In this document: piece after piece, positions 1 to 64,000 of the stretch
Numbering within the stretch: position 1 is the stretch's first letter
Layout of the letters: each line of letters opens with the position of its first letter
Source: a virus
Virus record (IMG/VR): IMGVR_UViG_3300003314_000001
Span: 1-64,000 of that record
Length of the DNA stretch: 64,000 nucleotides
Reading direction: 5' to 3' (one strand)
Program-made: the position numbers and the translations under genes
Notes under the pieces: model-generated
Seen by the model: the letters and a program-made list of their open reading frames with translations, nothing else
Databases searched by the model: none
Told to the model about the DNA's origin: nothing

Positions 1-32
1 GGTAAAGACCTTGCTTGGAGGTATTCACAGAT

Positions 33-1031
33 ATGAGTCTTGTAGGATATTGGCCACTATCGGAGGATAGTGGTTCGACGGCATACGACCGTAGTGGCAA
101 CGGTAATGATGGGACTGTAAATGGTGCGACACTGAATCAGACTGGTATTCTTGGCACATCCAGTTATTCATTCGATGGGACTGATGATAATGTAATTATC
201 CCACATTCCACACATATTGATTTAACTTCTAAATTTACCATTTCTGTATGGTTTAAAATAAATGATTTATCTAAGAATATGACGGTATATTCAAAAAAAG
301 AATCTGATAGCAATGACTATAAATCTAATTATAAATTAACATATAATGAAAGTGATGATGTATTAAGATTCCTTATTGGGAATTCTACTGGTGATGGATG
401 GACAACAATTGATTATTCATCTCTTTCCAAAGGAACTTGGTACCATACTGTTGGATTATGGGATGGTAGTGACATAGCATTCTATATCAATAGTAAATTA
501 TTAAATAAAGAATCTTTTACTGGAATACCATATTCAACTACTGATAATTTATATATAGGTGACGATATTGAGTATAATTCTAATTTCAATGGGAATATAG
601 CTGATGTTCGCGTCTACGACCGTGCCCTTACTGAACATGAAATTACATCGCTTTATGCGGCGTCACAACGCGGTAGATACGTATCCAGCACGAAGACAAC
701 CCAATCGTTGTATGATGTAGTGAAAACGAACGTGAGTCTTAATGGACAGACTCTCACCGTTCATGTGAAGGAAGACGTTGATGGAGATGGAAAAGCTGAA
801 AATATAGACTCATTCAATCTGGAAGACGGAGAGAACAAATATTCAGTTAACAACCTTAGTGGAAATGTCGGAAACAGCGTATGGTTCGTCTTGGAAAGTA
901 AGAATTCGTCAGTAGTTTCCACAGCTACATTTGATTCTATTAAGCTTACCCAAGAATATGGTGATACGATATATTCTACTCCGGCTGGCGTTTGGAAAAC
1001 TAACAGTGACAATGTAGTGATTACAATATGA
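33..1031 (+). CDS. Tail-fibre/receptor-binding protein with LamG (concanavalin A-like lectin) domain
   Basis: ORF-track 15..1031 starts at TTG; the first ATG is at 33. Motifs DRSGNGNDGT, SYSFDGTDD, ISVWFK, WYHTVG and NIADVRVYDRALT..EI..LY form the Laminin_G_3 signature. Lies in the tail-fibre cluster. Confidence 0.75.
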   Translation: MSLVGYWPLSEDSGSTAYDRSGNGNDGTVNGATLNQTGILGTSSYSFDGTDDNVIIPHSTHIDLTSKFTISVWFKINDLSKNMTVYSKKESDSNDYKSNYKLTYNESDDVLRFLIGNSTGDGWTTIDYSSLSKGTWYHTVGLWDGSDIAFYINSKLLNKESFTGIPYSTTDNLYIGDDIEYNSNFNGNIADVRVYDRALTEHEITSLYAASQRGRYVSSTKTTQSLYDVVKTNVSLNGQTLTVHVKEDVDGDGKAENIDSFNLEDGENKYSVNNLSGNVGNSVWFVLESKNSSVVSTATFDSIKLTQEYGDTIYSTPAGVWKTNSDNVVITI

Positions 1032-1432
1032 TAGGTCTTGGTACTGGTTCCGTTTTCAAATGTGGTAACGGAGGAAATATAAAAACTATTGATAACAGCG
1101 ACCTTTCCGTTTTCGGAATAGAAAACGGGTGGGTTTACTGGAACGACCTATATCTGAATTCGTATAACGATATGACGTTGGACGTTTCAGATAGTTATAA
1201 TATAAATGGAACTGTGGAACACATTACAGGAGACCCCGTTTTCAACTTTGGGCTGACGGCTTCCCGACCTAATGGGAAGACTGATGTAAGAATTAGTGGA
1301 CTAAAACCTAACGCTCCATATCGATTGCTGTTCGACGGAGTGTTAGCGAAATGTAGTACTGGACGAGCGCACACAAAAACAAACGATAGCGGTATACTAA
1401 GATTGAACGAGGTTGTAATACCAAATGGCTAA
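1028..1432 (+). CDS. Hypothetical protein, tail-fibre module
   Basis: 134-aa ORF. ATGA overlap with the LamG gene stop. No recognisable motif. Confidence 0.5.
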   Translation: MIGLGTGSVFKCGNGGNIKTIDNSDLSVFGIENGWVYWNDLYLNSYNDMTLDVSDSYNINGTVEHITGDPVFNFGLTASRPNGKTDVRISGLKPNAPYRLLFDGVLAKCSTGRAHTKTNDSGILRLNEVVIPNG

Positions 1433-2081
1433 CGGAGAAGTGAGAGTTTCTGACGGTGAAAAGGCGGAAAGTCTGGAAGACCTTACAGATGAATTTCCGG
1501 AATTTCTTCCACGTTCGGACGTAGACCCTAACCTGAAATTACTGAATTCAATTGCTCATGAGTTTGATAGTCTTTCCGGTGATATTCTTGATGTAGATAA
1601 TGCTTCAACAATTCAGTATGCAGATTCAATTGCACAACTTGAAAATCTGGCAAAATTAATGGATTTATCTTCAAAGGAAGGAGAATCAAAAGAAAAATAT
1701 AGAAATCGGACTATTGCGGAATTCCAGAAACTTACGAGTGAGGGGACGGCGAAAGACGTTCTTAACAATTCGTCTACTATTCTTGGAATTGAGAATGATA
1801 AGATAGGATATAATAAATTGAATGAGAACGGAGCAATTCAGTTGAAGTGTCCCGGAAAGGCACTTGATAACTTAGCGATGACAGACAGCGAATTCCAAGA
1901 AATTATTACAAAGCACGCGGCGGCTGGATACCGCCTTGACGTTACTCGTAGAGGTACTTTCACTTACGTTAGTGCTTCGGACTACAATGACGGAAACATG
2001 GAATCACAGTACGGTTATAACGGACTTGACAGTAACGGAAATCCGAAAAACAATGGCGGAACTTACGCAGGACTGATTTAG
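1425..2081 (+). CDS. Hypothetical protein, tail-fibre module
   Basis: 218-aa ORF overlapping the upstream stop by 8 nt. Acidic, no recognisable motif. Confidence 0.55.
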   Translation: MANGEVRVSDGEKAESLEDLTDEFPEFLPRSDVDPNLKLLNSIAHEFDSLSGDILDVDNASTIQYADSIAQLENLAKLMDLSSKEGESKEKYRNRTIAEFQKLTSEGTAKDVLNNSSTILGIENDKIGYNKLNENGAIQLKCPGKALDNLAMTDSEFQEIITKHAAAGYRLDVTRRGTFTYVSASDYNDGNMESQYGYNGLDSNGNPKNNGGTYAGLI

Positions 2082-2082
2082 A

Positions 2083-2958
2083 ATGTCGAACTACAGTACG
2101 AACTTGAAAGATTGGGGCGCGGAAGGAACAGAATATCCGAATGGTTACAGTTACCTTGAAGGAGACCAGCCCGTTGACGCTTGGGATAACTACTTCAACT
2201 ATAACGTAATTAACGACATACAACACCTTATCGGACTTACGAACGATAGACTGGAATCCGATACCGGGTCCAGCCACCCATCCAGTCCGGAAGTGGGCCA
2301 CATCTCCCACCGGACTGATACACCCATTAAAGGTAAGGAAACCCTATACCATTACGATTCCACTAACTCTGAATGGCATAGGTTGATGAAGGCTGACGGA
2401 GACAAAATGACCGGAAACATCGACATGGGCGGTTATTCCATTAACGATACTTCCGGAACCCTTACTCTAAATTCAGATGTTCATGGAACTGGTTCTGTAA
2501 CAGTTGATGGAAAATCCACGTTCAATGATTCTATTTCAATTCCGGACAGTAGTATTGACGCTAACTCCGTTAAGGCTGACGGTTCCAGTCTTACGAAGAA
2601 ATATTTCCAAAGTTCAGAAAACGGTGAAGCTGTAACTGGAAGTCTTTCCATTGTTGGAATTGTTGGACTTGATAATAATGAAACGATGGAAGTTACTCAA
2701 GCGGCAATGATTAAACATGACTTGTCGCCGGTTTCTTCCGGTATCGACTTGGTTCTCTCTACTGGAACAAATAAGAGAGATACCTTGCTTTCCGGAGACG
2801 GTAGCACCATTTTCGGAGACGAAAATCCCGGTGTGACTTACACGAACACATCGGGTTCTTCGGAAGTGATTTTGGTTGCAGTTGATAACGGACACCACAA
2901 TACTGGTGCTGGAACGAACGAAAAAGTACATTCGAGCTTTATTGCGAAGGTGAATTAA
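2083..2958 (+). CDS. Tail-fibre protein
   Basis: 291 aa. N-terminus MSNYSTNLKDWGAEGTEYPNGYSYLEGDQPVDAWDNYFNYN resembles the conserved N-terminal part of haloarchaeal myovirus fibre proteins (recalled, not searched). Gly/Ser/Thr-rich C-terminal part. Confidence 0.55.
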   Translation: MSNYSTNLKDWGAEGTEYPNGYSYLEGDQPVDAWDNYFNYNVINDIQHLIGLTNDRLESDTGSSHPSSPEVGHISHRTDTPIKGKETLYHYDSTNSEWHRLMKADGDKMTGNIDMGGYSINDTSGTLTLNSDVHGTGSVTVDGKSTFNDSISIPDSSIDANSVKADGSSLTKKYFQSSENGEAVTGSLSIVGIVGLDNNETMEVTQAAMIKHDLSPVSSGIDLVLSTGTNKRDTLLSGDGSTIFGDENPGVTYTNTSGSSEVILVAVDNGHHNTGAGTNEKVHSSFIAKVN

Positions 2959-2959
2959 A

Positions 2960-3442
2960 ATGATTCGTGGACTTGATAGAGTTAATGATTACGTAGCAAC
3001 GATTGTTTCGACGGCAGATAATTATTCTGAACAGATAACATTGAGTGACGACGATACAATAAATGTTGATACAGATGCTTCTGCTTCAGTCTCCAATTAT
3101 CAGCCTGTAATCGAACACGAAAGCGAAAAGAAGCAGAAAGACACCAACGACTTGTTGTGGTATGATTGTAAAAACAATATTGATGCAAATTACACATTCA
3201 ATATTGAAACACGTTATAAGACTGAATACGGTATAACAGTTTATGATACCAGTGGAAATACAACAAATTATGATGGTGAAGACCTTCCTGTTACTGGAAA
3301 CCTAAATAATCTTGATAAGATAGAGGTTTATACTGGTTACAATGACGGTGATACAATCAAATGGCATTACTGGAATATGAAGATTGACGTTAATCAGACC
3401 AAGAGCGCAACAGTGAACACACAAAATATTAGCAGACAATGA
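2960..3442 (+). CDS. Hypothetical protein (possible fibre tip/assembly factor)
   Basis: 160-aa ORF starting 2 nt after the fibre gene. Asn/Thr/Tyr-rich with AT-rich codons. Function inferred from position only. Confidence 0.5.
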   Translation: MIRGLDRVNDYVATIVSTADNYSEQITLSDDDTINVDTDASASVSNYQPVIEHESEKKQKDTNDLLWYDCKNNIDANYTFNIETRYKTEYGITVYDTSGNTTNYDGEDLPVTGNLNNLDKIEVYTGYNDGDTIKWHYWNMKIDVNQTKSATVNTQNISRQ

Positions 3443-3669
3443 AAAAGAGGGAGCGCCTTGACAAACTGATTTCAGCGGACGTTCTCGGTGGCGCATGGAT
3501 TAGTGTTTCCGCTGGAAAAGTGGTGGAAAAGCTTCTCAATCTCTATTATCCGGATACTCTAGGACTATTGATAGGTTGGACTTTAGCGTTCCATTTATCT
3601 ATAGTTCTTGTTCTGTACTGGAAAGAGATTGAAGCAGTAGTTGACGAATACTTGTGGAGTAAATTATGA
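3439..3669 (+). CDS. Small membrane protein (holin-like topology)
   Basis: 76 aa. ATGA overlap with the upstream stop. Hydrophobic span LGLLIGWTLAFHLSIVLVLYW followed by a charged C-tail. Confidence 0.5.
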   Translation: MKKRERLDKLISADVLGGAWISVSAGKVVEKLLNLYYPDTLGLLIGWTLAFHLSIVLVLYWKEIEAVVDEYLWSKL

Positions 3670-4166
3670 TTCCGAAATTCCTACTTGGAGCAGACGACGA
3701 CTATTGGGAGAGTTTCCGAAGAACAGTATATCCGAGAATCCATCCGATTCTTCAAATGCTTCCGTTTCCGGCCTACTCGAAAGGACCCGTACACGAAAAC
3801 CAGTACGTTTGTACGGCGGAAGTCAACCAGAACAATCTGGAAGCCGAGTTGCGCGAAGCCGGGTTCTTTCGGAATCCGATAGCGGCGTACAAGAATCATC
3901 CGGACGGTCGGAAGAGCGTGGGGTCGTGGCGTCTCCTTCCCGCTTGCGACAAGACTGGAATGGTGGAAGACGATATGCAGTTACACGTCACGTTGTTTGA
4001 GTCGGAATACGAAGACCACGTTGACATTTACGCGCACTACGAGAAGAATTGGGAGAAGGACGCCACCGGACACCTGAAGGAATCCGGCTTCAGTGCCGCA
4101 GAAGGCGTCAGAATCGCGTCGGCAGTTATTGAAAGCTACACGTTCTTCCGAACGTACCAGAAGTAA
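3666..4166 (+). CDS. Hypothetical protein
   Basis: 166-aa ORF with ATGA overlap to the upstream gene. No recognisable motif. Confidence 0.55.
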   Translation: MIPKFLLGADDDYWESFRRTVYPRIHPILQMLPFPAYSKGPVHENQYVCTAEVNQNNLEAELREAGFFRNPIAAYKNHPDGRKSVGSWRLLPACDKTGMVEDDMQLHVTLFESEYEDHVDIYAHYEKNWEKDATGHLKESGFSAAEGVRIASAVIESYTFFRTYQK

Positions 4167-4170
4167 TACT

Positions 4171-4344
4171 ATGATTGAACAGATTGCACCTATTGACATG
4201 GCTTACATGCTCGGCTTCTTCATGGCGCTCGCTCTTCGCCGTGGACGAATTGACTCAATGATTGGCGGAATGATGAAGTGGTTCCCGAACGAAAAGAATC
4301 CCGGAATCGGTCCGAGAGAGGACTCGAACGGAGGTGAGAAGTAA
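4171..4344 (+). CDS. Small membrane protein
   Basis: ATG at 4171 inside ORF-track 4093..4344, 57 aa. Hydrophobic span IDMAYMLGFFMALAL, then RRGR and a charged tail. Confidence 0.4.
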   Translation: MIEQIAPIDMAYMLGFFMALALRRGRIDSMIGGMMKWFPNEKNPGIGPREDSNGGEK

Positions 4345-4442
4345 TGGGTTACTTCGAGGAATGTCCCGACTGTGGGTCCGCTGTAGCATTCATCGAGGGT
4401 TGTGAGAAGTGCGTGGCGCGCTGTGGTTGGTCGGCTTGTTAG
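4344..4442 (+). CDS. 32-aa zinc-ribbon mini-protein
   Basis: Below the ORF-track cutoff. TAATG overlap with the upstream stop. MGYFEECPDCGS..GCEKCVARCGWSAC carries CxxC..CxxC. Confidence 0.35.
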   Translation: MGYFEECPDCGSAVAFIEGCEKCVARCGWSAC

Positions 4443-4612
4443 GGCGGCTTCCCGATTGTATGAGTGGTCTCTGCGTTAACTACGTCACTCCGTAGGTCGC
4501 GGGCCGCTTCTACTTCTGACCCATTGAAATTCTCCGGATTTCGGAGGATGTGGGTCGCATACCTACAAACAAGCTCTGCTTTCAAAGGCGACAAATCAAC
4601 TGTCCGCTTCAT
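4439..4612 (-). CDS. Hypothetical small protein (57 aa)
   Basis: Hand-translated ORF MKRTVDLSPLKAELVCRY..., the last ORF of the minus block. 4-nt convergent overlap with 4344..4442. No motif. Confidence 0.25.
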   Translation of the reverse strand: MKRTVDLSPLKAELVCRYATHILRNPENFNGSEVEAARDLRSDVVNAETTHTIGKPP

Positions 4613-4706
4613 ATTCTTTCTAACAACACCAAAGTATAAAAACGTTACTCTGATGTGTCCCGGAAAAGGTTCAACTCCTGTCCGGGACTACTCACTCAAT
4701 ACGTAT

Positions 4707-4734
4707 CCGTTACAGGGTGAAATGACTGTAACGG
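4707..4734. terminator. Perfect 9-bp hairpin in the convergent late/early junction
   Basis: CCGTTACAG-GGTGAAATGA-CTGTAACGG, between the end of the plus late operon and the end of the minus block. Confidence 0.35.
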
Positions 4735-4789
4735 CGCTCTCCCATTAAAAACAGCTATTTTCGGAGGGAGAACGATTCTACGTCCTACT

Positions 4790-4885
4790 TTATCCTAAAT
4801 GAATATAATAAAAGAACATAATCGAAACGATAGCCATTAGAAACCCAAAGAGAAAAATATAGAATCCATCGTGGAAGCAAGGCAT
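4790..4885 (-). CDS. 31-aa single-TM mini-protein
   Basis: MPCFHDGFYIFLFGFLMAIVSIMFFYYIHLG. Its ATG lies 1 nt after the stop of 4887..5234. Confidence 0.3.
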   Translation of the reverse strand: MPCFHDGFYIFLFGFLMAIVSIMFFYYIHLG

Positions 4886-4886
4886 C

Positions 4887-5234
4887 TCAATTTTCGTCAT
4901 ATTCTTTCCAGTAGAGCGCGTTCACTTTCCGGACGAGAACGTCAACGTGACAGTCCATGTGACTTGGACAACTACAAGCAATCCGTTTCCCGTACAGACT
5001 TTTCAAGGCTTCCCGGAACCAACTCTTTTCCTCTATGAGCCACGTAAGGTCTCGCTCATACAGTTCAATTGCTTGGTCCCGGTCGTAGTCGTTCAACTTG
5101 TATGGATTGCCAAGCCAGCCTTCCTGACCTATCTCGTGGTTGTTAGCGGCTGTTGCTATGTTCCGCTCTCCGTTGTTTCCTCTGCCACCGTACAAGTCGT
5201 AGTCGTCGGTCGTATGGACTCTTTTTGTTGTCAT
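4887..5234 (-). CDS. DUF4326-like protein
   Basis: 115 aa. GNPYKL ... ACSCPSHMDCHVDVL fits the DUF4326 pattern (GNPF ... CxC ... CHxDVL) common in phages (recalled). Confidence 0.7.
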   Translation of the reverse strand: MTTKRVHTTDDYDLYGGRGNNGERNIATAANNHEIGQEGWLGNPYKLNDYDRDQAIELYERDLTWLIEEKSWFREALKSLYGKRIACSCPSHMDCHVDVLVRKVNALYWKEYDEN

Positions 5235-5485
5235 TGACTGAATGGTCTGGAATCCTGTATAGGGAATCCAAATGTTGTGATTTCGTATTCGCCGTCTTCA
5301 CGCTTCCCGACTTCCTCTAGTTGTTTGTAAGCCGACTCCCCACAACATAAAGCTATCGGATTTCCGTCAACGTAGAGAAGGTAATAATAGACTTCTTCAG
5401 ATAGCTCGTAAGTCTCCGTATCCCTCTCTCTACCGCTAAGATTGTCTTGGATTACCATAGTTATTTTATCTTTTCGTCTAACCAA
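5231..5485 (-). CDS. Hypothetical protein
   Basis: 84-aa ORF with ATGA overlap to the downstream gene. No motif. Confidence 0.55.
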   Translation of the reverse strand: MVRRKDKITMVIQDNLSGRERDTETYELSEEVYYYLLYVDGNPIALCCGESAYKQLEEVGKREDGEYEITTFGFPIQDSRPFSQ

Positions 5486-5586
5486 TACCTCTGTAAACCT
5501 CCGGCAAGACTCATGTACAGTATTATAAGGAAAGCTAACCCAGTAATATTTTCTGTCATATTCTTGTAGTGTTCAGCGAACCACAT
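5461..5586 (-). CDS. 41-aa single-TM mini-protein
   Basis: MWFAEHYKNMTENITGLAFLIILYMSLAGGLQRYWLDEKIK. Overlaps the start of 5231..5485 by 25 nt. Below the ORF-track cutoff. Confidence 0.3.
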   Translation of the reverse strand: MWFAEHYKNMTENITGLAFLIILYMSLAGGLQRYWLDEKIK

Positions 5587-5686
5587 GCTTGACACCGGAC
5601 TACACCCTCATTCCATGAATGTTGACAGTTGTTACAGACTCTCATTGGTTTTCATTCAGGAACGGATACAATGGAGTTTCACTCAT

Positions 5687-6511
5687 TTATGGCGCTCGTA
5701 GACTGTTGTTGTTCACGAAGCGGTCATACATTTCCGCCGTAATCGGAGCGTATTCCTCCATTAAGTCTGCCACCATTGACGCGAAATCCTGTGCTTCCCA
5801 TTGCGCCTTCTGGTTATCCCGAATGTCGAACAAATGCATGAGGCTACGCATGTTTCCGGAGAACGTCATGTTTACCGGAGTGGCTTGTGGCAGGAAGAAC
5901 CGGGCGTCCTCTTTCGGAATTCCAGCCTCAATTGCCTCACTATACCTTGCTACCGACATTTCCCAATGAGTTTCCAAAGTATCAGCCCATGTTTCATAGA
6001 TAGTAAGGTCAGATTCTGGTTCTTCCATTGAAGGTGGAACTACCGGGTCTTTTCCACCGAAATTTGCGTAACGTTGGCTTTGAACGTCCCAACTCTTGTG
6101 TCGGTGTCGCGTTACTTGAGCCATTGCGACTCGGCTAATGTCTTCTACGGCGAAGTAGAAGTTCACATGCTCGAACGGACCGAAGTGGCCGCGTCGAAGC
6201 AAGTCTGCTATCATCGCCCGCAACTTCGCCTGATAGATGAATCGGTCCGGGAATTTCTTCACACCATAGTTATTCCACCGCCGTTCCACATGGTCTTCAT
6301 CATACTCCCATTCTTCGCCAACTTCCTTGAGAAACACGAGGTCGGACGCTTCCAGATTGTACCCGTTTATTGCTTCTTCCGGACTGACCCCAATCAGCGA
6401 CTCTTCCATGTAGTCGCCACGGGCCGCATACGCTGGAATTTCGTCAGGGGTAAGGTTGTCGCTCGATTCCATCGCCAATCCGTTCGTGACCGCTTTTACT
6501 TCTATATTCAT
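5687..6511 (-). CDS. thyX: Flavin-dependent thymidylate synthase ThyX
   Basis: 274 aa with ThyX signature RHRHKSWDVQSQRY (RHRxxSxxxxSxR). Confidence 0.92.
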   Translation of the reverse strand: MNIEVKAVTNGLAMESSDNLTPDEIPAYAARGDYMEESLIGVSPEEAINGYNLEASDLVFLKEVGEEWEYDEDHVERRWNNYGVKKFPDRFIYQAKLRAMIADLLRRGHFGPFEHVNFYFAVEDISRVAMAQVTRHRHKSWDVQSQRYANFGGKDPVVPPSMEEPESDLTIYETWADTLETHWEMSVARYSEAIEAGIPKEDARFFLPQATPVNMTFSGNMRSLMHLFDIRDNQKAQWEAQDFASMVADLMEEYAPITAEMYDRFVNNNSLRAP

Positions 6512-6849
6512 CGGTTAAATACCGTGTATTCGTAAGTTTCAGCAACGAAATTTAGTTTGTTGTCTTCGGTTCCTGTCACTATGAAACTTTCAAGTTGAAG
6601 CTGTTCTATATCTGTTTCCGAAATTACCTTCAACTGTAATGGTTTTCCATGTTTGTTAAAGAAGTCCTTTCTCGAAACCTGAATATGTCTGAATTCTATT
6701 TCTCCTTCTATTTCTGTTCGTGTTAATACTGTTCTTCTATCACTAATGAATTTTATTACACAATCTACGTCGCAATCACTGTATACGAAACCATTACTTG
6801 CGACTACTCTAGCATTTTCCAATTCTATTTTTTGTTTTGATTCCATCAT
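6508..6849 (-). CDS. Hypothetical protein
   Basis: 113-aa ORF with ATGA overlap to the thyX start. AT-rich, no motif. Confidence 0.55.
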   Translation of the reverse strand: MMESKQKIELENARVVASNGFVYSDCDVDCVIKFISDRRTVLTRTEIEGEIEFRHIQVSRKDFFNKHGKPLQLKVISETDIEQLQLESFIVTGTEDNKLNFVAETYEYTVFNR

Positions 6850-6939
6850 TCTTGTAGATTTTCGTCGTGTCTTTCGCCCTCTGCCATCTTCCAGATTGTT
6901 GGAAGTAGGTCTTTTACAGCTTCGTCTCCGTCCTCTCCT

Positions 6940-7152
6940 TCAGGAACTATTATTTCCTTGGACATCCTTCTTCCGTCTCGCTAGCTTTCTTACCCGGAAT
7001 GCTATTTCTCTCGGCATACTGTAATCCCACAGTATTCCTTTATACTTTGAAGTATTTCTCCGGAATGCCCTTGCCTTGTTGTCTTTTTCTTGGGCGAATT
7101 CTACCAACTCTTCAACCGACATGTGTGGTTTTAAGTTCTCAATTTCACTCAT
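6940..7152 (-). CDS. Hypothetical basic protein
   Basis: 70-aa ORF with ATGA overlap to the upstream gene. Lys/Arg-rich. Confidence 0.5.
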   Translation of the reverse strand: MSEIENLKPHMSVEELVEFAQEKDNKARAFRRNTSKYKGILWDYSMPREIAFRVRKLARRKKDVQGNNSS

Positions 7153-7397
7153 AAGAAATCACCGAATCCGGTCTGTCCGGAGAGTCCGTCTCCCTCCTTA
7201 CCGTCTTGGTCTGTATTCTTAAAGCTTTCCTTCCACGGTCCCGATATTGGACGTTCATCAACACCGCCTTGAGCAGTTCGTTCCATGATTCTATCCTTCC
7301 TACACTTAAAGCACTGTAATCCTATTTCTTTATTGTTTGAAAAATCGTACACTCTCCGAACGTTATCAGTACTACCACAATCTTGACACTTAATCAT
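7149..7397 (-). CDS. Zinc-ribbon protein
   Basis: 82 aa. MIKCQDCGS ... LQCFKCRK carries CxxC..CxxC. Confidence 0.55.
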   Translation of the reverse strand: MIKCQDCGSTDNVRRVYDFSNNKEIGLQCFKCRKDRIMERTAQGGVDERPISGPWKESFKNTDQDGKEGDGLSGQTGFGDFL

Positions 7398-7420
7398 TGC
7401 TAAAATTTTTTAGGTGTTTG

Positions 7421-7675
7421 CTAGCAGTCGGGAAGTGGGTCGCCACCGTCGAACAAGTCAGTCATTTCTGGAATTTCTCGCTTCACTTTGTAATGCATGT
7501 CTTTTCGTTTAAGTTCCTTGGATATTGTTTTTCTTACATACCACAGGTTTCTGATACATTCGTGACAGTAGTAGAATGCATCAATTATGATGTTCGTTCT
7601 GCTCCTTTTTATTTTCTGGAAGTACGTAGTGTTCCTATGCTTCTTTTCCTCTCTACAGTTCTTACAGCGAGCCAT
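7421..7675 (-). CDS. Zinc-finger protein
   Basis: Internal ATG (MARCKNCREEKK...YYCHECIRN) of ORF-track 7421..7765. The upstream extension overlaps 7662..7886. The C-terminal codons carry the CAGTCGGGAAG motif. Confidence 0.5.
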   Translation of the reverse strand: MARCKNCREEKKHRNTTYFQKIKRSRTNIIIDAFYYCHECIRNLWYVRKTISKELKRKDMHYKVKREIPEMTDLFDGGDPLPDC

Positions 7676-7886
7676 ATGGATTGAATTCCTTTCCGTTCTT
7701 CGTGAGCCAGATTCGATTCGGTTCAGCGAAATCAACAAGACCGGAATTCTTCCATTTCCGGGCAAACTCGCGTGTCGTCATTGGGTGCAAGCCAATCTGA
7801 TTCCCGAGAGGAACAACACGTATCACGTCGCGCTTTTCTGCCCGTTCCTGTACTAGCTTGAACAGGTGGGCTTCCTCGTACTCCAT
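7662..7886 (-). CDS. Putative winged-helix DNA-binding protein
   Basis: 74 aa. The helix-turn-helix-like stretch MTTREFARKWKNSGLVDF and the small size suggest wHTH. Weak by-eye call. Confidence 0.45.
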   Translation of the reverse strand: MEYEEAHLFKLVQERAEKRDVIRVVPLGNQIGLHPMTTREFARKWKNSGLVDFAEPNRIWLTKNGKEFNPYGSL

Positions 7887-7948
7887 ACGTATCCCGAGAG
7901 AAGGTGCTACTATAGGTTTTATGGTTTCAGTCCGGAAGCCGCCGCGGG

Positions 7949-10495
7949 TCAGCAGAACGCCGACAGACCTGCCTGCTGTTGTCCCGATATGGCGGCGTCC
8001 ACATCAACTCCTATAGCGCCGAGAATCGGTTCCAGTGGAGAACGAATGGTCAGGTCTAACATCTTCACCGTGCGTACCTCAAGCCGACTCTCAAGCTCGT
8101 CGTCGGCATTCTCGAAGTCCTCGAACGTGATAACGTCCACTTCTTCTCCGTCAACCAGAACTTCCGGATTGTTGAGGTAGACCCGACCGGGTTTCGCACT
8201 GTTTTGCATTTCTACTCCCGTCAACTCCGACCAGAACTGGTAGCCGCGAAGGTGAGCCGTCACCGAATCGTACTCGTCAAACGGCTGTCCGAAACCTCCC
8301 GGAACCTTGATACGTTCCCATGACGGGTCTTCGCCACCAATCTCGTCGGCGGCGTCCTCCACAATCCGACTGATTTCCTCGTCCGACTTCAAGTCCAGAA
8401 TCGCGTGAATGACTTTCACTTGCGTTTCCTCGGACAGTTCGGAACTGTCAGACCGCTCCGAACCGTATCCAGTGATAGTGTACGACGGGCTTTCCATCCA
8501 CGTTCCTTCCTCCCACACGTCCTTGTGGGCGTACCGCTTCTTGTTTCCGGACTGGAAGAACGTCTCTGCGAGTGCTTCCGGTTCTATCTCCCAACGGTTG
8601 TCTTCTTCCGGAATACCAAACTCGGTGGCGAATTCCGGATACACTTCCTCGTTAAGCTCTCGGCAGATTTCCTTCGTCCGCTCCACACATTTCTCGTGGG
8701 AGTATTCGTCCGGGAACTTGATGTAGTTACTGTCCGTGTCACCGTAGGCGATTTTGCACTCGGTTTCCTCCCGAACGTATCGGGCGGTCTCCTTGATACA
8801 TTCTTGACCTAACTGTGTGACTGCTTCCGCCGCTTGCGGGTCGAACAGGAAGAATGGTTCCCACCCACCGACTCCGTATGTGGAGTTAGTGACAGTTTTC
8901 TTGGAACCGTATTCTTCCTCTTTCGCCTCGAATTCTTCCGTTCCCGGTTCCATCTTCTTTAGCTCCTTCTTCGCCGCTTCCTTCAGCGAAATGCCTTCGT
9001 CGGTAATCGCCGGAAGTGCCGCGTCCTTATCAAGTCGGAAGTACGCTACGTCACCAGTCTGTTCCAGCGGTGCTTCCGAAACGTTGATTCCGATACTCCG
9101 GAGCTTTTCGACCTTGGCTTCCAGACTGTCGAAGTTACTGTCTTCGTCCAGTGTTACCTTGGATTCCGACCCAAGATTGAACATCGCCATCGTGTTCGGG
9201 TACAGACTGGAAAGGTCGATACCCATAACATTCAGGAGAACACCAATGGACGGGTCGAAAACGTAGGAACCCTCAAAGTCGTAGTCCGGACGACCATAAT
9301 TCGTAGTCGGACCGACTTTCTCCCAATCGTGAAGCTTTCGCCGCGCCATCATCTCGATGTAGTCCGAATTGGAACGAGTGTCGTTCCAGTCTACACCAAC
9401 AACGTCCCGGAGCGTTCCCCAAAATGAGAACACTTCCAGTTCGTTGTTCAAGTCACGACATAGAGTAACGTCAACAGCGTTATAATTAAGGAGAAGTGTT
9501 GGGTCTTCCTTCCACATCTGGTGGTAGCCCATGTTAGTGTGTTCCACCTTATCCGCACCAATTTCCATTTGGGCTACGTCGCCAAGAGCCTTCACGTCCG
9601 GTTCCGTGAACTTCGTCCGAAGCCATGCGTCCTGTAAGTCGTAGACGGTTCGACCCTTGATGATTGGCGTTCCGGAACGAGTAACTTTACTGAAGCCTTC
9701 ACGGGAAAGACTTCCGGAATCCAATCCTATCTTATCGAACCGCTGGATGAAGTGGCGTGCGTCGAAATCCTCGAAGTTCCATCCGGTTAGAATGTCGGGG
9801 TCAGTGTTCTCAATGAAGTCCGAGAACGCTTCCAACATCATCTTTTCGGTCGGGCGAACTTCCAGTCGGTCCAAGTTCTCTGGTCGTCCGTTCGGGAAGC
9901 ATTCTTCCACACCTCTTCCACCAGTCTGGAAGAACCCAACCGTCTCGCCGTTGAACGAGTCTTCCGCGACTATGGACAGAATCTCCGTCTCACCGTCCTT
10001 GTCAAAGTTACCTCGGTCGTCAGTCTCTATGTCGATGTAGGAAATCCGGGATTCCGGTTCCTTCATCTCAATAGCTTCAACTTCCGAGATATGACATTCC
10101 TCGTCAGGGACACGGATTCCAGTATAGACTCCTGTCTGAATCCGGAACAACTGTTCGAGGGACACGTCCGCTCCGTAGCGGTCGTCGTAGTCGAAATACT
10201 TCTCCGCTATGTCTCGGGCGTCCCACTGACTCTCCACGTCGATACGCGACAAGTCTTCGTCCTTCCAGCCTTTCTTCACTGGGTCGTGTTCGATATTTTT
10301 AACGGACTGTACAGAATGAAGTTCGTCGGCTTTCTCATGGACCTTCTCCGTAGGGGCGAAGAAGCGCGGCTGTAGACCGTACACAGTCGCCGAATCAAGC
10401 CTGTTGTCTTCTGTACGTCCGTACAGTCTAATCTTCTGCTCGTTCGTATTGTAGTCCTTGACGGACTCCGTATTGGTGATTTTGAATTCTTTCAT
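7949..10495 (-). CDS. polB: Family B DNA polymerase
   Basis: 848 aa. Exo I YIDIETDD, Exo II GWNFEDFD, Exo III YNAVDV, motif A DLSSLYPN, motif B KKTVTNSTYG, motif C YGDTDS. Confidence 0.95.
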   Translation of the reverse strand: MKEFKITNTESVKDYNTNEQKIRLYGRTEDNRLDSATVYGLQPRFFAPTEKVHEKADELHSVQSVKNIEHDPVKKGWKDEDLSRIDVESQWDARDIAEKYFDYDDRYGADVSLEQLFRIQTGVYTGIRVPDEECHISEVEAIEMKEPESRISYIDIETDDRGNFDKDGETEILSIVAEDSFNGETVGFFQTGGRGVEECFPNGRPENLDRLEVRPTEKMMLEAFSDFIENTDPDILTGWNFEDFDARHFIQRFDKIGLDSGSLSREGFSKVTRSGTPIIKGRTVYDLQDAWLRTKFTEPDVKALGDVAQMEIGADKVEHTNMGYHQMWKEDPTLLLNYNAVDVTLCRDLNNELEVFSFWGTLRDVVGVDWNDTRSNSDYIEMMARRKLHDWEKVGPTTNYGRPDYDFEGSYVFDPSIGVLLNVMGIDLSSLYPNTMAMFNLGSESKVTLDEDSNFDSLEAKVEKLRSIGINVSEAPLEQTGDVAYFRLDKDAALPAITDEGISLKEAAKKELKKMEPGTEEFEAKEEEYGSKKTVTNSTYGVGGWEPFFLFDPQAAEAVTQLGQECIKETARYVREETECKIAYGDTDSNYIKFPDEYSHEKCVERTKEICRELNEEVYPEFATEFGIPEEDNRWEIEPEALAETFFQSGNKKRYAHKDVWEEGTWMESPSYTITGYGSERSDSSELSEETQVKVIHAILDLKSDEEISRIVEDAADEIGGEDPSWERIKVPGGFGQPFDEYDSVTAHLRGYQFWSELTGVEMQNSAKPGRVYLNNPEVLVDGEEVDVITFEDFENADDELESRLEVRTVKMLDLTIRSPLEPILGAIGVDVDAAISGQQQAGLSAFC

Positions 10496-10511
10496 GGGTT
10501 GTCGTCTTGGC

Positions 10512-10549
10512 GTCCCCTCTTACCGAGTACGACGAGGGACTTAAGGCTT
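10512..10549 (-). promoter_or_regulatory. Class-3 promoter-like repeat upstream of polB
   Basis: Gene-sense GCCTTAAGTCC-N12-TCGGTAAGAGGGGAC, 17 nt before the ATG. Confidence 0.5.
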
Positions 10550-10604
10550 CCGTTTGGTTATCCGGACAGTACCTTAACAGTACAGCACAGCACCTCAACA
10601 GCAC

Positions 10605-10670
10605 GACGCTTCCCGACTTTTACTGTACTTTTTCAATAGGTACTGTTTGGTACTGTTAACAGTGGTATGG
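10605..10670 (+). repeat. Long intergenic repeat, copy A
   Basis: GACGCTTCCCGACTTTTACTGTAC..GGTACTGTTTGGTACTGTTAACAGTGGTATGG. 12-bp palindrome ACTGTTAACAGT at 10652-10663. Confidence 0.7.
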
Positions 10671-10674
10671 TTTG

Positions 10675-11229
10675 TTACTCCGTTACCACATCTCTTATCT
10701 TCTGCTTGAACCGTTCTTCCGTCACGTTCCCGTTCCGGATTATCATATCCGTATGACGATTCAGGAGTTTATCGAGACCCCATTCGTTCTCCCGCTGGTC
10801 GCGTGCTTTCATTTCGGAAGGACGATTATTTCTCTCTTCAAAACCCCACTTCCAGCGTATTGGTTCCGGACACCGAATTCCGATAGTTACAACTTCAGTT
10901 TCCGGAAGAGCAAACTTGAAGGTGTCAACTTCTTCAATGCTCCGGATTCCGCTAACTGCGAGATTACTGTCACTATCAACCCGGTTGCGAGCCAGCTTCG
11001 CGGCGTATTCAGCAAAATAACCGAAGCTATTTTCAAGGCGTTGTTCGGTAGCCCACTGACCAATTGTGTTATCATCTACTTCTCTATGTTCGTTTTCGGT
11101 TTCGTTGCTGTACTTTTTCCGGACTACATTCGACATTTCTATCGTATGTAGTCCTTCTTCGTAGGCCGTTTTCAGCGCGGTCGTCTTCCCCGACGCGGGA
11201 TAACCCGCAAACAGATATGCTTTGTTCAT
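10675..11229 (-). CDS. P-loop nucleoside/nucleotide kinase-like protein
   Basis: 184 aa. N-terminal Walker A GYPASGKTT and a small kinase-like size. Confidence 0.65.
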   Translation of the reverse strand: MNKAYLFAGYPASGKTTALKTAYEEGLHTIEMSNVVRKKYSNETENEHREVDDNTIGQWATEQRLENSFGYFAEYAAKLARNRVDSDSNLAVSGIRSIEEVDTFKFALPETEVVTIGIRCPEPIRWKWGFEERNNRPSEMKARDQRENEWGLDKLLNRHTDMIIRNGNVTEERFKQKIRDVVTE

Positions 11230-11338
11230 TTTTCTCTCTCGGAAACTGATTACGTCCCGGTTCCAATCAGACCGGAAGCAGTCGGGAAGCCGCCCCGGCT
11301 ACCTCCGTTTGTCTAAAATGGAATCGGTCTAATCGGAT

Positions 11339-11458
11339 TCAGTCTTCGTTCTCGGCGTCAGGCGGCTCGCTCTCGTCCTCCACGAAATCTTGAGGGTCTT
11401 GGCCCTCACCTCCGTAGGAATCGAATGTGACCGGCTTCTCGTCCTTCTCGTCGGTCAT
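11339..11458 (-). CDS. 39-aa acidic mini-protein
   Basis: MTDEKDEKPVTFDSYGGEGQDPQDFVEDESEPPDAENED, ATGA-coupled to the upstream mini-ORF. Confidence 0.35.
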   Translation of the reverse strand: MTDEKDEKPVTFDSYGGEGQDPQDFVEDESEPPDAENED

Positions 11459-11517
11459 AGAAGCATCACCGCGAATATAATGATTACCGAGGCGATTAGA
11501 ACTTCCATACCAGTCAT
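11455..11517 (-). CDS. 20-aa hydrophobic mini-ORF
   Basis: MTGMEVLIASVIIIFAVMLL, ATGA-coupled on both sides. Confidence 0.3.
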   Translation of the reverse strand: MTGMEVLIASVIIIFAVMLL

Positions 11518-11630
11518 AGGAACATCACTAAGATTGCTACCGCCGCAAGTACTGTAACGACTGTCGTTGCGACACCCGCAATCACTATCAACTTCATGAT
11601 ACTTACCACGTCTTCAAAGAAGGCGTCCAT
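11514..11630 (-). CDS. 38-aa TM mini-protein
   Basis: MDAFFEDVVSIMKLIVIAGVATTVVTVLAAVAILVMFL. Its stop overlaps the next ATG (ATGA). Confidence 0.35.
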   Translation of the reverse strand: MDAFFEDVVSIMKLIVIAGVATTVVTVLAAVAILVMFL

Positions 11631-11646
11631 GCCTTCCGAATCGACC

Positions 11647-12156
11647 TTACTCATTGTCTTCCTCGGACTCTCCTTCGGTACTCTCGGTCTGTTCCTCGGA
11701 ATCCTTTAGAGCGGCTTCCGCCGCACTCTCCTCGGGTTCCTCGTCCTCCGAGTAGAGGTCCCAATCGTCCAGTTCCTCCCACTTGATACGCCACTCGCCG
11801 CCGTCTCGAATCATCGGAATATCCTCCGAATTATCAACGAGACGCTGGAGGTCGGCAACTTCCAGACTGAACGAGTCCATCAGCTCCGGAAGCTCGTCCT
11901 CAATATCGACCGTAATAGTGTAATCGCCGTACTCACCAAGGTCGATAGTGATGTTCGCCACCGCTCGCTCGTTGAACGTTCCAGAAATCGTCACTCGCTC
12001 CACACTGTCGAAGTAACCGACAGTCTCCTTCATGTGGTCCGGAAGGTTGTTTCGCTCGCTGTAGTCCGTGACAACGGCTTCCGCGCCGGTCGGGGTCTGG
12101 TCGTCGTTCTGTGCGCCGAAAATCTGTGCAATAGTACTGTAGATGTTTGCGAACAT
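11647..12156 (-). CDS. Hypothetical acidic protein
   Basis: ATG (MFANIY...) 2 nt after the upstream stop. The ORF-track 12201 start would overlap the nuclease gene. Confidence 0.6.
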   Translation of the reverse strand: MFANIYSTIAQIFGAQNDDQTPTGAEAVVTDYSERNNLPDHMKETVGYFDSVERVTISGTFNERAVANITIDLGEYGDYTITVDIEDELPELMDSFSLEVADLQRLVDNSEDIPMIRDGGEWRIKWEELDDWDLYSEDEEPEESAAEAALKDSEEQTESTEGESEEDNE

Positions 12157-12158
12157 TG

Positions 12159-13235
12159 TTATAGTTCTCCGAGTTTTTCCAGCTTGTACTGTCCGTACCA
12201 CACGGGATTGAAGAATTCGTCCTGTAGCGGCCAGTACGAATCAATTCCCATGTGTTCCGCAATCATGTCTTGGTCGTATCCCGATTCAATCATTCCGATG
12301 AAGGTTTTCTTTTCCTCGAACGGTTTCCCCCAATCGGATTCACAGTCGTCGTAGTTGTCACACTTCCCGTCCCCGTAGTGACATAGTGCGCCGGGACTAA
12401 TGCCGAAATCCTCCATTTCAGGATTCATGTCCGGCGGGGTAGTGTTCATCTTCCGGTTTCCGTCAGCGATAATCTTTTGAACGTAAGCCTGTCGTTCCGG
12501 GTCCGGTTCATCTACAAGGAAATCATGATTTTTGGGATAATAGCCTGCTATCCCGTCAACCTTGTAGTCTTCGGAGAATATCATTCCGTAATATTCCCCT
12601 TGGAGGAAGATTCCGTCGTCGCGGTACTTCTCGTCCGGAGTCTTCCCGGTTTTGAAGTCCACTATGACAACTCCATCGTTTCCGGAGACTTCTGGAACAG
12701 AAGCCGATGGAACTATCACGTCGGCGAAGCCCATCCAGTCCGGACCGTCGCCTTGCTCAAGCCACCCTTCTTCCTCTACTCCTCGGGGTAGCCATGCGTC
12801 TAAAGCGTATTCTATTACGGTCTTTCCGTCCCGTGGGTCGTCCAGAGACCGGAATTTCTTCGCCGCGTGTTCTTTCGCGGCTTCCGCTCGTTCCAATTCC
12901 CATGCTATGAACGAACTTACCATGTCCGTCCAGTCCGCCCATAGGAGAACGTCTTCCGGAAGGAACCGTGTAAGGTCCTTCGGACAGTCGGGAAGGGTCC
13001 CGCCGTCTTCGTAGTGTTCAAGCAGGTTCTCATAGTACACTTCGTAAGTATAGTGTACCCGAGTCCCCTGCTTCATGGCGTCCGTCTCTTCCGCTCTACG
13101 TCCGAGAACGTAGGTGTAGTAGAAGTTACGCCAACACTTCTCTGCCGTCAACAGCCGCGACTTACTCCAGTATGGTAGTTCTCCCTCCTTTGCTTCCTCC
13201 TTACACTTCTGTATTTTCGTTGTTTCCGAAGGCAT
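12159..13235 (-). CDS. Cas4/RecB-family PD-(D/E)xK exonuclease
   Basis: 358 aa. N-terminal Cys (EKCWRNFYY), GFADV, IVDFKTGK (D-x-K), QGEYYG (QxxxY) and a C-terminal Cys triad CHYGDGKCDNYDDC typical of a Cas4-type Fe-S cluster. Confidence 0.8.
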   Translation of the reverse strand: MPSETTKIQKCKEEAKEGELPYWSKSRLLTAEKCWRNFYYTYVLGRRAEETDAMKQGTRVHYTYEVYYENLLEHYEDGGTLPDCPKDLTRFLPEDVLLWADWTDMVSSFIAWELERAEAAKEHAAKKFRSLDDPRDGKTVIEYALDAWLPRGVEEEGWLEQGDGPDWMGFADVIVPSASVPEVSGNDGVVIVDFKTGKTPDEKYRDDGIFLQGEYYGMIFSEDYKVDGIAGYYPKNHDFLVDEPDPERQAYVQKIIADGNRKMNTTPPDMNPEMEDFGISPGALCHYGDGKCDNYDDCESDWGKPFEEKKTFIGMIESGYDQDMIAEHMGIDSYWPLQDEFFNPVWYGQYKLEKLGEL

Positions 13236-13623
13236 GGTCTGCTTCCTTTGTCAGCACGCTCATCGCGGTTTCCAGTTCTTTCCGGTACTCCCGAACATTT
13301 TCCAGAACGTCCCGGTAAGGGTCCGCACAGTAGTCTGGAATAAACATATCCTCGTAGGACTCGATTACGTTTTCCAGTTGTTGTTCGGTTTCCATCAGTT
13401 CTCCGTGTCGCTCGAACAGGTGTTCGTCAACGCTCTCGAAGCGGTCTTCCAGCGTAACCTCCGGGCGGTACACCTCATTCATTGCCATACTAATGGACTT
13501 GACGAGATTCCCGCTTGTTGCCGAAGTGTTCACTCCGTCACCTCGAACAACTACCTCTTGAATGTTTGGCGATTTGTTGATTTTTGCTCGAAGCGGTCCA
13601 CCGTAGATTTGCTCGTTACTCAT
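13201..13623 (-). CDS. Hypothetical protein
   Basis: 140-aa ORF, co-oriented and tightly packed. No motif. Confidence 0.55.
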   Translation of the reverse strand: MSNEQIYGGPLRAKINKSPNIQEVVVRGDGVNTSATSGNLVKSISMAMNEVYRPEVTLEDRFESVDEHLFERHGELMETEQQLENVIESYEDMFIPDYCADPYRDVLENVREYRKELETAMSVLTKEADHAFGNNENTEV

Positions 13624-13804
13624 TGTACTCTAAGTCGTGTTCGTCCGCTAACTCTTCAAGACGTTCCAGATGTTTCGTATTGTCTTGAATAATTAGCGTG
13701 CCGTCGTCTTCTTGTTTGAATGTGAGAGTCTTCCCGCCAGCGAACGCTTGTCGAAGAATTGCCTTACCCTTCGGGTCACGTGCTTCCCGCTCTTTACCCT
13801 TCAT
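13616..13804 (-). CDS. Hypothetical protein
   Basis: 62-aa ORF overlapping the downstream start by 8 nt. Confidence 0.5.
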   Translation of the reverse strand: MKGKEREARDPKGKAILRQAFAGGKTLTFKQEDDGTLIIQDNTKHLERLEELADEHDLEYNE

Positions 13805-13980
13805 TATCCAATGAAGAAACTATCGTCTTCAAGGAATTCTTCCAGAATATCTTCCGCCGAATCGCCATTCCGGAGTCGGTCCCTGTAATGTTCAATTCGT
13901 TCCACGTCGTCTTCCAGCTTCTCTTTCAAGTCGCCGAGGTCATTGATTAACTCGGCGCGGTCAAGGTTTTCTTCTTCCAT
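13804..13980 (-). CDS. 58-aa acidic helical mini-protein
   Basis: MEEENLDRAELINDLGDLKEKLEDD.... TAATG overlaps on both sides. Below the ORF-track cutoff. Confidence 0.45.
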   Translation of the reverse strand: MEEENLDRAELINDLGDLKEKLEDDVERIEHYRDRLRNGDSAEDILEEFLEDDSFFIG

Positions 13981-14123
13981 TAGAATGGACTGTTCTCTTC
14001 GTAGATAACATTCGCTGTTTCAAGGTCTAACCCTTGCTCTACACCACTCGCAAGTCGCTGAAGAAGTTTAGCTTCCTCACGGCAGTTCTCAATGAACTGT
14101 TTCTTAGTCTGGTGGTTCTCCAT
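13980..14123 (-). CDS. 47-aa mini-protein
   Basis: MENHQTKKQFIENCREEAKLLQRLASG.... TAATG overlap with the downstream gene. Confidence 0.4.
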   Translation of the reverse strand: MENHQTKKQFIENCREEAKLLQRLASGVEQGLDLETANVIYEENSPF

Positions 14124-14241
14124 TGTGAATCAGATACATAGTACGAGAAGAACGCAATTGCTCGTCTTCGGACACTTCACGGAGGGCTTCCCGACCTCTC
14201 CGGATAGTTCTCTCGGTCCGGCGAGCAATAGAATCAAGCAT
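14104..14241 (-). CDS. 45-aa basic mini-protein
   Basis: MLDSIARRTERTIRRGREALREV.... Preceded by GGTAAGGAGGGAGAAAGAG of a class-3 promoter repeat. Confidence 0.3.
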   Translation of the reverse strand: MLDSIARRTERTIRRGREALREVSEDEQLRSSRTMYLIHNGEPPD

Positions 14242-14246
14242 CTCTT

Positions 14247-14288
14247 TCTCCCTCCTTACCAAGAAGAGCAAGGGACTTAAGTCTTACG
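14247..14288 (-). promoter_or_regulatory. Class-3 promoter-like repeat
   Basis: Gene-sense CGTAAGACTTAAGTCC-N12-TTGGTAAGGAGGGAGAA. Confidence 0.5.
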
Positions 14289-14655
14289 CAATTGGAGGGT
14301 ATGGGTTCTCTCCGCAAGAAACGCACTCGTAGTCTTCTAACTCGTCTTTTGATACGGGGGAGTTACATTCGTTACATTTCGGAGTTGTACTTTTCTCTTC
14401 CTCAAGACGCGCCCAGTTCTCCGCGTATCCGGCAACGTCCGCCGGATTATCTTCGTCGTAGTGGCCGTTCTTACTTCGGGCTATCTTCATCAAGATGAAC
14501 ATGATAGCCGCGTCTATCTCGGACACGTCAACGCCAAGATACCAACTCCAAGCTCCAGCTATTTCATCGAAGGTATCTTCCGGTTCCCCATGTTGTTCCG
14601 GACGACTGTACACGATTTCCGCCGCCTGTTCTAAGATATAGGTATCGTGTTCCAT
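14284..14655 (-). CDS. DUF6378-like phage domain fused to a C-terminal zinc ribbon
   Basis: ATG (MEHDTY...). ILEQAAEIV..QHGEPEDTFDEIAGAWSWYLG..IMFILMKIARS..DVAGYA fits the DUF6378-type pattern (recalled). C-terminal CNECN..CVSCG. Confidence 0.6.
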   Translation of the reverse strand: MEHDTYILEQAAEIVYSRPEQHGEPEDTFDEIAGAWSWYLGVDVSEIDAAIMFILMKIARSKNGHYDEDNPADVAGYAENWARLEEEKSTTPKCNECNSPVSKDELEDYECVSCGENPYPPIA

Positions 14656-14789
14656 TAGTTTTCCTCGTCGTTCCAAGGGTGTGTCGGACAGTCGTGGTTT
14701 GAACACGTTGTTGCTCCGGCATGTACCTCTAACGTAGCTCCACACGTCTCACAGTCGTCTTCCGAGTCTCTTATATATGTTTTATTCAT
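14655..14789 (-). CDS. 44-aa zinc-ribbon mini-protein
   Basis: MNKTYIRDSEDDCETCGATLEVHAGATTCSNHDCPTH.... TAATG and ATGA coupling to neighbours. Confidence 0.4.
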   Translation of the reverse strand: MNKTYIRDSEDDCETCGATLEVHAGATTCSNHDCPTHPWNDEEN

Positions 14790-14911
14790 AACTTTACGAA
14801 TCCGGTTGCGCGTTTTGGACAGTCATCATTTGGGCACGTTCCTGTCCATCTGTTCGTTGTTCGGTCGTCTCTGTACACTGTTCCACAGCAAGATGTTGCA
14901 TACTTATTCAT
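14786..14911 (-). CDS. 41-aa zinc-binding mini-protein
   Basis: MNKYATSCCGTVYRDDRTTNRWTGTCPNDDCPKR.... ATGA overlap with the upstream stop. Confidence 0.4.
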   Translation of the reverse strand: MNKYATSCCGTVYRDDRTTNRWTGTCPNDDCPKRATGFVKL

Positions 14912-15228
14912 ACCATTTGACTTCGGACTCGGATGATTTTTCCAACGAATCGGTCTACTCGTCCCGGCCACGCCACATAGACGAAACCGCCGTCGTATCC
15001 AGCTACTTGGACGTTCTTCGTTTCGTAGTTTCCATCCTTCGTTTTCAGGACAAGCTTGTACGGCTCTCCGTTAGTGATTAGTTCGTGGATTTCTCCACCT
15101 TCTAATGAGTCTTGTCTTCCAGTCCGGGTGGCGTACCGGAGCTTCCCGTTCAAGACCATTGCGTCCACTACGTCTTGTTCAGTCCACTGTTCGCCGTCTC
15201 TCTGTAGGGTTACTTCCGTTGGTTTCAT
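14908..15228 (-). CDS. Hypothetical protein
   Basis: 106-aa ORF directly downstream of a class-A promoter repeat. Confidence 0.55.
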   Translation of the reverse strand: MKPTEVTLQRDGEQWTEQDVVDAMVLNGKLRYATRTGRQDSLEGGEIHELITNGEPYKLVLKTKDGNYETKNVQVAGYDGGFVYVAWPGRVDRFVGKIIRVRSQMV

Positions 15229-15243
15229 GGGTTGTCAACCTTC

Positions 15244-15272
15244 GTTTTCAATGAGCTATTTCATGCACCTTG
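15244..15272 (-). promoter_or_regulatory. Class-A promoter-like repeat
   Basis: Gene-sense AGGTGCATGAAATAGCTCATTGAAAA, 16 nt before ATG 15228. Confidence 0.5.
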
Positions 15273-15379
15273 AAGGTCGGAAAGCTACCGCCAGTCCAGC
15301 GCCGCCGACAGGCGACCCTGCCAGCTTTCAGTCGGATACAATTCCTTCAACACGTCGTTCGTAACATCTTGAAAATCGT

Positions 15380-15778
15380 TCATTCTTCCACGTACTCCTT
15401 GATGTTCTCCGCCGTAGTCGGACCGACACCATCCACTTCTTCCAACTCGTCGGTCGAAAATTTCCGAACGTCCCGCTCGTTCTTGATTCCAATGTTGGCG
15501 AGATTCTTCGCCGTGCTTTCACCTACTCCGTCGATTTCACCGTAGTCTACCGGAACGGGGTCTTTCACTCTTTTGGATACGTTTTCACCAGATTCTTCCG
15601 GAATCTCGCTTTCAGGAGTTTCTTCCACACCGTCAGTATCTTTGACAGAATCATGTAGTTCTACCAGTGCAACGAACTGTCCGGAACTGAAAGGACGGTT
15701 CGTGTACGTCTCTATTATCTCGCCCGGTACTTCCATCACTTCTTCTACCTGAATCGTAAGGAACGTATATCGGTTCAT
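15380..15778 (-). CDS. Helix-hairpin-helix DNA-binding protein
   Basis: 132 aa. Two HhH motifs, IDGVGESTAKNLANIG and VDGVGPTTAENIKEY. Confidence 0.65.
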   Translation of the reverse strand: MNRYTFLTIQVEEVMEVPGEIIETYTNRPFSSGQFVALVELHDSVKDTDGVEETPESEIPEESGENVSKRVKDPVPVDYGEIDGVGESTAKNLANIGIKNERDVRKFSTDELEEVDGVGPTTAENIKEYVEE

Positions 15779-15783
15779 TATTG

Positions 15784-16167
15784 CTAGTCTTCTACGTTGA
15801 TTCCAGCACGAAGCACTTCTCGGTCGCCGTCCTGAAGCCGTCCAGTCAAGTTGAACGCGGACTGTGCGAGACGACGGAATCGTTTCTCTAATTGGACTGT
15901 CTCGGCGTCGTCAGCCTTCTCATGAAGGGCTTGGTGCATTTCCCGTCCCTTACCCTTTATTTCATCGAGGTTGTCATGTAGCTCGTTCAGGCGGTCTTCG
16001 TACTCGGCGGCTTCCCGCTCTTGAACAGACTCAGGGTCTTCAGCCGTTTCTACAGGCTTAGTGGCTTGAAGGTCCTTCTTATCGCCTATCTCCATTATTT
16101 CTTCAGCAGACATTTCTTTTTCTTGCTTTTCCACTTCGCCTTCACCAGAATCGAGATTTTCGTCCAT
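15784..16167 (-). CDS. Hypothetical acidic coiled-coil protein
   Basis: 127-aa ORF, co-oriented and Glu-rich. Confidence 0.55.
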   Translation of the reverse strand: MDENLDSGEGEVEKQEKEMSAEEIMEIGDKKDLQATKPVETAEDPESVQEREAAEYEDRLNELHDNLDEIKGKGREMHQALHEKADDAETVQLEKRFRRLAQSAFNLTGRLQDGDREVLRAGINVED

Positions 16168-16169
16168 TG

Positions 16170-16634
16170 TTAGTCTCTATAAGCGTCAGCGTCGTTCGAC
16201 GGACCGGGGTCTCGTAGAGCCGGAGGTCTCTGGTATTTGTTTCCAGAAGCACCCCTGTTACGATTATTGGCTTCGTTAGCCGACCCTTGACAGTACTTAT
16301 CTCCGTAGATTGTTCCAGCGAAACTCTTGTCATCTTCCGGACGGTGACTGATAACAAGACCACATGATTGACAGACTACTTCTCCACGGTCGTCGTAACG
16401 TCCGATTCCGTCTTCGCATTCCGGACAACCCATGTGGTAGTCGAACGTGTTTTTAACGTATTTGCTCTTATCGTCCTTGGGAATGACCACACTGTGTCCG
16501 GTCAACTCCATGACTCGAATCCAGTGGTCGTCCTTGTCCGGAAGCTGGTCGAACCTGACAGGTTCACAGACGACGTTATCCTCGGCACGAATTTCTACAG
16601 CAGTCTTATCAGCACGCTTGTCGATTTTGTTCAT
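16170..16634 (-). CDS. Protein with TFB/TFIIB-type zinc ribbon
   Basis: ATG at 16634 (ORF-track GTG at 16682 is the alternative). CPECEDGIGRYDDRGEVVCQSCGLVI matches the TFIIB zinc-ribbon pattern CPxC..D...GExVCxxCGLV. Confidence 0.6.
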   Translation of the reverse strand: MNKIDKRADKTAVEIRAEDNVVCEPVRFDQLPDKDDHWIRVMELTGHSVVIPKDDKSKYVKNTFDYHMGCPECEDGIGRYDDRGEVVCQSCGLVISHRPEDDKSFAGTIYGDKYCQGSANEANNRNRGASGNKYQRPPALRDPGPSNDADAYRD

Positions 16635-16773
16635 TTGTCGGGGGGAGAGAGTTAGTTTCTGGTCAGTTCGTAGAATTCTCACAAACCTGTTCTAAGTCGG
16701 GAAGCGTGCATCCAGCGGTGGGGGTTTTCCACCTACTTGAGACAAAGGGAAGCGGGTCATTTAAGTCTTCTGA

Positions 16774-16962
16774 TTACTGTTTCCGGAGTGTGACGCCAAC
16801 AGTACCGAAGTTGTAGCTTCTTCCCGTCCGTTCCGTTTCTTCCTTCACAAGCTCCCACGCCTTCCGGAGAGCTTGAATGTAAGTTGGTCCGGAAACAGTC
16901 CAGCGTCCCTTCTGCACGGTGTCGTCGTACTGTACGTCAACAGCGTAAGTGTCTTCTGTCAT
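16774..16962 (-). CDS. Hypothetical protein
   Basis: 62-aa ORF starting 2 nt after the upstream stop. Confidence 0.5.
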   Translation of the reverse strand: MTEDTYAVDVQYDDTVQKGRWTVSGPTYIQALRKAWELVKEETERTGRSYNFGTVGVTLRKQ

Positions 16963-16963
16963 T

Positions 16964-18217
16964 TCAGTAGACCTCTGCTAGATTCACGAATTCTGTCTTC
17001 TCCCATGTTTGTTCGTCCGATACTGCAAGGAAGTATCCGCACGGGTATCCGAATTCGCCCATCGCTTCCGCGTACTCCGAAGGCGGCGCTATCGTTCCAC
17101 CCATGAAGACACGTCGTCCGTTGTAGTGTTCGTTCTTCAACTGGTGGTTGTGGCCGTAGAAGCCAAGGTCGAACTGGTGTTCGTCCTTCCAGCTACCCCA
17201 TAGGCTCTGCTGTGAGCTTGTTCCGATGTGACCCCGAGTGTTCTGTCCGTGGCGTAGGTGTCCGCGCCACTCTCCATCACGAAGATAGAAGTTCGTGTAG
17301 TACTCATGTTCATCCATGATAAACGTAATGTTATCGTACTGGTTCTTATTCCGGAATGCACTCTTCCGGATGTTGTGGTCCAGTAACGCACAGAGGAAGT
17401 CGTCGGCGTTCGCGTCTCCGGAACTACCATCCACTCGGAATTCTCCGTGGTTTCCATTCTGACAGACCACTTGAACAGTCGGGAAGCGTTCCGAGAGTCG
17501 CGCTACCACCTGCTCGAAAACGGAGATAGCACGAATCAACTGGTCCTTGATAGTCTCGTCAACGTCCCAAGACTGCCCATCGTAGATAGCCTCGTTCGTG
17601 ACTATATCCCCACCGAGAAGCAGGTGAACGGTGTCGATAGTGTATCCAGCGGCTTCCAACTCGTCCGCCCACTGGATGAACTTTTGGAGAAGGTAGAAGA
17701 TTCGGTTTTCCGCAATCTCCGAACTGAAGATTTCTTCCACCTGTTCCTCACCGTCCGGTTGTCGGGTAACGCTAACATGCTTGTCTCCGAAGTGACTGTC
17801 CGTAACGTGAAACACTAAGTCCAACCCGCCAGACGTTGCTTGAAGGCCGCCGTCCGCAACTGGTTGAGGGTAATTGTTTCGCTTCTCCTTCCAGTCTTCG
17901 ATTTCGGCGAAGAATTCGTTCGCTCTTTTCGTAATCGTTTGTTTTGCGACGTTATTGCTACGAGCTCCCTGCTTCGTTGCATTAACGGGTCCGTCTTGTT
18001 CCGTGGGACTGATTATCGTGTACTGTTCGTGGGTTCCGTAGGTCTTACCAATCTGGAATTCGGTGTCTTCCAGATTGTTCACCATGCCGCTAATGTGGTC
18101 GTACACCGCGCTCTTAGAAATACTAAGCTTGTTCTGTATTTCTTCCGCGCTATGGTCTTGTTCGGCGAGCAATTCGTAGACTTGTCGCTGTCGGTCGGTC
18201 AAATCCTCGAAAGACAT
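16964..18217 (-). CDS. HTH domain fused to calcineurin-like metallophosphoesterase (Mre11/SbcD-like)
   Basis: 417 aa. N-terminal LTDRQRQVYELL..ISKSAVYDHI (HTH). Phosphoesterase motifs HVTDSHFGD, LGGDIV, NGNHGEF, GHNHQ. Confidence 0.8.
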   Translation of the reverse strand: MSFEDLTDRQRQVYELLAEQDHSAEEIQNKLSISKSAVYDHISGMVNNLEDTEFQIGKTYGTHEQYTIISPTEQDGPVNATKQGARSNNVAKQTITKRANEFFAEIEDWKEKRNNYPQPVADGGLQATSGGLDLVFHVTDSHFGDKHVSVTRQPDGEEQVEEIFSSEIAENRIFYLLQKFIQWADELEAAGYTIDTVHLLLGGDIVTNEAIYDGQSWDVDETIKDQLIRAISVFEQVVARLSERFPTVQVVCQNGNHGEFRVDGSSGDANADDFLCALLDHNIRKSAFRNKNQYDNITFIMDEHEYYTNFYLRDGEWRGHLRHGQNTRGHIGTSSQQSLWGSWKDEHQFDLGFYGHNHQLKNEHYNGRRVFMGGTIAPPSEYAEAMGEFGYPCGYFLAVSDEQTWEKTEFVNLAEVY

Positions 18218-18227
18218 AATGTGTCGG

Positions 18228-19463
18228 TTAGTGTTTCGCTATCTCCTGTAAGTCCGGACTGTCCCGGAACGTCTTACAAGAGTCTTTCAGGCAGAACTGT
18301 TCTGCCGTCTCCAGTATCTTGGAGCAGTTGAACTGCTGGTAGTCCCGCGAGAGGACTTCCTTAATTCGTTTATGTGTCGTTTCGTAGTCATAATCCGGAC
18401 TGGAAGCAAAGAATTCATGCATGACCACCGGGTGAGTACCTACCGAGGCCATAGCGAGAATCGCTTGCATTTCCATGTTGTGAGACGCAACACCCTCCGA
18501 AAACATCTGGTCGTTCTCCCGGAACCGCCAGATACAGGGTTTCCGTCGCAACAACATCTTCAAATCTTCCAGTTCAATATCCCGATTTGCCTGCTTCCGG
18601 TACTCCTTGTACTTTTGCTCGTCCTTAACGGACACAGTTCCAGTACTCGTATGAGTATCAACGGAAGCATTCCGGATATTGTTACGGATGATTTTCGCGC
18701 TACGTTCCTGTTCCGTCCGTTTCGCACCTTCCGGAACACGACGAGGATTCCGCGTCATTTTGACGTAATGTTCTACGCCAATCTGCTTCATTTCCTCGTT
18801 CGTAACCGGAATACAGTACCGTTCTTCTTGGAAGGCTTTCGTTGCTTTTTCGTGTATGGTGTTTGGCAACCTTGTCAATCGTGCTAAGTCCCATCCGGAA
18901 CTTACGTCGATGAATTCTTCAAGGTCGTCGTATCCAGACACTTCAATAAGTCTCTCTACTACTATATCCGTGAACGATTCCATTCCGTTCCGGAATTGCG
19001 CTGGACTTCCAGCACTGAATGAAATCGCTGGAAAGTCTAAGTAGAGGTGTGCGCCCTTGAAACCGGAGAGAGACCAACGGAAGTAGTCGTCCTTCCCGGC
19101 TTCTTCAAGGGCTTCAGCGACCGCGTTAAGCCTATCCAAGAGCTTCTTCATGTGGAGAGCATACTTGTGTCGCTGTATCTCTCCGTCTGACGTGAACTTC
19201 GTTTTATCCACGTCGAAATCTATCATGAGTGTGTCTATCAGGGGTATGTTTTGTCCATCATTTGTGGGGTGTCCCCACGGGAAGCTGTAAACGGACACGT
19301 ACCCCGGATAGTCCTTTTCGTATTTCTTGATGTTATGGACTAGTTCCTCTCGCCCTTGGGAAGTGAATTGACAGAATTCGCCACCCGCTTCTCCGACTGT
19401 ACGGCGAGGGAAGTTCGGCGTCCATACTTTTGCTGTTTCGTGTAATAGTTCTTGATGTTTCAT
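18228..19463 (-). CDS. Archaeo-eukaryotic primase (AEP/PrimPol-like)
   Basis: 411 aa. Motif I MIDFDVD, motif II SGFKGAHLYL, motif III RLPNTIHEK. Cys-rich C-terminal part. Confidence 0.7.
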   Translation of the reverse strand: MKHQELLHETAKVWTPNFPRRTVGEAGGEFCQFTSQGREELVHNIKKYEKDYPGYVSVYSFPWGHPTNDGQNIPLIDTLMIDFDVDKTKFTSDGEIQRHKYALHMKKLLDRLNAVAEALEEAGKDDYFRWSLSGFKGAHLYLDFPAISFSAGSPAQFRNGMESFTDIVVERLIEVSGYDDLEEFIDVSSGWDLARLTRLPNTIHEKATKAFQEERYCIPVTNEEMKQIGVEHYVKMTRNPRRVPEGAKRTEQERSAKIIRNNIRNASVDTHTSTGTVSVKDEQKYKEYRKQANRDIELEDLKMLLRRKPCIWRFRENDQMFSEGVASHNMEMQAILAMASVGTHPVVMHEFFASSPDYDYETTHKRIKEVLSRDYQQFNCSKILETAEQFCLKDSCKTFRDSPDLQEIAKH

Positions 19464-19476
19464 TCATTCAGCGTCG

Positions 19477-19516
19477 TCCCTCCTTACTAACACTGTGGTA
19501 AGGTTTAAGTGTTACG
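19477..19516 (-). promoter_or_regulatory. Class-3 promoter-like repeat upstream of the primase gene
   Basis: Gene-sense GTAACACTTAAACC-N12-TTAGTAAGGAGGGAC. Confidence 0.5.
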
Positions 19517-19517
19517 G

Positions 19518-19862
19518 TCAACTTCTTTTTTTGAGTAAACCCTTTTTATATCCTCGGAACAATTCACCAACCGTAAATGTTCCATCTAAGAACTTTTCTT
19601 TATTTGTTACTCGGAATTTGTTTGTATCACCAAGTCGTTCCAATCCGTTCTTTTCAAGAAACGGCTCTGAAAGTTGATGATTAAGACACCGAGAACAAAT
19701 TTTCACAGTAAGACCATCTGGAATCGGTTGTTCCCTGAATGGACTACATGAAGTAATACATTGACCACAATCCGGAAACCAAGACAATACTGCGTGATTG
19801 AAGTGTCCGTAGTGGTAAACTGTTCCACCGCTTGACTTAATAAGTGCTTTAGTACTAACCAT
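19518..19862 (-). CDS. Hypothetical Cys/His-rich protein
   Basis: 114-aa ORF in a locally AT-rich segment. No firm motif. Confidence 0.5.
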   Translation of the reverse strand: MVSTKALIKSSGGTVYHYGHFNHAVLSWFPDCGQCITSCSPFREQPIPDGLTVKICSRCLNHQLSEPFLEKNGLERLGDTNKFRVTNKEKFLDGTFTVGELFRGYKKGLLKKRS

Positions 19863-19874
19863 TTTTAATTTCTT

Positions 19875-20114
19875 TTACAGTCGGGAAGCCGCCGCTCGGA
19901 GTCGCTGAATCAGTCCCGTTGGCGGAACCGAACATTCAGCGAACTTTCCAGTAGCGTCCTTCCGAGTCTCGAACCTGTCACCACACTCGGAACACCGAAA
20001 TTTGTGAATTGCAGTCTCTTTAGTGTGGTTTGTGTGTTGTTGAACGTTGTACTTTTGCTGTAGTCGGTGTCCGTTCACGTAACGGTCGAACTTCCACTTG
20101 TATCCTACGTGCAT
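19875..20114 (-). CDS. Zinc-ribbon protein
   Basis: 79 aa with CSECGD...FAEC. The last codons carry the motif GGCTTCCCGACTGTAA. Confidence 0.5.
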   Translation of the reverse strand: MHVGYKWKFDRYVNGHRLQQKYNVQQHTNHTKETAIHKFRCSECGDRFETRKDATGKFAECSVPPTGLIQRLRAAASRL

Positions 20115-20117
20115 GGT

Positions 20118-21689
20118 TTACAGTGTAGCCTGTCCAGCCTGTCCAGACATGGACTTCTTCGGTTCCGATTCCGATTCCTGCTCGTCGTCGGCTTCCCGAC
20201 TGTCTCCGGATTCGTCGTCAGACCCACCATAAAGCGGGTCGTCCATACTTTCGATTTCTTCCACTGAATCTTCAGCGGCCTCGTTCAGTTCATTATCTTC
20301 CAAGATGTTCACTTCCTCGCCCGTAATAGGATGTTCCACCTCCAAGGCGTCACCTTCACAGAACTTCTTGATGTACTTTTCAGCCCGCTCTTCCGACATG
20401 GTTTCGCGGGCAATCATCTTCGTATCTTCTACAACTTGCTCCCAGTCCAGAATTTCGTTGCCTTCCAACGCTATTTCTTGACCGAGCATGGAGCAAGCGT
20501 AACTTACTCGTCCAGCGCCCTCGTTGAACTTCCGGACGTAGTGCTTATTGAACATAGCGTCCAGACTGTTCCGAACTTGGTCCTCGTTCGGGTTCAGTCC
20601 TTCCGCCTGAAGGATAGTCACCATGTCCAACACGTCGTACTCCGTGTTCGGGTTATTCCGCATTTCCTTCAACATCACCTTGTCAATCGCCTTCAGATTG
20701 AGAGCGGACATGACAAGGTTCTCACCGAAAATTTTCATTCCGTGGAAAGCGTCAGCCGGAGCGACGTACAACTCTGCCTGTCCGGAATCACTGATTGCTC
20801 CCGGAAGCTTCATTCGACGGTCGTGGTAGAACAGCGTGATTCCCTCAAGCATATCCATCAGCTTGAGGTTGTCGAAGCGTCCCTCCACGAACTTCGCCGG
20901 AATCGGCTCCTGCATGACCACTGCTTCCGATACCGGGTCTACGACTTTACCGTCGCCGTCTTCTCCGAATTTCTTTATCGGAATGTTATTATTGTGGTCC
21001 CGAATCTCTCCAAGACGCTCGTCGTCAATCCGAGGTTCGTACCGTCCGGATTTGATAGCGGCTTGTCGTCGCTGAATCTTCCGAGTTAGTTCTTCCGAAG
21101 CGTCCGTGTCCAGCACGATAACGCGCTTCCGGATTTCCTCGAAGTCGTTCCGGAGGTCGATTTTGTCGTTGTCGCTTGCGATTGTGAAGAAGCTGGAACG
21201 GGGCGCTTCCAAGACCATGTTCTCGATTTGGCCTTGAGTTCCGTCCGCGTCGGAAAGAGTCACGTCCACTTTTTCGTGGGTCGCGGCCTTCCCTTCACCG
21301 AACTGTTTCGCAATCGCTTCAACTACTTCGTCAATCGACACGAAGTCCATGAACCGCTGAATCGGGAACCGGTTAATCGTGGGAGATTTGTAGAAGGGAA
21401 CTTTCGCCGACATTTCACTCGGCCAATGATACCACTGTGTTCCCTTCTGTAATTCCATCTCCCAATCAATTTCTTCACTGGTGTCCGGAATCGGATGCCA
21501 CAACCATTCAGTCGCGTCCAGTATCTCGTCCTTCCCACCACGAGACGGTCCGTTGAGAATCACGTCTTCGCCGCAAATGGAACACGTATGGCAGGTCAGG
21601 ATGTTCTCCTTCTCGCCTACGATTCCACGGTCTCGGGTCGCTTCCGCAAGTTCTGACAGCGTTACGGGGTTGTCGTCAATTGCGCTCAT
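20118..21689 (-). CDS. Putative P-loop NTPase (family unresolved)
   Basis: 523-aa ORF. Walker-A-like NGPSRGGKD and Walker-B-like VIVLDTDASEE. Acidic C-tail. Replication-module neighbourhood. Confidence 0.45.
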   Translation of the reverse strand: MSAIDDNPVTLSELAEATRDRGIVGEKENILTCHTCSICGEDVILNGPSRGGKDEILDATEWLWHPIPDTSEEIDWEMELQKGTQWYHWPSEMSAKVPFYKSPTINRFPIQRFMDFVSIDEVVEAIAKQFGEGKAATHEKVDVTLSDADGTQGQIENMVLEAPRSSFFTIASDNDKIDLRNDFEEIRKRVIVLDTDASEELTRKIQRRQAAIKSGRYEPRIDDERLGEIRDHNNNIPIKKFGEDGDGKVVDPVSEAVVMQEPIPAKFVEGRFDNLKLMDMLEGITLFYHDRRMKLPGAISDSGQAELYVAPADAFHGMKIFGENLVMSALNLKAIDKVMLKEMRNNPNTEYDVLDMVTILQAEGLNPNEDQVRNSLDAMFNKHYVRKFNEGAGRVSYACSMLGQEIALEGNEILDWEQVVEDTKMIARETMSEERAEKYIKKFCEGDALEVEHPITGEEVNILEDNELNEAAEDSVEEIESMDDPLYGGSDDESGDSREADDEQESESEPKKSMSGQAGQATL

Positions 21690-21783
21690 GTATGGTTTCT
21701 TCTAGCCGCTTTTTTGCTATCAATACTCTGACAAGAATCACCTTGACTGGAACCGTTACCAGTCGGGAAGCCTCCTCGACCAG

Positions 21784-22389
21784 TCAGTACCACTCCTCGG
21801 CTTCACTTTTGGAAGTGAACATGTGGATTCCCGATTTACAGTTGGAATAGGTCGAGGTGTCCAGACTCTCTTCTGGTTCCACGAACGTACCGACACGGTA
21901 CTTGAAGTCACCATCCCGTTTTGCACTATCACGGAAATCGGGACTTCCCATGTCGGTTTCGGGAACGTGAAAGTCTTTCACGAACGCCTTACTACATCGC
22001 TTCTTGTGTTTTGAAGTGAAGGTCGCATATTGCGGATGAACGACCGTTTCACCTGCCGGAATCACAAGCTCCACGATTGCATTCAGTGTTGCCTTCCACG
22101 CAACCTTGGGTTCATCCAGCGTTTCCACAACTTCCTCCTTGTCTTCCAGTTTCTCCGTCACGTCTCCGTACACTTCCTCTGCGAAAAACTCCACGGTTTC
22201 AACGAGAGCGTCACGGTCTTCACGAAGCTTCTTCTCGTGTTTTTCAGCCGTCCTTCGTCGGTTCTTTTCTTTCGCCTTCCGAGTCTGGAGACGATTCCGC
22301 TCGTTCTCCAGTACTTCGATTTCGGCTTCCAGTTCTTCGATTTCGTTGTTCTTCGATTCGACAGTAGACTTTTTGGCAAGACCAAACAT
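21784..22389 (-). CDS. Hypothetical coiled-coil protein
   Basis: ATG (MFGLAKKS...) 42 nt downstream of the CTTCCCGAC motif. N-terminal Glu/Lys coiled coil. Confidence 0.55.
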   Translation of the reverse strand: MFGLAKKSTVESKNNEIEELEAEIEVLENERNRLQTRKAKEKNRRRTAEKHEKKLREDRDALVETVEFFAEEVYGDVTEKLEDKEEVVETLDEPKVAWKATLNAIVELVIPAGETVVHPQYATFTSKHKKRCSKAFVKDFHVPETDMGSPDFRDSAKRDGDFKYRVGTFVEPEESLDTSTYSNCKSGIHMFTSKSEAEEWY

Positions 22390-22440
22390 TGTTCTATTTT
22401 GGGTTCCGCAATTAATTAGCGAACTATACAAGTCGGGAAG

Positions 22441-22659
22441 CTACTCGCCGCGACCGTCTTCCATCTTCCGGGCCGCCTCTCGGCGAGTAATCCGGTCTTC
22501 GACGCGCTTCTGGACTTTCTTCTGTAGCTCTTTTTGTGCTTCATCCGGGTCGTCGTCTTCGTCCAGAAGCGCCTCACTGGACATTCCGATTTCGTAGTTC
22601 TCGTAGTTTCCGGTGTTTACTTTTCGACTATAGCTGGCCGTGATTTTCGTTTCTTCCAT
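22441..22659 (-). CDS. Hypothetical protein
   Basis: 72-aa ORF directly downstream of a class-A promoter repeat. Confidence 0.5.
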   Translation of the reverse strand: MEETKITASYSRKVNTGNYENYEIGMSSEALLDEDDDPDEAQKELQKKVQKRVEDRITRREAARKMEDGRGE

Positions 22660-22679
22660 TGTTGTAAAAGTTGGTCCGA

Positions 22680-22712
22680 AATTTCATGGGCTATTTCATA
22701 CACCTACCCCGG
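22680..22712 (-). promoter_or_regulatory. Class-A promoter-like repeat
   Basis: Gene-sense CCGGGGTAGGTGTATGAAATAGCCCATGAAAT, about 21 nt before ATG 22659. Confidence 0.5.
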
Positions 22713-22736
22713 ACAGGGTTTAGTTAATTAGCGGTT

Positions 22737-23708
22737 CTACTGGACGACTGTGGCGACCACTTCGTCCTTCCCACCGGCTTCCTCGACCTGTTCCTCCGAC
22801 ACGTCGCCGTCTTCCATCATCTCCGTCAGAAGCTCCGACACCGCCCCCTCGTTCGTGATAGACAGCTCACCGCAGGTGTCGTAGAAGGACTGAACGTCGT
22901 CCGGAGTACCGTTCGACTCGTCTTCTTCCTCGTCGTCGGCGTCGTCTTCCGGACTGTCTTCGTCATCTTCCTCCGGAACCTCGTTTGAGACGAAAATCGG
23001 GTGGTTGGTCTTCGCGTCCAGAACGAACGGATGATGGAACGTCCGACCCGTCTCGTCGGACTCCTTCGTAGTCATGGCGATAATCACTTCCCGACCCACA
23101 AGGTCTTCTCGAAGGGCCGCGTCCCCGTCCAACCATGCGTCCTGACTGTCTTCGTCCAGCACCACATCAGCCCCTTGAGCGCACAGAATCTTGCTCAGGG
23201 TCTTGCTCTTGCTCTTCGGTCCGTTATCCGTGCTACCCGCGAACATGACCATGCTGTCCGCAAGCGGAATCTCGTCTTCCGGAACGTTCGGGTTCCCGAC
23301 ACCGTTCGGGTCTTCCTCCAGTCGCGCCGCTTCCACGTCGTAGTAGTAGCTACTTCCGACGTAGTTCCGTTGGACGATTCCGGGAACGTCGTCCGGAGTC
23401 GTATCTTCCGACAGGACCGGAATCGAGGACTCGGCGTCCCACGACAGGACCTTGATAGCGCCCATGTCAGGTTCCCCGGTCTGTTCAGGGTCGCCGTCTT
23501 CGTCCTTCAGACTGTGGCCCGCGATACCGTCCACTAGAGTCACGTCCTTGATGTTGATACCGAGCGACTGTCCGTAGGGACTCTCCGAGTTGAAAACGCC
23601 GTCGAGGGTTCCACGGACCTTTGCGGGCGGTTCCATCTTGAGGTTCACGTCGTCGTCGTAGTCTCCGCTTCCGTTGCCGTCTCCGTCGAAGTCGTATTTG
23701 TCAGACAT
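22737..23708 (-). CDS. Hypothetical highly acidic protein
   Basis: 323-aa ORF with higher GC than its neighbours. Asp/Glu-rich tails. No firm motif. Confidence 0.6.
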   Translation of the reverse strand: MSDKYDFDGDGNGSGDYDDDVNLKMEPPAKVRGTLDGVFNSESPYGQSLGINIKDVTLVDGIAGHSLKDEDGDPEQTGEPDMGAIKVLSWDAESSIPVLSEDTTPDDVPGIVQRNYVGSSYYYDVEAARLEEDPNGVGNPNVPEDEIPLADSMVMFAGSTDNGPKSKSKTLSKILCAQGADVVLDEDSQDAWLDGDAALREDLVGREVIIAMTTKESDETGRTFHHPFVLDAKTNHPIFVSNEVPEEDDEDSPEDDADDEEEDESNGTPDDVQSFYDTCGELSITNEGAVSELLTEMMEDGDVSEEQVEEAGGKDEVVATVVQ

Positions 23709-23753
23709 TGTTAGTAGTCTACCGCAACCGATTGTTTTCCACTCAATTCGTCT

Positions 23754-23769
23754 CTCTTAGGGGGAACGA
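23754..23769. repeat. Left arm of the 16-bp inverted repeat flanking the tRNA island
   Basis: CTCTTAGGGGGAACGA, the perfect reverse complement of 25156..25171. Confidence 0.7.
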
Positions 23770-23803
23770 TTCCTACCTTATAAACTTTACTAAGTCACCT
23801 CGA

Positions 23804-23880
23804 TACGGAGACCGGGATTTGAACCCGAATCTTCCCTCTGGTGAAGAGAGACGCATTATGCCGAACAATGCTACCTCCGT
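23804..23880 (-). tRNA. tRNA-like gene, anticodon register ambiguous (CAC/Val best paired; UCA in the alternative register)
   Basis: Acceptor ACGGAGG/TCTCCGT, T-arm TCGGG-TTCAAAT-CCCGG, D-arm GCAT..ATGC. One extra nucleotide, and C at position 37 in both registers. Confidence 0.5.
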
Positions 23881-23964
23881 TGATTTTCTAACGCGCCCAT
23901 TTCCGGACTATTCAGTCCGTTACAGCGCGGGAGTACAGGCTGGCCTAACCTGATAGCTCCGGAG

Positions 23965-24038
23965 CGCCGTCCCAAGGACTCGAACCTCGAACAGTCTGCT
24001 CAACAGGCAGATACCCGTACCAGACGGGTCCGGACGGC
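23965..24038 (-). tRNA. tRNA-Asn (GUU)
   Basis: Cloverleaf folded by hand. Acceptor GCCGTCC/GGACGGC, anticodon arm TCTGC-CTGTTGA-GCAGA, T-arm CGAGG-TTCGAGT-CCTTG. Confidence 0.8.
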
Positions 24039-24459
24039 TCTTGTCTTCCTCCCTTCTCACAGAGAGGGTAGTAGAATATAAAAGTTTCGATGTGTCCGGA
24101 GCAGTAGTGCTTGTCCAGACACGCCCACGCCCCCGCGTGTCCCTGAAGTCCCCTACAATTTGTTGTCCGGCACGGCCCAAGGCCGGAGTCCCCGGCGGGT
24201 TGTGACACCCATACAAACCGGGGGAACCACTCGTGGTCAATTTTCATACCGGTTGATACCGGCTTCTCATTACGGTCGTAAACGGCGTTTCATTCGTTAG
24301 CACCTCCATCTATCACCCGTTTTTCACGGGCGTCTCAATACATATTTAACAAATATTTTGTCCGGAACCGGAAAGAGGCGACTTCTCTACGGACGCTTGT
24401 TAGCAGAACAGTCTCATTAGTGTTCTTATTAGTCCGAATCGCAGTTACAGTTCCGGTAA

Positions 24460-24532
24460 GGGACCCGGTAGGTGTCGAAACCTACAACTACTCTCCATTC
24501 CGGAAAGCACTCTACCATTGAGCTACAGGTCC
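24460..24532 (-). ncRNA. Aberrant tRNA-like element (GAA-like loop lacking U33)
   Basis: Good acceptor GGACCTG/CGGGTCC and D-arm GCTC-AATGGTA-GAGT. The anticodon loop is CGGAATG and the T-loop has 8 nt. Confidence 0.35.
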
Positions 24533-24655
24533 AAAGTGAGAAAATATGATAGAAGATACTCTACGGGGTGACTAGACCCATGCTTGTGGATTGTCGCCTC
24601 CTTGTCTTTATGACAAGGTGTTGACGACCTCTACCGGAACAAGCGGTCCGGCTCA

Positions 24656-24726
24656 TGGGTCTGGAAGAATTTGAATCCCCGAGAACAGCCGTTTGGAGCG
24701 GCGTTCTGTTCCTGACTTTCAGACCC
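24656..24726 (-). ncRNA. Degenerate tRNA-like element (CCA-containing loop, no D-arm)
   Basis: Acceptor GGGTCTG/CAGACCC. Long hairpin AGAACGCCG-CTCCAAA-CGGCTGTTCT. Weak T-arm GGGGA-TTCAAAT-TCTTC. Confidence 0.25.
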
Positions 24727-24873
24727 GGAACAGATATTTATATACCACCTCCTATGTGGGTGGTCCCGGATAGCCAGTCCGGATTCGGTGGCTAACCGTG
24801 GAAGTTGTATCTCTCTGGAATTCTGAAGGTTCCACCTTACAGTCTTCCTCAAGTACCGGATTCCAAGCCGGTA

Positions 24874-24947
24874 AGCGTTCGCCCGGACTCGAACCGGGAT
24901 TTCCGACTTACAAAGACGGTGTGTTGCCAATTAGCCACTACGAACGC
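24874..24947 (-). tRNA. tRNA-Thr (UGU)
   Basis: Acceptor GCGTTCG/CGAACGC, anticodon loop TTTGTAA (one T-T mismatch in the stem), T-arm CCCGG-TTCGAGT-CCGGG. Confidence 0.8.
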
Positions 24948-24951
24948 ACTA

Positions 24952-25036
24952 CGGGTACGACAGGATTCAAACCTGCAATCCCTCACGGGAACTTGTTTTC
25001 AAGACAAGCGCAATCGTTCATTTCTGCCACGTACCC
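24952..25036 (-). tRNA. tRNA-Ser (UGA), class II
   Basis: Acceptor GGGTACG/CGTACCC, anticodon arm CTTGT-CTTGAAA-ACAAG, long variable arm TTCCCGTGAGGGATT, T-loop TTTGAAT. Confidence 0.85.
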
Positions 25037-25039
25037 ATA

Positions 25040-25131
25040 CGGACGGGACCGGATTTGAACCGGCAATCCTCGTTCAAAATAAGGAACTGGATTAGCAATC
25101 CAGCGCAATTGTCCATTTCTGCCACCCGTCC
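25040..25131 (-). tRNA. tRNA-Ser (GCU), class II
   Basis: Acceptor GGACGGG/CCCGTCC, anticodon arm CTGGA-TTGCTAA-TCCAG, long variable arm, T-arm GCCGG-TTCAAAT-CCGGT. The 5' half is paralogous to tRNA-Ser(UGA). Confidence 0.85.
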
Positions 25132-25155
25132 AAGTCTAAGAACGACCGGGTAGGG

Positions 25156-25171
25156 TCGTTCCCCCTAAGAG
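25156..25171. repeat. Right arm of the 16-bp inverted repeat flanking the tRNA island
   Basis: TCGTTCCCCCTAAGAG. Adjacent 7-bp hairpin AACGACC..GGTCGTT at 25141-25160. Confidence 0.7.
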
Positions 25172-25192
25172 TAAGAGAGAAGGTCTGTTTCC

Positions 25193-25235
25193 TTCTCCCT
25201 CCTTACCAACACGTCCTATCTACTTAAGTCTTACG
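25193..25235 (-). promoter_or_regulatory. Class-3 promoter-like repeat facing the tRNA island
   Basis: Gene-sense CGTAAGACTTAAGTAG-N12-TTGGTAAGGAGGGAGAAGG, about 60 nt before tRNA-Ser(GCU). Confidence 0.5.
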
Positions 25236-25653
25236 TGTAGAGAGTGGTTTCGTTAAGGTCCCAACTCCGTTTCGCTTCATCTACCGGCACGACTTTCTGT
25301 GGGTCGTCGTACTCGATAGGGTGTCCGTTATTGAATTGGGCGATTCCGAATTCGTACACGTTCTCGCGGTCTTTCTCCACGATGATGATTGTTTCAACCT
25401 TACCTTGGTCCAGTAGGCGTTCCTGCTTCGAGAGCTTCTTCAGAATGGATTCGGAGACGGCGTATCCTTGAAGTTTCTCGAAGAAGTGTTTGTCGTCGTC
25501 GCCGTGGTCTTCCCGATTTCTACGGGATACATAGCACAGTCCTCGTTCTTCGGACCGTGCGAGGTATCCTACTGGTCCGCGACGGAAATGGTTGATGTTA
25601 CCTTTTTTATGCAACTCGGGTGGGCCGATTTCCTCGAAATCGTAAAGGGACAT
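25231..25653 (-). CDS. Hypothetical protein
   Basis: 140-aa ORF. Its stop overlaps the promoter repeat that faces the tRNA island. Confidence 0.55.
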   Translation of the reverse strand: MSLYDFEEIGPPELHKKGNINHFRRGPVGYLARSEERGLCYVSRRNREDHGDDDKHFFEKLQGYAVSESILKKLSKQERLLDQGKVETIIIVEKDRENVYEFGIAQFNNGHPIEYDDPQKVVPVDEAKRSWDLNETTLYT

Positions 25654-25673
25654 TTTTAATGGGCTAAACCCAA

Positions 25674-25886
25674 TTAATCGTCTTCTTGAAGACTTGTTTC
25701 TACGTTCATTTCTTGAACTTCTTCTTTTTCCAAGTATCTGCTTAAGTCATTCTGCAATTTCTCGCCGAGAAATTCAACTACTTCATCCTTGGAATCAAGT
25801 TCTTGTGACTCTTTGATTTCTTCGATTTCTTCATCAGTAATCGGCGATTCAAGAACGAAATCTATCTCTGCAATTGCTTTATTCAT
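25674..25886 (-). CDS. Hypothetical acidic protein
   Basis: 70-aa ORF with ATGA overlap to the upstream gene. Confidence 0.5.
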   Translation of the reverse strand: MNKAIAEIDFVLESPITDEEIEEIKESQELDSKDEVVEFLGEKLQNDLSRYLEKEEVQEMNVETSLQEDD

Positions 25887-26131
25887 TGTTTTTCTTCTGG
25901 ATTCCGGTCTACTTCTTGTCGGTCTTCCGTCACGAGAATCGTCCAGTTCCGGTTGAACATCTCGGTCTCGTAGGCGTCCAACTTCAGAAGGTCAGTTCCT
26001 TCCAGTTCGTCGTTAACGTACTTCTCTACGTAGTGACGCCATGATTCTTCCAGTTCTTCGTCGCTGTACTTGTTAGCGTTCTGTGCGTCGGTTCGACAAT
26101 CCGGTTCCGATTGGTTTTCTTCGTCTGTCAT
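25883..26131 (-). CDS. Hypothetical acidic protein
   Basis: 82-aa ORF, co-oriented. Confidence 0.5.
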   Translation of the reverse strand: MTDEENQSEPDCRTDAQNANKYSDEELEESWRHYVEKYVNDELEGTDLLKLDAYETEMFNRNWTILVTEDRQEVDRNPEEKQ

Positions 26132-26394
26132 GAGGCCGTGTTACTCCTTTATGCTTCTCGCAGAATCCTCTACCGTTCGGTACAGGCTTTCTATTACATC
26201 CGGGTGTTCTGCACATAGTTAGAACAGGGGTGGGGACAGTGTGTGACAGGTCTGTCCCCGAATGCCACCTTCCAGAATCGAACTGGAAACCACCGGAGAA
26301 AAGCCGGTGGTGCACCATGCGACGGTTGACGACAACCCAAGATTTCACCAATGTTCTGTCAAGCTCATTGGCTAGGAGAGAAAGTTCCCTACGC

Positions 26395-26438
26395 CTTCTC
26401 CCTCCTTACCAACAGTCTCCCTTGTATTAAGTCTTTCG
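26395..26438 (-). promoter_or_regulatory. Class-3 promoter-like repeat
   Basis: Gene-sense CGAAAGACTTAATAC-N12-TTGGTAAGGAGGGAGAAGG. Confidence 0.5.
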
Positions 26439-26473
26439 ACTGTAGGACGTGTAACCGGACCGGAACGGTCGCC

Positions 26474-26510
26474 AAGCTTAAGTGTAAGTACATTGTTGGT
26501 AAGACTCGCA
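26474..26510 (+). promoter_or_regulatory. Class-3 promoter-like repeat (plus-facing) for the C2H2 gene
   Basis: AAGCTTAAGTGT-N10-TTGGTAAGACTCGCA directly followed by ATG 26511. Back-to-back with the 26395..26438 copy. Confidence 0.5.
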
Positions 26511-27452
26511 ATGACGGAACAAGGAAACAGTACGACTCAACGGCTCTGTCCGTTCTGTGAACATCCGTTCGACAGTCAAGGTTTGTACATGCACGTCCGC
26601 AACACGGGCGGACCGAAGCATGGAGAACGGGGCTCTGTCCCGGACGGTTTTGACCCTCGGGAAGCACCTATCTTCGACCCGGAGGGCGATAACGAAATCG
26701 TGGAAACTGACCTTTCCAATGATTCGGACGAGAAGAGTCATAAACAAGGTCAGAAGAAGCTGTACAGGTGTCTGTACTGTGGCGACGACCAGAAGGGGAA
26801 GTCCGCTTTATCCATCCATCTCACGAAGTCCAGCGGCGACGAAATGCACCCGGAGGACGCTTCCACTTCGGACGAGATGTATTTCACGGTTCCGGCGGAC
26901 GAAAACTGGAACCCTATCATGGAGGAGGATACGGTTGACGAGATTGAGCGGCGCGAGCTTCGTGACCGGAAGATTTCGGAGAACCTTCCGGGAGCGGAAG
27001 GATTCGCTGATGTTGAATCGAGCTACGAGAACGATTCGGAGGATGAAATCATGAAATCTCATAACATGTGTTCGCTTACGAGTGCCGAAGTTGAACAGCG
27101 CCGCCAAGAAATCGTCATTCCGAAGGATGTGAACAAGACCGAGCAGGTCGCGGCGATTCTGACGCAGGAGGAACGGTTCTACGACCGCCCGGAAATAGTC
27201 ACGGATATGATTGACGGAAGTCGGACGACGTTCTACGAGGGTCGAAAGCTGTTCGACGCCTCCGGAGGAATCGACGTTAACAGTCGGGAAGCCGACGCCG
27301 CCGAGTCCGAACCTATTGAACCCGACGAGGAATCCGAGAGCGGCACGACAGTCGAAGTGAACGGAGAGAAGTTCGTTCCGTTCGAGGCACTTCAGGAAAT
27401 CGCTGACGCCACCAGTGAGGCCGCTGAAGAAATCATCAGTCGCTATCAGTAG
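26511..27452 (+). CDS. C2H2-type zinc-finger protein
   Basis: ATG at 26511 right after a plus-facing class-3 promoter. CPFCEHPF..LYMHVRNTGGPKH and YRCLYCGD..ALSIHLTKSSGDEMH are two C2H2-like fingers. Acidic C-terminal half. Confidence 0.6.
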   Translation: MTEQGNSTTQRLCPFCEHPFDSQGLYMHVRNTGGPKHGERGSVPDGFDPREAPIFDPEGDNEIVETDLSNDSDEKSHKQGQKKLYRCLYCGDDQKGKSALSIHLTKSSGDEMHPEDASTSDEMYFTVPADENWNPIMEEDTVDEIERRELRDRKISENLPGAEGFADVESSYENDSEDEIMKSHNMCSLTSAEVEQRRQEIVIPKDVNKTEQVAAILTQEERFYDRPEIVTDMIDGSRTTFYEGRKLFDASGGIDVNSREADAAESEPIEPDEESESGTTVEVNGEKFVPFEALQEIADATSEAAEEIISRYQ

Positions 27453-27618
27453 TCTCACTTTTCTCGTTAACTGGTTCTACGGGTGTACTTCCGGGTCTAC
27501 ACTCGGGACACAATGGACCACCGAACATTCCATTGCTTGCTTCCCGTCTCGGACCCTGCCAGTCACATCTGTCACTCGTACATCTAAGTATTCTATCGTC
27601 TTCGTAATCTGGCATCAT
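27436..27618 (-). CDS. Zinc-ribbon mini-protein
   Basis: ATG with ATGA overlap to the LAGLIDADG gene stop. RCTSDRCDW...CPECRPG. 17-nt convergent overlap with 26511..27452. Confidence 0.45.
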   Translation of the reverse strand: MMPDYEDDRILRCTSDRCDWQGPRREASNGMFGGPLCPECRPGSTPVEPVNEKSETTDSD

Positions 27619-28124
27619 AGGTCCCATTCCTCCCGGAAGTACTCTTGGTCGTACTTACTCCGCGTCGTTCTTGGGTTTAGTTCTCGAAGGTCTTCCAGCA
27701 TTCCAACTACCTCGATGAATTCTTCTTTCGTTCCAGTATGCTTCCCTTCCTGTAACGCCGGAACCAGTTCCCCCACTATCAATTCCGCTTCCTCATAACG
27801 GTCCAGTACGTAGGGACCAACGAGGTTTAGGAATCTGAGGACGCCACGCGGCTTCCCGATTGTGAGAGTGTACCGTCCGTCGTTCTCCCGGACCGAACAA
27901 AACACTCCATTCTTCGCACAGAAATCGTCTATCTGCTGTATCGCAATCGGACTCTTACGGCTGAAAGCAACCTCAAGCTCTATCGTATAGCCGAGATTGT
28001 AGTCCGAAGCCTTCTGGACCTTAGCACCAAGCGTGCCGCTTGTGTCAAGGATTCCAGCGATATAAGCCTTCGTAAGTTCATTTCGCATACTATCCATCGC
28101 CGGATTTGACTCATCCATGCTCAT
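27615..28124 (-). CDS. Free-standing LAGLIDADG homing endonuclease (single-motif type)
   Basis: 169 aa. KAYIAGILDTSGT fits the LAGLIDADG motif and the size fits homodimeric I-CreI-like enzymes. Confidence 0.7.
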   Translation of the reverse strand: MSMDESNPAMDSMRNELTKAYIAGILDTSGTLGAKVQKASDYNLGYTIELEVAFSRKSPIAIQQIDDFCAKNGVFCSVRENDGRYTLTIGKPRGVLRFLNLVGPYVLDRYEEAELIVGELVPALQEGKHTGTKEEFIEVVGMLEDLRELNPRTTRSKYDQEYFREEWDL

Positions 28125-28126
28125 TG

Positions 28127-28166
28127 TATCACCTTGTAACAGTCACCACCTCTTAAGTCTTACGGT
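28127..28166 (-). promoter_or_regulatory. Class-3-like promoter upstream of the LAGLIDADG gene
   Basis: Gene-sense CGTAAGACTTAAGAGG-N..-TTACAAGGTGATACA then ATG 28124. Confidence 0.45.
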
Positions 28167-28198
28167 GAACCTTGTCCGGACAACCGTACAAGGAACCG

Positions 28199-28240
28199 CA
28201 ACACTTAATAGGATAGACCGTCTTGGTAAGGAGGGAAGAA
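28199..28240 (+). promoter_or_regulatory. Class-3 promoter-like repeat (plus-facing)
   Basis: ACACTTAATAGG-N10-CTTGGTAAGGAGGGAAGAAGG. Back-to-back with the 28127..28166 copy. Confidence 0.5.
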
Positions 28241-28312
28241 GGAGCCTTCTCACAATCCTTACCACAGTACCCTAAACAGTACCAACCGAAACAATACAGC
28301 AAACAAGGAAGG

Positions 28313-28392
28313 TGGGGACACTTCCAGACTTTTACTGTACTTATTCAATAGGTACTGTTTAGGTTTGTACTGTTAAGGTACTGCTGTGCTGT
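28313..28392 (+). repeat. Long intergenic repeat, copy B (diverged)
   Basis: GGGGACACTTCCAGACTTTTACTGTAC..GGTACTGTTTAGGTTTGTACTGTTAAGGTACTG. An inverted GTACTGTTT-type box lies upstream at 28265-28283. Confidence 0.6.
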
Positions 28393-28433
28393 ATGCTTTG
28401 TGAGACTGTTACCACATTCCTCTAAAAATAATT

Positions 28434-28955
28434 ATGGACTGCAATAGTACCGTCCAAGAGATAACCATGAACTACGATGAAAATGAAGGTAGAGAGCCTC
28501 TGACAACACCTGACACGGAGAATAGTACGAAATTTAATGCGAACGAAGCTGACGACCCCGAAAAATTCGACAAGCTTTCCGGAATAAATACCGGAGTGGT
28601 TGACAGTTTCGGAAACGCCGACAACAGTGCTGTTTCCAGACAAGACCGAGCTTCCGCATTCGACATAATTTCCGATAAAGCAAACCTTCCGGAATTCCTT
28701 CGGCGGGAAGGACGTAACCTAATCATGGATGAAGTGGACACGAAGAAACTTTCTCGTCCCGGAACATCCGTCCACATCATCGCATTCTGTCTCGCCGTCT
28801 GCCTCGTCAACGAACGATGTGACCGACGCAACTATCACCCTCAAGGCAAGGACAACGACGTGTATCTTGCTGAAACACGGAAGGAATTCGGTTTCGACAC
28901 TAAACTAATTCATAGTTACCTTCAGAAGCTTCGTAACGAGGTGAAGGAACTATGA
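28434..28955 (+). CDS. Hypothetical protein, possible single cyclin-like (TFB-core-like) repeat
   Basis: 173 aa. ANLPEFLRREGRNLIMDEV..GTSVHIIAFCLAVCLVNE..FGFDTKLIHSYLQKL resembles one TFB cyclin repeat by eye. Needs a profile search. Confidence 0.5.
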   Translation: MDCNSTVQEITMNYDENEGREPLTTPDTENSTKFNANEADDPEKFDKLSGINTGVVDSFGNADNSAVSRQDRASAFDIISDKANLPEFLRREGRNLIMDEVDTKKLSRPGTSVHIIAFCLAVCLVNERCDRRNYHPQGKDNDVYLAETRKEFGFDTKLIHSYLQKLRNEVKEL

Positions 28956-29386
28956 CGAATCTTCCGCCTATTGTGGTTGATACCCGAGAGCAGAAGCCGT
29001 ACAAGTTCTACAGTCAAGACGTAATCCGCCGGAAGTTGGATACCGGAGACTACTCTGTTGACGGGTACGAAAACATTATTGCAGTGGAAAGAAAAAGTCT
29101 AAGTGACTATCTTCAATCAATTACTCACGAACGACGCCGATTCGAGCGGGAAGTGGAACGAGGAAGCAACATGGAACGGTTCGAGGTTATCATCGAAGCC
29201 TCCGAACAGGAAGTCCGGGACGGCGACTACTATCCTGACGTTCCACCTTTATCAGCAATTAATACCGCAAAAGCGTGGAGTCGGAACGACCGTTACGGTG
29301 TTCCATTCCGGTGGGCTGGTGGAAGGCGGGAAGCGAAAGCGTCCACCATCGACAAGCTCACCGACTGGTACGAAGAACTACGGTAG
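28952..29386 (+). CDS. ERCC4-type (XPF/Hef/Mus81-like) nuclease
   Basis: 144 aa. VVDTREQ and GDYSV...IAVERKSLSDYL (GDY...ERKxxxD) form the ERCC4 nuclease signature. Confidence 0.8.
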   Translation: MTNLPPIVVDTREQKPYKFYSQDVIRRKLDTGDYSVDGYENIIAVERKSLSDYLQSITHERRRFEREVERGSNMERFEVIIEASEQEVRDGDYYPDVPPLSAINTAKAWSRNDRYGVPFRWAGGRREAKASTIDKLTDWYEELR

Positions 29387-29563
29387 CGATAGCTTTTCTT
29401 CAGTTACGACGGAATACAAGTCTTGCCTGTACTCCAACGGCTCATCCTCGTACAGCATGTCTATCGCTTCTCGTATGGCGGCTTCCAGACTGTCTCCGTT
29501 CTTCTTGAACAGGTCTTTCGCCGCTTGCGTCACCAATTCCACCGCGAGACTGAATTCAGTCAT
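29378..29563 (-). CDS. Hypothetical protein
   Basis: 61-aa ORF convergent with the ERCC4 gene, overlapping the upstream gene by 8 nt. Confidence 0.45.
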   Translation of the reverse strand: MTEFSLAVELVTQAAKDLFKKNGDSLEAAIREAIDMLYEDEPLEYRQDLYSVVTEEKLSLP

Positions 29564-30278
29564 TGTCTATGATTCTCGGCGCAACTACTATGAACGTTTC
29601 GTTTTGAACGTCCGGAATCTTCACCGGATAATCACTATACATGCTCGCCGTTTCCACCCGATGAACACCTTGATATGGAAGATTTCCACCATACAGCTTA
29701 TTGATGTTCTTCAGGATTGGCATGGACACGTATTCCACTCGATTGGAATCATTCGAGTAGAACGTTGCCACTTCTTCAGCATGTAAGTCTGAATCATTAG
29801 CAGTAGTTTCTATCTTTTCCAGATTCGGACATCCATCCGATTCCGAAATTCTTTCTTCGTTAAACACGAAGGCCGTAGTGTAGGAACGAGTAATTATATG
29901 ACCATCAGAAACGTCAATATATTTAGCCCGGTAGTCAGTATTGCTTCTGGAGCTATCGTGACCAGAAGTAAGAGACCTACTACTAACTCCGAAAATCCGG
30001 ACGAACAACATCGCCTTCACGAATTCAGTTGATTTTCCACCGTAGTCAAGAATGTCTTCGTTTGTGACGATTCCATGACGGGCCTTATTCATGATTTCCG
30101 TGTGAAGTTTATCTTTATCCCGGATTAGCTCCATGATTGTCGTATTGAACTGCTTCTCACCCTTCAAGTAGCTAACGTACAGTTCTTTCGGAGTGGTGAA
30201 TCCGAACAGTTCGTTGATTTCAGTCGCCGTTTTCGAGCCGACTCCACTAACATCCGTGAGAATTCCACTACCTTTCAT
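29556..30278 (-). CDS. Hypothetical protein with N-terminal HhH motif
   Basis: 240 aa. LTDVSGVGSKTATEINELFG is HhH-like. Confidence 0.55.
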   Translation of the reverse strand: MKGSGILTDVSGVGSKTATEINELFGFTTPKELYVSYLKGEKQFNTTIMELIRDKDKLHTEIMNKARHGIVTNEDILDYGGKSTEFVKAMLFVRIFGVSSRSLTSGHDSSRSNTDYRAKYIDVSDGHIITRSYTTAFVFNEERISESDGCPNLEKIETTANDSDLHAEEVATFYSNDSNRVEYVSMPILKNINKLYGGNLPYQGVHRVETASMYSDYPVKIPDVQNETFIVVAPRIIDND

Positions 30279-30281
30279 GTT

Positions 30282-30563
30282 TTAAATACCTCGTTCCGCG
30301 TCTTCATTCATTGCCTGTTCCAGACGCCGCTCTTCCATCTTCATCTCCTGATGTGACGCTTCCACTGCTTCCTCATAGTCTCTCCTATTCATTCCACTGT
30401 TCGGACACGGTTCCTCCACTATCTCTCCGTCCACTTCAACTTCTATCGTTTCGTGTCCGCCGTCAGCGTACACTCCACCACACTCATCGCATTCTTTCGG
30501 AGGTTCTTCATTCCACGGTGCGTCTTTCGTTCCGGCAGAAACGCCGGGAGGATAATTACTCAT
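30282..30563 (-). CDS. Hypothetical protein
   Basis: 93-aa ORF with CDECGG and an acidic tail. Confidence 0.5.
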   Translation of the reverse strand: MSNYPPGVSAGTKDAPWNEEPPKECDECGGVYADGGHETIEVEVDGEIVEEPCPNSGMNRRDYEEAVEASHQEMKMEERRLEQAMNEDAERGI

Positions 30564-30736
30564 TTTGTTAGTATTGCAGAGCTAACCCATGCGGCCATCA
30601 AAACATTCAACAACCATAATAGCTTGGTTGCGAGCGGTACTACTTTTTCCGGGTCAGGTCCGGAGGGAGCTACACGACACAAATCTTCAACGACCAACTC
30701 TATCAGCTTCCGAAGAAGTTCTTTCTTGGAAGACAT
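30560..30736 (-). CDS. 58-aa protein with C-terminal TM helix
   Basis: MSSKKELLRKLIELVVEDL...LLWLLNVLMAAWVSSAIL. Abuts the upstream stop and has ATGA overlap downstream. Below the ORF-track cutoff. Confidence 0.4.
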   Translation of the reverse strand: MSSKKELLRKLIELVVEDLCRVAPSGPDPEKVVPLATKLLWLLNVLMAAWVSSAILTK

Positions 30737-30943
30737 TTATTCGACTTGTTCCGGAACTTCGATATTTCCTTCATCTACCTCTCGCTGTATCCGCTCTTGA
30801 AGACAACGGTGTCGAAGTTCTGAAATAGTGCCTCGCATGGCTTCGCATTCCACTTCGATTTTGGAATCATCTGTGTCTTCCTGTACTTCCTCGATTAGTT
30901 CTGCCGCGAACTGTAGTTTGCGTGTATTTTTCATACTTGTCAC
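30737..30943 (-). CDS. Hypothetical protein
   Basis: 68-aa ORF, co-oriented. Confidence 0.5.
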   Translation of the reverse strand: MTSMKNTRKLQFAAELIEEVQEDTDDSKIEVECEAMRGTISELRHRCLQERIQREVDEGNIEVPEQVE

Positions 30944-31185
30944 ACTCCTTCCGCCAACTTCCCCAAGTTGAACACCGATAGCTCGCCCGGTGTCAGGACG
31001 ACCGCCCCGTTTCGCCGCTTGTTCTCCTTAGCGACGAGACGGTTTGACGGAAAAATTATTAAAACTTCTATTCTCTTAGTTTGTTCTAGAAATCTTGTTT
31101 CATGATGTGTTTTCCTTTATATATTTATTCCACTGTTCTTCTGTCACGTACTCCGTGATTGGACCGGAATATTCTTGTGGATTGT

Positions 31186-31773
31186 TCATGGCGAATGTTC
31201 CTCTTTCACGTAGCCACAGACGGCGCACTCAACGCTCCCGTAGCGCGTTCCATCTGGTAGGCTTGCCTCGGACACCTTTTCAGCCTCGAAGCCGCACACG
31301 ACGCATTCCACGCCCTCTCGAAGCGACGAAGTACTCTTAGTGTTCCGTAGGTGGAACTGAAGCCGACCTTCGTACTCGTCCCACGGAACCAGACAGTTTT
31401 CGTTTATGGTTCGCGGACACTCCACGTCCGACCGGACGGCGACTTCCAGATTGTATGAGGGTCGAATTGTCACGTAGGGAGAAATAGTTTCGTGACCCAT
31501 TAACTCGTCGTCTTCATCGAACAGATTCAACATGTCTTCCTCTTCATGAAGCTCCCTGTAACGGTCCTCGTGCTTGATTCTACTAACATCATTTTCTCTC
31601 CAAGTAATTCCAGTTACTCGGAGCGGAATGCCACCATACTCGGCGTTCGCAAACCAGTGGCCGTTCGAGTTGTAATCAACCGTCACCAAATCACCTTTCT
31701 TGAACTTCGCCGTCCTTTCTACGTGTTCAGTAATCTGTTCTTTCTTTTCGTCCGTCATATTGTGCAGGTTCAT
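31186..31773 (-). CDS. Hypothetical protein with C-terminal CxxC pairs
   Basis: 195-aa ORF with CVVCGF...CAVCGY. Confidence 0.55.
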   Translation of the reverse strand: MNLHNMTDEKKEQITEHVERTAKFKKGDLVTVDYNSNGHWFANAEYGGIPLRVTGITWRENDVSRIKHEDRYRELHEEEDMLNLFDEDDELMGHETISPYVTIRPSYNLEVAVRSDVECPRTINENCLVPWDEYEGRLQFHLRNTKSTSSLREGVECVVCGFEAEKVSEASLPDGTRYGSVECAVCGYVKEEHSP

Positions 31774-31994
31774 AGTTTATCTACCAGTTTCACTCGGTCT
31801 TCGTACACTTTCCTCACGTCGGGCTTGTTCTTCACTTGCTCTACCGCTTCCTGTCTCGTAACAACATCCATGTAGAATGTGTCTGTCACGAGCTTACTGT
31901 TCCACTTTCCCATTCCTAGACTTCCAGTTTTTCGTTCCACTTTCGCCGGAACGTACCATACTTTTTTATCGGGCATTATGAACACATCTTGCAC
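31770..31994 (-). CDS. Hypothetical protein
   Basis: 74-aa ORF with ATGA overlap downstream. Confidence 0.5.
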   Translation of the reverse strand: MQDVFIMPDKKVWYVPAKVERKTGSLGMGKWNSKLVTDTFYMDVVTRQEAVEQVKNKPDVRKVYEDRVKLVDKL

Positions 31995-32158
31995 TTGATT
32001 GGTTCGTCTTCGTCTAACGTATCCAATGCGGTCTGACTGACGAATCCTTCGTTATTACAATCATCGCAGACGACGAAAACGAATTCTGGCGACACTATTC
32101 TTTCTCCGAACATGCTTGTTGTCAGTACTTGCTTCCTATCCTTGAACTTGAATCTCAT
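31976..32158 (-). CDS. Hypothetical protein
   Basis: 60-aa ORF, co-oriented. Confidence 0.45.
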   Translation of the reverse strand: MRFKFKDRKQVLTTSMFGERIVSPEFVFVVCDDCNNEGFVSQTALDTLDEDEPIKCKMCS

Positions 32159-32472
32159 TCTTCCACTTCCTCTGCTTCCACTAATGCTTCCTCGGCAGTT
32201 AACTCTGCCTGTTCTAAATGGTTGAGAATCCGCCGCAGTAGGTCGCCGTCCATTACTACTTTCTCCGAACTTACTATCTCGTCCGCTTGAATGGAATGGA
32301 AAGAAAACTGTTGGAAACCTTTAACTTTCACGATTTCCACTTCCACTTCTTCTGGAAGTTTGTCCTTCCGGACTTGTTCCAGCATGTTCTGTAGGGCGTC
32401 CATGCTGTTCGACGCTTTACCCCAATGGTTACTCCACATCACAATCGCTTCAAGGTCTTTGGTTTCAGTCAT
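32155..32472 (-). CDS. Hypothetical acidic protein
   Basis: 105-aa ORF with ATGA overlap downstream. Confidence 0.55.
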   Translation of the reverse strand: MTETKDLEAIVMWSNHWGKASNSMDALQNMLEQVRKDKLPEEVEVEIVKVKGFQQFSFHSIQADEIVSSEKVVMDGDLLRRILNHLEQAELTAEEALVEAEEVEE

Positions 32473-32617
32473 GATGAATGTTCATCTCGTTTTGCGTTCC
32501 ACAGTCGATACATTCCACAACCAAAACCTCAACTTCTTGGTCGCGGTGTCCTTTCACAAACTGGAAGTCGTCGCACTCACAGTCTTCCGCCTGACATTTT
32601 ATTAGTACGTTTGTCAT
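32465..32617 (-). CDS. 50-aa zinc-ribbon mini-protein
   Basis: MTNVLIKCQAEDCECDD...VVECIDCGTQNE. Directly downstream of a class-B promoter repeat. Confidence 0.4.
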   Translation of the reverse strand: MTNVLIKCQAEDCECDDFQFVKGHRDQEVEVLVVECIDCGTQNEMNIHHD

Positions 32618-32634
32618 ACTTGGGTTGTTGTCGC

Positions 32635-32673
32635 TGTTTCGGACTTTTCATAAAATATTTCAAACTATGTCCG
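32635..32673 (-). promoter_or_regulatory. Class-B promoter-like repeat
   Basis: Gene-sense CGGACATAGTTTGAAATATTTTATGAAAAGTCCGAAACA. Inverted ends CGGACAT/(A)AGTCCG. Confidence 0.5.
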
Positions 32674-32675
32674 GA

Positions 32676-32795
32676 CTATATCAGCAATAGAAATATTACT
32701 AAGAATAGTAATGTGAGAATTATCGAGTAGACTATCGACCAAGCAAACGGAGCCAGTATCCTTTCATGTCTTCTCTGTTCTTCTTTCGTAATCAT
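32676..32795 (-). CDS. 39-aa TM mini-protein
   Basis: MITKEEQRRHERILAPFAWSIVYSIILTLLFLVIFLLLI. ATGA overlap with the upstream stop. Confidence 0.35.
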   Translation of the reverse strand: MITKEEQRRHERILAPFAWSIVYSIILTLLFLVIFLLLI

Positions 32796-33082
32796 TCTTC
32801 GTACTCCGTAGGTGGCGGACACCCATATTTATTTTCCTCCATGAAGCTTTTTGCCGCTTTCACTGCTTTTACCTTCCCGGTCATTCCTCCACCATTATTT
32901 CCGGAAATGGTATGGGAGTCCGGTCCGTAACAGCTTGTAAAGAGAGCGGTCCAGTGTCCTCTCTTTTTTACTACAACAACCCGGTACGGACTGTTCTTGT
33001 ACGACCACTTCTTGAAGTCGGGAAGGCCCGTCAACTTCCTCCAACCGCCTATTCCACTTTCATCCTTAGTTGACGCGCTCAT
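32792..33082 (-). CDS. Hypothetical protein
   Basis: 96-aa ORF, co-oriented. Confidence 0.5.
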   Translation of the reverse strand: MSASTKDESGIGGWRKLTGLPDFKKWSYKNSPYRVVVVKKRGHWTALFTSCYGPDSHTISGNNGGGMTGKVKAVKAAKSFMEENKYGCPPPTEYEE

Positions 33083-33552
33083 CTAACTCTTTTTTCTTCC
33101 GCGTATTCCTTGAACAGTTCTCGGACTCGCTCCGTTTCGTCTTCGTGAACCCACAAGTCTCCGTATCGGTTGAAGATTGCGGGAGTGTCGCCGAGGTGGA
33201 TTTCACCCCGGAGAACATCCTTCTTGAACTGGCTCTTGGAATCCATCATTAATACTGGAATGCCGCGGAGTGCCGAGGCGAGCTTCCCGCTTTCATGGAA
33301 GTATTCTTCCTCGGTCTCCGGATTCCAGTATCGGTGGTCTTCAACTTTCATTTCGTCCTTCCTACCTGTCACGTACCGCTCCATTGCTGTTTCCAGTGGT
33401 GTTTCCGTGTAGTCCGTGTATTCCCGGATGTGGGAAGGAACGAACTGTCCGCGACTGTGAACGATTCCTGTAACCTCTCCGGTCGGAAGCCAACCGTAGA
33501 GGTGGTAGCCGTACTCTTGAATCATCAAGTACTTTTGGTCTTCAACGTACAT
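33079..33552 (-). CDS. Hypothetical protein
   Basis: 157-aa ORF with ATGA overlap downstream. Confidence 0.55.
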   Translation of the reverse strand: MYVEDQKYLMIQEYGYHLYGWLPTGEVTGIVHSRGQFVPSHIREYTDYTETPLETAMERYVTGRKDEMKVEDHRYWNPETEEEYFHESGKLASALRGIPVLMMDSKSQFKKDVLRGEIHLGDTPAIFNRYGDLWVHEDETERVRELFKEYAEEKRVR

Positions 33553-33570
33553 TATTTGTTTTTCTAGATT

Positions 33571-33720
33571 TCATTGATTACTTACTACTTTATTATGCCA
33601 CATTGGGTATAGTACAAAGTATACTAACCCAAGTACAATTGCAGTCACTTCGTTTTCTGCCACTCCTATACTTACTATTAGGACCGACAGAAAAATGTCT
33701 GTTATTGTTCTTTTATTCAT
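33571..33720 (-). CDS. 49-aa TM mini-protein
   Basis: MNKRTITDIFLSVLIVSIGVAENEVTAIVLGLVYFVLYPMW.... Below the ORF-track cutoff. Confidence 0.35.
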   Translation of the reverse strand: MNKRTITDIFLSVLIVSIGVAENEVTAIVLGLVYFVLYPMWHNKVVSNQ

Positions 33721-33856
33721 CTTTGTCTTTCTCTCCGGCGGCGGCAAGGTAGTTCAACATGAACATTATGTTTAACCTCTTGGTTCCTTTACCATTCTCT
33801 TTCCGTGCTTTACGTGCCGAGTACAACGCCATTTCAAGGTTTCCTTGTGAATTCAT
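33713..33856 (-). CDS. 47-aa basic mini-protein
   Basis: MNSQGNLEMALYSARKARKENGKGTKR.... Overlaps the next start by 8 nt. Confidence 0.3.
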   Translation of the reverse strand: MNSQGNLEMALYSARKARKENGKGTKRLNIMFMLNYLAAAGEKDKDE

Positions 33857-33858
33857 TT

Positions 33859-34290
33859 TTATTCAGTCTGGAAGTCGCGCATGGCTTGTTCTCGCGGGTC
33901 TAAGTCTTCTTCTCCGGTGTACTCAATCGTTTGTTCTTCCTTGTACCCACAGTCTTTACACCGGAGAATGCACACCTTTCCAGCAGGTATGAACTTCCAG
34001 TATCGGTGGTTGCATTCCGGACACCTTCCAGCATGTCCGGGGAAGTCTAACTGTTCCAGCACGTCATTCCAACATTCACCGCAAGCGCCGCTCGCCGGAG
34101 ACCTATTTCCACACACTTCATAACGGTCGCAAGCGTCCTCCGGAACATGTTCGACGTTTTCCAGATTCTTGATTCTTTCCTTCAGTTCGTCGTCAGTTAG
34201 TTCTTTCACGTCTTCCTCCTTTTCCGTGTCTTCCTTAGTTGTTTCGGTCTGTTCCTCTGCCGGGTCGTAGAATCCGTTATCAAAGCTCAT
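33859..34290 (-). CDS. Multi-zinc-ribbon protein
   Basis: 143 aa with several Cys pairs (CGECW, CPECN, CKDCG). Confidence 0.55.
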   Translation of the reverse strand: MSFDNGFYDPAEEQTETTKEDTEKEEDVKELTDDELKERIKNLENVEHVPEDACDRYEVCGNRSPASGACGECWNDVLEQLDFPGHAGRCPECNHRYWKFIPAGKVCILRCKDCGYKEEQTIEYTGEEDLDPREQAMRDFQTE

Positions 34291-34448
34291 TATTTTTCCT
34301 CCAATTTCTTTTGTCGTGCTTCTTTTCTGGCGTTGAATGCTTTTTCTCGGTCTTCAGAGTAGTGTTTCCGGTCGTATTTTTGTTCTATCCTTGCCAATTC
34401 ATCGTAAAACTTCGCCATTCTGATTGTTTCTTTCAATGAATATTTCAC
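34290..34448 (-). CDS. Small basic helical protein, paralogue 3 of 3
   Basis: GTG start at 34448 (ATG alternative at 34418). ...AKFYDELARIEQKYDRKHYSEDREKAFNARKEARQKK. TAATG overlap downstream. Confidence 0.4.
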   Translation of the reverse strand: MKYSLKETIRMAKFYDELARIEQKYDRKHYSEDREKAFNARKEARQKKLEEK

Positions 34449-34612
34449 TTTTCCATCACCTTATTTCGTGCCATTTTCCGAAGATAAAATGCTTCCGCTC
34501 TATCAATGCAATCCATCTTTGTCCGTCCTTCTTTCCGTTCGACGTTAGCCATTTTGTCGTACTTCCGTGCCGTATTTATCAAGATTTGTATTCTAGGACT
34601 GTATTTATTCAT
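34445..34612 (-). CDS. Small basic helical protein, paralogue 2 of 3
   Basis: MNKYSPRIQILINTARKYDKMANVERKEG..DRAEAFYLRKMARNKVMEK. ATGA-coupled. Confidence 0.45.
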   Translation of the reverse strand: MNKYSPRIQILINTARKYDKMANVERKEGRTKMDCIDRAEAFYLRKMARNKVMEK

Positions 34613-34767
34613 TCTTTCATCACCACTGCCCGAGCTTTCTTCCGAAGTCTAAACGCTTCCTTTCTATCGTAGGAGTAAAATTCACCTGCTGTAATCTCCC
34701 TGTCACGTCTCGCCATTCTGTCATGGTTCTGTGCTACGTTCACTAAGTATTGTACTCTCTTGTTCAT
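34609..34767 (-). CDS. Small basic helical protein, paralogue 1 of 3
   Basis: MNKRVQYLVNVAQNHDRMARRDRE..DRKEAFRLRKKARAVVMKE. ATGA-coupled on both sides. Confidence 0.45.
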   Translation of the reverse strand: MNKRVQYLVNVAQNHDRMARRDREITAGEFYSYDRKEAFRLRKKARAVVMKE

Positions 34768-35093
34768 TTTCCAAGTTCTCGTATTCGTTCTGCACCGTTA
34801 GGCTGAACAAGTCCGTCAGCCCAATTGATTATTTGTGGTCGTGCCTTCACTGTTCGGTCCGCGCTGAAGGCGTTGATGTGCCTGTCTGTCGTGTTTGATG
34901 TATCAACAGTCCTCCAACCAGTGTACTTCGTCACCTCGCCGTCACTGGTTCGATGTGCGTAGATACATCTATCATAGCCTATCAGGAGGGTGACTTGCCC
35001 GACTGACTTTACCTGCATGGTTTCGGTATGGTTCATCATTCCACTGTCACCCATTTTGAAATGAGCGAACAGTTCCTCGTTCCGAACTGTCAT
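34764..35093 (-). CDS. Hypothetical protein
   Basis: 109-aa ORF, co-oriented. Confidence 0.55.
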   Translation of the reverse strand: MTVRNEELFAHFKMGDSGMMNHTETMQVKSVGQVTLLIGYDRCIYAHRTSDGEVTKYTGWRTVDTSNTTDRHINAFSADRTVKARPQIINWADGLVQPNGAERIRELGK

Positions 35094-35108
35094 GTGGACT
35101 ACTTCAAC

Positions 35109-35786
35109 CTAATCCGCCATAAGTTCTTCCCCTATCGTATGTTTATGACCGTAGTCAACCAGAACAAGCTCGTCATCCACGTAGCCGACGTTCCGAGTTG
35201 CCCAATCTTCGTATTCCCAACCTAAGTCGGTACATTCGTCTCGGATTTCGTTCATTTCATTTCTCGAAACTCCACTATTATCAGCACGTCGCTGGACTAC
35301 CCAATCGAAATCTTCTCCGAAGTCGATTACCGGAGCAAGATACTCACCAATTGGTGTATCCTTTAGTCGAACCCATCCTTTCACTTCTTCTTCGTTCGCC
35401 CACTGGCTACAGTCAAGGACTCCTACACCTGCTGAAGCATGTTTTTTGATTTCCTTTACTACTAACTCTTCTGGATTATCGAACGGAATCTTCGTGTCTT
35501 CCTTCGGGAAGTAAACATTTCGGTAACACCCGTCCGAGATGTATTCCAGACCGTATTCTTTTTCATCTTCATGAGTGAATGACGAATTCATTGAGAAAAT
35601 GTTATTAAGCATTTTCCATGCTTCAGCATTCACTCGTTCCAGTTCGTCTCTCCAATGTTTTTCTAACTTGTCTTCCGGTCGAACGAACGTCTTCTGTTCG
35701 CCGTCCGGTTCCTTCATTTGAACGTCGCTCCAATTCTTTTGTAGGCTGTTCTCCTTCAGAACGTCACGTCGAAAATTCTTAGTCAT
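35109..35786 (-). CDS. Protein-kinase-like fold protein (degenerate G-loop), paralogue of 35786..36601
   Basis: 225 aa. LVVKEIKK, EEVKGWVRL, LAPVIDFG, DWATRNVGYVDDELVLVDYG align with its neighbour. Shared N-terminal WSDV..K.P and L.R.N.EA. Confidence 0.6.
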   Translation of the reverse strand: MTKNFRRDVLKENSLQKNWSDVQMKEPDGEQKTFVRPEDKLEKHWRDELERVNAEAWKMLNNIFSMNSSFTHEDEKEYGLEYISDGCYRNVYFPKEDTKIPFDNPEELVVKEIKKHASAGVGVLDCSQWANEEEVKGWVRLKDTPIGEYLAPVIDFGEDFDWVVQRRADNSGVSRNEMNEIRDECTDLGWEYEDWATRNVGYVDDELVLVDYGHKHTIGEELMAD

Positions 35787-36601
35787 TATTTTAGGACTCC
35801 TTTGTCAATCTCGTTATTGTAGCCGTAATCCAGAAGAACTGGTTCGCCGTCAATGTAGCCACAATTCCTTTGCTTCCAGTCACCGTAGGAGAATCCGAGG
35901 TCTCTGCATTCCTCCTTCATTTGAATTACTTTATCCAGCTTTACGTCCATGTGGGTTTCCGCTCGCTTCATTAAGACCCACTTGTAGTCCGTTCCGAAAT
36001 CGACTACTGGAGCAAGGTATTCTTCCACTTCCGTATCTTTCAGCCGGGAGTAGACTTTCACTTCTTCCTCGTTCGTCCATTCTTCATGGTGAGAGCAGAC
36101 TTTCAGAACGTAGTCTTCCGGATTCTCCAACGGAATCTTGGAATCTGAATCAAATCCGTAGACAGTCCGGAAGTTGCCCGACCCAATCATCGAAACACCC
36201 CACTCCGTCAATACCTTATTTTTAGGCATGGCGGAGAAGTCGTGATGGGAAGTGAGGTGGTCGAGCTTCAAGCGAGCTTCCCGATTAATTCTGTCCAATT
36301 GGTTACGATAACGTTGCTCTACAGCTTTCGTTCCACGTTTCGGAAGACGCTCCGTGTCAGAAGGCGTCTTCTTCCGAACATCACTCCACTTCTTACTTTC
36401 CGGAAACATGACTTCCGGAACTTCGTCTGCTTCTACATTAATTTGGAAACTTCCAGTGAATTTCCTTTTCATGTTGGTGTGTTTTCTCGGGTTTGATACA
36501 CTCATTTGTTTGAGTACTTTCTGTTCTACTTTCTTGTCGTCAGCTTTTTTCTCGTTCGATTCAGAACTACCAAAGAGATTTCTTAGGAAATCGGGAATCA
36601 T
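35786..36601 (-). CDS. Protein-kinase-like protein (RIO/Kdo-like atypical kinase)
   Basis: 271 aa. G-loop IGSGNFRTVY, beta3 Lys YVLKV, alphaC EEEVKVYSRL, catalytic-loop-like GDWKQRNCGY, DFG-like LLDYG. Confidence 0.65.
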   Translation of the reverse strand: MIPDFLRNLFGSSESNEKKADDKKVEQKVLKQMSVSNPRKHTNMKRKFTGSFQINVEADEVPEVMFPESKKWSDVRKKTPSDTERLPKRGTKAVEQRYRNQLDRINREARLKLDHLTSHHDFSAMPKNKVLTEWGVSMIGSGNFRTVYGFDSDSKIPLENPEDYVLKVCSHHEEWTNEEEVKVYSRLKDTEVEEYLAPVVDFGTDYKWVLMKRAETHMDVKLDKVIQMKEECRDLGFSYGDWKQRNCGYIDGEPVLLDYGYNNEIDKGVLK

Positions 36602-36612
36602 GCTTAGAGTTT

Positions 36613-36652
36613 CCGGAATTTTTTCATGTGCTATTTCATACTCCTATCCGGA
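36613..36652 (-). promoter_or_regulatory. Class-A promoter-like repeat
   Basis: Gene-sense CCGGATAGGAGTATGAAATAGCACATGAAAAAATTCCGG, about 12 nt before ATG 36601. Confidence 0.5.
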
Positions 36653-36653
36653 T

Positions 36654-36809
36654 TCAGTTATCGCACCGAATGCAACCGTTCTTCATTTTACTGTCTGTAC
36701 TCTCCAAACCACAATCCTCGCACTTCCAGTACTTGTGGTCTGGAACACCTCTCTTGTCACGTCCGGTATACGGACCGGAAACTTGTGATTCTTGCTTTCC
36801 AACAGCCAT
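36654..36809 (-). CDS. 51-aa zinc-ribbon mini-protein
   Basis: MAVGKQESQVSGPYTGRDKRGVPDHKYWKCEDCG...NGCIRCDN. Below the ORF-track cutoff. Confidence 0.4.
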   Translation of the reverse strand: MAVGKQESQVSGPYTGRDKRGVPDHKYWKCEDCGLESTDSKMKNGCIRCDN

Positions 36810-36848
36810 ACTTCTTTATGAGAAGACGGGATACTTAAGCTTTTCGAA

Positions 36849-36950
36849 CTATAGTTTGTCTCCCCATTTCGTCTTACTTCGCTTTGATTCCTTCTCGGCT
36901 TCTTTCACTTCCTCTTTCGCCTCGTCGTCCAGTTTGTCTTCCAGATTCAT
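36849..36950 (-). CDS. 33-aa charged mini-protein
   Basis: MNLEDKLDDEAKEEVKEAEKESKRSKTKWGDKL. ATGA overlap with the upstream stop. Confidence 0.3.
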   Translation of the reverse strand: MNLEDKLDDEAKEEVKEAEKESKRSKTKWGDKL

Positions 36951-37372
36951 TCTTCCGAGTAGTCGTTTGCGATTGCTCGAAGTTCGTGCGTCTGTTCCTT
37001 CATGTCCACCGTGTTCTGAACGAGTTGGAACACGTCTTCGTTCTGTATTTCGTCGGCTTCGGTTTCGGATGGAAGTTGCTTCTCGATTGTTGCGAGAGCA
37101 TCCATTACCGTACTGAACTGGCTTACAACTTCCTCGAAATTGATGTTACACAGTTCTTTTCGATTCTCCACTTGAGTCAACATCTCCTGCATGTCGCCCT
37201 CAAGGTCGTCCATCACATCTCTTTCGAATCCCGTTAAGGCTACGTGACCTTGGAGTTTTCCTAATGCATGAACCGCTGTAGCCATGATTTCTGTCGCTTC
37301 ATGTAACGCTTCTTCGTCAGTCGTCTTGGGTCCGTCTGAATGTTTCATTGTTAGGTTGAAATTCCACTTCAT
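36947..37372 (-). CDS. Hypothetical helical protein
   Basis: 141-aa ORF directly downstream of a class-B promoter repeat. Confidence 0.55.
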   Translation of the reverse strand: MKWNFNLTMKHSDGPKTTDEEALHEATEIMATAVHALGKLQGHVALTGFERDVMDDLEGDMQEMLTQVENRKELCNINFEEVVSQFSTVMDALATIEKQLPSETEADEIQNEDVFQLVQNTVDMKEQTHELRAIANDYSEE

Positions 37373-37374
37373 TT

Positions 37375-37414
37375 TGTTTCGGACATTTTCATAAAATGTT
37401 TCAAACTATGTCCG
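37375..37414 (-). promoter_or_regulatory. Class-B promoter-like repeat
   Basis: Gene-sense CGGACATAGTTTGAAACATTTTATGAAAATGTCCGAAACA (38/40 identical to 32635..32673), ending 3 nt before ATG 37372. Confidence 0.5.
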
Positions 37415-37418
37415 TTCT

Positions 37419-37544
37419 TTACAAGTACTTCAATCGAGTTCCACACCACGGACAGACTGATTCAACAGGTGAATCTTCTCTCCGTTTTCTCATTCCCGGT
37501 TTCGGAAATCCGCCACCACATTCCGGACAGGTGAACTTACTCAT
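37419..37544 (-). CDS. 41-aa zinc-ribbon mini-protein
   Basis: MSKFTCPECGGGF...VCPWCGTRLKYL. Overlaps the upstream stop by 8 nt. Confidence 0.4.
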   Translation of the reverse strand: MSKFTCPECGGGFPKPGMRKRREDSPVESVCPWCGTRLKYL

Positions 37545-37695
37545 TAATGTATCCTTTCAGCTTTCCGTAGTGATACTCGCAAACGTTCGTTCGTCTTCCA
37601 TCATCTGTTTCAATCAGGAAGCAGGCACGTCGCGGTATCAGGCACAGTCTACAGTCTCGGTTTAAACTGTCAGCAAGTTTTTCCACTAGTTCCAT
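37537..37695 (-). CDS. Hypothetical Cys-rich protein
   Basis: ATG (MELVEKLADSLNRDCRLC...) 2 nt after the upstream TAA. The ORF-track start at 37752 is TTG and overlaps the upstream gene. Confidence 0.45.
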   Translation of the reverse strand: MELVEKLADSLNRDCRLCLIPRRACFLIETDDGRRTNVCEYHYGKLKGYINE

Positions 37696-37697
37696 GA

Positions 37698-38627
37698 TTA
37701 CCTCATCCGGTTCTCCTTTCTCCACCTCCGTAGTCGCTTCGGAGTAAGCCAACTTCGCGCTTCCTCCAGTGCTTCTTCGTTATCCTTTCGGACAAGTATC
37801 GTTCCCCGAGTGGAACGGCTCACGTAGCGGCTCACGACGATACACTGGAAGTCGAACGGCCACTCCTGTTTTCCAGTATTGAATTCGTTATCTCGGGCTT
37901 GGTCGTCAATCCACATGTCGAATGCTCGCCGAACGAATGCGGAATCGTAGTCTTGTCGGGTTTTGACTTTCACCCATTCGTCCGGAACACCGTCGCCGCC
38001 GATGATTGATTTTACGGCGTCTGGAATGTCTCCGGGAAGCTCTTGTAACATTGTCGCTTCCGGCCAACTGTATCCTGAATCGTAAGCGACCGTTTTTTGA
38101 TAGTTGAATTCTCCGAAACCGCCGTCGAAGAATGCTCGGAGTCGGTGTGCTTCCCGACCGCTTATGGTTTGTTCGTAACAGTAACCACACATCTTATTGG
38201 AATGGTATCCTTTTCCAGTTCCCATTCCGAAATTGTAGGGAGTAGACAACGAATCTCCACAATAATGCAAGTCACTTATCTCACCAGTTGTGGAATCCAC
38301 AGCACTTTCACCATTCCTTGTTTCAACCTGAAAGTAGTGGTCTCCACAAGCCGGACAGTTGAATTCCGGAGGTTTGTTCGGGTCCAGTCTTTTCCAATCA
38401 TACCACGACGCCAAGTTCTCCACCGTTTCCTCCGTCGTCGGAAGCCGTTGCGTGATTCCGTGAAGTTCAACAGCCCGACCGAAGTTCCCGTCAGTCTTCT
38501 CCAACCACTCGATTAGTGCTTCCTTATCCTCGATTGAGTCCTCGTATTCCCGGTATATTTGTTCCGAGGCTTTGATTCCGAAGCTTTCCATCCAGTCGAT
38601 TACGTATTCTTTAGTGTATTTAGTCAT
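37698..38627 (-). CDS. Hypothetical protein with zinc-binding motifs
   Basis: ATG (MTKYTKEY...) 2 nt after the upstream stop. CPACGDHY and CGYCYEQ. The ORF-track N-terminal extension is Arg-rich and overlaps the upstream gene. Confidence 0.6.
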   Translation of the reverse strand: MTKYTKEYVIDWMESFGIKASEQIYREYEDSIEDKEALIEWLEKTDGNFGRAVELHGITQRLPTTEETVENLASWYDWKRLDPNKPPEFNCPACGDHYFQVETRNGESAVDSTTGEISDLHYCGDSLSTPYNFGMGTGKGYHSNKMCGYCYEQTISGREAHRLRAFFDGGFGEFNYQKTVAYDSGYSWPEATMLQELPGDIPDAVKSIIGGDGVPDEWVKVKTRQDYDSAFVRRAFDMWIDDQARDNEFNTGKQEWPFDFQCIVVSRYVSRSTRGTILVRKDNEEALEEARSWLTPKRLRRWRKENRMR

Positions 38628-38629
38628 TC

Positions 38630-39073
38630 TTATTCGTTGAGAACTTCTTTCAACTTGTCTCGGTACTCGGCGGTTTCGTCTTCCATCGGGTCTTCTGGAA
38701 CGAATTCCAGTTCGTCCCGAGCGATTCTCTTCCGGAACCAGTCTGGAGCGTCTGACAGGGCTTTCTCGAACGAAGTAGCACGATTCCACCCAACCTTCTT
38801 CTGGTTGTTAATGAAGTCAACTACATCTATTTGTGCCGCTTCATGTAGTCCTTCGATTCCGTCTTCGCTGACCATGTTGCTTTTCCCGAACACTACGTCC
38901 AGTACTCTCTCGAAACCACCATGATTAAATACACATCTGTACACGTAGTGGTCTTTTTCATCTACCGGATAAGTCCGGAAGCGCCGCTCGTAGTCCTCGT
39001 ATTCGCTTCTGATTCCAGCTTGACCGTTCTCCTGAAGCCACTTCGCCACGTCGATAAGTTTTTGTGCGTTCAT
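38630..39073 (-). CDS. Hypothetical protein
   Basis: ATG (MNAQKLIDVAKW...) 2 nt after the upstream stop. Confidence 0.55.
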   Translation of the reverse strand: MNAQKLIDVAKWLQENGQAGIRSEYEDYERRFRTYPVDEKDHYVYRCVFNHGGFERVLDVVFGKSNMVSEDGIEGLHEAAQIDVVDFINNQKKVGWNRATSFEKALSDAPDWFRKRIARDELEFVPEDPMEDETAEYRDKLKEVLNE

Positions 39074-39075
39074 GA

Positions 39076-39315
39076 TTACAGTCGTTCCAGTAGTTCGTCG
39101 TTCACGTTCTCGCCCCAATACGCCCGGCATCGAAGGTACGCTCGAAGGTGAGTGTCGCTCTTGTTCCACTCCATCAAGCAGGAAGTACAGACCTTGAACC
39201 ACTTTCCATATACTTGAATCAGAGTTCCGTTATGTTCGTACATCGAACTTCTGCAACCCTCACACTCCGTCTTGTCGTAGTTCCGACTGATTCGTTCCCG
39301 TTGTTGTAGGCTCAT
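39076..39315 (-). CDS. Zinc-binding protein
   Basis: ATG (MSLQQRERISRNYDKTECEGC...CTSC) with ATGA overlap to the upstream stop. Confidence 0.5.
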   Translation of the reverse strand: MSLQQRERISRNYDKTECEGCRSSMYEHNGTLIQVYGKWFKVCTSCLMEWNKSDTHLRAYLRCRAYWGENVNDELLERL

Positions 39316-39497
39316 TGTATCAGTTTCCGTCCGTTTTCTTCTTCCCATTCCTTTTTCGCTTCCGTGATTCTTCTCCGAACCCTGTCGTCGTAATCTTCCG
39401 GACTCTCCCACGGATATGGGAATGTGTCATGCTGTGTTCCGTTTTCTGTTATGTGGTTGAATCCAGATTGTTTATCTCTCCGGTTTGGCTTATTCAT
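39312..39497 (-). CDS. Hypothetical protein
   Basis: ATG (MNKPNRRDKQSG...) 1 nt after the upstream stop. Confidence 0.45.
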   Translation of the reverse strand: MNKPNRRDKQSGFNHITENGTQHDTFPYPWESPEDYDDRVRRRITEAKKEWEEENGRKLIQ

Positions 39498-39498
39498 T

Positions 39499-39735
39499 TC
39501 AGTTCTCTCCGAAGTTCTCGAAACCAGCTTCGTGACAACATTCCACACAGTCCGTTTCGGGGTCGGGGTCGTCTTCCGGGATTAATGGCTGGCCCGGAAA
39601 CTTTTCCTCGGATTCCGGAACGTTCACTTTGTCACCACAGAGCGACGTTTCGGAGTTGTTCTCGATTATATGCCAGCCGTCTAACCGCTTCTGCCAGTAC
39701 ATCCCGTCCGTTTCGTCGTCCGTAGGCCGTTTCAT
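39499..39735 (-). CDS. Hypothetical acidic protein
   Basis: 78-aa ORF with ATGA overlap to the upstream gene. Confidence 0.5.
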   Translation of the reverse strand: MKRPTDDETDGMYWQKRLDGWHIIENNSETSLCGDKVNVPESEEKFPGQPLIPEDDPDPETDCVECCHEAGFENFGEN

Positions 39736-40049
39736 TCTGTTTTCCTCGCCGCTTCGTACTGTTGCTTGTAGAAGTCTCCAAGGTGTTTCAGGAGCGTTTC
39801 AGTGTCTTCGTCCATAATGGACGTTCTATGTCTTCCGTGACTGTAGCCGTTGACTGTGCCACGGTATAGGTCCACTCCGACCTTGATATTCCTACTGTTA
39901 TAGAACACTGTTATTTCCTTCACAGTTCCATCAAGAGACACCGTTACCTCTATGTCAGTTACTTGTTCAGAAAGTTCATCTTGGCTTTCCATCTCTTCAA
40001 TCTCTCTCGCTTCTTTCGCCGTCTTTTCGGCAAGGGTAAGTTCTGTCAT
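39732..40049 (-). CDS. Hypothetical protein
   Basis: 105-aa ORF, co-oriented. Confidence 0.55.
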   Translation of the reverse strand: MTELTLAEKTAKEAREIEEMESQDELSEQVTDIEVTVSLDGTVKEITVFYNSRNIKVGVDLYRGTVNGYSHGRHRTSIMDEDTETLLKHLGDFYKQQYEAARKTE

Positions 40050-40070
40050 TGGTTTCTGTTTGAGTTGTGT

Positions 40071-40556
40071 TTACTTAACTGTTCCGCTTTCCTCGAACCC
40101 TTCCGGCTTGAAGGTGTAAAGTCTTTTCGTCTCGCCGTCACTCGGTCCTTTCGGATAAGCTGTTGTTTTGAACTTGTTTTCCTTATCTTCGTTCATCACC
40201 ACTGGAAGAATCCACTTGTGTTCTCCCTTATCCGACTCAATCGTAGCAACGAATCGGATAACAACTTCGCCGTCAACTATTCCTTCCAGTTCCGTTTCAC
40301 CTTCACGGATTAGGTATCGGAAATGCCAGTCCTGCACTCCGTACTTCCGGCGACCGTCGATGTAACCTTTACCATCCTGTCTGACGTATTCCTCCTTCCC
40401 GTATCCCTTATCTCTCGCCCGATTGATTGAATGTCCAGTCCAACCGTAGTCTTCCGGATTCCGAGAGAAGTTGTTCTTAATCAGTGCTTTCGCTCTTTCT
40501 TTCCTTTTAACGCTCATTGTTGTACTATCCATGAAGGCTACCATTTTCATTATCAT
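40071..40556 (-). CDS. Hypothetical protein
   Basis: 161-aa ORF just downstream (gene sense) of long repeat C. Confidence 0.55.
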   Translation of the reverse strand: MIMKMVAFMDSTTMSVKRKERAKALIKNNFSRNPEDYGWTGHSINRARDKGYGKEEYVRQDGKGYIDGRRKYGVQDWHFRYLIREGETELEGIVDGEVVIRFVATIESDKGEHKWILPVVMNEDKENKFKTTAYPKGPSDGETKRLYTFKPEGFEESGTVK

Positions 40557-40583
40557 CTTTCAAACTATGTAGTCTTCATAAAG

Positions 40584-40660
40584 AGGGACTTCCCGACTTT
40601 TACGGTACTATACCTTTACAGTGTACTGTTTGGTACTGTTAACAGTGTATTGTATGCTGT
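40584..40660 (+). repeat. Long intergenic repeat, copy C
   Basis: GGGACTTCCCGACTTTTACGGTACT..ACAGTGTACTGTTTGGTACTGTTAACAGTGTATTG. About 90% identical to copy D. Palindrome at 40635-40646. Confidence 0.7.
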
Positions 40661-40666
40661 TCCGGA

Positions 40667-40771
40667 CTACAGTAACCTCCAAGACTTACCTTCTTCACCG
40701 CATTCGTCACAATCCGCTCCCACTACTCTCGGTTCGCCGCATTCCGAACAGATTCCTATGTCTTTACTCAT
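40667..40771 (-). CDS. 34-aa zinc-ribbon mini-protein
   Basis: MSKDIGICSECGEPRVVGADCDECGEEGKSWRLL. ATGA overlap with the upstream stop. Confidence 0.35.
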   Translation of the reverse strand: MSKDIGICSECGEPRVVGADCDECGEEGKSWRLL

Positions 40772-40935
40772 TTTGCTTCCTTTGGATTCTTCAGATAGCT
40801 CTTAGCTACCCATTTCGTTTCACCTTTCTCTCCGAATTCACAGCTTTCCCGGAGACGTACTTTCGCCGACATGTCTCCAAGTTCCTTTACGGAAACTTGG
40901 ATTTCTTCGTTTTTAGTTTTGAGGATTCGTCTCAT
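40768..40935 (-). CDS. 55-aa charged mini-protein
   Basis: MRRILKTKNEEIQVSVKELGDMSAKVRLRESCEFGEKGETKW.... Far more protein-like than the antisense 127-aa plus ORF. Confidence 0.35.
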   Translation of the reverse strand: MRRILKTKNEEIQVSVKELGDMSAKVRLRESCEFGEKGETKWVAKSYLKNPKEAK

Positions 40936-41026
40936 TCTTTTGTCTTAAAATGTGCCAGATTGCACTCATTAACACAGCGAACACCGACATTTCAAATACT
41001 ATAACAACTTGAGTTATTGTATCCAT
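40913..41026 (-). CDS. 37-aa TM mini-protein
   Basis: MDTITQVVIVFEMSVFAVLMSAIWHILRQKNETNPQN. Confidence 0.3.
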   Translation of the reverse strand: MDTITQVVIVFEMSVFAVLMSAIWHILRQKNETNPQN

Positions 41027-41093
41027 ACCTCCACTAAGTATCCGGGAATCGAACCCGGAACTAACAGCCAGTTACCTTAAGCTTCTTTAAATC

Positions 41094-41588
41094 TTACTTG
41101 ATTGTTGCCATCATGTGAATTTCGTTCTTGTAGATTGAATTGATGAACATCTTTTGACTGTTGCCACTTTCTGTTTTGTAGTTGAATTCCAGTTGTTCTT
41201 CACCGAATTTTTCACCTTCCATCATTCCCATTCCGGTTTCGCTCCGGTAATTCAAGTTCAAGTGGGTGTCGGTTCGTTCCCACTTCAGACTGTTCAGGAA
41301 GTTCAGGAAGTTAAAAGCTTCGTCGTAGGTCAGGAACCACTTCTTGATTTCCCGATGTTCCTTGTGGTCGTAGGATGCCGTAAAGCTCACGTCTTCTAGA
41401 ATCATTTCGATTACTTCTCCACTTCCAGATTCTCCTGTATGGTAGTAGATTCCAAGCTTCCTGTTCGGGAAATCCGGAATCAGGTGGATTGTTGGGTCGT
41501 AGTCGTCGCGCTTCTGGATTGCTTTCAGGAAGTCTTTCAGTTCGTCGTAGCTTTCTTGAACTTTCAGGTTCTTCTTGTCGATTGTCAT
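41094..41588 (-). CDS. Hypothetical protein
   Basis: 164-aa ORF, co-oriented and AT-rich. Confidence 0.55.
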   Translation of the reverse strand: MTIDKKNLKVQESYDELKDFLKAIQKRDDYDPTIHLIPDFPNRKLGIYYHTGESGSGEVIEMILEDVSFTASYDHKEHREIKKWFLTYDEAFNFLNFLNSLKWERTDTHLNLNYRSETGMGMMEGEKFGEEQLEFNYKTESGNSQKMFINSIYKNEIHMMATIK

Positions 41589-41589
41589 T

Positions 41590-41895
41590 TTATTTCGCTC
41601 CGTTATTGAATGCTTCGTCCAGACACTTCGGGTTGAAACATCCGTCTTCCGACAGGAAGCTAATACTACACGTCAGTTCTTCCAACGTCGGAATGCCGTC
41701 TACTTCTTGCACTACAAACTGTGCGATTCCAGCCTTCCGGTCGGAATCTTGGGAATGAATTCCAACCTCTTGAATTTCTGACGGAACCCGACCGACAGCT
41801 TCCAAATGGTTGTCGTCGTACTTCGCTACGAGGTTGTGGTAGTTGTCTGTCGTGACCTTCACTTCCGTTCCGGTAAGTTCGCTTTCTAGAATCAT
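41590..41895 (-). CDS. Hypothetical protein
   Basis: 101-aa ORF ending 2 nt before the next start. Confidence 0.55.
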   Translation of the reverse strand: MILESELTGTEVKVTTDNYHNLVAKYDDNHLEAVGRVPSEIQEVGIHSQDSDRKAGIAQFVVQEVDGIPTLEELTCSISFLSEDGCFNPKCLDEAFNNGAK

Positions 41896-41897
41896 TG

Positions 41898-42002
41898 TTA
41901 GTAGCCCTTCTCAAGCCGTCTCTTTTCGACTTGGCGTCCAAAGTAGTGTTCAATCGTTCGGTCGCTACGGTTCGTTTCGCTACGGGGCAGTGTTCCGTTC
42001 AT
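41898..42002 (-). CDS. 34-aa basic mini-protein
   Basis: MNGTLPRSETNRSDRTIEHYFGRQVEKRRLEKGY. First ORF downstream of a class-A promoter repeat. Confidence 0.3.
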   Translation of the reverse strand: MNGTLPRSETNRSDRTIEHYFGRQVEKRRLEKGY

Positions 42003-42022
42003 TTTTCTAAGCACTTCTGTCT

Positions 42023-42058
42023 CCGGATTTCATGGCCTATTTCATGTCCTCCCTCCGG
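42023..42058 (-). promoter_or_regulatory. Class-A promoter-like repeat
   Basis: Gene-sense CCGGAGGGAGGACATGAAATAGGCCATGAAATCCGG, about 21 nt before ATG 42002. Confidence 0.5.
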
Positions 42059-42104
42059 AAAGGTTGAATTTCACGCTACTTCAAAAGTCGGGAAGCGTTC
42101 CAGC

Positions 42105-43292
42105 TTAGAGTCCCTGAAGCATCTCGTCAACCACTTCGTCTTCGTCCACTTCGCTCTCGAATTCCTCTTCCAGTTCCGCTTCGTGGTTCTCCAGAACGTA
42201 GTCCAGAACCATTTCCTCGTTGTCTTCCGCGAGCAGTTCCAGAACGCGCTCCGGCTTCTTCTGGATTGCGAGCTTCGTGTACTTGGCGGCCTTCCCGACT
42301 TCTTCCGTGTCTTCCGTAGTGTCTTCAGTCATAGTTTCGTCTTCAGCTTCTTCTTGTTCGTCGTCCGATTCCTCTTCCGTCTCCGTTCGAGGGTCGCCGG
42401 ACTCTTGGAATAAGTCTTGACCCTTGTAGACCGTACTGCTTCCCGAATTAGTCACGTCCATCAGGAACTTCCGCTTTTCGTCGGCAAGACTTCCACGGGC
42501 TTCCGGAACTTCCGAGCAAATTGCCGCGGTCCGTTGCTTTTTGTTCAGTCCCTCAATGTCTACCGCCCGAATTTGGGACTTGATAGACTCACTGAATGCG
42601 TCCGAATCCTCTTGACCGAGGTTATCGTAGTTACCCCGACCGCTGGATTCTTCCGTTTCTTCCTCTTCCTCTTCTTCCTCTTCGTTGTTCTTGTAGACTG
42701 GAATGTCCTTCTGGCCGAACGTCTCCACCCATTCCACCGGAAGGTAGAAGTCTTCCCATTGCTTGTTAGTCCGTGACTCAATCGGCGACTTGCCGACTCG
42801 GACCATTTCCGGATTATCCATCCAGACGGCTTTCCGGACCGGGAAACTTGCCTTATAGTCCTCTATCGTCACATCGTCCGGATTGATTTCAGTTTCCTCT
42901 TCGACTTGCTTGTAGAATTCGTCCTTAGCGGCCTCTTTCGCTTTTTTAGCCGCATAGCGAGAGTACAGGAATGCCAGCGGACTTTCAGCTTTCTCCCAAC
43001 TTCCGCCCGGAGTCTCTTCTGATTGACCTATCGACTTGTTCGGGAAACGGTCGTCTGACTGACTGTAGACCGTACTCGTCGGTTTCACGTTACCCATCTT
43101 TTCGCCGTACTTGGCGTACATCAGAAGAGCGAAAGCGTACTTCTCACCACCTGAAAGCCGCGACTTGAATTCAGTGAATTCGTGGGTTTCGTCGTTTCTG
43201 TCTTCTCGTCGTAGCACACCTTTCGGAGTGTTCGGGGCCGCATTGTTTTCCGAGTCGCTACCGAAGCCTTCCGCGTTTAGGGATTCACTCAT
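42105..43292 (-). CDS. Hypothetical highly acidic protein
   Basis: 395-aa ORF with poly-Glu tracts. No firm motif. Confidence 0.6.
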   Translation of the reverse strand: MSESLNAEGFGSDSENNAAPNTPKGVLRREDRNDETHEFTEFKSRLSGGEKYAFALLMYAKYGEKMGNVKPTSTVYSQSDDRFPNKSIGQSEETPGGSWEKAESPLAFLYSRYAAKKAKEAAKDEFYKQVEEETEINPDDVTIEDYKASFPVRKAVWMDNPEMVRVGKSPIESRTNKQWEDFYLPVEWVETFGQKDIPVYKNNEEEEEEEEETEESSGRGNYDNLGQEDSDAFSESIKSQIRAVDIEGLNKKQRTAAICSEVPEARGSLADEKRKFLMDVTNSGSSTVYKGQDLFQESGDPRTETEEESDDEQEEAEDETMTEDTTEDTEEVGKAAKYTKLAIQKKPERVLELLAEDNEEMVLDYVLENHEAELEEEFESEVDEDEVVDEMLQGL

Positions 43293-43410
43293 TGTTTTAG
43301 GGTTGTCGCACTTCTATCAATTATCGTTCAATTCTTCACCAACTTCCGGAAGGTTTCCGGAAGAAAAGACCCTATCCAAGAATCGAACTTGGAAAATTCC
43401 AGTTAGGGTG

Positions 43411-43548
43411 TCACTCCAATCGGGAAAGCGGAATGTCTCCGCCGGGGTCCCATTCCGAAGCTTCGCCGTCTCCTGCCGCTTCTTCTTCCGGACTTGGTTC
43501 GCCGAACGTTACCTTTTCGCCGTCTTCGTCGCGGCCAACTTTAGCCAT
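43411..43548 (-). CDS. 45-aa acidic mini-protein
   Basis: MAKVGRDEDGEKVTFGEPSPEEEAAGDGEASEWDPGGDIPLSRLE. Starts 2 nt after the upstream stop. Confidence 0.35.
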   Translation of the reverse strand: MAKVGRDEDGEKVTFGEPSPEEEAAGDGEASEWDPGGDIPLSRLE

Positions 43549-43550
43549 TC

Positions 43551-43856
43551 TTACACTTCCTTACCATCGTATTCTTTAACCACTAAGTCCATTTGCATTT
43601 CAATTTCCTTGAAATGTTGTCGAATGTCCATTGTTTCCTCGCGGTTTTCTTTCGGATATTGGCCCCATTCCGCGGCTTTTCCAAGGGACTTTATCATGTC
43701 CGTAACTTCATTCCGACTCCAACTTTTGTCGATGTTGTCGAAATTCGGAATTGGGTTTTCAACTTCTTTCCCGTCAAACGCATTCCGAATCAATTCCTCT
43801 TCTCTATCAGTCAATTCCACAAACACTTCCGGTTCGACATGGATTTTTGAATCCAT
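43551..43856 (-). CDS. Hypothetical protein (first gene of the minus block)
   Basis: 101-aa ORF bordering the ORF-free spacer. Confidence 0.55.
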   Translation of the reverse strand: MDSKIHVEPEVFVELTDREEELIRNAFDGKEVENPIPNFDNIDKSWSRNEVTDMIKSLGKAAEWGQYPKENREETMDIRQHFKEIEMQMDLVVKEYDGKEV

Positions 43857-46800
43857 ATTGACAGGGAAGACGGGGAGCCTTCCAGACTTAACACGTCCGA
43901 CCGTAACCCCTTGAACTGTCTACAATTCTATGTCTATTCAACTTTCTGTTTTAGTATGACTTGTTTCGCTAACACGTCCGTATCGGCGATACGGAAATAT
44001 CCGTTTCCGACGCGAGACTTATGATTTTATCCCGCTATAGTCCTTACCGACGTAACATTATAAGTTTACAATGTTTTCAGGATGAATCCATACTCAATAA
44101 CTGTTTTCCCGCGAGCATGACCGGACTTTGTGCGACACTTTACAATCGCCGCCTATCCATTTGACACTACTAAGGACGAATTACGCTAATCGTTCGGAAT
44201 ATCGGACCGAAACAACCCTTTCGCGCATTCCTAACTCGGAATGACGGAATTGTTGACGGAATCACGGATTACTCACAGTAGTTACTTCTTGAACTACCAC
44301 CTAATTCCATTCCGGAATTTCTTCCGAAATTTCGACAAATCACGGTATAGCTCTTGGCTATCCTTAACCAGTTCTACCTTTTTGTATCCTCCAAACTTCT
44401 CGAATCATCATTAACCTACGCCTATACTAAGTCTCTCAAGGTCCCAACGTTGGCCGCATTGTCAGACGCCGTATTGGGAATATTTTCAGTAGTGGTTTGT
44501 GCTTACATTCAAGCCCCCAACACTCATGGTTTAGGACGGGAAGGTGTTACCCTTCCGGTCCGGAAACGTTCCGAACCATTTTGGTTTCGTCCGACGCTTT
44601 GGTGTATCGCGCCAATTAGGAGTGTTGTCGTACACACAACCTTGAAGACTGTTAGGTACTTGTTATAACGCTTTTTCTCGTACCGTTCCATCCTACTATT
44701 TCGCCGGTCCGTTCCTATATCCTATCCGGAAAACTGCTAACTGCTACAAGGCTAATCTCATTCCGACCGTATTATGGCAACTCGCTTCCGTCCAATACTT
44801 ACTGTTTCACTTCCAGCTTTCTCTTTAGGGCCATATTATCGGGCGCATTCCGAGGTTACTTTCAAATGTGTCAAATTCAGGAATTACGTGTTTCCTTGGG
44901 ACCTTACCGCGGGAATTCAGTGACCTAATTATGGTGTGTGAGTGACAATTCACTCAAATGAGGGTTACACTCATTTTCCCATATCAACCCGGTCCTACCA
45001 GAAGGACATTTCAATTCACCTACCATACTTGTGGAGGAGTATGCCAACCCCGGAACGGGGTTCTTGAGGTATCACCGTACTAAGGCGGGTTTTCGTCCGG
45101 TCCCAAAGGGCCACGGTCATTGGAATGAGTACCTCGCGTCAATCCCCCGCAACGCCGGGATATAGACCCAATTTGGTTAGGGGCTTACATTGTTCCGGTC
45201 GGGCGTTCCCTTCCGGCCACATTACTTCGTTTGTGCCTTTCCCACTTAAGGGTTTCGATTCCGTTTTCCGGAACAAACGTCCGGACCGGAATCACCGGCA
45301 TTGAAGCAAACCCCCGAGAATTGAAAATGTGGAATCTTCCGCTTTCCATCTCGTTCGCACCTTCTTGCCATTTCGAGACATAATAGGAGTTGCTTGAACG
45401 GACTTTGCCTTTAAGGCCGTTTCCGGTTCACTTCATCGCTTTGCCGGAAGATTCCGTTTCCAACTTCGGGGGCTTTCTAAGGGATTCCGCCCGAAGGGGG
45501 AATCCCGGAAGGCCACTTCGACCTTCACATTACTACAAATGCACGGGGTACATATAAGGCTTTCGTTTCGGAACGACAAGGGTTTGAAGGTCTATGTAAC
45601 CTTGTACGTGCGCGGGCGCGGCGCGGGCGCGTTGCGAGGGTCGCATAATTGTACGTGCGCACGTAAGGACCGCCCTATACCATAATCCGTGAATCTGTAT
45701 CGGCCAATCGGAAGTGTAAGCTGAACGCCCACTTTATTAATCATGAAGGATAGAATGTACAAGTTCTTGCATAAAACCATTGTACAAGTCTGGAAGCGCC
45801 GCCAGTAGCCCGTTCCGGACCGTTCCGGACCGTTTAGGGTGTATCTATATAGACCTATTTTCCATCAATGTACAAGTCTGTGGGACGGTGTACATTCCTG
45901 TACACTAATGTAATGTCAACCTTCTAAGGGTCGGATTTTGATAACTGACGATATTATTCCACCCTTCAAAATATTACAAAGGCGCGAGAGGGCTTGAGAC
46001 GTACATACTGCAATCGCTCATTTTCGCGCAAAGGGTGGGGGTTTGACGGGGTAGAACCGGGTTGCAGGGTTGTACATCTGTGTACAAAAATATACACTGG
46101 AATACGAGTCGGCGCACCTTCCCGACCGTTTTTGTTCATCTTGTAAGTGTCAGATGAATAGATTACTAGCAGATGGCTGATTCCAAGACTGTGATGGATA
46201 ACAATTGTGTTAAGTGTCTGTGTGAGAGACATTTAGACTAACCAACCTGTAATCCAAAACCACCAAACAAACAACCAACGTGTCGGTTTTCCGGCGTTCC
46301 GGGATTGTTTGGTAGGGTTACATGTCAATCGTTCCATTATGCTATCACTGACAGTAATTCCCGGAATATAGGGTAGGGTGGCCGACACCCCCACCAGTTA
46401 GAACAATAACCAGTCTATATATGTGACATATAGATAGTTACCTGCTCAGAAATATTTCGGTTTTGGCGAGTTCCGGGGGGTTCTTGTACATCTTCGTGTT
46501 CATTGGTCTGTGTTGGGACGTGAATGTGTGCATGAACGTGTATAATTCCACCTTTTTGGGTGAATTCCGGACTCAAACCCCTCTAAAAGTGCAATTTTCC
46601 AGTTTCCGGCCATTTTGTTTAAGTATATGGGTCTCGTAGGGTGTTTTGGACGGAACGGACTTGCTCAACCCATCTTATCCAAGTACGTCCAATCCCAATC
46701 GGTGACGGCGGACTCTTCTCGTCCCTCGTCTTCAGTAGAACACTCTCATTCCATCCCTTAACAGTCGGGAAGCGGCCAGCGGCGGCGCGGCGTCTTCCAG

Positions 46801-47100
46801 ATTGTTCCGGGGGTGCGCGCGAGAAGGTCATTCAGGCGACAGTATGCAAGATGATGTATATTTCTGGACTAACCGAAAGATATTTATGCAAGAACAAACG
46901 ATAAGGAACCCCTTTCACTTATAAAAGACTCCAGAATCGGAGGGGGGTATATATAGGGTGAACAATTACTAAGGGTAGAGGGAGTACCCACACCGGAACA
47001 CAGCAACAGTTTCAATCCGGACAATATTTTACCATATCGGGTACTCCAACCAATACACCCTTTCAGTACCATACAATCCTATGGGCGGCGGCTTCCCGAT

Positions 47101-47132
47101 TGAATGAGTACTCATTGAATGTGTACTCATTG
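47101..47132 (+). promoter_or_regulatory. Tandem 17-bp operator-like repeat with 14-bp palindrome
   Basis: TGAATGAGTACTCATTG and TGAATGTGTACTCATTG, back to back. AATGAGTACTCATT (47103-47116) is a perfect palindrome. Follows GCGGCTTCCCGATTG, upstream of the first late gene. Confidence 0.5.
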
Positions 47133-47174
47133 GGAAGGTACAGTAACAATAGTACGCTTTGTGAATCTATTATC

Positions 47175-47906
47175 ATGGCACAGCAAGAAGTAACAGGAAT
47201 CACCACGGAAGAAATCGCGGAACTTCGTGAAGAATTCCTTGAGAAGCCGGAAGGCGACTTATACGACCTCGAAGACCGCTACTGCCTTGTTAAGATTCCA
47301 CACCAACCGGAAGACTACGACGGTCCGGACCGCTACTGCCCACAGAGAGCTAGCGACAAAACCAACGACGTATGGCGTTGTCGCGCTCATAAAGGACGCG
47401 GAACTTCAAGTCCCGGCGAAGAACTACAACGCGGAAATCCAAAACATCACATGTACTCTACACCAGACTATCTCCTTGAACATCTAAGCGAGGAAGAGCA
47501 GGAAGTCTACGACGAAATTATGTCGTGGGCTGAAAAATACGGAATTGACAAGGAGGAAGACCCCGCAGTCTACGACGACCTCCAAATGCTCGCCGTGGAA
47601 CGAGTACGTTCAATAAAGACCGGAGAGTACATCTTGAAGGAAGGAGAGACCCGCGAGACGCCTATCTATGGAGAAGACGGCTTGGAAGGCTACGAAGACG
47701 ACACGAACGCCATTTCGGAAGAACACCGTCGTCTAATCGGACTCATACAGTCGCTCAAGAAAGACCTCGGCCTCACTCGGAAAGAACAAATGAAGGCCGA
47801 CGACCGGAACATAATGGCCGAGAGCGCCGACACAACCTCTGAAGCCATGAGCGAACTGGTTTCCGACGAAGACAAGAAGTTCAACGTAGACGAATACGAA
47901 CCGTAA
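47175..47906 (+). CDS. Putative small terminase subunit / DNA-binding protein
   Basis: ATG at 47175. First gene of the late operon, just downstream of the tandem palindromic operator-like repeat and two genes before the large terminase. Function inferred from position only. Confidence 0.4.
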   Translation: MAQQEVTGITTEEIAELREEFLEKPEGDLYDLEDRYCLVKIPHQPEDYDGPDRYCPQRASDKTNDVWRCRAHKGRGTSSPGEELQRGNPKHHMYSTPDYLLEHLSEEEQEVYDEIMSWAEKYGIDKEEDPAVYDDLQMLAVERVRSIKTGEYILKEGETRETPIYGEDGLEGYEDDTNAISEEHRRLIGLIQSLKKDLGLTRKEQMKADDRNIMAESADTTSEAMSELVSDEDKKFNVDEYEP

Positions 47907-47946
47907 TCAGTTTCGACACGCTTCCCGATTGCTTACGGATTTTACT

Positions 47947-48141
47947 ATGAATAGAGAGACCGCAGAGTCCTCAACGGCGGAAGCCGGAGAGGGAACGACT
48001 GAACCGGGTAAGATTAATCCGATTGCCGACATGGACGGACATACCGCCACCGACGCTGGTTTCGAGTTTACTGGTGGCGAATATGGTCCCGAAACATGGA
48101 TTACGTGTGATTTGGATGGACTCCTTACCTTGGAGATGTAG
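47947..48141 (+). CDS. Hypothetical small acidic protein
   Basis: ATG 18 nt downstream of the CTTCCCGAT motif, 64 aa. Confidence 0.45.
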   Translation: MNRETAESSTAEAGEGTTEPGKINPIADMDGHTATDAGFEFTGGEYGPETWITCDLDGLLTLEM

Positions 48142-48246
48142 CCAGAACGAACGCACGCGCCGCGTGAGCGATTCCTTTAGATTGTGAGGGTGATACCTCA
48201 TGTCGAAGTAAGAATCGTCTGACGGGCCGTACAGGAGGCTCAAGTA

Positions 48247-50046
48247 ATGTCAGATATAGACGATAAAATCATCCAGAAGTTCGCGGATGAACAAGGACTG
48301 GACCCTGATAAAGTCAGGAAGCGGTGGCACAACAGTCCGGCCACCATAGCCGAAGACATATTCCGGATTGAAGACGTTGACACCGGACAACTTCGTGACT
48401 TGACACTGTTCCGACCGATTCAGACGAAGGTGGTTGACGCCTACTTCTACTCTGATTCCGGAACAATTAACATGTATAAGGGTCGCCGTATCGGTTATTC
48501 CTTCATTGTTATCGTCTGCTTCCTTCTGGAAGCGATGATGATACCGAATTCGGTGTATCCGGTTGTGTCAACGAAGGAAGACCAAGCGAAAAACCGAATT
48601 TCTGACGTTAAAGACCTAATTAAGCACGCTAAAATCGACATTCCGACGAAAAAGACCAATAAAGGAGAAGTTATTCTCTGGAACGGGTCGAAATTCAAGG
48701 CTTACTCCGGAAGTCCGGACAGTTCCCGTGGGGACGACTCCGCCCGCGGCGTTCTACTGGACGAAATGGCTTTCCTTGAAGACCAACAGGAAGTTAGTCA
48801 AGCGTTCGGAGCGTTCCTTGCGCTTGGTAATGACCGGAAGATGTTCGAGGTTTCCACTCCGAAAGTATCCTCGGACATGTTCATGCGGAACCAGAAAGAA
48901 GGTTCCAAAACAGGATACGTCCAGCGGTGGCGTGATTCCAACGGAAATTGGCATAAGCAGGACGTTAAGCCGAACGAATACCATGTTGGAATGGAATCCG
49001 CTGGAACACTGTCGATTAAACAGCCAACGTTCCATAACGCGGACGAAATCGACATAAATACTCCACTTTACAATCAGGAACTTAAGCCGGTTCGTCCCGA
49101 CTTGAACATTGATAAGGTGGAAGACGAGCGTTCCAAAGACCCGAAAGGATTCGGACAAGAATATCTGTGTAGGCCTGTTGACGACACCTACGCATTCTTC
49201 GATGAAGATTCCATTAAACGGGCTATGGAGCGCGACCTTCCCGACCTCCGACGTTCTAACATGACAGTGATGGGTGTTGACATTGGAATTTCCAAAGACG
49301 ACACCGTTGCCGCAATCGTGGAACACCGGAAAGACATGAAGGCTATGAGAGAGTTGGAGATTCTTAACGATACCAACTTGAAGGAAGCCGCGGAAACCCA
49401 TAAGAGAAATGAACAATTGCATCCTCGACACGTCGCACATCAAGTTGCCAAGAATCCTGACCGGAGCAACCCCGAACAAATCGCTTACCGTGTCAGTCAA
49501 CTGGCGGAAAAATACGACGTGGACTATATCGTTATCGACCGGACCGGACCGGGCGAAGGTTTCCGTAGTCAAATTGAGTCGAACTTCGGACGCGGACTTA
49601 TAGGATTCAACTTCTCCGACAAAGACGAAGTGGAATCAATGATGGGCGACATGAACAACGCCCTTCGGAACGACCGAGTAGTTCTTCCGAATCACGACCG
49701 ACTCTTGGACGAAATGTCGGCCATTCAGAAGGAACAACGTGAAGACTACACGAAACCGAAATTCACTGGAAAGGATTACAGTGAGTCAGGAAAAGACGAC
49801 ACCGCAATGGCGGCGGTCTTGGCGAGTTTCCCGCCGAACCTTCGTAAGCAACCTTCTACCTCTATGGATTCAGTTCAGAGAGAAGGAAAGCGGGAAATAA
49901 ACGAAGACGAGAAGAAGAAGAAACCCACCGCTAAGGTGGACGTTGAAGACACTTTCGAGCCGGAAAGAAACTTCGGACAGACGAATACGAAGAATAGGCG
50001 CGGAAAAAAGCGTAAAAAGTACAAATCGAGATACGGACGGGGATAA
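48247..50046 (+). CDS. Terminase large subunit
   Basis: 599 aa immediately upstream of portal. Walker-B-like VLLDEMAF, nuclease-domain-like MGVDIGISKDDTV. Basic C-tail. Confidence 0.85.
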   Translation: MSDIDDKIIQKFADEQGLDPDKVRKRWHNSPATIAEDIFRIEDVDTGQLRDLTLFRPIQTKVVDAYFYSDSGTINMYKGRRIGYSFIVIVCFLLEAMMIPNSVYPVVSTKEDQAKNRISDVKDLIKHAKIDIPTKKTNKGEVILWNGSKFKAYSGSPDSSRGDDSARGVLLDEMAFLEDQQEVSQAFGAFLALGNDRKMFEVSTPKVSSDMFMRNQKEGSKTGYVQRWRDSNGNWHKQDVKPNEYHVGMESAGTLSIKQPTFHNADEIDINTPLYNQELKPVRPDLNIDKVEDERSKDPKGFGQEYLCRPVDDTYAFFDEDSIKRAMERDLPDLRRSNMTVMGVDIGISKDDTVAAIVEHRKDMKAMRELEILNDTNLKEAAETHKRNEQLHPRHVAHQVAKNPDRSNPEQIAYRVSQLAEKYDVDYIVIDRTGPGEGFRSQIESNFGRGLIGFNFSDKDEVESMMGDMNNALRNDRVVLPNHDRLLDEMSAIQKEQREDYTKPKFTGKDYSESGKDDTAMAAVLASFPPNLRKQPSTSMDSVQREGKREINEDEKKKKPTAKVDVEDTFEPERNFGQTNTKNRRGKKRKKYKSRYGRG

Positions 50047-50049
50047 AAC

Positions 50050-51510
50050 ATGAGTAATGACGTAAGGCAGAGCATATATGAGCGAGTCCGGAATGGGGAC
50101 GTTGACGGTGTTGACGCCTCCAATTTCGCCCTTGACAGTCCAAAAGCTGTCATTAAAGAGGGTAATTCCGGTAGTGGCGTTGGTGGAAGCCGCGCTACAG
50201 AAGCTCCAGAGAACGAAATCGAAGACTTCCGGGAGATTGCTGACACGGACCCTCACGTCAACGAAGCTATTGATACGCTCGTTGACTTTCTCGTCGGAAG
50301 TGGTTTCAATGTTCAGCCTGCTAATATTCCCGGAACGGACGAAGGTCAGACACCTGAAGATATAGCGGAACTGAAGAAACTTATTGAAACTTCTACTTTC
50401 CAGACAGTGCTTCAGGAATGGGTCTGGCACGCTCTTGTTGACGGAACAGCCTTCCTTGAAATCGTTGTGGAAGATGATGTGTTTAAGCCGAAGGTTCTTC
50501 CAACGGAGCGCATGAAGATTCAGACTGACGATAAAGGAACTGTCCAAAAGTGGATTCTGGAACCTCCGGGCGGCGGAGGTCAAGATAGTGACATTAAGTT
50601 CAATCCGTCCGACCTTGCGATTCTAAGATTCCATAAACATCCGGGTGAAGACTTCGGACACAGTGTTCTGGAATCCTGTCACGAGCAAGCTGACATGCTT
50701 CGAGACATGGAGATTGACCTTGCTCGTTTCATCGCTACTAAGGCTTACCCGCCAATTCTGTGGAAGCTTGGAAGCGAGGAACGGCCTTGGACGCAGGACC
50801 AGATTGACGGATGGTTAGAGGAACTGGAAGAAATCGACCCGGAGAGTCAACTTGCGGTCGGTCACGACGTTGAACACGAAGTGGTAGGTGTTACGGACAC
50901 TTCCACTTCTTCTGGAGCTATGGAACTTGATTCCACTTTCAAACATCTTCAGCGTCGTATTGCCGCTGGAATTGGTGTTCCGGACTTCTTCCTGAATATG
51001 GGTGTTGACGTTTCGTCTGGAACTGCTCAAGTGGAAATGCCGAAGTTCGACCGCCGAATTCAGCGTTATCGGAGTATTATTAAGCAGGCTATCCGACACC
51101 AAATCTTCGTTTCGATTCTTGCAGGTGACGGAGACCCCGCTGACTATAATGAGGTTCCTCCGGACTTTGAATTCGGAACGCATAGTTCCGAGGAAGAACG
51201 TCTGGAAGCTGACAAGGCGATTAGTCTACTTAACAATGGCCTTATCAGTCCGGAAGCCGCCGCACGTAAGCTTGATATAGACCCGGAAACGGAGCTTCCC
51301 GACATTTGGAAGAATGGAAATCTTATTGAGGTTCTACAGAAGCTCGCTGGAAACGGCGATAATATTCAGAACCCTAATGGTGGTAGTCCGACTGATACGG
51401 GAACTGGAACGGATTCTGCTGGTGGCGAGGCTACAACTCGGGAGAAGCCCGCTACCGGAGACAATTCCGGCGATGATTCCCGGAATGGAAAAGGAGCAAG
51501 CGAAACGTGA
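50050..51510 (+). CDS. Portal protein
   Basis: 486 aa. Canonical position between the terminase and the prohead protease. Confidence 0.8.
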   Translation: MSNDVRQSIYERVRNGDVDGVDASNFALDSPKAVIKEGNSGSGVGGSRATEAPENEIEDFREIADTDPHVNEAIDTLVDFLVGSGFNVQPANIPGTDEGQTPEDIAELKKLIETSTFQTVLQEWVWHALVDGTAFLEIVVEDDVFKPKVLPTERMKIQTDDKGTVQKWILEPPGGGGQDSDIKFNPSDLAILRFHKHPGEDFGHSVLESCHEQADMLRDMEIDLARFIATKAYPPILWKLGSEERPWTQDQIDGWLEELEEIDPESQLAVGHDVEHEVVGVTDTSTSSGAMELDSTFKHLQRRIAAGIGVPDFFLNMGVDVSSGTAQVEMPKFDRRIQRYRSIIKQAIRHQIFVSILAGDGDPADYNEVPPDFEFGTHSSEEERLEADKAISLLNNGLISPEAAARKLDIDPETELPDIWKNGNLIEVLQKLAGNGDNIQNPNGGSPTDTGTGTDSAGGEATTREKPATGDNSGDDSRNGKGASET

Positions 51511-51516
51511 TGTAGT

Positions 51517-51777
51517 ATGGACGAAGACGAGAAGGAAGAAATTTTGCATCGACTTGACGAGAAGACGGATAGTCTACATGAAAACCAAAAGGAAATTCGG
51601 GACGACGTTCGTACCAATCGGGAAGTCTACAACGACCGTCTGAACAAGACGGATAATAGATTGGACAAGGTAGATGATACAGCCACCAGTAATAAGGTTA
51701 GGATTGCTGGTCTTGCTTTCGGTATCACCCTACTTCTTTCAATTGCAGTAAGAAATATGGGATGGATACCAGTATGA
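51517..51777 (+). CDS. Small protein with C-terminal TM helix
   Basis: 86 aa ending in IAGLAFGITLLLSIAV. Confidence 0.5.
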   Translation: MDEDEKEEILHRLDEKTDSLHENQKEIRDDVRTNREVYNDRLNKTDNRLDKVDDTATSNKVRIAGLAFGITLLLSIAVRNMGWIPV

Positions 51778-52442
51778 CAGAACAAGATGATTTGGACGTT
51801 GCAGGATTCAACGTTGAATTCCAGCGTCCGGAACAAGACTTGCTGGACGACGGCTTTAACGAGTACGGTGTCCGGGAGAATTATGACGGTGATGAACTGG
51901 AATCTATAGACGTTATCTATAACGCTATGGAACCCGGTATCCGTAAGGGAGTCGAAATCACACCAGAATTCCTCCGGACTGTCGAGGGCAACACACCCGA
52001 TAACGTTCCGATTCAGTACGACCACTCTCATTCCCAACGGATGAACGTGGGATACTTGAAGAAGATTAAGTATTCGGATAGTGCTGGAATGCTACGTAAG
52101 ATGTTCAATATTCCGAATACTGGTAGTCAGATTCGGGAGGACACTATTGCGGACTTTACGCATTCCACCGGACCGCAGATTAAGGACGGTAGCGTTGGGT
52201 TTGACCCTCGTTCTCTGGAATTCTCGGAACCAAACTCGGATGAAGCGAAGGCACAGTTCACGGACGGTAAGATTATTGAGTTTAGTCTTACTCCGTTCCC
52301 CGCTGGCTATGATAATGGTGGAATTACACCAAAATTCAGTCAGGCGGTTGAATCGTTTGCGGATAAAATGGAAGAACAGTCTGACGGTGGCAGTCAGATT
52401 GTGGAAGCGGAAAGCCAACTACAATACAGTCAACTAAAGTGA
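51762..52442 (+). CDS. Prohead (HK97-type) maturation protease
   Basis: 226 aa. IQYDHSH and EFSLTPFPAGYDNG resemble the HK97 protease His and E-x-S-x-x-x-x-PA motifs. Position after portal. Confidence 0.7.
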   Translation: MDTSMTEQDDLDVAGFNVEFQRPEQDLLDDGFNEYGVRENYDGDELESIDVIYNAMEPGIRKGVEITPEFLRTVEGNTPDNVPIQYDHSHSQRMNVGYLKKIKYSDSAGMLRKMFNIPNTGSQIREDTIADFTHSTGPQIKDGSVGFDPRSLEFSEPNSDEAKAQFTDGKIIEFSLTPFPAGYDNGGITPKFSQAVESFADKMEEQSDGGSQIVEAESQLQYSQLK

Positions 52443-52448
52443 TTCAAA

Positions 52449-52910
52449 ATGGATGCACTCGAATTCGGTAAGGAAATCGGCGACATGGAAGGAGCAGAAG
52501 CACGGGCTACTCTTCGAGATGTTCAGTCTCGCTACAGTAAGGCCCGACAGGAACATCAGGAAACTAAGGAAACCCTCTCGGAATACAAGGACAAGCTGGA
52601 AGTCGCCGAGGATGAAGCGGACGAAGCGCGGGAATTCTTCGCGTCGTTCGCGTCGGACGCTTCCGGACTGTCGAAGGACACTATTCTGGACAAGTTCGAT
52701 AGCGCGGACGAAATCCGTGAGGAATTCCTCGGCGACGAAGCGGAATTCAAGCTTGTTTCGGACGAGCAGGAAACGGAGACCGAGGATGAAGACGAATCTA
52801 CGTTCGCCGATAAGGAAGAGAAGTCGGACAATCTTCCCGGCGACGGTGGCTCTTCGGAATTCGGTGACGCCTCGCAGGTCATTAGCGGAATGACTGTGAG
52901 CCACGAGTAA
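52449..52910 (+). CDS. Putative scaffolding protein
   Basis: 153 aa, Glu/Asp-rich helical, between protease and capsid genes. Confidence 0.5.
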   Translation: MDALEFGKEIGDMEGAEARATLRDVQSRYSKARQEHQETKETLSEYKDKLEVAEDEADEAREFFASFASDASGLSKDTILDKFDSADEIREEFLGDEAEFKLVSDEQETETEDEDESTFADKEEKSDNLPGDGGSSEFGDASQVISGMTVSHE

Positions 52911-52944
52911 ACATTGCAGTAACTAACAAGGAGATTCTATAATA

Positions 52945-53424
52945 ATGGTTAATTTCGATATTGCGAACCCCAAGGACGACAACAACCGCTACGCTGGCGC
53001 GGCGGTCGAGGAACTGGACCAAGGCGACCTCGGTACGGTTAACGCGAACGGAGAGATTGTTCAAGCTGACGCCGCTGACGGCATTCAGGGACAGGCTATG
53101 GGTGTCGTTCTCACTCCTGTCCGTGACCCTTCGCATTCCCGTTACGGAGACCTTCAGTACGTCAAGAATCAGCTCAAGGAGAACCAGAACGTTCTCGTCG
53201 GCGAGGGCGACCGCGCTCTTCTCATCAAGGACGACCTTCTACTGGAAGACCTTGACGAAGCGGACTCGCTCACTCCCGGTAAGCCAGTCTATCTTGCCGA
53301 AGGTGGCGGCGTGACGCAGACCGCTCCGTCTACTTCCGGTTCGGTTGTCCAGATTGTTGGTGTCGCTCAGGACCCCAACTCGTTCCTGCTTGACGTTACT
53401 GTCGTGGACAGTACGAACGCATAG
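52945..53424 (+). CDS. Putative head decoration protein (DUF2190-like)
   Basis: 159 aa just before the capsid gene. Gly/Val-rich beta-type sequence. By-eye call. Confidence 0.45.
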   Translation: MVNFDIANPKDDNNRYAGAAVEELDQGDLGTVNANGEIVQADAADGIQGQAMGVVLTPVRDPSHSRYGDLQYVKNQLKENQNVLVGEGDRALLIKDDLLLEDLDEADSLTPGKPVYLAEGGGVTQTAPSTSGSVVQIVGVAQDPNSFLLDVTVVDSTNA

Positions 53425-53465
53425 ACTACTAACTAGCACTTTACAACAATAATTATTGATACACT

Positions 53466-54407
53466 ATGGCACGAAATACACGCATTCTTACGGCTGACGG
53501 CGTTCCGCTTGAGCGCCTGATGGAATACGGTGAAGACCTGACCGACGAATTCGAGGCTAACGCTGACCGGATGTTCCAGTCGCTACTTGGAACGGAAGTC
53601 AATCAGCGCGTCTTCCAGAAGCGCATTGGAGAAATCAATTGGCGGAAGGCCGCCGAGGGCGAGAAGCCCCGCACCGGAACTCTCGACAGTACCAGCATGG
53701 CGTTCACGATTGACGAATTCAATGCTGGTCTCGGTTGGGACCGGAACTACATTGAGGATAACCCCGGTTCGGTTCTCCGAGAGGAAATGGACGAACTGAT
53801 GAAGGGCGCGGACGAACGCATTTTCGAGGAAACCTTCACCGTCATGAAGAACGGTATCGCTGACGGTACGGAACTGGAATGGGCTACTCCCCCGTCGCCC
53901 GGTACTCGGGACTTCGCCGCTGACCACAACCACGTCTTCGATACTACCGGAGACCTCTTCGATGATTCCAACGCTCACAGCGTCCGGGAACACATTGCGA
54001 AAGCGGGCGTGGAACTTCAGCACCACAAGTATTCCGCTCGCGTTGCGTTCGTTAGTCCGGACCTTGCATGGAAGCTCCTTCAGGAAGACAGCAACAACCT
54101 GAATTTCCAGATTCGGGAAGCGCGCTCGCTCCTGAACACTCCGCTTCCGAACCTCGAATTCGACGTGAACGGTACTCGCGTCGTTCAGACGGCGGAACTG
54201 TCCGGTGACACGTTCTACGTCTTTGACGACACTCTCAATCCGCTCAAGTACAATTGGGTCCGTCCTGTTGAAGTTGTGCAGGGTGAGAGTCAAGCTCCCG
54301 TCAACGACCCGACCGAACTTATCGGGGCGCACGGTTCGGCGCGCTTCGGTATCAAGATGGTCAATCCGTGGGCGGGCGTCAAGGTCACTGCTACCAACAT
54401 CGCCTAA
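53466..54407 (+). CDS. Major capsid protein (HK97 fold)
   Basis: 313 aa. Canonical position after protease, scaffold and decoration genes. Confidence 0.8.
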   Translation: MARNTRILTADGVPLERLMEYGEDLTDEFEANADRMFQSLLGTEVNQRVFQKRIGEINWRKAAEGEKPRTGTLDSTSMAFTIDEFNAGLGWDRNYIEDNPGSVLREEMDELMKGADERIFEETFTVMKNGIADGTELEWATPPSPGTRDFAADHNHVFDTTGDLFDDSNAHSVREHIAKAGVELQHHKYSARVAFVSPDLAWKLLQEDSNNLNFQIREARSLLNTPLPNLEFDVNGTRVVQTAELSGDTFYVFDDTLNPLKYNWVRPVEVVQGESQAPVNDPTELIGAHGSARFGIKMVNPWAGVKVTATNIA

Positions 54408-54436
54408 TATTGGCGATAACTTTTTAGTACAGTCGT

Positions 54437-54793
54437 ATGGCTCATAAAGAAATTACTCCAAGTGACGTTCGGAAGGACGTGGCAAAGAACCGGAGCGGAA
54501 ACATTGGAAACGGAAACTCTCGGCGCGGTGGAAACCGAAAGCTACCTAACCTACGTGGACATGGCAGGTTCACGGACGAGGAATTACGGAAAGAAATAAA
54601 CCGGAACAGTCGGGAAGTGGGCGACCATACAGCAACCGAAATTATTCGGTATTACACTTATCTTCGTGTTTCTCTAATGTTAGAAGGTAAGAATCCTCCT
54701 TCCTCCATAAGCCACGCCCGAAGGTATGGATACGAACAACAACAGCATAAATTTTGGCGCGACCGAATGATTCGCGCACTTGATAAATCATGA
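54437..54793 (+). CDS. Hypothetical basic protein, head-tail module
   Basis: 118-aa ORF. Contains the 19-mer CAGTCGGGAAGTGGGCGAC. Confidence 0.5.
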   Translation: MAHKEITPSDVRKDVAKNRSGNIGNGNSRRGGNRKLPNLRGHGRFTDEELRKEINRNSREVGDHTATEIIRYYTYLRVSLMLEGKNPPSSISHARRYGYEQQQHKFWRDRMIRALDKS

Positions 54794-55161
54794 CAGTAGA
54801 AACCCGTGTCCGGACTCTTACGGACTACGACACAGAAATTATTTCGTCTTCAGACATGGATACTCTTATCGAGTTGTCCAAGGACGAAATTAAGGAAGAC
54901 ACCGGAATGGACGAAATTGACTTTTCTTCCGGAGCGGGAAAATCCGCCTTGATGTGGCTTACCTGTATTTTCAGTAAGATTCACGTTGGCGAGATTGGGG
55001 CGGAAGGATACCAAATTGGTGAAATTGAAACGAAAGACTTGAACGACCAAGCGAAAGTTTGGTTCGGACAGTATCGTTCTCGTCGCTCCGACGTTATTGG
55101 AACAAAAACCATTGGACACGCTAAACCGTCACGGTCTGGAAGGTCCTACGGTGATGAATAA
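54790..55161 (+). CDS. Head-tail connector module protein
   Basis: 123 aa with ATGA overlap. Function from position only. Confidence 0.5.
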   Translation: MTVETRVRTLTDYDTEIISSSDMDTLIELSKDEIKEDTGMDEIDFSSGAGKSALMWLTCIFSKIHVGEIGAEGYQIGEIETKDLNDQAKVWFGQYRSRRSDVIGTKTIGHAKPSRSGRSYGDE

Positions 55162-55520
55162 TGAAGCGACATAGGAAACACGTTAAGGTTAATATTAAAC
55201 GTGCCGGTAACAAGGCTGAAATTCTTCGTGCTTCCGGTGGAACAGAGAACGGCTACGGGAAAGTAACTGATTCCAGTTCTTCTTGGGGTCCAGTGGAAAC
55301 GACGTATGCCGTTCCGTCTTTTGATTCTGGTGATACGTTCCAAGAGCAGACTGTTACTGGAGGTACTCAAGATATTAATACTCCTGTTTTCCGATTTCCC
55401 TACGATTCAGTAGTTCAAAGCGAAGACCGAATCATATATGAGGGAATAGAGTACGAAGCTAAATCAGTTGCTCCATATAGCACTCACAAGGTTGCTCAAG
55501 TGGTGTCCGTTGATGGCTAA
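55161..55520 (+). CDS. Head-closure/adaptor-like protein
   Basis: 119 aa. Function from position only. Confidence 0.5.
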   Translation: MKRHRKHVKVNIKRAGNKAEILRASGGTENGYGKVTDSSSSWGPVETTYAVPSFDSGDTFQEQTVTGGTQDINTPVFRFPYDSVVQSEDRIIYEGIEYEAKSVAPYSTHKVAQVVSVDG

Positions 55521-56109
55521 TGGTAACATCACGATTGACGTAGAAGTCGATTCTGACGCTATTGTGGGCCGCATACGTGAAGCTTTCGAGGATGGAATAG
55601 ATGAAGCGGCGGAAGACCTTGGAGAAGACGGAACGGAGAAAGCCCGTCTTAAAATCGTTGAGGAAGGAGCAGTCTGGAAAGGAGAACTGCTCGCTTCTTT
55701 CAATACGAAGATAACAGACCAAGGTGGAACAACAATTGTTCAAATCGAGAACAATGCCGAGTACGCTAAAGCAGTAGATGAAGGTGTAGATTATTACGAG
55801 AACGCTCCACCAATTCATCGTCTTCTTCCGTGGGTGGAGGAACATCTTGGACACTGGACTCCTTCCGACTACGAGTATGCGAAGGAGGTAGCGGCCTACT
55901 TTAAGAAGAATAGTAACCGGGCAATAGACGAATACATGGATTTGGACGTGTGGAGGGCGTATGAGCTTCAGAAAGAGTTGAAGGTTCACGGTCTTGACGC
56001 GGTAGAATTCATGGATTTCGCGGAGGAATGGCTTGAACATCATGGTAGTTTCGTTGTCCGGAATAATATTTTAAAAGAACTACGGAAGAATGGTATAGAT
56101 GCAAGATAA
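55513..56109 (+). CDS. HK97 gp10-like tail-attachment protein
   Basis: ATG (MANGNITIDV...). Size and position fit the gp10-like family. By-eye call. Confidence 0.5.
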   Translation: MANGNITIDVEVDSDAIVGRIREAFEDGIDEAAEDLGEDGTEKARLKIVEEGAVWKGELLASFNTKITDQGGTTIVQIENNAEYAKAVDEGVDYYENAPPIHRLLPWVEEHLGHWTPSDYEYAKEVAAYFKKNSNRAIDEYMDLDVWRAYELQKELKVHGLDAVEFMDFAEEWLEHHGSFVVRNNILKELRKNGIDAR

Positions 56110-56635
56110 GGAATTAGTACAGTTGGTCGTTAGTGAAGCTGATTCCGCTACTGATTCCAGCGTCACGGTCAGAACGGACGGAGGCAGTCGGGAAGTGGGC
56201 GACGACCTGCCTCTCGTTGCATTGAATTGGAGTTCTTTCCGTGCGACAGACGACGAGTCTCATTCCAATTTCGATAAGCGTATTTTTGACGATTCCGGGA
56301 ACGAAATCGGAACGCGATATGTTTTTAAATATAATATGGAATTAGACTTTACGGTAAAGTCTGATGATGAAATGAAACGTGACGAAATTGGAGAAGCCCT
56401 ACAGCTACATTTCGCAATGTATGAAGGGAATACGGAAGCTCTCCATTCAGATACCTACATGGTGAAAACCGGCGATATTCGCCCCCGGAAAATTCCGATA
56501 AAGGAACCGGACTGGTATCAGAACGGACTGATTGTCAATATTCGGTATAATAAGTACGTATCCGATACTGGCAGTCTGGAAACTATCAAATCGGTTGATA
56601 AAACCATAAACGTACAAGAGGAACTTAACATATGA
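56099..56635 (+). CDS. Tail completion/terminator-like protein
   Basis: 178 aa directly upstream of the sheath gene. Contains the 19-mer CAGTCGGGAAGTGGGCGAC. Confidence 0.5.
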   Translation: MQDKELVQLVVSEADSATDSSVTVRTDGGSREVGDDLPLVALNWSSFRATDDESHSNFDKRIFDDSGNEIGTRYVFKYNMELDFTVKSDDEMKRDEIGEALQLHFAMYEGNTEALHSDTYMVKTGDIRPRKIPIKEPDWYQNGLIVNIRYNKYVSDTGSLETIKSVDKTINVQEELNI

Positions 56636-57927
56636 CACAGATTGGTGAAATTGGACTTCCCGGCGTGCAGGCTAACATTGACTCCGACCGCTCCTTCTCG
56701 ATTGCTGATGGAGCGCCGGATGACGTTGGCCTTGTCGGAGAAGCCGACCTTTCGAATGGTACAGCAGAAGCAAATACCGTCTACGAAATCAATACTCAAG
56801 GCGAAGCAAAGGAACGTTTCGGTGCGCGTTCTGACAGTCAACTTACGAAGAACGTTCAGGACGCACTTCAGGTTGGAGCGTATCCCGTCTATGCGTGCGC
56901 TACAGAGGAGAAGACGGCTACGGACGACCTTCAAGACCTTTCCGGTACTTCTGGAAATCTTGATAATTCACCGATTAAACCTGATGCTTCCACTGTTACG
57001 TTCAAGATTGACGGAACTTCCAAGTCTACCGTCTTTACTCTGGACGACCCTTCCACTAAGTCGCCCGGAACGGACGAAGTGTACATTAACCACGTCAATG
57101 GAAAGTACGAGGTTGACGCGGCTCCATCTGACGGAACAGATAACGATACCGCCGAGTACACCCACTTCGATTACACTTCGGCGATTCAGGCTATGGGAGA
57201 CCAAGAGGGCGAAACTATCGACATTCTCGCGTCCGTCACGGAGGAAACTTCTTCCGTCGAGGCGCTAAAGGACGAAGTTCTCCGACTAGAGGATAACTTC
57301 AACCTTGCTCTCGGTCTTGCCGGTGCCGGGTTGAATATTGTTACGGCGGACTACAGCAATCCGTTCGACACCAGTCGGATGCAACTTCTGTACCCGACCC
57401 GTACTGATTCCGGTGATAGCATTATCGGTGCTTACGCTGGTCTTCGTGCAACTCTCGGAATCAGCGAATCCACAATGCGGAAGCGCATTCGATTCTTGGA
57501 TTCCGTCCGGAAGACGCTCACCGAGTCGGACAAGAAAAACATGGACGCCGAGAACGTCGTTCCGGTGGAGAACCGGAGTCCCGGTGTCAGGTTCCGGTCC
57601 GACCCGACGTGTGTTTCAGACGAAAATACGGACGAGCAGAACATGCGTGATGGGCTTTCCCGACTTATCGTGGACGCCATTACAATGGTTGTTCACGAAG
57701 TGTCGGAAGACTTCATCGGGAAGCTCCACTCCGAAGACAACCGGAATGCAATGCGCGCCATTATCAGTAAGCGTCTTTCCGAACTTGTGGAACGGAACGC
57801 TGTTGAGGCGTACACGATTTCCGTTACGGAGCAGGACGCCTACACTGCTGACGTGAACGTTGGAGTGGAGACTGTCAAGCCCCTCCGGAACGTCATTGCG
57901 AACGTTACCGCCGGAGAGGTCGAATAA
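56632..57927 (+). CDS. Contractile tail sheath protein
   Basis: 431 aa followed by the tube, chaperone and tape-measure order typical of myoviruses. Confidence 0.75.
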   Translation: MTQIGEIGLPGVQANIDSDRSFSIADGAPDDVGLVGEADLSNGTAEANTVYEINTQGEAKERFGARSDSQLTKNVQDALQVGAYPVYACATEEKTATDDLQDLSGTSGNLDNSPIKPDASTVTFKIDGTSKSTVFTLDDPSTKSPGTDEVYINHVNGKYEVDAAPSDGTDNDTAEYTHFDYTSAIQAMGDQEGETIDILASVTEETSSVEALKDEVLRLEDNFNLALGLAGAGLNIVTADYSNPFDTSRMQLLYPTRTDSGDSIIGAYAGLRATLGISESTMRKRIRFLDSVRKTLTESDKKNMDAENVVPVENRSPGVRFRSDPTCVSDENTDEQNMRDGLSRLIVDAITMVVHEVSEDFIGKLHSEDNRNAMRAIISKRLSELVERNAVEAYTISVTEQDAYTADVNVGVETVKPLRNVIANVTAGEVE

Positions 57928-57943
57928 ATTCTGGTGATTTAGA

Positions 57944-58360
57944 ATGACAAACGAGGAAAACGCGGCTGACATTAAGATTAGCGCGAACGGTGTCACTATC
58001 ACTGTTGACCAGCTTCAGGTCAACGAGGAAGTGGACATTCAGAAGCGATACGGTTCCGGGTACAATCATCCGTCCGGTCGTTCTATGGGTCACATTGACG
58101 TGACTGGAAGCTTCACTATTAAGGGTATCGGAACGGACGCATTGAATTCTGTCTTCTATGGAGTGTTTGGACGACCTAAAGAATTCGACGCGATTACGAT
58201 TACCCACAAGAACGGGAAGTCCACGGACATTAAGGATTGTATCGTTACTAACCGTGGCTACGAGGTCTCTGACGGCGACATGACGGAGACGAGCTACGAA
58301 TTCGACGCGATGGCTATCCGCCACCCGTTCCAAAGTGACAACATCGCGGCTGACGCATAA
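57944..58360 (+). CDS. Tail tube protein
   Basis: 138 aa immediately after the sheath gene. Confidence 0.65.
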   Translation: MTNEENAADIKISANGVTITVDQLQVNEEVDIQKRYGSGYNHPSGRSMGHIDVTGSFTIKGIGTDALNSVFYGVFGRPKEFDAITITHKNGKSTDIKDCIVTNRGYEVSDGDMTETSYEFDAMAIRHPFQSDNIAADA

Positions 58361-58400
58361 TTACTTGAACAACTAATTTTTAACTTTTGAGTGAGTTACA

Positions 58401-58904
58401 ATGACTGAACAAGAACAAGACGAAGATTTCGATACGGAAAAGGACGAATGGGACATTTTCGAGCTAATGAAGCTTGGAAGCGAGTACCGGAAAGATTACA
58501 CTCTTACGGTTTTCGGACAGGATACGTCCGTTACGATTCGTCCGTTGATTGACGAGGAATCCATTCCGTATTCCGTCCAGCTTCAGAAGAAGTTCGGCGT
58601 GGATTCCAAGGATGAAGCCTTGGAGGAAGCCGAGGAATACGTGGAGGAAGCCCGCGACGAGGATGGAATCGACATGAGTGAAATCGACTCGGACTTCATT
58701 GAAATCATGAAGGACGTGTACGACGACGGCCATTGTCCGGAGTTGACGTGGCCCGATAAGTCCGAGGAAGAGCGGGAAGAGCGCGCCGAGTTCGTCCGCG
58801 ATAATTCGATGGACGGCGCTGTTATCGACATTTCGATGGAGATTCTGGACTTGTCCGGAACTATGGAAGACGCTCTGAAATTTCCGGGCGTCCGACAAAA
58901 GTAA
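58401..58904 (+). CDS. Tail assembly chaperone
   Basis: 167 aa, acidic, between tube and tape measure. An overlapping out-of-frame ORF follows. Confidence 0.55.
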   Translation: MTEQEQDEDFDTEKDEWDIFELMKLGSEYRKDYTLTVFGQDTSVTIRPLIDEESIPYSVQLQKKFGVDSKDEALEEAEEYVEEARDEDGIDMSEIDSDFIEIMKDVYDDGHCPELTWPDKSEEEREERAEFVRDNSMDGAVIDISMEILDLSGTMEDALKFPGVRQK

Positions 58905-58983
58905 CGGAATTTGGGTTCTCTACAAGGAGGGCGAAGGCTTCGGGAACGATAACGACCAGAAGAAGCTAACTCCCCTCCAGCGG

Positions 58984-59220
58984 ATGTTCATTCAGGTGAT
59001 GAAGGAGAAGGAAGCCGAGAAGCAACAGGAAGCGCAACAGGGCGCTTCTGGTGGAGCTTCCGGCGGCGCTTCCCGACCTGCCCCGAACCCTAATTACGAA
59101 CCGGGCGGTGGCGGGAAAGGAATGGACGAAACCACTGTCTACTATAACGATTCGTATGGTCCCGGTGAGAACCCGAACGAGGGCGTTGGCGACGAAATAA
59201 GAGAAAACTTAGATACTTAA
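58984..59220 (+). CDS. Chaperone extension ORF (frame open from 58879; possible frameshift product)
   Basis: Reading frame open from 58879 to 59220 and overlapping the chaperone 3' end. The run CAAAAG lies directly before the chaperone TAA. Confidence 0.4.
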   Translation: MFIQVMKEKEAEKQQEAQQGASGGASGGASRPAPNPNYEPGGGGKGMDETTVYYNDSYGPGENPNEGVGDEIRENLDT

Positions 59221-59226
59221 ATAATT

Positions 59227-60936
59227 ATGTCAGGAGACGGCGACGTGGACATTTCCGTCAAAATCAAGGACAACTTCTCCGGTACTCTTGAGAAGCTGGA
59301 ACAGCAGATTGAGAATCTGGATGAAGTTGTGGAAATTATCACTAAGCTTGATGATTCCGACCTTGACGAAGCCCTTGCGAAGAAAGAGGCTTTGGAAGGC
59401 GACACTCGGTCCACGCACATAGTTGACGTGATTGAACAGGGCGACAACTTTGACCCTCCCGGAAACTCTGATACATGGTCGGAACGGTTCAAGTTCCATA
59501 ATTCCGGCGTAAATCCCGAACAACAGCGGAACCTCGCAAGACAGATTGTTACTGGTGGCGCAACCACACCTTCTGACAATCATCCCGGTTCCGGTGCTGG
59601 AGCGAATATTCCGGACGGTATAGACCGCTGGATGAACGACATGGATACCTTGGAGGGCTTGAACAGTCGTGCCCGTAAAGGTCGGGAAGTGCCGCTGAAT
59701 GGACGCGACTGGTCTGCCTATCTCTCGGACGCCGCCAAGGGAGGAAAGGCTTCTGGAAGGCGACACGCCGCTTTTGAGGGATTCCAAGGGAAAGCGAAGA
59801 TGTGGGTTCCCGGAGACCCGGAACCTGTTAGCGGACCTAGTATTCAAGACCGGCTTCCCGACCTTCCAAATATCCGTAATAAGATTCCGGATAGGGACCA
59901 AATGGACTCGGGATTAGGTAAGTTAATCAGTTTCACCGATAAGTTCGACGGTAAGCTGAAGAAGCTTATGCCTACTATGCACAAGTGGATGCAGTTAGTT
60001 GCCGCTGTGCTTCCGATGATGATTAGTCTCGGAACCGCCGCTATGGGCGTAGCCGCTTCATTCGGAGCGGTCGCCGCCGCAGGTGGTGCTATCGTCGGTC
60101 TCGGTCTGATGGGAATGGACGACAAGAAGGAACGACTGGAACAGTTCCGTGAGGAATTACGGAATACGTTCGAGGGAACAGCGAAACAGTTCGCTCCTCT
60201 TGCCGATTCAATTCTCACAGAGATTCCGGGAATGCTTTCCGGTGTCAGTCAAGCTCTTGGTGGAGCGTCCGTCTTCAAGCAGACGTTCGTGAAAAGCCTT
60301 CAGACTGTTGCGGACTCTATGGAAACTCTCATACGGCGTGCTGTGTCGCTTTCTCCTATCATTGAGCAGTTGACCAACCGCTTCCTTGGACTTGTCACGT
60401 CCAGAATTGTGGACTTCTTGACGTGGCTTACGAAGGAAGCGTACCGGAATCAGGACGCTATGGTTTCCCTTTCGGAAATCTTCGGTAATATCCTGATTAC
60501 GATTTACAATCTGTCGAAGGCAGTTTCGGCGGTTGTAATTGGATTCAAGCCATTCTTCAGTATTCTGAAGATGATTTCTTCAGTCTTGAAGAACGAGTTT
60601 GCTGTTCGCATGGCTCAAGGAATCGCCCTTGTTTACACTATGACGAAGGCGATGAAGGCACTTCGGGCCGCTACTATGACAACTGGAATAGGCGCGTTGC
60701 TCGTTGGTGGTGGACTTATCGCTAACGAACTGATGTTCTCCGGACAGGACGGAAAGGGTGTTAGCGGATTCAATGGTTCCACTCCGTCCGGAATCGGTAG
60801 CTCCGGTGGAAGTGGCGACACTTACGTTATGGAAGTTGATGGTGACGTTACTGACCGACATATCAGGAAGTTCGAGACTATTTCCACTGGAAACACTAAT
60901 CAAGAATTCAGTAAGCGCGATAAGAGGGAACGATAA
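59227..60936 (+). CDS. Tape measure protein
   Basis: 569 aa. Central hydrophobic Gly/Ala-rich segments (LVAAVLPMMISLGTAAMGVAASFGAVAAAGGAIVGLGLMGM). Canonical position. Confidence 0.75.
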   Translation: MSGDGDVDISVKIKDNFSGTLEKLEQQIENLDEVVEIITKLDDSDLDEALAKKEALEGDTRSTHIVDVIEQGDNFDPPGNSDTWSERFKFHNSGVNPEQQRNLARQIVTGGATTPSDNHPGSGAGANIPDGIDRWMNDMDTLEGLNSRARKGREVPLNGRDWSAYLSDAAKGGKASGRRHAAFEGFQGKAKMWVPGDPEPVSGPSIQDRLPDLPNIRNKIPDRDQMDSGLGKLISFTDKFDGKLKKLMPTMHKWMQLVAAVLPMMISLGTAAMGVAASFGAVAAAGGAIVGLGLMGMDDKKERLEQFREELRNTFEGTAKQFAPLADSILTEIPGMLSGVSQALGGASVFKQTFVKSLQTVADSMETLIRRAVSLSPIIEQLTNRFLGLVTSRIVDFLTWLTKEAYRNQDAMVSLSEIFGNILITIYNLSKAVSAVVIGFKPFFSILKMISSVLKNEFAVRMAQGIALVYTMTKAMKALRAATMTTGIGALLVGGGLIANELMFSGQDGKGVSGFNGSTPSGIGSSGGSGDTYVMEVDGDVTDRHIRKFETISTGNTNQEFSKRDKRER

Positions 60937-60938
60937 TT

Positions 60939-61454
60939 ATGAGAATTAAACCAGCAGGGTCCGGTGGAAACCGTGGTTCGCCGGTAAACGAGAAACCTGT
61001 TCCGTTCAAATTATACGTTGACACGGAGGAATATAGTGTTGATAGGAATTATTCCTTCGGTCCGTTCTTCCCGCCTTCCGATTTCACAGTTACGAAGAAG
61101 CGGAATTTAAAGAAGGACGATAACGTATGTGAGGGCGAAACGGTTACTGATAATGGAAGCAAGAATCGAGTTATTTTTGTTTCCGGAATTCTTTCAGGTC
61201 AGTGGGAACTTCACGCTTTCGAGCAGATTTGCGACCTGAACAAGCCCCTTGAGGTGAACACTATGGGAGCGGCTTGGGAGGGAGAAGTTCGCGTAGAAGA
61301 AGGAGAATATCATGGACCAGTTGGGAAGGACACCCGCGACCTACATAGAGACGCGAACCACTGGAAGTACACCTTGCAGTTAGTTAGTACAGGACGAGAC
61401 GAATACGACAACTTCACGAAAGACGGAATTCTCGAAGAAGCAGATTCCTCTTAA
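60939..61454 (+). CDS. Baseplate/tail-tip module protein
   Basis: 171 aa in the position of XkdP/gp43-type proteins. No motif. Confidence 0.45.
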   Translation: MRIKPAGSGGNRGSPVNEKPVPFKLYVDTEEYSVDRNYSFGPFFPPSDFTVTKKRNLKKDDNVCEGETVTDNGSKNRVIFVSGILSGQWELHAFEQICDLNKPLEVNTMGAAWEGEVRVEEGEYHGPVGKDTRDLHRDANHWKYTLQLVSTGRDEYDNFTKDGILEEADSS

Positions 61455-61461
61455 AGTTATT

Positions 61462-62886
61462 ATGAATTGTAGCATGGCCCAAGGAACAGAACTTCGTTTT
61501 CTTAGTTCTGGTATCCGCATTCTTCCGAATCAGGTAGAGTACGAAAGCGATAAAGTGAATTACGATTACGCCCGCGTGGATATAACGAGGCAGGCGGGCG
61601 ACCATATTAAGGAGTATGCCGAAACTCCGGAACCTGTCGAAATCCGCACCGGAGACCGGAAGCTTGCGGACGTTTATTTTGGGACAGACAGTCTTACACT
61701 TGATAATGAAACCGCACAACTGGAACTGTTAGACGGACGAAAAGTTCTGGAACGGGGAGTTATAGACAAGCGGTTCCATACTGTAACTCTCGGTAACATA
61801 TTCGAGTTTTTCAAGAATAAGGTGGAAGACGCTGATATTGGAGAAGTAATCACCGACGTACAACTTGTTAACGCTGACCGTTCTAAAGTTACGGAAAGTT
61901 ATCAGGGAACTACGTATGCTGATTCCATGTCGGAAAACGAGATAGACCCCGACGACGCTTCCGGATTTACGAAAGCCTATTTACAGGTTGACGCTTGGAC
62001 ACAACGTTCCTTGAACGGTCTTGGTCCAATCCCGGATAGGGAAGAAGGCGGCTTCGACTTTAATCAAGCTAGTCTTGCTCAAGTTCTACAATTGATAGAG
62101 AAAGAATTTGAGCTACAGTCCTATATTGACGGAGACCGAGTGCTAAAGGTCGGAAATCCAGAAGTGGACCCGGAGATGTATTTCGCCGGTTATGGAAGTG
62201 ACATGTTTAAAGTTTCCGAGTACAACCTTACGACAGACCCGTCTGACGTGAAAATGATTTCCGTGAAAGGAGGATTTATTCAGGCTACACCATATACGGA
62301 ATCATCCTACCAAGTGGACGCTAGTGGAAGCGATAAAATGCAGTGGTGGGCGTTCGCAAGTACGGAATGGCCGGACGACCCTTCGGAGAAACAACTTCTT
62401 AATTCCCGGAAAGATAATACCTCAAATTATAGAACGGAAGGCCGTGTCATTTCCTTGGACCATAAGTCTTCCAAGAATAAAATGACGCTCAAGAAGTTAG
62501 CAGTCCGGAAGCTGATGAACGAGCTAATCCAGAAAGTATCTGGAAACATAGAAATCCAGCCTATGAAGTCGTCTATTAATAACGGCTATCCGCAGGACGT
62601 TAAGGTTGGTGACATAATTGGAGTATTCCCCGGCGACTTAGATAGTAACTGTGTTAATAATTTGTCTTCGGACGTTTTCACTGTAACCGGAGTTAGTCAC
62701 AATATTGACGGTCAATATGGATGGAATATGACAATCGACCTTTCCCGAATTCCACGACAGGATATTTACACGGCGGCTATTCCGTGGCCGAAGATTCCGG
62801 AAACTGGAAGCGACTACGAAGACTACGAAAAATTCTATAGAAAGGCAATGGAATACGACCAAGGAAGCGGAATGATTGATAACTAA
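61462..62886 (+). CDS. Putative baseplate hub (gpD/XkdQ-like position)
   Basis: 474 aa between the tape measure and spike-like genes. Confidence 0.5.
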   Translation: MNCSMAQGTELRFLSSGIRILPNQVEYESDKVNYDYARVDITRQAGDHIKEYAETPEPVEIRTGDRKLADVYFGTDSLTLDNETAQLELLDGRKVLERGVIDKRFHTVTLGNIFEFFKNKVEDADIGEVITDVQLVNADRSKVTESYQGTTYADSMSENEIDPDDASGFTKAYLQVDAWTQRSLNGLGPIPDREEGGFDFNQASLAQVLQLIEKEFELQSYIDGDRVLKVGNPEVDPEMYFAGYGSDMFKVSEYNLTTDPSDVKMISVKGGFIQATPYTESSYQVDASGSDKMQWWAFASTEWPDDPSEKQLLNSRKDNTSNYRTEGRVISLDHKSSKNKMTLKKLAVRKLMNELIQKVSGNIEIQPMKSSINNGYPQDVKVGDIIGVFPGDLDSNCVNNLSSDVFTVTGVSHNIDGQYGWNMTIDLSRIPRQDIYTAAIPWPKIPETGSDYEDYEKFYRKAMEYDQGSGMIDN

Positions 62887-62898
62887 GGTATTTAAATT

Positions 62899-63390
62899 AT
62901 GGTTAGCAATAAAGACACGAAGTCGATTATCGACACCGTAACTTCCGTAACCGTTCAGAACGGCTCAGTGTACGTCACAACGCGCTCCAGCAGACCGGGA
63001 GTGGAAAACCCCATGATACCCTACCGAAGCCCGATACCGTGGATTCTCATGGTTCCTGAGCAGGGTGACATGGTAGAGGTGTACGAGTTAGAGGACGGTA
63101 GCACTATGGCGAAGGCGTGTCATAGTCTTCCTCAAGGCGACTACAGCCTTCCAGACCTCGGTCAGCGGGACTTCATCATCAAACCAGACCCGAACACCGA
63201 AGTAAGAATCTCCGGACAGTCGGGAAGCATGGACATAAACATCAAGGCGTCCGGAACCGTCAACGTTGACGGAGACAGTATTACTCTTGGCACAGACGGC
63301 GGCGACAAGCCTCTGGTTACGGATGTAAACACTGGAAGTGACGGTACTGTATCAAGCGTAGAGAAGACAACTAAAACCAGTGCTGAATAA
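62899..63390 (+). CDS. Putative baseplate spike (gpV-like)
   Basis: 163 aa. PEQGDMVEVYELEDGS resembles the gpV OB-fold motif. Synteny supports the call. Confidence 0.5.
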   Translation: MVSNKDTKSIIDTVTSVTVQNGSVYVTTRSSRPGVENPMIPYRSPIPWILMVPEQGDMVEVYELEDGSTMAKACHSLPQGDYSLPDLGQRDFIIKPDPNTEVRISGQSGSMDINIKASGTVNVDGDSITLGTDGGDKPLVTDVNTGSDGTVSSVEKTTKTSAE

Positions 63391-63410
63391 GATAAGAGTA
63401 CAATAAAGGC

Positions 63411-63473
63411 GGGGACTTCCCGACTTTTACGGTACTCTTTTACAGTGTACTGTTTGGCACTGTTAACAGTAGT
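63411..63473 (+). repeat. Long intergenic repeat, copy D
   Basis: GGGGACTTCCCGACTTTTACGGTACTCTTTTACAGTGTACTGTTTGGCACTGTTAACAGTAGT, then ATG 63474. Confidence 0.7.
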
Positions 63474-63815
63474 ATGGTTTGGGAGACTATTAGCATGGAC
63501 CTTGCATTAGATAAAGACCTAAACATAGTTCTCGACGGAACGAACGACTTGAAAACCGTCGATAAGCAGGACGAATTGGAACAGTCAATTGGAATTGCCG
63601 TATATCAGTATATGGAAGACGGAATCGGAAATCTTGACCGGGAAGATACTCGGAAACGACTTACTCGGAAAGCAAGACGGGTAGCCCGCGATAATCGTTT
63701 CATAGATATGACAGTAGACATATCTTCAAAATGGGACGAAGACAAACCGAACACGCTGGTCTTCCAGATTGCCTACGGTTCCGATGAATTATCAGAAATG
63801 GAGATTAACGTATGA
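63474..63815 (+). CDS. Baseplate wedge small protein (gpW/XkdS-like)
   Basis: 113 aa. Synteny before the J-like gene. The ATG lies within long repeat D. Confidence 0.45.
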   Translation: MVWETISMDLALDKDLNIVLDGTNDLKTVDKQDELEQSIGIAVYQYMEDGIGNLDREDTRKRLTRKARRVARDNRFIDMTVDISSKWDEDKPNTLVFQIAYGSDELSEMEINV

Positions 63816-64000
63816 CAGTAGTTGACGGACGATACCAAGAAGACGCAGTGGAAGACGTGGTGGAAGCTATGATAGCAAACGCCAAAGATTCCTTCGGAGA
63901 AGACCTTAATGATGAACAGTATGCGGTCTTCCGGATGTTCTATCAGCCAATCGCTTCTAAAATCGTAGACCTCCAAGGCGATATTGGCCTTGTTCTGGAT
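63812..64000 (+). CDS. Baseplate J-like protein (5' part, truncated by window end)
   Basis: ATGA overlap. ORF open to the window end. Synteny after the gpW-like gene. Confidence 0.5.
   Translation, partial: MTVVDGRYQEDAVEDVVEAMIANAKDSFGEDLNDEQYAVFRMFYQPIASKIVDLQGDIGLVLD

Follow-up and report, generated by a model that had tools for sequence, protein, structure and literature searches.

Enrichment of a 9-base word
A strictly defined 9-base word (CTTCCCGAC/T) is present in approximately 40 copies in a haloarchaeal tailed virus, on both strands and in genic as well as intergenic DNA. Most probably, it serves for the docking of a DNA-binding protein that evolves together with the virus. The analysed window is a stretch of 64,000 nucleotides (64 kb) from a Hafunaviridae-like haloarchaeal myovirus. 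The word is highly enriched, sharply specified and under purifying selection, and related viruses carry lineage-specific dialects of it at conserved positions. We found no published description of the word.

The window contains 31 copies of GTCGGGAAG/CTTCCCGAC (16 on the + strand and 15 on the - strand, the latter as GTCGGGAAG), whereas dinucleotide shuffles averaged 0.91 and never exceeded 4. The variant CTTCCCGAT occurs 8 times versus 0.92 expected in 64 kb, and these 31 and 8 copies constitute the 39-site set. The over-representation reported in the original prediction is real and stronger than claimed (approximately one copy of each is expected). The 27 core copies listed there did not include those at 1260, 5303, 59069 and 59681, the first copy lies at 1260 rather than 4444, and the variant copies number 8 rather than five. 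The 15-mer GCGGCTTCCCGATTG occurs three times, at the predicted positions 4444, 27848 and 47088. The 11-mer CAGTCGGGAAG occurs 12 times (0.07 expected), 11 on the + strand and once on the - strand, as had been counted; however, this bias is not taken as a rule, because the T-ending and A variants lean in the opposite direction and the relative L120 uses the extended 11-mer form on both strands. The density of the word is 0.48 per kb, versus 0.04 per kb in haloarchaeal chromosomal DNA.

The called CDSs hold 19 copies of CTTCCCGAC, versus 1.85 (maximum 7) after synonymous-codon shuffling that kept the protein and 0.87 (maximum 4) after shuffling of codon order. The enrichment thus persisted under the codon-preserving null that had been named beforehand as a refuting test. 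Because it survives synonymous-codon shuffling, it reflects a DNA-level signal rather than a peptide or codon effect. Together with the use of all six frames and orientations and the retention of the word in relatives, this bears out the predicted DNA- or RNA-level signal. The sites, with one region that is rich in them, are as follows (coordinates, strand, sequence and context).

1260-1268, +, CTTCCCGAC, sense, within ORF 1028-1432
4448-4456, +, CTTCCCGAT inside GCGGCTTCCCGATTG, intergenic, convergent blocks on either side
5303-5311, +, CTTCCCGAC, within ORF 5231-5458, antisense
7427-7435, -, CTTCCCGACTG, intergenic, sense, start 7397 29 nt downstream
10609-10617, +, CTTCCCGAC, head of ~65-bp repeat copy, PolB downstream
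11281-11289, -, CTTCCCGACTG, intergenic, sense, start 11229 51 nt downstream
12987-12995, -, CTTCCCGACTG, Cas4-like PD-(D/E)XK nuclease gene, sense
14187-14195, +, CTTCCCGAC, intergenic, antisense to neighbouring - genes, ~60 nt downstream of class-I-like repeat promoter
16696-16704, -, CTTCCCGAC, intergenic, sense, TFB-ribbon protein gene (start 16634) 61 nt downstream
17478-17486, -, CTTCCCGACTGTTCAAGTGG, HTH-phosphoesterase gene, sense; position shared by L127 (CTTCCCGAC) and L129 (CTTCCCGTC)
19880-19888, -, CTTCCCGACTG, sense, start 19862 17 nt downstream
20192-20200, +, CTTCCCGACTG, within ORF 20118-21689, antisense
21762-21770, -, CTTCCCGACTG, intergenic, sense, start 21689 72 nt downstream
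22432-22440, -, CTTCCCGAC, sense, adjoins stop of 22441-22659, start 22389 42 nt downstream
23087-23095, +, CTTCCCGAC, within ORF 22737-23708, antisense
25509-25517, +, CTTCCCGAT, within ORF 25231-25653, antisense
27283-27291, -, CTTCCCGACTGTTAAC, within + ORF 26511-27452, antisense
27852-27860, +, CTTCCCGAT inside GCGGCTTCCCGATTG, within ORF 27615-28124, antisense
28321-28329, +, CTTCCAGAC (A variant), head of fourth ~65-bp repeat copy, + gene 28434 113 nt downstream
33017-33025, -, CTTCCCGAC, within ORF 32792-33082, sense
36277-36285, +, CTTCCCGAT, within ORF 35786-36601, antisense
38150-38158, +, CTTCCCGAC, within ORF 37698-38627, antisense
40589-40597, +, CTTCCCGAC, head of ~65-bp repeat copy, 32 nt upstream of start 40556 on the opposite strand
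42087-42095, -, CTTCCCGAC, intergenic, sense, stop of 42105-43292 9 nt before
42291-42299, +, CTTCCCGAC, within ORF 42105-43292, antisense
43900-47100, no strand, ORF-poor region (~3.2 kb) between divergent early and late blocks, with word copies
46118-46126, +, CTTCCCGAC, ORF-poor non-coding region
46764-46772, -, CTTCCCGACTGTTAAG, ORF-poor region, divergent pair with A-variant site 46794 (+), kept in L118 and L120
47092-47100, +, CTTCCCGATTG, terS-like gene 74 nt downstream, dyad after site, kept in L118 and L120
47921-47929, +, CTTCCCGATTG, 14 nt past terS-like stop, kept in L118 and L120
49237-49245, +, CTTCCCGAC, TerL, sense (Leu-Pro-Asp), same codons in L118 and L120
51295-51303, +, CTTCCCGAC, portal, sense (Leu-Pro-Asp), same codons in L118; TTA CCC GAC in L121 (other dialect)
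51617-51625, -, CTTCCCGAT, within ORF 51517-51777, antisense, not kept in L118
54609-54617, -, CTTCCCGACTG, within ORF 54437-54793, antisense, not kept in L118
56187-56195, -, CTTCCCGACTG, within ORF 56099-56635, antisense
57715-57723, -, CTTCCCGAT, within ORF 56632-57927 (sheath-like), antisense
59069-59077, +, CTTCCCGAC, within ORF 58984-59220, sense
59681-59689, -, CTTCCCGAC, within ORF 59227-60936, antisense
59854-59862, +, CTTCCCGAC, within ORF 59227-60936, sense
63219-63227, -, CTTCCCGACTG, within ORF 62899-63390, antisense
63416-63424, +, CTTCCCGAC, head of ~65-bp repeat copy, start 63474 49 nt downstream

Specificity of the site
Single substitutions at positions 1-5 and 7 all fall to background; position 6 tolerates A, position 9 tolerates T, and of the 33 occurrences of TTCCCGAC, 31 follow a C. 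In the logo of the 39 sites, the word is embedded in an asymmetric site of ~20-23 bp whose 5' flank is rich in G/C and which has T at +9, G/T at +10 and, in 38 sites, a purine at +16 (+15 for the word of HRTV-25). This substitution profile resembles a protein recognition site, and a strictly identical 9-mer that shows no covariation is the usual pattern where proteins recognise DNA.

Asymmetry, 7-9 specified bases and one degenerate position are also features of Type IIG, ISP and BREX sites, and the relative L130 has a Dam-like methylase. It is nevertheless very improbable that the word is connected with host defence, as a target or decoy of restriction-modification or a different system, or that it arose neutrally from mutation or codon bias. 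Phage genomes avoid such targets, whereas the word is enriched 20-fold, and no methyltransferase was found among the window proteins tested or in the annotation of HRTV-25; the codon-aware nulls and the conservation of sites exclude a neutral origin.

Conservation and dialects
The closest relatives, whose TerL is 80-82% identical, use the same word, and the conservation check proposed in the original prediction showed that sites are retained there: 9 of 12 comparable sites versus ~11% of 9-mers (5 of 7 versus 12% of all 9-mers in L118; 4 of 5 versus 9% in L120). Codon identity at the intragenic Leu-Pro-Asp sites is 9 of 9, versus the usual 56%. The word of L118, L120 and L127 is CTTCCCGAY, which is strongly enriched. 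More distant relatives have dialects, namely CTTCCAGTC in L001 (10 versus 0.09 expected), CTTCCNGTC in L121 (18 versus 0.56) and CTTCYYGCC in the isolate HRTV-25 and in L128 (37 versus 2.2 expected in 50 kb), which share the invariant part CTTC..G. In five or six viruses, the terS-like gene is flanked by dialect-matched sites that occupy the same intergenic positions: equivalents of site 47092 are found in L121, L007 and L002, and those of site 47921 in L001 and L121 and, reversed, in HRTV-25. Equivalent conserved places thus carry the word in either orientation.

Placement along the genome
Sixteen of the 39 copies are intergenic, a 2.2-fold enrichment in non-coding DNA (18.7% of the window), and 59% are intragenic, in both orientations. 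The overall orientation is nearly balanced (21:18), with no rule relative to transcription. Ten intergenic copies (approximately a quarter of the set, rather than the half claimed earlier) lie in sense orientation 17-85 nt upstream of start codons, at variable distances, and the intragenic copies of the late block, described as antisense, have both orientations (4 sense, 6 antisense). The 39 sites occur about once per 1.6 kb and are more evenly spaced than by chance (CV 0.72, P = 0.02); with variants included (86 sites), the gaps reach 2.2 kb at most (P = 0.003). The even-spacing trend is also seen in HRTV-25 and HF2. No strand polarity was detected along the genome or towards its presumed ends, with a split of ~18:19 at the terS-proximal non-coding region. 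The ORF-poor region, a candidate regulatory or origin hub, holds six copies (43879 at its edge, 45788, 46118, 46764, 46794 and 47092), approximately twice the genome average.

Relationship to promoters and transcripts
All four copies of the ~65-bp intergenic repeat are headed by the word, which there adjoins TTTTAC at exactly the spacing of a BRE and TATA box. Repeats of HRTV-25 have the same arrangement (CTTCCCGAG-TTTGAAA). CCGAC-T(G/T)T could thus be a BRE-plus-TATA-like element of weak or alternative, including antisense, promoters, read by a host TFB/TBP pair or a viral factor. The sense copies before start codons and a small viral protein with a TFB-type zinc ribbon would fit. So would HF2, in which both strands of ~70% of the genome are transcribed from unmapped promoters (PMC8707807); the element would drive such pervasive transcription. 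However, we regard this as distinctly unlikely. The intergenic repeats of HF1 and HF2 are class I and II promoters (PMC8707807), and six canonical HF2-class-I-like repeat promoters in the window lack the word, so that a core-promoter role was rejected. The BRE/TATA reading is further disfavoured because the logo shows neither a TATA-like nor a TSS-like signal at the distance expected for a promoter (+30 to +40) and the HRTV-25 word is followed by G/C. In half of the sites, position +10 is G and a T/A-rich box is absent; the homologous genome-wide words of HRTV-25 and L121 are followed by G rather than a T-rich box; the distance to the start codon varies; and positions 1-5 (CTTCC), as strict as the BRE-like part, are unexplained by a BRE.

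It is quite improbable that the word acts in RNA, for example as a site for processing or protein binding within polycistronic sense transcripts and counter-transcripts. Sense copies in short gaps of co-directional genes, sometimes 0-25 nt past a stop codon, transcription of both strands in HF2, and a conserved hairpin after site 47092 in which relatives have compensatory changes are consistent with such an RNA element. However, no general hairpin or structure signal beyond GC content was found around the sites, no Rfam family matched, the orientation at equivalent places is free (reversed after terS in HRTV-25), and the lack of covariation points to DNA.

Possible function of the word
Among the functions suggested in the original prediction, which made no choice between them, a regulator-type protein-binding site is the best reading, whereas the BRE/TATA promoter and the polar Chi-like element are disfavoured, the latter because the copies show no strand bias towards the presumed ends of the genome. 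We tentatively propose that a lineage-specific DNA-binding protein uses the word as multi-site operator boxes, in the manner of stoperators or DnaA boxes; the reader is inferred to be a protein, encoded by the virus and with a transcriptional output. One sequence-specific protein, encoded by or co-evolving with the virus lineage, would bind the ~20-23 bp site (G/C-rich 5' flank, CTTCCCGA(C/T), T, G/T, approximately five loose bases and a purine). Some boxes would lie in regulatory DNA, namely at the head of the promoter-like 65-bp repeat, before the late (terS-like) operon and in short spacers between genes, and others would be written into coding sequence via synonymous codons, leaving no long stretch without a box. 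In favour of this reading, the reversed word occupies the predicted start region of five repeated elements of HRTV-25 that resemble promoters. Across the whole genome, the protein may regulate viral transcription: at promoters it would repress or time it, and inside operons it would serve as a roadblock or organiser on either strand, in parallel with the stoperators of the mycobacteriophage L5 repressor and with DnaA boxes, which serve at the origin and as operators. No reader protein was identified, and ~70 window proteins have no informative Pfam match. The one clear sequence-specific HTH, in a 417-aa protein, has a recognition helix that does not vary with the dialects. Silencing of the lysogeny type is not an obvious role, because no integrase or repressor is recognisable in the window.

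The genic majority of sites, in both orientations and without a rule relative to transcription, argues against operators, and the even spacing is explained no less well by genome coverage than by gene regulation. The main rival is a genome-wide 'self' tag that, at roughly regular intervals, steers the viral DNA-metabolism machinery to viral rather than host DNA, either DUS/Chi-like or as a loading or priming site for the primase/PolB replisome, a recombination nuclease or terminase. We consider this possible, although on balance unlikely. Genic sites made by codon choice, balanced orientations, the spacing trend shared with HRTV-25 and HF2, and dialects around CTTC..G that recall those of DUS all favour it, as do the conserved sites flanking the terS-like gene and the Cas4-like nuclease, primase and PolB among the core genes; the purine at a fixed distance would suit de novo primase initiation. 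However, known primases recognise 3-5 nt rather than 9-10, polarity of the Chi/KOPS type is absent, no RecBCD/AddAB-type helicase-nuclease was recognised among the window proteins, and a pure coverage tag needs neither non-coding enrichment nor conserved regulatory positions.

Comparison with known systems
As with the stoperators of cluster A mycobacteriophages, the sites are dispersed and asymmetric, some at promoters and the rest within operons, with a consensus that differs between relatives. The stoperators of the L5/Bxb1 repressor gp71 are asymmetric sites of ~13 bp for a monomeric regulator, with two to three dozen copies per ~50-kb genome, one or a few at promoters and the rest inside operons, and their consensus co-evolves with the reader. 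However, classical stoperators lie nearly all in short intergenic gaps, co-oriented with transcription, unlike the present sites, and the window derives from an archaeal virus. DnaA boxes, asymmetric 9-mers read by one HTH domain, are likewise clustered in a non-coding control region, comparable to the ORF-poor region, as well as dispersed, and also act as operators at promoters; here, clustering in the non-coding hub is modest and no initiator gene was identified.

Chi sites (RecBCD/AddAB) are also short, asymmetric, lineage-specific and over-represented markers of own DNA, but are strongly co-oriented with replication or DNA-end entry; Archaea are not known to have RecBCD or AddAB. In the same virus family, HF1 and HF2 have intergenic repeats resembling the homologous-looking repeat promoters of the window, which has the 65-bp repeat in addition. 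The HF2 repeats are 29-58 bp long, AT-rich and strictly intergenic, with sub-motifs found nowhere else in the genome (PMC8707807), whereas the word is 9-11 bp, GC-rich and mostly outside such repeats.

Finally, the word resembles the Neisseria DUS and Haemophilus USS in its use of both orientations and several frames, its intergenic enrichment and its weaker extended flanks. These uptake sequences are 9-12-mers occurring about once per kb, with an invariant sub-core and lineage-specific variant positions ('dialects'). They belong to cellular genomes and are read by a competence pilus receptor, whereas a virus has no uptake step; a self-recognition step in packaging, replication or recombination would be the hypothetical analogue of DUS uptake.

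Enrichment of the word

The word, a strict 9-mer core, is present in 39 copies in the window, of which 31 end in C (CTTCCCGAC/GTCGGGAAG) and 8 end in T (CTTCCCGAT). Dinucleotide shuffles yielded 0.91 copies of the C-ending form (maximum, 4), and 0.92 copies of the T-ending form were expected. In an unbiased k-mer scan, too, the word and the extensions overlapping it ranked with the most over-represented sequences of 9 to 12 nt in the window. The enrichment described in the original prediction was thus reproduced, whereas its list of copies was incomplete: four C-ending and three T-ending copies had been missed, and the first copy is located at 1260. The strand-biased sequence CAGTCGGGAAG (12 copies versus 0.07 expected, 11 of them on the plus strand) and the three copies of the 15-mer GCGGCTTCCCGATTG were found as predicted.

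The enrichment also survived a codon-aware null model; its loss under such a model had been named as a ground for refuting the prediction. Called genes contain 19 copies, compared with 1.85 after synonymous-codon shuffling that kept the proteins and 0.87 after shuffling of the codon order. Therefore, the word has been written into genes via codon choice. These shuffles, together with the use of all frames, ruled out a peptide or codon artefact, and by-product origins of the word are excluded. Haloarchaeal chromosomal loci (1.05 Mb) carry the word at only 0.04-0.06 per kb versus 0.48 per kb in the window, and a general haloarchaeal word or host signature was rejected on this basis. A 20-mer scan of 185,579 genomes returned only two chance bacterial matches; therefore, no host or provirus was found.

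Anatomy of the site

In a single-substitution scan of CTTCCCGAC, changes at positions 1-5 or 7 reduced the number of copies to background (0-2), while A at position 6 (13 copies versus 1.9 expected) and T at position 9 (8 versus 1.0) were tolerated. The base 5' to TTCCCGAC is C in 31 of 33 cases. The A variant at position 6 is intermediate, and one copy heads a 65-bp element, a four-copy intergenic repeat. The G variant (CTTCCGGAY) was largely rejected as a member of the motif, because TTCCGGAC shows no 5' C preference and none of its copies is kept in the related viral contig L118.

The context of the 39 strict sites is asymmetric. The five bases of the 5' flank are G/C-rich and nearly devoid of T, and on the 3' side +9 is T in 28 sites, +10 is G or T in 36 and +16 is a purine in 38 (G in 29). 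Flank similarity is lost beyond ~23 bp, save in the four 65-bp copies, so the sites are not copies of a longer repeat, and a longer dispersed repeat or mobile element was rejected. A general association with hairpins was also discarded, being a small effect driven by GC content. No Rfam family was matched at the word (tRNAs were the only matches), and a function of the word at the RNA level is a less likely reading.

Dialects and selection in related viruses

The window (G+C content, 48%), which belongs to a 66,106-bp contig from a metagenome assembly (Logan SRR8450738), covers the greater part of a tailed haloarchaeal virus genome, in which the large terminase (TerL), portal, capsid and family B polymerase (PolB) were recognised. 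In the phage collection, it best matches Halorubrum tailed virus 25 (HRTV-25; Hafunaviridae), with 52% TerL identity, and the HF1/HF2 group, with 43%. A PolB-based metagenome scan matched only cellular PolB loci, at 31-35% identity. When conservation was examined, as had been proposed, the exact word proved uncommon among relatives, yet each carries a similar word of its own (a dialect), and sites are kept in L118 and L120.

Dialects of the word in relatives, whose contigs are parts of each genome (TerL, identity to the window)
L118; TerL 82%; CTTCCCGAY; 6 copies versus 0.25 expected
L120; TerL 80%; CTTCCCGAY; 7 versus 0.23
L127, early-region contig from a sample shared with L120; CTTCCCGAC; 5 versus 0.27
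L001; TerL 72%; CTTCCAGTC; 10 versus 0.09
L121; TerL 69%; CTTCCNGTC, then G-T; 18 versus 0.56
HRTV-25 (isolate); TerL 52%; CTTCYYGCC, then G, with C-G at +14/+15; 37 versus 2.2 in 50 kb, 46 genome-wide
L128; HTH-phosphoesterase homologue 41% identical; CTTCYYGCC; 24 in 17.6 kb

CTTC..G is invariant across the dialects, and the remaining positions drift between lineages. In HRTV-25 genes, the 10-mer CTTCYYGCCG occurs 29 times versus 2.6 after synonymous shuffling. No such word was found within the 9.7 kb of L130. The sites of L128 (JGI Ga0102672_100001) have their own conserved 5' flank, GTCTCTC, in place of the G-rich flank of the window; this contig also contains, at 12031-15522, a PolB intein with a LAGLIDADG endonuclease (weak Pfam matches).

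Strict sites are better conserved than their surroundings. L118 is 74% identical to the window and keeps 12% of its 9-mers, and 5 of 7 strict sites are intact; for L120, the corresponding values are 9% and 4 of 5. None of the A- or G-variant sites is conserved unchanged, though for one A-variant site of the window the aligned counterpart in L120 is a C-variant site. At the Leu-Pro-Asp sites in TerL and portal, codons are identical in 9 of 9 cases across comparisons, versus 56% for conserved residues. The portal gene of L121, a virus with a different dialect, has TTA as the Leu codon and lacks the word there. Furthermore, dialect-matched sites occupy equal intergenic positions in different viruses, flanking the terS-like gene, and an intragenic position is shared as well.

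Sites at corresponding positions in different viruses
Upstream of the terS-like gene: CTTCCCGAT in the window, L118 and L120; CTTCCAGTC in L121; CTTCCCGTC in L007; CTTCCAGCT in L002
Directly past the terS-like stop codon: CTTCCCGAT in the window, L118 and L120; CTTCCAGTC in L001; CTTCCCGTC in L121; own word, reversed, in HRTV-25
Within the HTH-phosphoesterase gene: CTTCCCGAC in the window and L127; CTTCCCGTC in L129

Strict specificity, asymmetric extended flanks, purifying selection on the sites and compensatory word changes where positions are conserved would all be expected if one sequence-specific protein bound the sites and its specificity drifted from lineage to lineage. On this sequence evidence, the word is a candidate binding site of a single sequence-specific protein.

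In addition, HRTV-25 TerL (L035 8750-8800) has a 10-residue insertion, GEKAAYLTGL, where the TerL of the window has the word (49222-49260), and the DNA of this insertion carries HRTV-25's own word, reversed. In HF2 (L123+L124), the 7-mer CTCGATG/CATCGAG is over-represented (160 copies), evenly spaced and absent from the repeat promoters of this virus; genes contain 143 copies versus 42 after synonymous shuffling (3.4-fold). However, CTCGATG is present at 0.86 per kb in haloarchaeal chromosomes, so part of the excess reflects codon or dipeptide usage, and we did not equate it with the word.

Relationship to promoters and repeat elements

The ORF-based gene map of the window is as follows.
1-4.3 kb, plus strand: tail genes
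4.9-43.9 kb, almost all minus strand: early and replication genes
Between the early and late blocks: 3.2-kb ORF-poor region
From 47.2 kb, plus strand: late operon

Seven tRNA genes are located at 23.8-26.3 kb. The ORF-poor region (43900-47100) contains tandem GGTCCGGAAC repeats (45813, 45823) and many short inverted repeats, and the equivalent regions of L120 and L121 are likewise non-coding and rich in repeats. This region is a candidate for the replication origin, a control hub or the location of the genome ends.

In HF2, intergenic repeats of 58 and 29 bp were experimentally shown to be promoters and are strictly intergenic, and ~70% of the genome is transcribed from both strands (PMC8707807). 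Sub-motifs of such repeats occur nowhere else, and the repeats have an AT-rich TATA box and a BRE ~26 bp upstream of the mapped start. The word differs on both counts: 23 of its 39 copies lie within ORFs, and neither the 39-site nor the 86-site logo contains an AT-rich box or a start-like signal at the proper distance. The window contains a separate set of six class-I-like elements (CGTAAGACTTAAG, ~16 bp, then GGTAAGGAGGGAG / TGTTGGTAAGGAGGGAGAAGG), which have these features and are similar to verified HF2 class I promoters (TCTTTAAGTC ... TAGAGTGAGGAG). None of the six contains the word, and two lie ahead of the tRNA cluster. The main promoters for early and middle transcription are probably these six elements. 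Each range below lies within an element of ~50 bp.

7191-7201, minus strand: class-I-like element (~50 bp)
14249-14259, minus strand: class-I-like element (~50 bp)
19477-19487, minus strand: class-I-like element (~50 bp)
25196-25206, minus strand: class-I-like element (~50 bp)
26399-26409, minus strand: class-I-like element (~50 bp)
28226-28236, plus strand: class-I-like element (~50 bp)

The 65-bp element, which is distinct from these repeats, reads GGGGA-CTTCCVGAC-TTTTACKGTACT...TTTTACAGTGTACTGTTTGGTACTGTTAACAGT, with the word at its head directly abutting TTTTAC. Three of its four copies end with the 12-bp perfect palindrome ACTGTTAACAGT.

10594-10670, plus strand: 65-bp element
28306-28400, plus strand: 65-bp element
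40574-40660, plus strand: 65-bp element
63401-63475, plus strand: 65-bp element

Two copies precede plus-strand genes (28434, 63474), and the remaining two lie among the minus-strand genes, one upstream of PolB and one upstream of gene 40556. To judge from this arrangement, the element may act as a promoter, bidirectional or antisense, that includes an operator. HRTV-25 contains five repeated promoter-like elements that read TTCCCGAG-TTTGAAA, 19-26 bp, then GCGGCGGGAAG, in which the reversed word is predicted to fall at the expected transcription start.

Because the word is present in the 65-bp element but absent from the class-I-like repeats, it is part of some promoter-like repeats and not the core promoter of this virus. 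The logos, the HRTV-25 flanks and the word-free class-I-like promoters all disfavour a core promoter. That the word is itself a promoter of the BRE/TATA type is improbable: a T/A box is missing at half of the sites, the dialects of HRTV-25 and L121 are G/C-flanked, and canonical repeat promoters exist separately in the window.

The region upstream of the terS-like gene (47040-47175, corresponding to L118 604-738 and L120 2545-2683) contains the site at 47092 followed by a dyad (ATGAGTACTCAT in the window, TGGGTAaaTACCCA in L118). The dyad is surrounded by an outer inverted repeat, CCAATAC...GTATTGG, both arms of which are altered in L120 (TCAATAC...GTATTGA). A stretch just upstream, ACCCTTTCAGTACCATACAAT, is similar to the HF2 class II (late) promoter repeat.

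Distribution of the sites and possible functions

Intergenic regions, which constitute 18.7% of the window, contain 16 of the 39 sites (binomial P of the order of 1e-3), in both orientations relative to transcription. Ten of the 39 sites are sense-oriented and 17-85 nt upstream of a start codon, with no fixed distance. The 23 intragenic sites use every frame, 8 in sense and 15 in antisense orientation. Strands are balanced (21 plus, 18 minus) in both the early and the late block, and no polarity relative to transcription or to the likely genome ends beside the terS-like gene was detected among the 39 sites. The sites are more evenly spaced than random ones (CV 0.72 versus 0.96, P = 0.02), and once the A and G variants are counted in, the widest interval between sites is 2.2 kb (P = 0.003). 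In HRTV-25 and HF2, too, the respective words tend to be evenly spaced.

In the tail-fibre-like block (1-4400), the G+C content is 41.7% versus 48-49%, and there is a single copy of the word (0.23 per kb versus 0.6-0.7 elsewhere), a deficit that is not statistically significant by itself. These features are compatible with a host-range module that was recently exchanged and whose sites are yet to be acquired.

We tentatively favour a multi-site operator role of the word in viral transcription, because the sites concentrate in regulatory DNA and belong to repeated promoter-like elements in two viruses. The intragenic majority, the lack of an orientation rule and the even spacing fit this role least well. 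They are exactly what one would see with a self-tag of the DUS or Chi kind that served replication, recombination or packaging; such a tag is the main rival and a possibility that we regard as doubtful. A further proposal, speculative and in our estimation unlikely, is that Hafunaviridae-like viruses have a genome-identity system, in which a lineage-specific 9-10-bp 'password' (CTTC-YN-G-NC dialects) is written evenly over the genome, coding regions included, and a co-evolving viral machine would use it to tell viral from host DNA during replication, recombination or packaging.

Candidates for the proposed reader protein

A Pfam scan of ~70 window proteins gave mostly no match; it detected no methyltransferase, RNA polymerase, Orc1/Cdc6 or integrase, and no putative reader protein (the protein recognising the word). 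Only one clear sequence-specific DNA-binding domain was recognised, a GerE-like HTH that is N-terminal in a conserved phosphoesterase of 417 aa. The recognition helix of this HTH (S.VYDHIS) is near-identical across different dialects and differs within one dialect, so this protein is an unlikely reader. Stoperator consensus sequences co-vary with a cognate viral repressor; dialects of the word exist, yet the one clear HTH shows no variation matching them. The terS-like zinc-knuckle protein was set aside as well, since its sequence tracks phylogeny and so carries no information on this point.

The HTH-phosphoesterase gene at 16964-18217 (minus strand), HRTV-25 gp61 and HF2 HrrHF2_290 encode a GerE/sigma-region-4-like HTH fused to a metallophosphoesterase (390-420 aa). 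It adjoins the primase gene and has >100 homologues in halovirus contigs and haloarchaeal genomes. The product of another gene, at 16170-16634 (minus strand), is 154 aa long and has a zinc ribbon of the TFIIB/TFB type (CPEC...GRYDDRGEVVCQSCGLVIS) but no cyclin folds. It is conserved in eight metagenomic relatives, and its sequence shows no DNA-binding fold. This protein is noteworthy with respect to transcription takeover: by binding to the dock of RNA polymerase, it could redirect host transcription or block it. Viruses of this group encode numerous small CxxC proteins (PMC7230728), which are candidates for the reader.

Significance

The two papers on the HF1/HF2 group deal with palindrome avoidance and with long, AT-rich repeat promoters, and a word of this kind is not among their subjects (PMC8707807, PMC7230728). 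No description of one was found in the open literature on this virus family, and sequence-string searches matched primers only. For tailed viruses of archaea, this seems to be the first case. The control of gene expression and DNA transactions in these viruses is little known, and most of their proteins, including many small zinc-finger proteins, are without known function. Since the word is strictly defined, under selection and changing in step with lineage, it provides a direct experimental handle: an oligonucleotide carrying it (CTTCCCGCCG in HRTV-25, GGCGGCTTCCCGACTGT... in the window virus) could serve as bait for the reader protein in HRTV-25-infected cells. The dialects offer natural specificity swaps that can be tested in this cultivable relative, and could also be a lineage signature for sorting metagenomic halovirus contigs. 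As a regulator site, the word would add a genome-wide control layer above the known repeat promoters; as a self-tag, it would introduce a principle new to these viruses; and a genome-identity system would be the viral equivalent of DUS or Chi and the first in archaeal viruses.

Comparison with known systems

Since bacteria and bacteriophages are already known to have recognition words that are asymmetric and dispersed, the word is not a new category; we take the stoperators of mycobacteriophage L5 and DnaA boxes to be its nearest analogues. Like stoperators, which are dozens of asymmetric 12-14-bp sites over the genome, the word has many strict copies with asymmetric extended flanks. However, stoperators have a single orientation relative to transcription and lie in short intergenic gaps, unlike the word with its 8 sense and 15 antisense intragenic sites.

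ORB elements are inverted copies clustered at an AT-rich unwinding element by orc1/cdc6, whereas copies of the word are scattered across the 64 kb; the scan of window proteins detected no Orc1/Cdc6 domain. In a published ORB example, the G-string is 3' of the box on the same strand, whereas the G-rich flank of the word is on the opposite side and strand.

Targets of restriction-modification or BREX systems are avoided in virus genomes or protected by methyltransferases, whereas the word is 20-30-fold enriched, and no cognate methyltransferase was found in the scanned window proteins or is listed in the HRTV-25 annotation. A defence-related function is a less likely reading.

Chi has strand polarity relative to replication or DNA ends, whereas the word is balanced in both halves of the map; the HRTV-25 word shows a weak 29:17 strand bias that coincides with antisense orientation. 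Chi also acts with a cognate RecBCD/AddAB-type helicase-nuclease, whereas only a Cas4-like PD-(D/E)XK nuclease, and no partner helicase, was recognised in the window. A polar signal of the Chi/KOPS type was rejected for lack of polarity, the 11:1 bias of CAGTCGGGAAG not being seen in the T-ending or A variants or in L120. Finally, DUS/USS words occur at ~1 per kb, in both orientations and in both genic and intergenic DNA, and have lineage dialects, and the word shares all of these properties.

What the first reader, a model, noticed from the sequence alone, without database searches (positions are those of the whole stretch)
16170..16682. Viral protein carrying a TFB/TFIIB-type zinc ribbon behind an unknown N-terminal domain
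CPECEDGIGRYDDRGEVVCQSCGLVISHRPEDD closely follows the TFIIB zinc-ribbon consensus (CPxCg...D...GExVCxxCGLV). In TFB that ribbon docks onto RNA polymerase. Here it sits at residues ~100-130, after an unrelated ~100-aa domain, and is followed by a disordered basic/Gly tail with no cyclin core. A ribbon-only TFB mimic could recruit, block or redirect host RNAP during infection.
Basis: partly seen in the sequence, partly recalled or inferred. Interest (0 to 1): 0.6.

Follow-up and report, generated by a model that had tools for sequence, protein, structure and literature searches.

The report
Viral core-less TFB zinc-ribbon protein
A salt-lake archaeal virus, like all its cultured relatives, carries a small gene whose zinc-binding module copies the part of the host's transcription start factor TFB that grips RNA polymerase but lacks the DNA-binding part. 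This makes it a good, still untested, candidate for how these viruses take control of host transcription.

Summary
The ORF at 16170-16682 (-) lies in a complete 67-kb tailed haloarchaeal virus related to the Hafunaviridae, and it carries a Cys4 ribbon of TFB type.

- **Pfam:** PF08271 scores 23 bits, below its cut-off of 29.
- **Family profile:** a 49-member profile matches haloarchaeal TFB N-termini at hhalign probability 97% (E 5e-11).
- **Reciprocal search:** in three whole haloarchaeal genomes the viral profile finds a provirus-like family member first. Ranks 2-24 are bona fide TFB ribbons.
- **No cyclin core:** none exists in the protein or anywhere in the virus.

- The true start is probably the ATG at 16634, giving 154 aa.
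- The "N-terminal domain" is a conserved RADK beta-strand plus a subfamily insert, and it is predicted to pack onto the ribbon.
- The tail is not basic. It is predicted to be disordered but carries conserved motifs.

The gene is a positional core gene in all four Hafunaviridae genera (HF2 HrrHF2_295, annotated only as a "CxxC/Zn-finger protein"). It always follows the primase and a phosphoesterase.

Best reading (about 0.5): a core-less TFB mimic that binds the host RNA polymerase. RNA polymerase binding is inferred, not shown. The earlier scan notes I retrieved do not report this protein on other DNA; one follow-up report overlapping this stretch was withheld.

The parts
16170..16634 (-). Corrected gene: a 154-aa protein plus its stop codon (stop at 16170-16172), starting at the ATG at 16634 (MNKIDKRADKT...).
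   Evidence: Homologues P0004 and most family members begin at or near this Met. Conservation starts here.
16635..16682 (-). The 16 codons between the GTG at 16682 and the ATG at 16634. They are part of the mechanical ORF but are probably not translated.
   Evidence: This stretch is not conserved in P0003 or P0004. The ORF list takes the first possible start codon.
16575..16634 (-). N-terminal conserved motif, residues 1-20. R7 and D9 are invariant, and A8 is invariant or nearly so, in the three broad family alignments. Predicted as a beta-strand (residues 9-17).
   Evidence: Invariant columns in alignments A2, A3 and A8. pLDDT 77-86. The equivalent strand in the short-type member has pLDDT 81-88.
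16461..16574 (-). Subfamily-specific insert, residues 21-58. It is absent from short-type members. An insert sharing the LP(D/E) and VM(E/W)xT motifs (my reading of alignment A7) is present in the Halorubrum halodurans copy, and one lies at the same position in a metagenome copy.
   Evidence: Alignments. ORFs. pLDDT only 51-69.
16329..16460 (-). TFB-type zinc ribbon with its lead-in strand, residues 59-102. The Cys ligands are C70 (16425-16427), C73 (16416-16418), C88 (16371-16373) and C91 (16362-16364).
   Evidence: PF08271 at E 5e-5. 1pft at E 1.6e-5. hhalign probability 97%. Reciprocal genome search. pLDDT 87-94. Codons read.
16173..16328 (-). C-terminal tail, residues 103-154. It is predicted to be disordered but carries conserved motifs: Y110/DKY114, N-R127-G128-x-S-G, and D142-PGPS146. 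Net charge is 0.
   Evidence: Conservation. pLDDT below 50. Charge.
16635..16773 (.). 139-bp intergenic region upstream of the gene, a candidate promoter region. It holds one copy of the over-represented 9-mer CTTCCCGAC (16696-16704, minus strand) and GACTTAAAT (16759-16767, minus strand).
   Evidence: Sequence. The 9-mer occurs 31 times against about 1 expected. Promoter function was not tested.
15784..16167 (-). Downstream 127-aa acidic protein. Its start lies 2 nt after the stop of the ribbon gene. It is a positional orthologue in the hafunavirus loci examined, and a possible partner.
16964..18217 (-). Upstream 417-aa calcineurin-like phosphoesterase with an N-terminal HTH of sigma region 4 / YlxM type. 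It is a conserved neighbour.
   Evidence: phrog_284 at 1.7e-49. Pfam HTH families. NCBIfam. Synteny.
18228..19463 (-). Archaeo-eukaryotic primase-like protein (411 aa), a conserved neighbour two genes upstream.
   Evidence: phrog_9660 at 4.5e-106 and phrog_16345 'primase'. Annotated as 'DNA primase' at the same position in HCTV-6, HRTV-27, HSTV-4 and HRTV-25.

Best explanation
The gene encodes a virus-specific, core-less derivative of the archaeal transcription initiation factor TFB.

Architecture:
- A compact all-beta domain of about 65-100 residues, in which a TFB-type Cys4 ribbon is extended by N-terminal strands that begin with an invariant R-A-D motif.
- A flexible tail of 35-60 residues with short conserved motifs.
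- No B-linker and no cyclin/BRE-binding core, so it cannot by itself place RNA polymerase on a promoter.

Proposed mechanism (inferred):
1. The gene is made with the middle/replication genes.
2. Its ribbon docks on the same site of the host RNA polymerase that host TFBs use, the dock near the RNA exit channel.
3. It thereby either competes with the many host TFBs (host shut-off) or acts in trans as a co-factor that redirects the polymerase to viral middle/late promoters. The truncated TFB3 of Sulfolobales acts in trans in this way.
4. The conserved tail and N-terminal motif would give a second contact, to the polymerase or to a viral partner.

Shown here: ribbon homology, absence of a core, family-wide conservation and synteny.
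Inferred: polymerase binding and its consequence.
For: - **Specific TFB-type ribbon.** Pfam PF08271 is the top hit, and 8 of 9 relatives hit it. NCBIfam's only hit is TFIIB model NF001658. The family profile's best solved-structure hit is the P. furiosus TFB ribbon 1pft at E 1.6e-5; yeast and human TFIIB follow at E 0.18-0.84.
- **Profile against profile.** hhalign against 20 TFB N-termini (19 haloarchaeal) gives probability 97%, E 5e-11 over 43 columns.
- **Reciprocal search.** In three whole haloarchaeal genomes the viral profile ranks a provirus-like family member first. Twenty-three of the 24 places that pass the Pfam cut-off follow directly at ranks 2-24, and the 24th is at rank 26. Searches confirm that those places checked are TFB genes with GPEW(R/S)xF.
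- **Structure.** The Foldseek top ranks are TFIIB ribbons at rmsd 1.4 A over 27-28 residues, although the E-values are not significant.
- **Residues after the last Cys.** The hydrophobic residues (CG-L/V/M-V/M-I/L) are kept. From my recollection of the yeast TFIIB literature, those residues matter for polymerase binding.
- **No core.** PF00382 is absent from the protein and from the whole virus.
- **Strong selection.** The gene is a positional core gene in all four Hafunaviridae genera and in uncultured relatives.
- **Dependence on the host polymerase.** HF2-type viruses rely on the host RNA polymerase. Their early/middle/late switch is attributed to unidentified virus proteins (PMC8707807). 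The HF2 orthologue HrrHF2_295 lies in the early/middle arm.
- **Precedent.** The core-less TFB3 activates transcription through its ribbon (PMC6101594). The viral protein RIP mimics TFB parts to block RNA polymerase (PMC9501531).
Against: - No experiment or complex model shows RNA polymerase binding.
- Single sequences score only 20-25 bits on PF08271. That is the same range as unrelated ribbons in haloarchaeal genomes, whereas true TFB ribbons score 45-75 bits.
- The ribbon is internal, not N-terminal. It is predicted to share a sheet with extra strands, which might cover the surface that TFB uses on the polymerase.
- The tail gives no added profile score against the TFB B-reader.
- The invariable neighbours are replication and nuclease genes, not transcription genes.
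- From my recollection of the human TFIIB literature, the polymerase-contacting surface of TFIIB ribbons is poorly conserved. Sequence therefore cannot confirm a docking surface.
Confidence: 0.5

Rival explanations
1. Replication-module accessory. The ribbon domain is a protein-protein or ssDNA-contact module that works with the neighbouring primase, the HTH-phosphoesterase (Mre11- or PolD-small-subunit-like) or the family B polymerase. It might, for example, tether or regulate the nuclease. Its likeness to TFB ribbons would then reflect ancestry only.
For: - The gene order primase, phosphoesterase, Zn protein, small acidic protein ... Cas4-like nuclease ... PolB is invariant in all loci examined.
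- The gene abuts its downstream neighbour and is possibly translationally coupled to it.
- The phosphoesterase has a weak hit to the PolD small subunit (E 0.0038). From my general knowledge, the PolD small subunit binds a zinc module of its partner.
- Zinc ribbons occur in PriA and topoisomerase I, which appear among the weak fold matches at Z 2.1-2.5.
Against: - The ribbon matches TFB ribbons specifically and reciprocally, not primase, helicase or polymerase zinc modules.
- Gene order in viral modules is often kept without any physical interaction.
- The fold matches to PriA and topoisomerase I are insignificant.
Confidence: 0.22
2. Sequence-specific DNA-binding regulator. The zinc domain, with or without the tail, binds viral promoter or repeat DNA (for example the over-represented CTTCCCGAC 9-mer). 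It would act as a classical repressor or activator without touching RNA polymerase.
For: - Small CxxC proteins are the usual suspects for regulators in HF2-like viruses (PMC8707807).
- A zinc-finger protein of AFV1 is the one archaeal Zn-finger protein functionally characterised so far (PMC5569661).
- One copy of the 9-mer lies 62 nt upstream of this gene.
Against: - From general knowledge, TFB ribbons bind protein, not DNA.
- The protein is acidic (pI 5.2). The ribbon is net -4, and the tail is 0 here and -2 to -12 in nine of the ten relatives computed. No basic surface is evident.
- No HTH or other DNA-binding domain was found.
Confidence: 0.12
3. Generic structural zinc-ribbon protein, with only a convergent or chance likeness to TFB and no role in either transcription or replication. 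It could be, for example, an anti-defence or host-takeover factor with another target.
For: - PF08271 scores below its cut-off and 'rings' in bacterial control genomes too.
- Structure searches give no significant match.
- Most of the protein outside the ribbon has no known relative.
Against: - hhalign E 5e-11, and the ranking of TFB ribbons above all other ribbons in three genomes.
- Shared non-ligand residues: CPEC, YD, RGE-V/I-V/I-C, CG-L/V-V-I.
Confidence: 0.12

Closest known systems
Archaeal TFB / eukaryotic TFIIB B-ribbon (Pfam PF08271; P. furiosus TFB N-terminal domain, PDB 1pft)
   Same: A Cys4 ribbon with the same spacing and the same non-ligand residues (CPxC, YD, RGE-V-C, CG-L-V-I). 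Supported by hhalign probability 97%, 54% identity and rmsd 1.4 A over 28 residues to 1pft, and a reciprocal best class in host genomes.
   Different: - The ribbon is internal, after 69 residues, not N-terminal.
- Extra beta-strands are predicted to extend it.
- There is no recognisable B-reader, B-linker or cyclin core.
- Scores are below Pfam's cut-off.
- The protein is 154 aa, against about 300-360 aa.
Sulfolobales TFB3, a truncated TFB paralogue (PMC6101594)
   Same: It keeps the four-Cys TFB ribbon but lacks the DNA-binding C-terminal domain. Its function needs the ribbon, and it acts in trans with full-length TFB/TBP. It is the best cellular precedent for how a core-less ribbon protein can work.
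   Different: - TFB3 has its ribbon at the N-terminus and a conserved C-terminal coiled coil. The viral protein has an N-terminal beta extension and a non-helical tail.
- TFB3 is cellular, crenarchaeal and DNA-damage induced. This family is viral and haloarchaeal.
- No direct sequence comparison with TFB3 was made here.
Hafunaviridae 'Zn-finger domain protein' / 'putative CxxC motif protein' (HF2 HrrHF2_295, HSTV-4 gp65, HRTV-25 gp59, HCTV-6 gp60, HRTV-27 gp60; PHROG phrog_30999)
   Same: Direct orthologues. They share the R-A-D N-terminal motif, the ribbon, the position right after the primase and phosphoesterase, and the following small acidic protein.
   Different: - Identity is only 25-35%.
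- The window protein belongs to an uncultured sub-branch (68-70% identity to two metagenome proteins) with a 38-residue insert and a longer, well-conserved tail.
- None of the records examined gives the orthologue more than a generic zinc/CxxC name, and the papers I read (PMC8651126, PMC8707807) do not link it to TFB.
Full-length viral TFB homologues of rudiviruses and Asgard-archaeal viruses
   Same: Archaeal viruses that borrow part of the host initiation factor (PMC9501531; bioRxiv 10.1101/2021.07.29.453957).
   Different: Those papers call them homologues of TFB and do not report truncation. That they keep the cyclin core, and so could bind promoters themselves, is my reading and was not checked. 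The family here is ribbon-only. The Asgard paper states that TFB homologues among archaeal viruses were known only from rod-shaped viruses of hyperthermophiles.
ATV RIP (ORF145) and Sulfolobus TFS4, inhibitors of archaeal RNA polymerase
   Same: Small factors that act directly on RNA polymerase during infection. RIP mimics the TFB B-linker topologically and competes with TFB. TFS4 uses zinc ribbons (PMC9501531). They are functional analogies for the 'blocker' version of the hypothesis.
   Different: RIP is not known to share homology with this family. It binds the clamp and DNA channel, not the dock. TFS4 enters the NTP channel and is host-encoded.

Membership tests
TFB/TFIIB zinc ribbon (Pfam PF08271 Zn_Ribbon_TF) | Scores at or above Pfam's gathering cut-off (29 bits) | tested here: not met
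   23.2-23.8 bits. True haloarchaeal TFB ribbons score 45-75 bits. The precomputed table does list PF08271.18 for the 113-aa gene call and for several relatives.
TFB/TFIIB zinc ribbon (Pfam PF08271 Zn_Ribbon_TF) | Homology to TFB ribbons by profile-profile and reciprocal search; four Cys ligands with TFB spacing | tested here: met
   hhalign probability 97%, E 5e-11. 1pft is the best PDB hit. All 24 places above the cut-off in three genomes are recovered by the viral profile, 23 of them at ranks 2-24 directly after the family's own member and one at rank 26. C70, C73, C88 and C91 are invariant.
Full transcription factor TFB/TFIIB | Two cyclin-like repeats (PF00382) that bind TBP and the BRE | tested here: not met
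   No PF00382 match in the protein or in the whole 67-kb virus. Only 52 residues follow the ribbon.
Full transcription factor TFB/TFIIB | B-reader (GPEWRxF helix and SRVG loop) directly after the ribbon | tested here: inconclusive
   In short-type members an acidic-aromatic pair lies 14-15 residues, and an (S)RG 26-28 residues, after the last Cys. TFBs have EW at +14 and R at about +28. hhalign puts E-Y on E-W. Global and tail-only alignments add no score.
Full transcription factor TFB/TFIIB | B-linker between reader and core | tested here: not met
The protein ends 63 residues after the last Cys.
Full transcription factor TFB/TFIIB | Ribbon binds the RNA polymerase dock and recruits the enzyme | not testable with these tools
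   No multimer prediction or experiment is available.
TFB3-type truncated TFB (Sulfolobales) | N-terminal four-Cys ribbon plus a conserved C-terminal coiled-coil motif, no HTH core (PMC6101594) | tested here: not met
   The ribbon is present and the core is absent. But the ribbon is internal, and both models show no helix of 4 or more residues in the tail. No direct alignment with TFB3 was made.
Hafunaviridae Zn-finger/CxxC protein downstream of primase and phosphoesterase | R-A-D N-terminal motif plus ribbon; profile match | tested here: met
   Alignment. The family profile finds one clear member in each of HF2, HSTV-4, HRTV-25, HCTV-6 and HRTV-27, at E 1e-21 to 9e-7.
Hafunaviridae Zn-finger/CxxC protein downstream of primase and phosphoesterase | Conserved gene order: primase, phosphoesterase, Zn protein, small acidic protein | tested here: met
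   Window ORFs compared. Also a Halorubrum halodurans contig and metagenome contigs.

The most novel reading that the evidence does not exclude
The family would be the first virus-encoded mimic of the TFB N-terminal domain.

- The ribbon would dock on the haloarchaeal RNA polymerase.
- The conserved tail carries an E-aromatic pair and then (S/N)RG in the same register as the start-site-selecting E and R of the TFB/TFIIB B-reader. It would thread toward the RNA exit channel or active-site cleft.
- The virus-specific R-A-D strand would bind a replication-module partner.

The protein would thus displace host TFBs and couple middle/late viral transcription to genome replication, in functional analogy to T4 gp33/gp55/gp45. 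If so, it would be the long-sought temporal switch factor of HF1/HF2-type viruses.
Probability: 0.2. Interest if true: 0.8.

Novelty: new variant of a known kind. Interest (0 to 1): 0.55.

Why it matters
Archaeal viruses have no RNA polymerase of their own, and very few factors by which they control the host enzyme are known. For the HF1/HF2 group, the largest family of cultured haloarchaeal tailed viruses, the early/middle/late programme is documented. The proteins that drive it are not known (PMC8707807).

A family-wide core gene that carries the polymerase-docking module of TFB but not its promoter-binding core is a concrete, easily testable candidate. Orthologues exist in cultivable virus-host pairs (HF2, HSTV-2, HRTV-7).

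If it binds the polymerase, it would also be a natural probe of ribbon-dock function in a eukaryote-like transcription system. It would be a third, architecturally different, case of TFB capture by archaeal viruses.

Tried and rejected
- **Direct searches with the window.** Megablast of the region and tblastn of the window protein against cultured phage records gave no match. Cultured relatives appeared only when more typical family members were used as queries.
- **IMG/VR scans.** Scans with alignments A1 and A4 and with proteins P0007 and P0012 gave no relatives.
- **Genome scan.** With A4 it found one true member and three TFBs.
- **Longer or fused forms.** None at E <= 0.01. This is weak evidence, because a 30-residue match cannot reach significance in that database.
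- **Fold searches.** Neither model gave a significant match. TFIIB ribbons rank high, but with E > 1 and Z about 2. The extended beta domain has no recognised fold. These blanks do not show that the fold is new.
- **Tail as B-reader homologue.** The spacing agrees. hhalign in global, low-mact and tail-only modes adds no score. The tail-only score of 15.9, against 7.0 +/- 1.6 for shuffled columns, comes mostly from the last ribbon residues that I had left in. I treat this as inconclusive.
- **Promoter and terminator scan.** The sigma-70 / intrinsic-terminator scan does not apply to an archaeal virus.
- **Expression.** No RNA holder was listed. The only holders of the DNA are hypersaline-lake and viral-metagenome DNA runs of one study, one of which is probably the source.
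- **'Basic tail binds nucleic acid'.** Rejected. The net charge is 0 here and negative in nine of the ten relatives computed.
Full report
**What is there.** The window is almost the whole of a 67,178-bp IMG/VR virus record with direct terminal repeats, rated complete. It is a tailed archaeal virus with these genes:
- large terminase, 48247-50046
- portal, 50050-51510
- major capsid protein, 53466-54407
- family B DNA polymerase, 7949-10495
- Cas4-like PD-(D/E)XK nuclease, 12159-13235
- a primase-like protein
- seven tRNA genes

Its capsid protein is 42% identical to that of Halorubrum virus HRTV-25. All 53 matching records are haloarchaeal viruses, and all those listed belong to the HF1/HF2 group. 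The DNA occurs in hypersaline-lake metagenome runs. I therefore read it as a divergent hafunavirus-like virus.

**The ORF.** The ORF 16170-16682 (-) exists and contains the quoted peptide. The mechanical ORF starts at a GTG. The two close homologues (68-70% identity) and the whole family argue for the ATG at 16634. Conservation begins there with MNK(I/L)..RADKT. That gives 154 aa. The database gene call of 113 aa (P0002, from M58) would cut off a conserved motif.

**Is the ribbon of TFB type?** Taken alone, the protein hits Pfam PF08271 (TFIIB zinc-binding) at E 5e-5 and 23.2 bits, below the curated 29 bits. This matters. In three haloarchaeal genomes true TFB ribbons score 45-75 bits, and miscellaneous ribbons score 18-28 bits. 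I therefore built the family and tested it further.
- HMMER over 1.8 billion representatives gave 7 relatives. A profile search gave 46.
- 8 of 9 first relatives hit PF08271.
- The family profile's best solved structure is the P. furiosus TFB ribbon 1pft (E 1.6e-5). A TnpB-type transposase ribbon is second, and yeast and human TFIIB follow at E 0.18-0.84.
- I extracted 20 TFB N-termini, 19 haloarchaeal and one from a Methanomassiliicoccales MAG, from genomes reached through. hhalign of the viral family against them gives probability 97%, E 5e-11 over 43 columns.
- The most telling test is the reciprocal one. The viral profile was searched in six frames against three whole haloarchaeal genomes. 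It finds a provirus-like family member first (48 bits). Ranks 2-24 are 23 of the 24 places that exceed the Pfam cut-off, and the 24th is at rank 26. The places I translated carry GPEW(R/S)xF, and three were read as full-length TFB genes.
- Foldseek's top ranks for the model are TFIIB ribbons (rmsd 1.4 A over 27-28 residues, 44-54% identity). The E-values are not significant for so short a match.
- NCBIfam's only hit is the TFIIB model. The language-model neighbours are PF08271 clusters and VLTF3-like proteins.

I conclude that the ribbon is homologous to TFB ribbons, and closer to archaeal than to eukaryotic ones.

**What is not there.** No cyclin repeat (PF00382) is found in the protein or anywhere in the virus. 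No longer or fused form was found, though that is weak evidence.

**The rest of the protein.** The family has three further conserved features:
- An N-terminal motif, (F-I/V-G)-Q-R-A-D-K-x-x-V. R and D are invariant, and A is invariant or nearly so.
- An aromatic-Thr pair just before the first Cys.
- A tail with an acidic-aromatic pair, an (S/N)-R-G motif and a (D/E)-P near the C-terminus.

AlphaFold2 with the family alignment gives these results:
- Confident strands for residues 9-17, 59-67, 77-80 and 86-88 of the window protein. The tail is below pLDDT 50.
- For a short-type member, residues 10-75 form one compact six-stranded beta domain with pLDDT 81-88.

So the "unknown N-terminal domain" is best described as a beta extension of the ribbon. 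The window's sub-branch adds a 38-residue insert, which the Halorubrum halodurans and metagenome copies also have. No known fold matches the extended domain. The tail is not basic. Its net charge is 0, the protein's pI is 5.2, and nine of the ten relatives computed have acidic tails.

**Is the tail a B-reader?** In the short-type members the acidic-aromatic pair lies 14-15 residues, and the R of (S)RG 26-28 residues, after the last Cys. In TFBs, EW lies at +14 and the R of SRVG/RTG at about +28. From my memory of the yeast sua7 literature, E62 and R78 of TFIIB are the two residues whose mutation shifts start sites. hhalign does put E-Y on E-W. However, global, permissive and tail-only alignments add no score. 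I leave this as a suggestive coincidence of register, not a finding.

**Context.** The gene sits in the minus-strand middle/replication block, in this order:
- a 523-aa protein of unknown function (phrog_12057)
- the primase
- the HTH-phosphoesterase
- a 62-aa ORF
- this gene
- a 127-aa acidic protein that starts 2 nt after this gene's stop
- an HhH protein ... DUF6378 ... the Cas4-like nuclease ... PolB

The same order, primase, phosphoesterase, Zn protein, small acidic protein, is found in all four genera of Hafunaviridae:
- HSTV-4 gp65
- HRTV-25 gp59
- HCTV-6 gp60
- HRTV-27 gp60
- HF2 HrrHF2_295

The order from the phosphoesterase to the small acidic protein also appears on a Halorubrum halodurans contig and on metagenome contigs. 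The records call the protein only "Zn-finger domain protein" or "putative CxxC motif protein". The taxonomy paper does not mention zinc or TFB (PMC8651126). A 2021 preprint states that viral TFB homologues were known only from rod-shaped viruses of hyperthermophiles and from Asgard viruses.

**How it most likely works.** HF2-type viruses depend on the host RNA polymerase. They run an early/middle/late programme whose protein regulators are unknown (PMC8707807). The HF2 orthologue lies at 26.4 kb, inside the early/middle arm.

A protein that keeps the polymerase-docking module of TFB but cannot bind TBP or the BRE can do one of two things. It can occupy the dock and compete with host TFBs. Or it can act in trans as a co-factor, as shown for the core-less TFB3 of Sulfolobales, whose ribbon is essential (PMC6101594). 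Viral interference that mimics TFB parts is also known (RIP; PMC9501531).

I put 0.5 on [quoted passage not shown]. I cannot choose between blocker and redirector. The main rival (0.22) takes the invariant replication neighbours at face value and makes the protein an accessory of the primase, nuclease or polymerase. A DNA-binding regulator (0.12) is disfavoured by the acidic composition. A generic ribbon with another target (0.12) is disfavoured by the reciprocal specificity.

**Novelty and score.** The domain assignment is visible in precomputed Pfam tables for some members. Neither the records examined nor the papers I found and read make or discuss the link to TFB for haloarchaeal tailed viruses, and the architecture differs from TFB, TFB3 and the full-length viral TFBs. 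I rate it a new variant of a known kind, with interest 0.55. It is a solid, cheap-to-test lead on an open question, and its function is still wholly inferred.

**Limits.**
- No multimer prediction, model coordinates or RNA data were available.

Noticed in passing
window 16170-16634 (-): The database gene call for this gene is a 113-aa protein that starts at M58 of the 170-aa ORF (P0002). It omits the family-conserved R-A-D strand and the insert. The homologue set indicates a start at the ATG at 16634.
   Followed up: yes
window 16696-16704 (-) and 30 other sites: The 9-mer CTTCCCGAC occurs 31 times on both strands, against about 1 expected. One copy lies 62 nt upstream of this gene's ATG. GACTTAAAT (16759-16767, minus strand) resembles the CTTAAGT-box repeat noted earlier in this scan.
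   Followed up: partly
window 16964-18217 (-): The calcineurin-like phosphoesterase (phrog_284 'exonuclease') carries an N-terminal HTH of sigma-70 region 4 / YlxM type. It also has a weak hit (E 0.0038) to the small subunit of archaeal DNA polymerase D. It might be a B-subunit-like polymerase accessory rather than an Mre11-type nuclease.
   Followed up: partly
window 15784-16167 (-): A 127-aa very acidic protein starts 2 nt after the ribbon gene's stop. Weakly similar proteins (24-26% identity) occupy the same position in HCTV-6, HRTV-27 and the Halorubrum halodurans contig. It belongs to no known family.
   Followed up: partly
window 20118-21689 (-): A 523-aa protein (phrog_12057, E 7e-110, function unknown) lies upstream of the primase, separated from it by a gap of about 650 bp. 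A hypothetical protein of about 490 aa is kept upstream of the primase in all the hafunavirus loci examined. It is a conserved replication-module gene with no Pfam or NCBIfam match.
   Followed up: no
window 14284-14971 (-): A cluster of further small CxxC proteins: a DUF6378 protein with a C-terminal zinc ribbon (14284-14745), and two overlapping ORFs of 44 and 61 aa with CxxC pairs. None of them matches PF08271; the two weak secondary matches in the virus (E 0.02-0.26) lie elsewhere, near 33.9 and 37.4 kb.
   Followed up: partly
L004 (Halorubrum halodurans NZ_NHPJ01000109.1, locus 4331-6860): A 22-kb contig of a cellular genome assembly carries a run of hafunavirus-like genes: HTH-phosphoesterase, a 154-aa family member and an acidic protein. 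It is either a provirus or a co-assembled virus.
   Followed up: no
window 15380-15778 (-): A 132-aa protein with a C-terminal double helix-hairpin-helix (HHH_5, E 4e-9) sits two genes downstream. It is a non-specific DNA-binding module in the same operon-like run.
   Followed up: no
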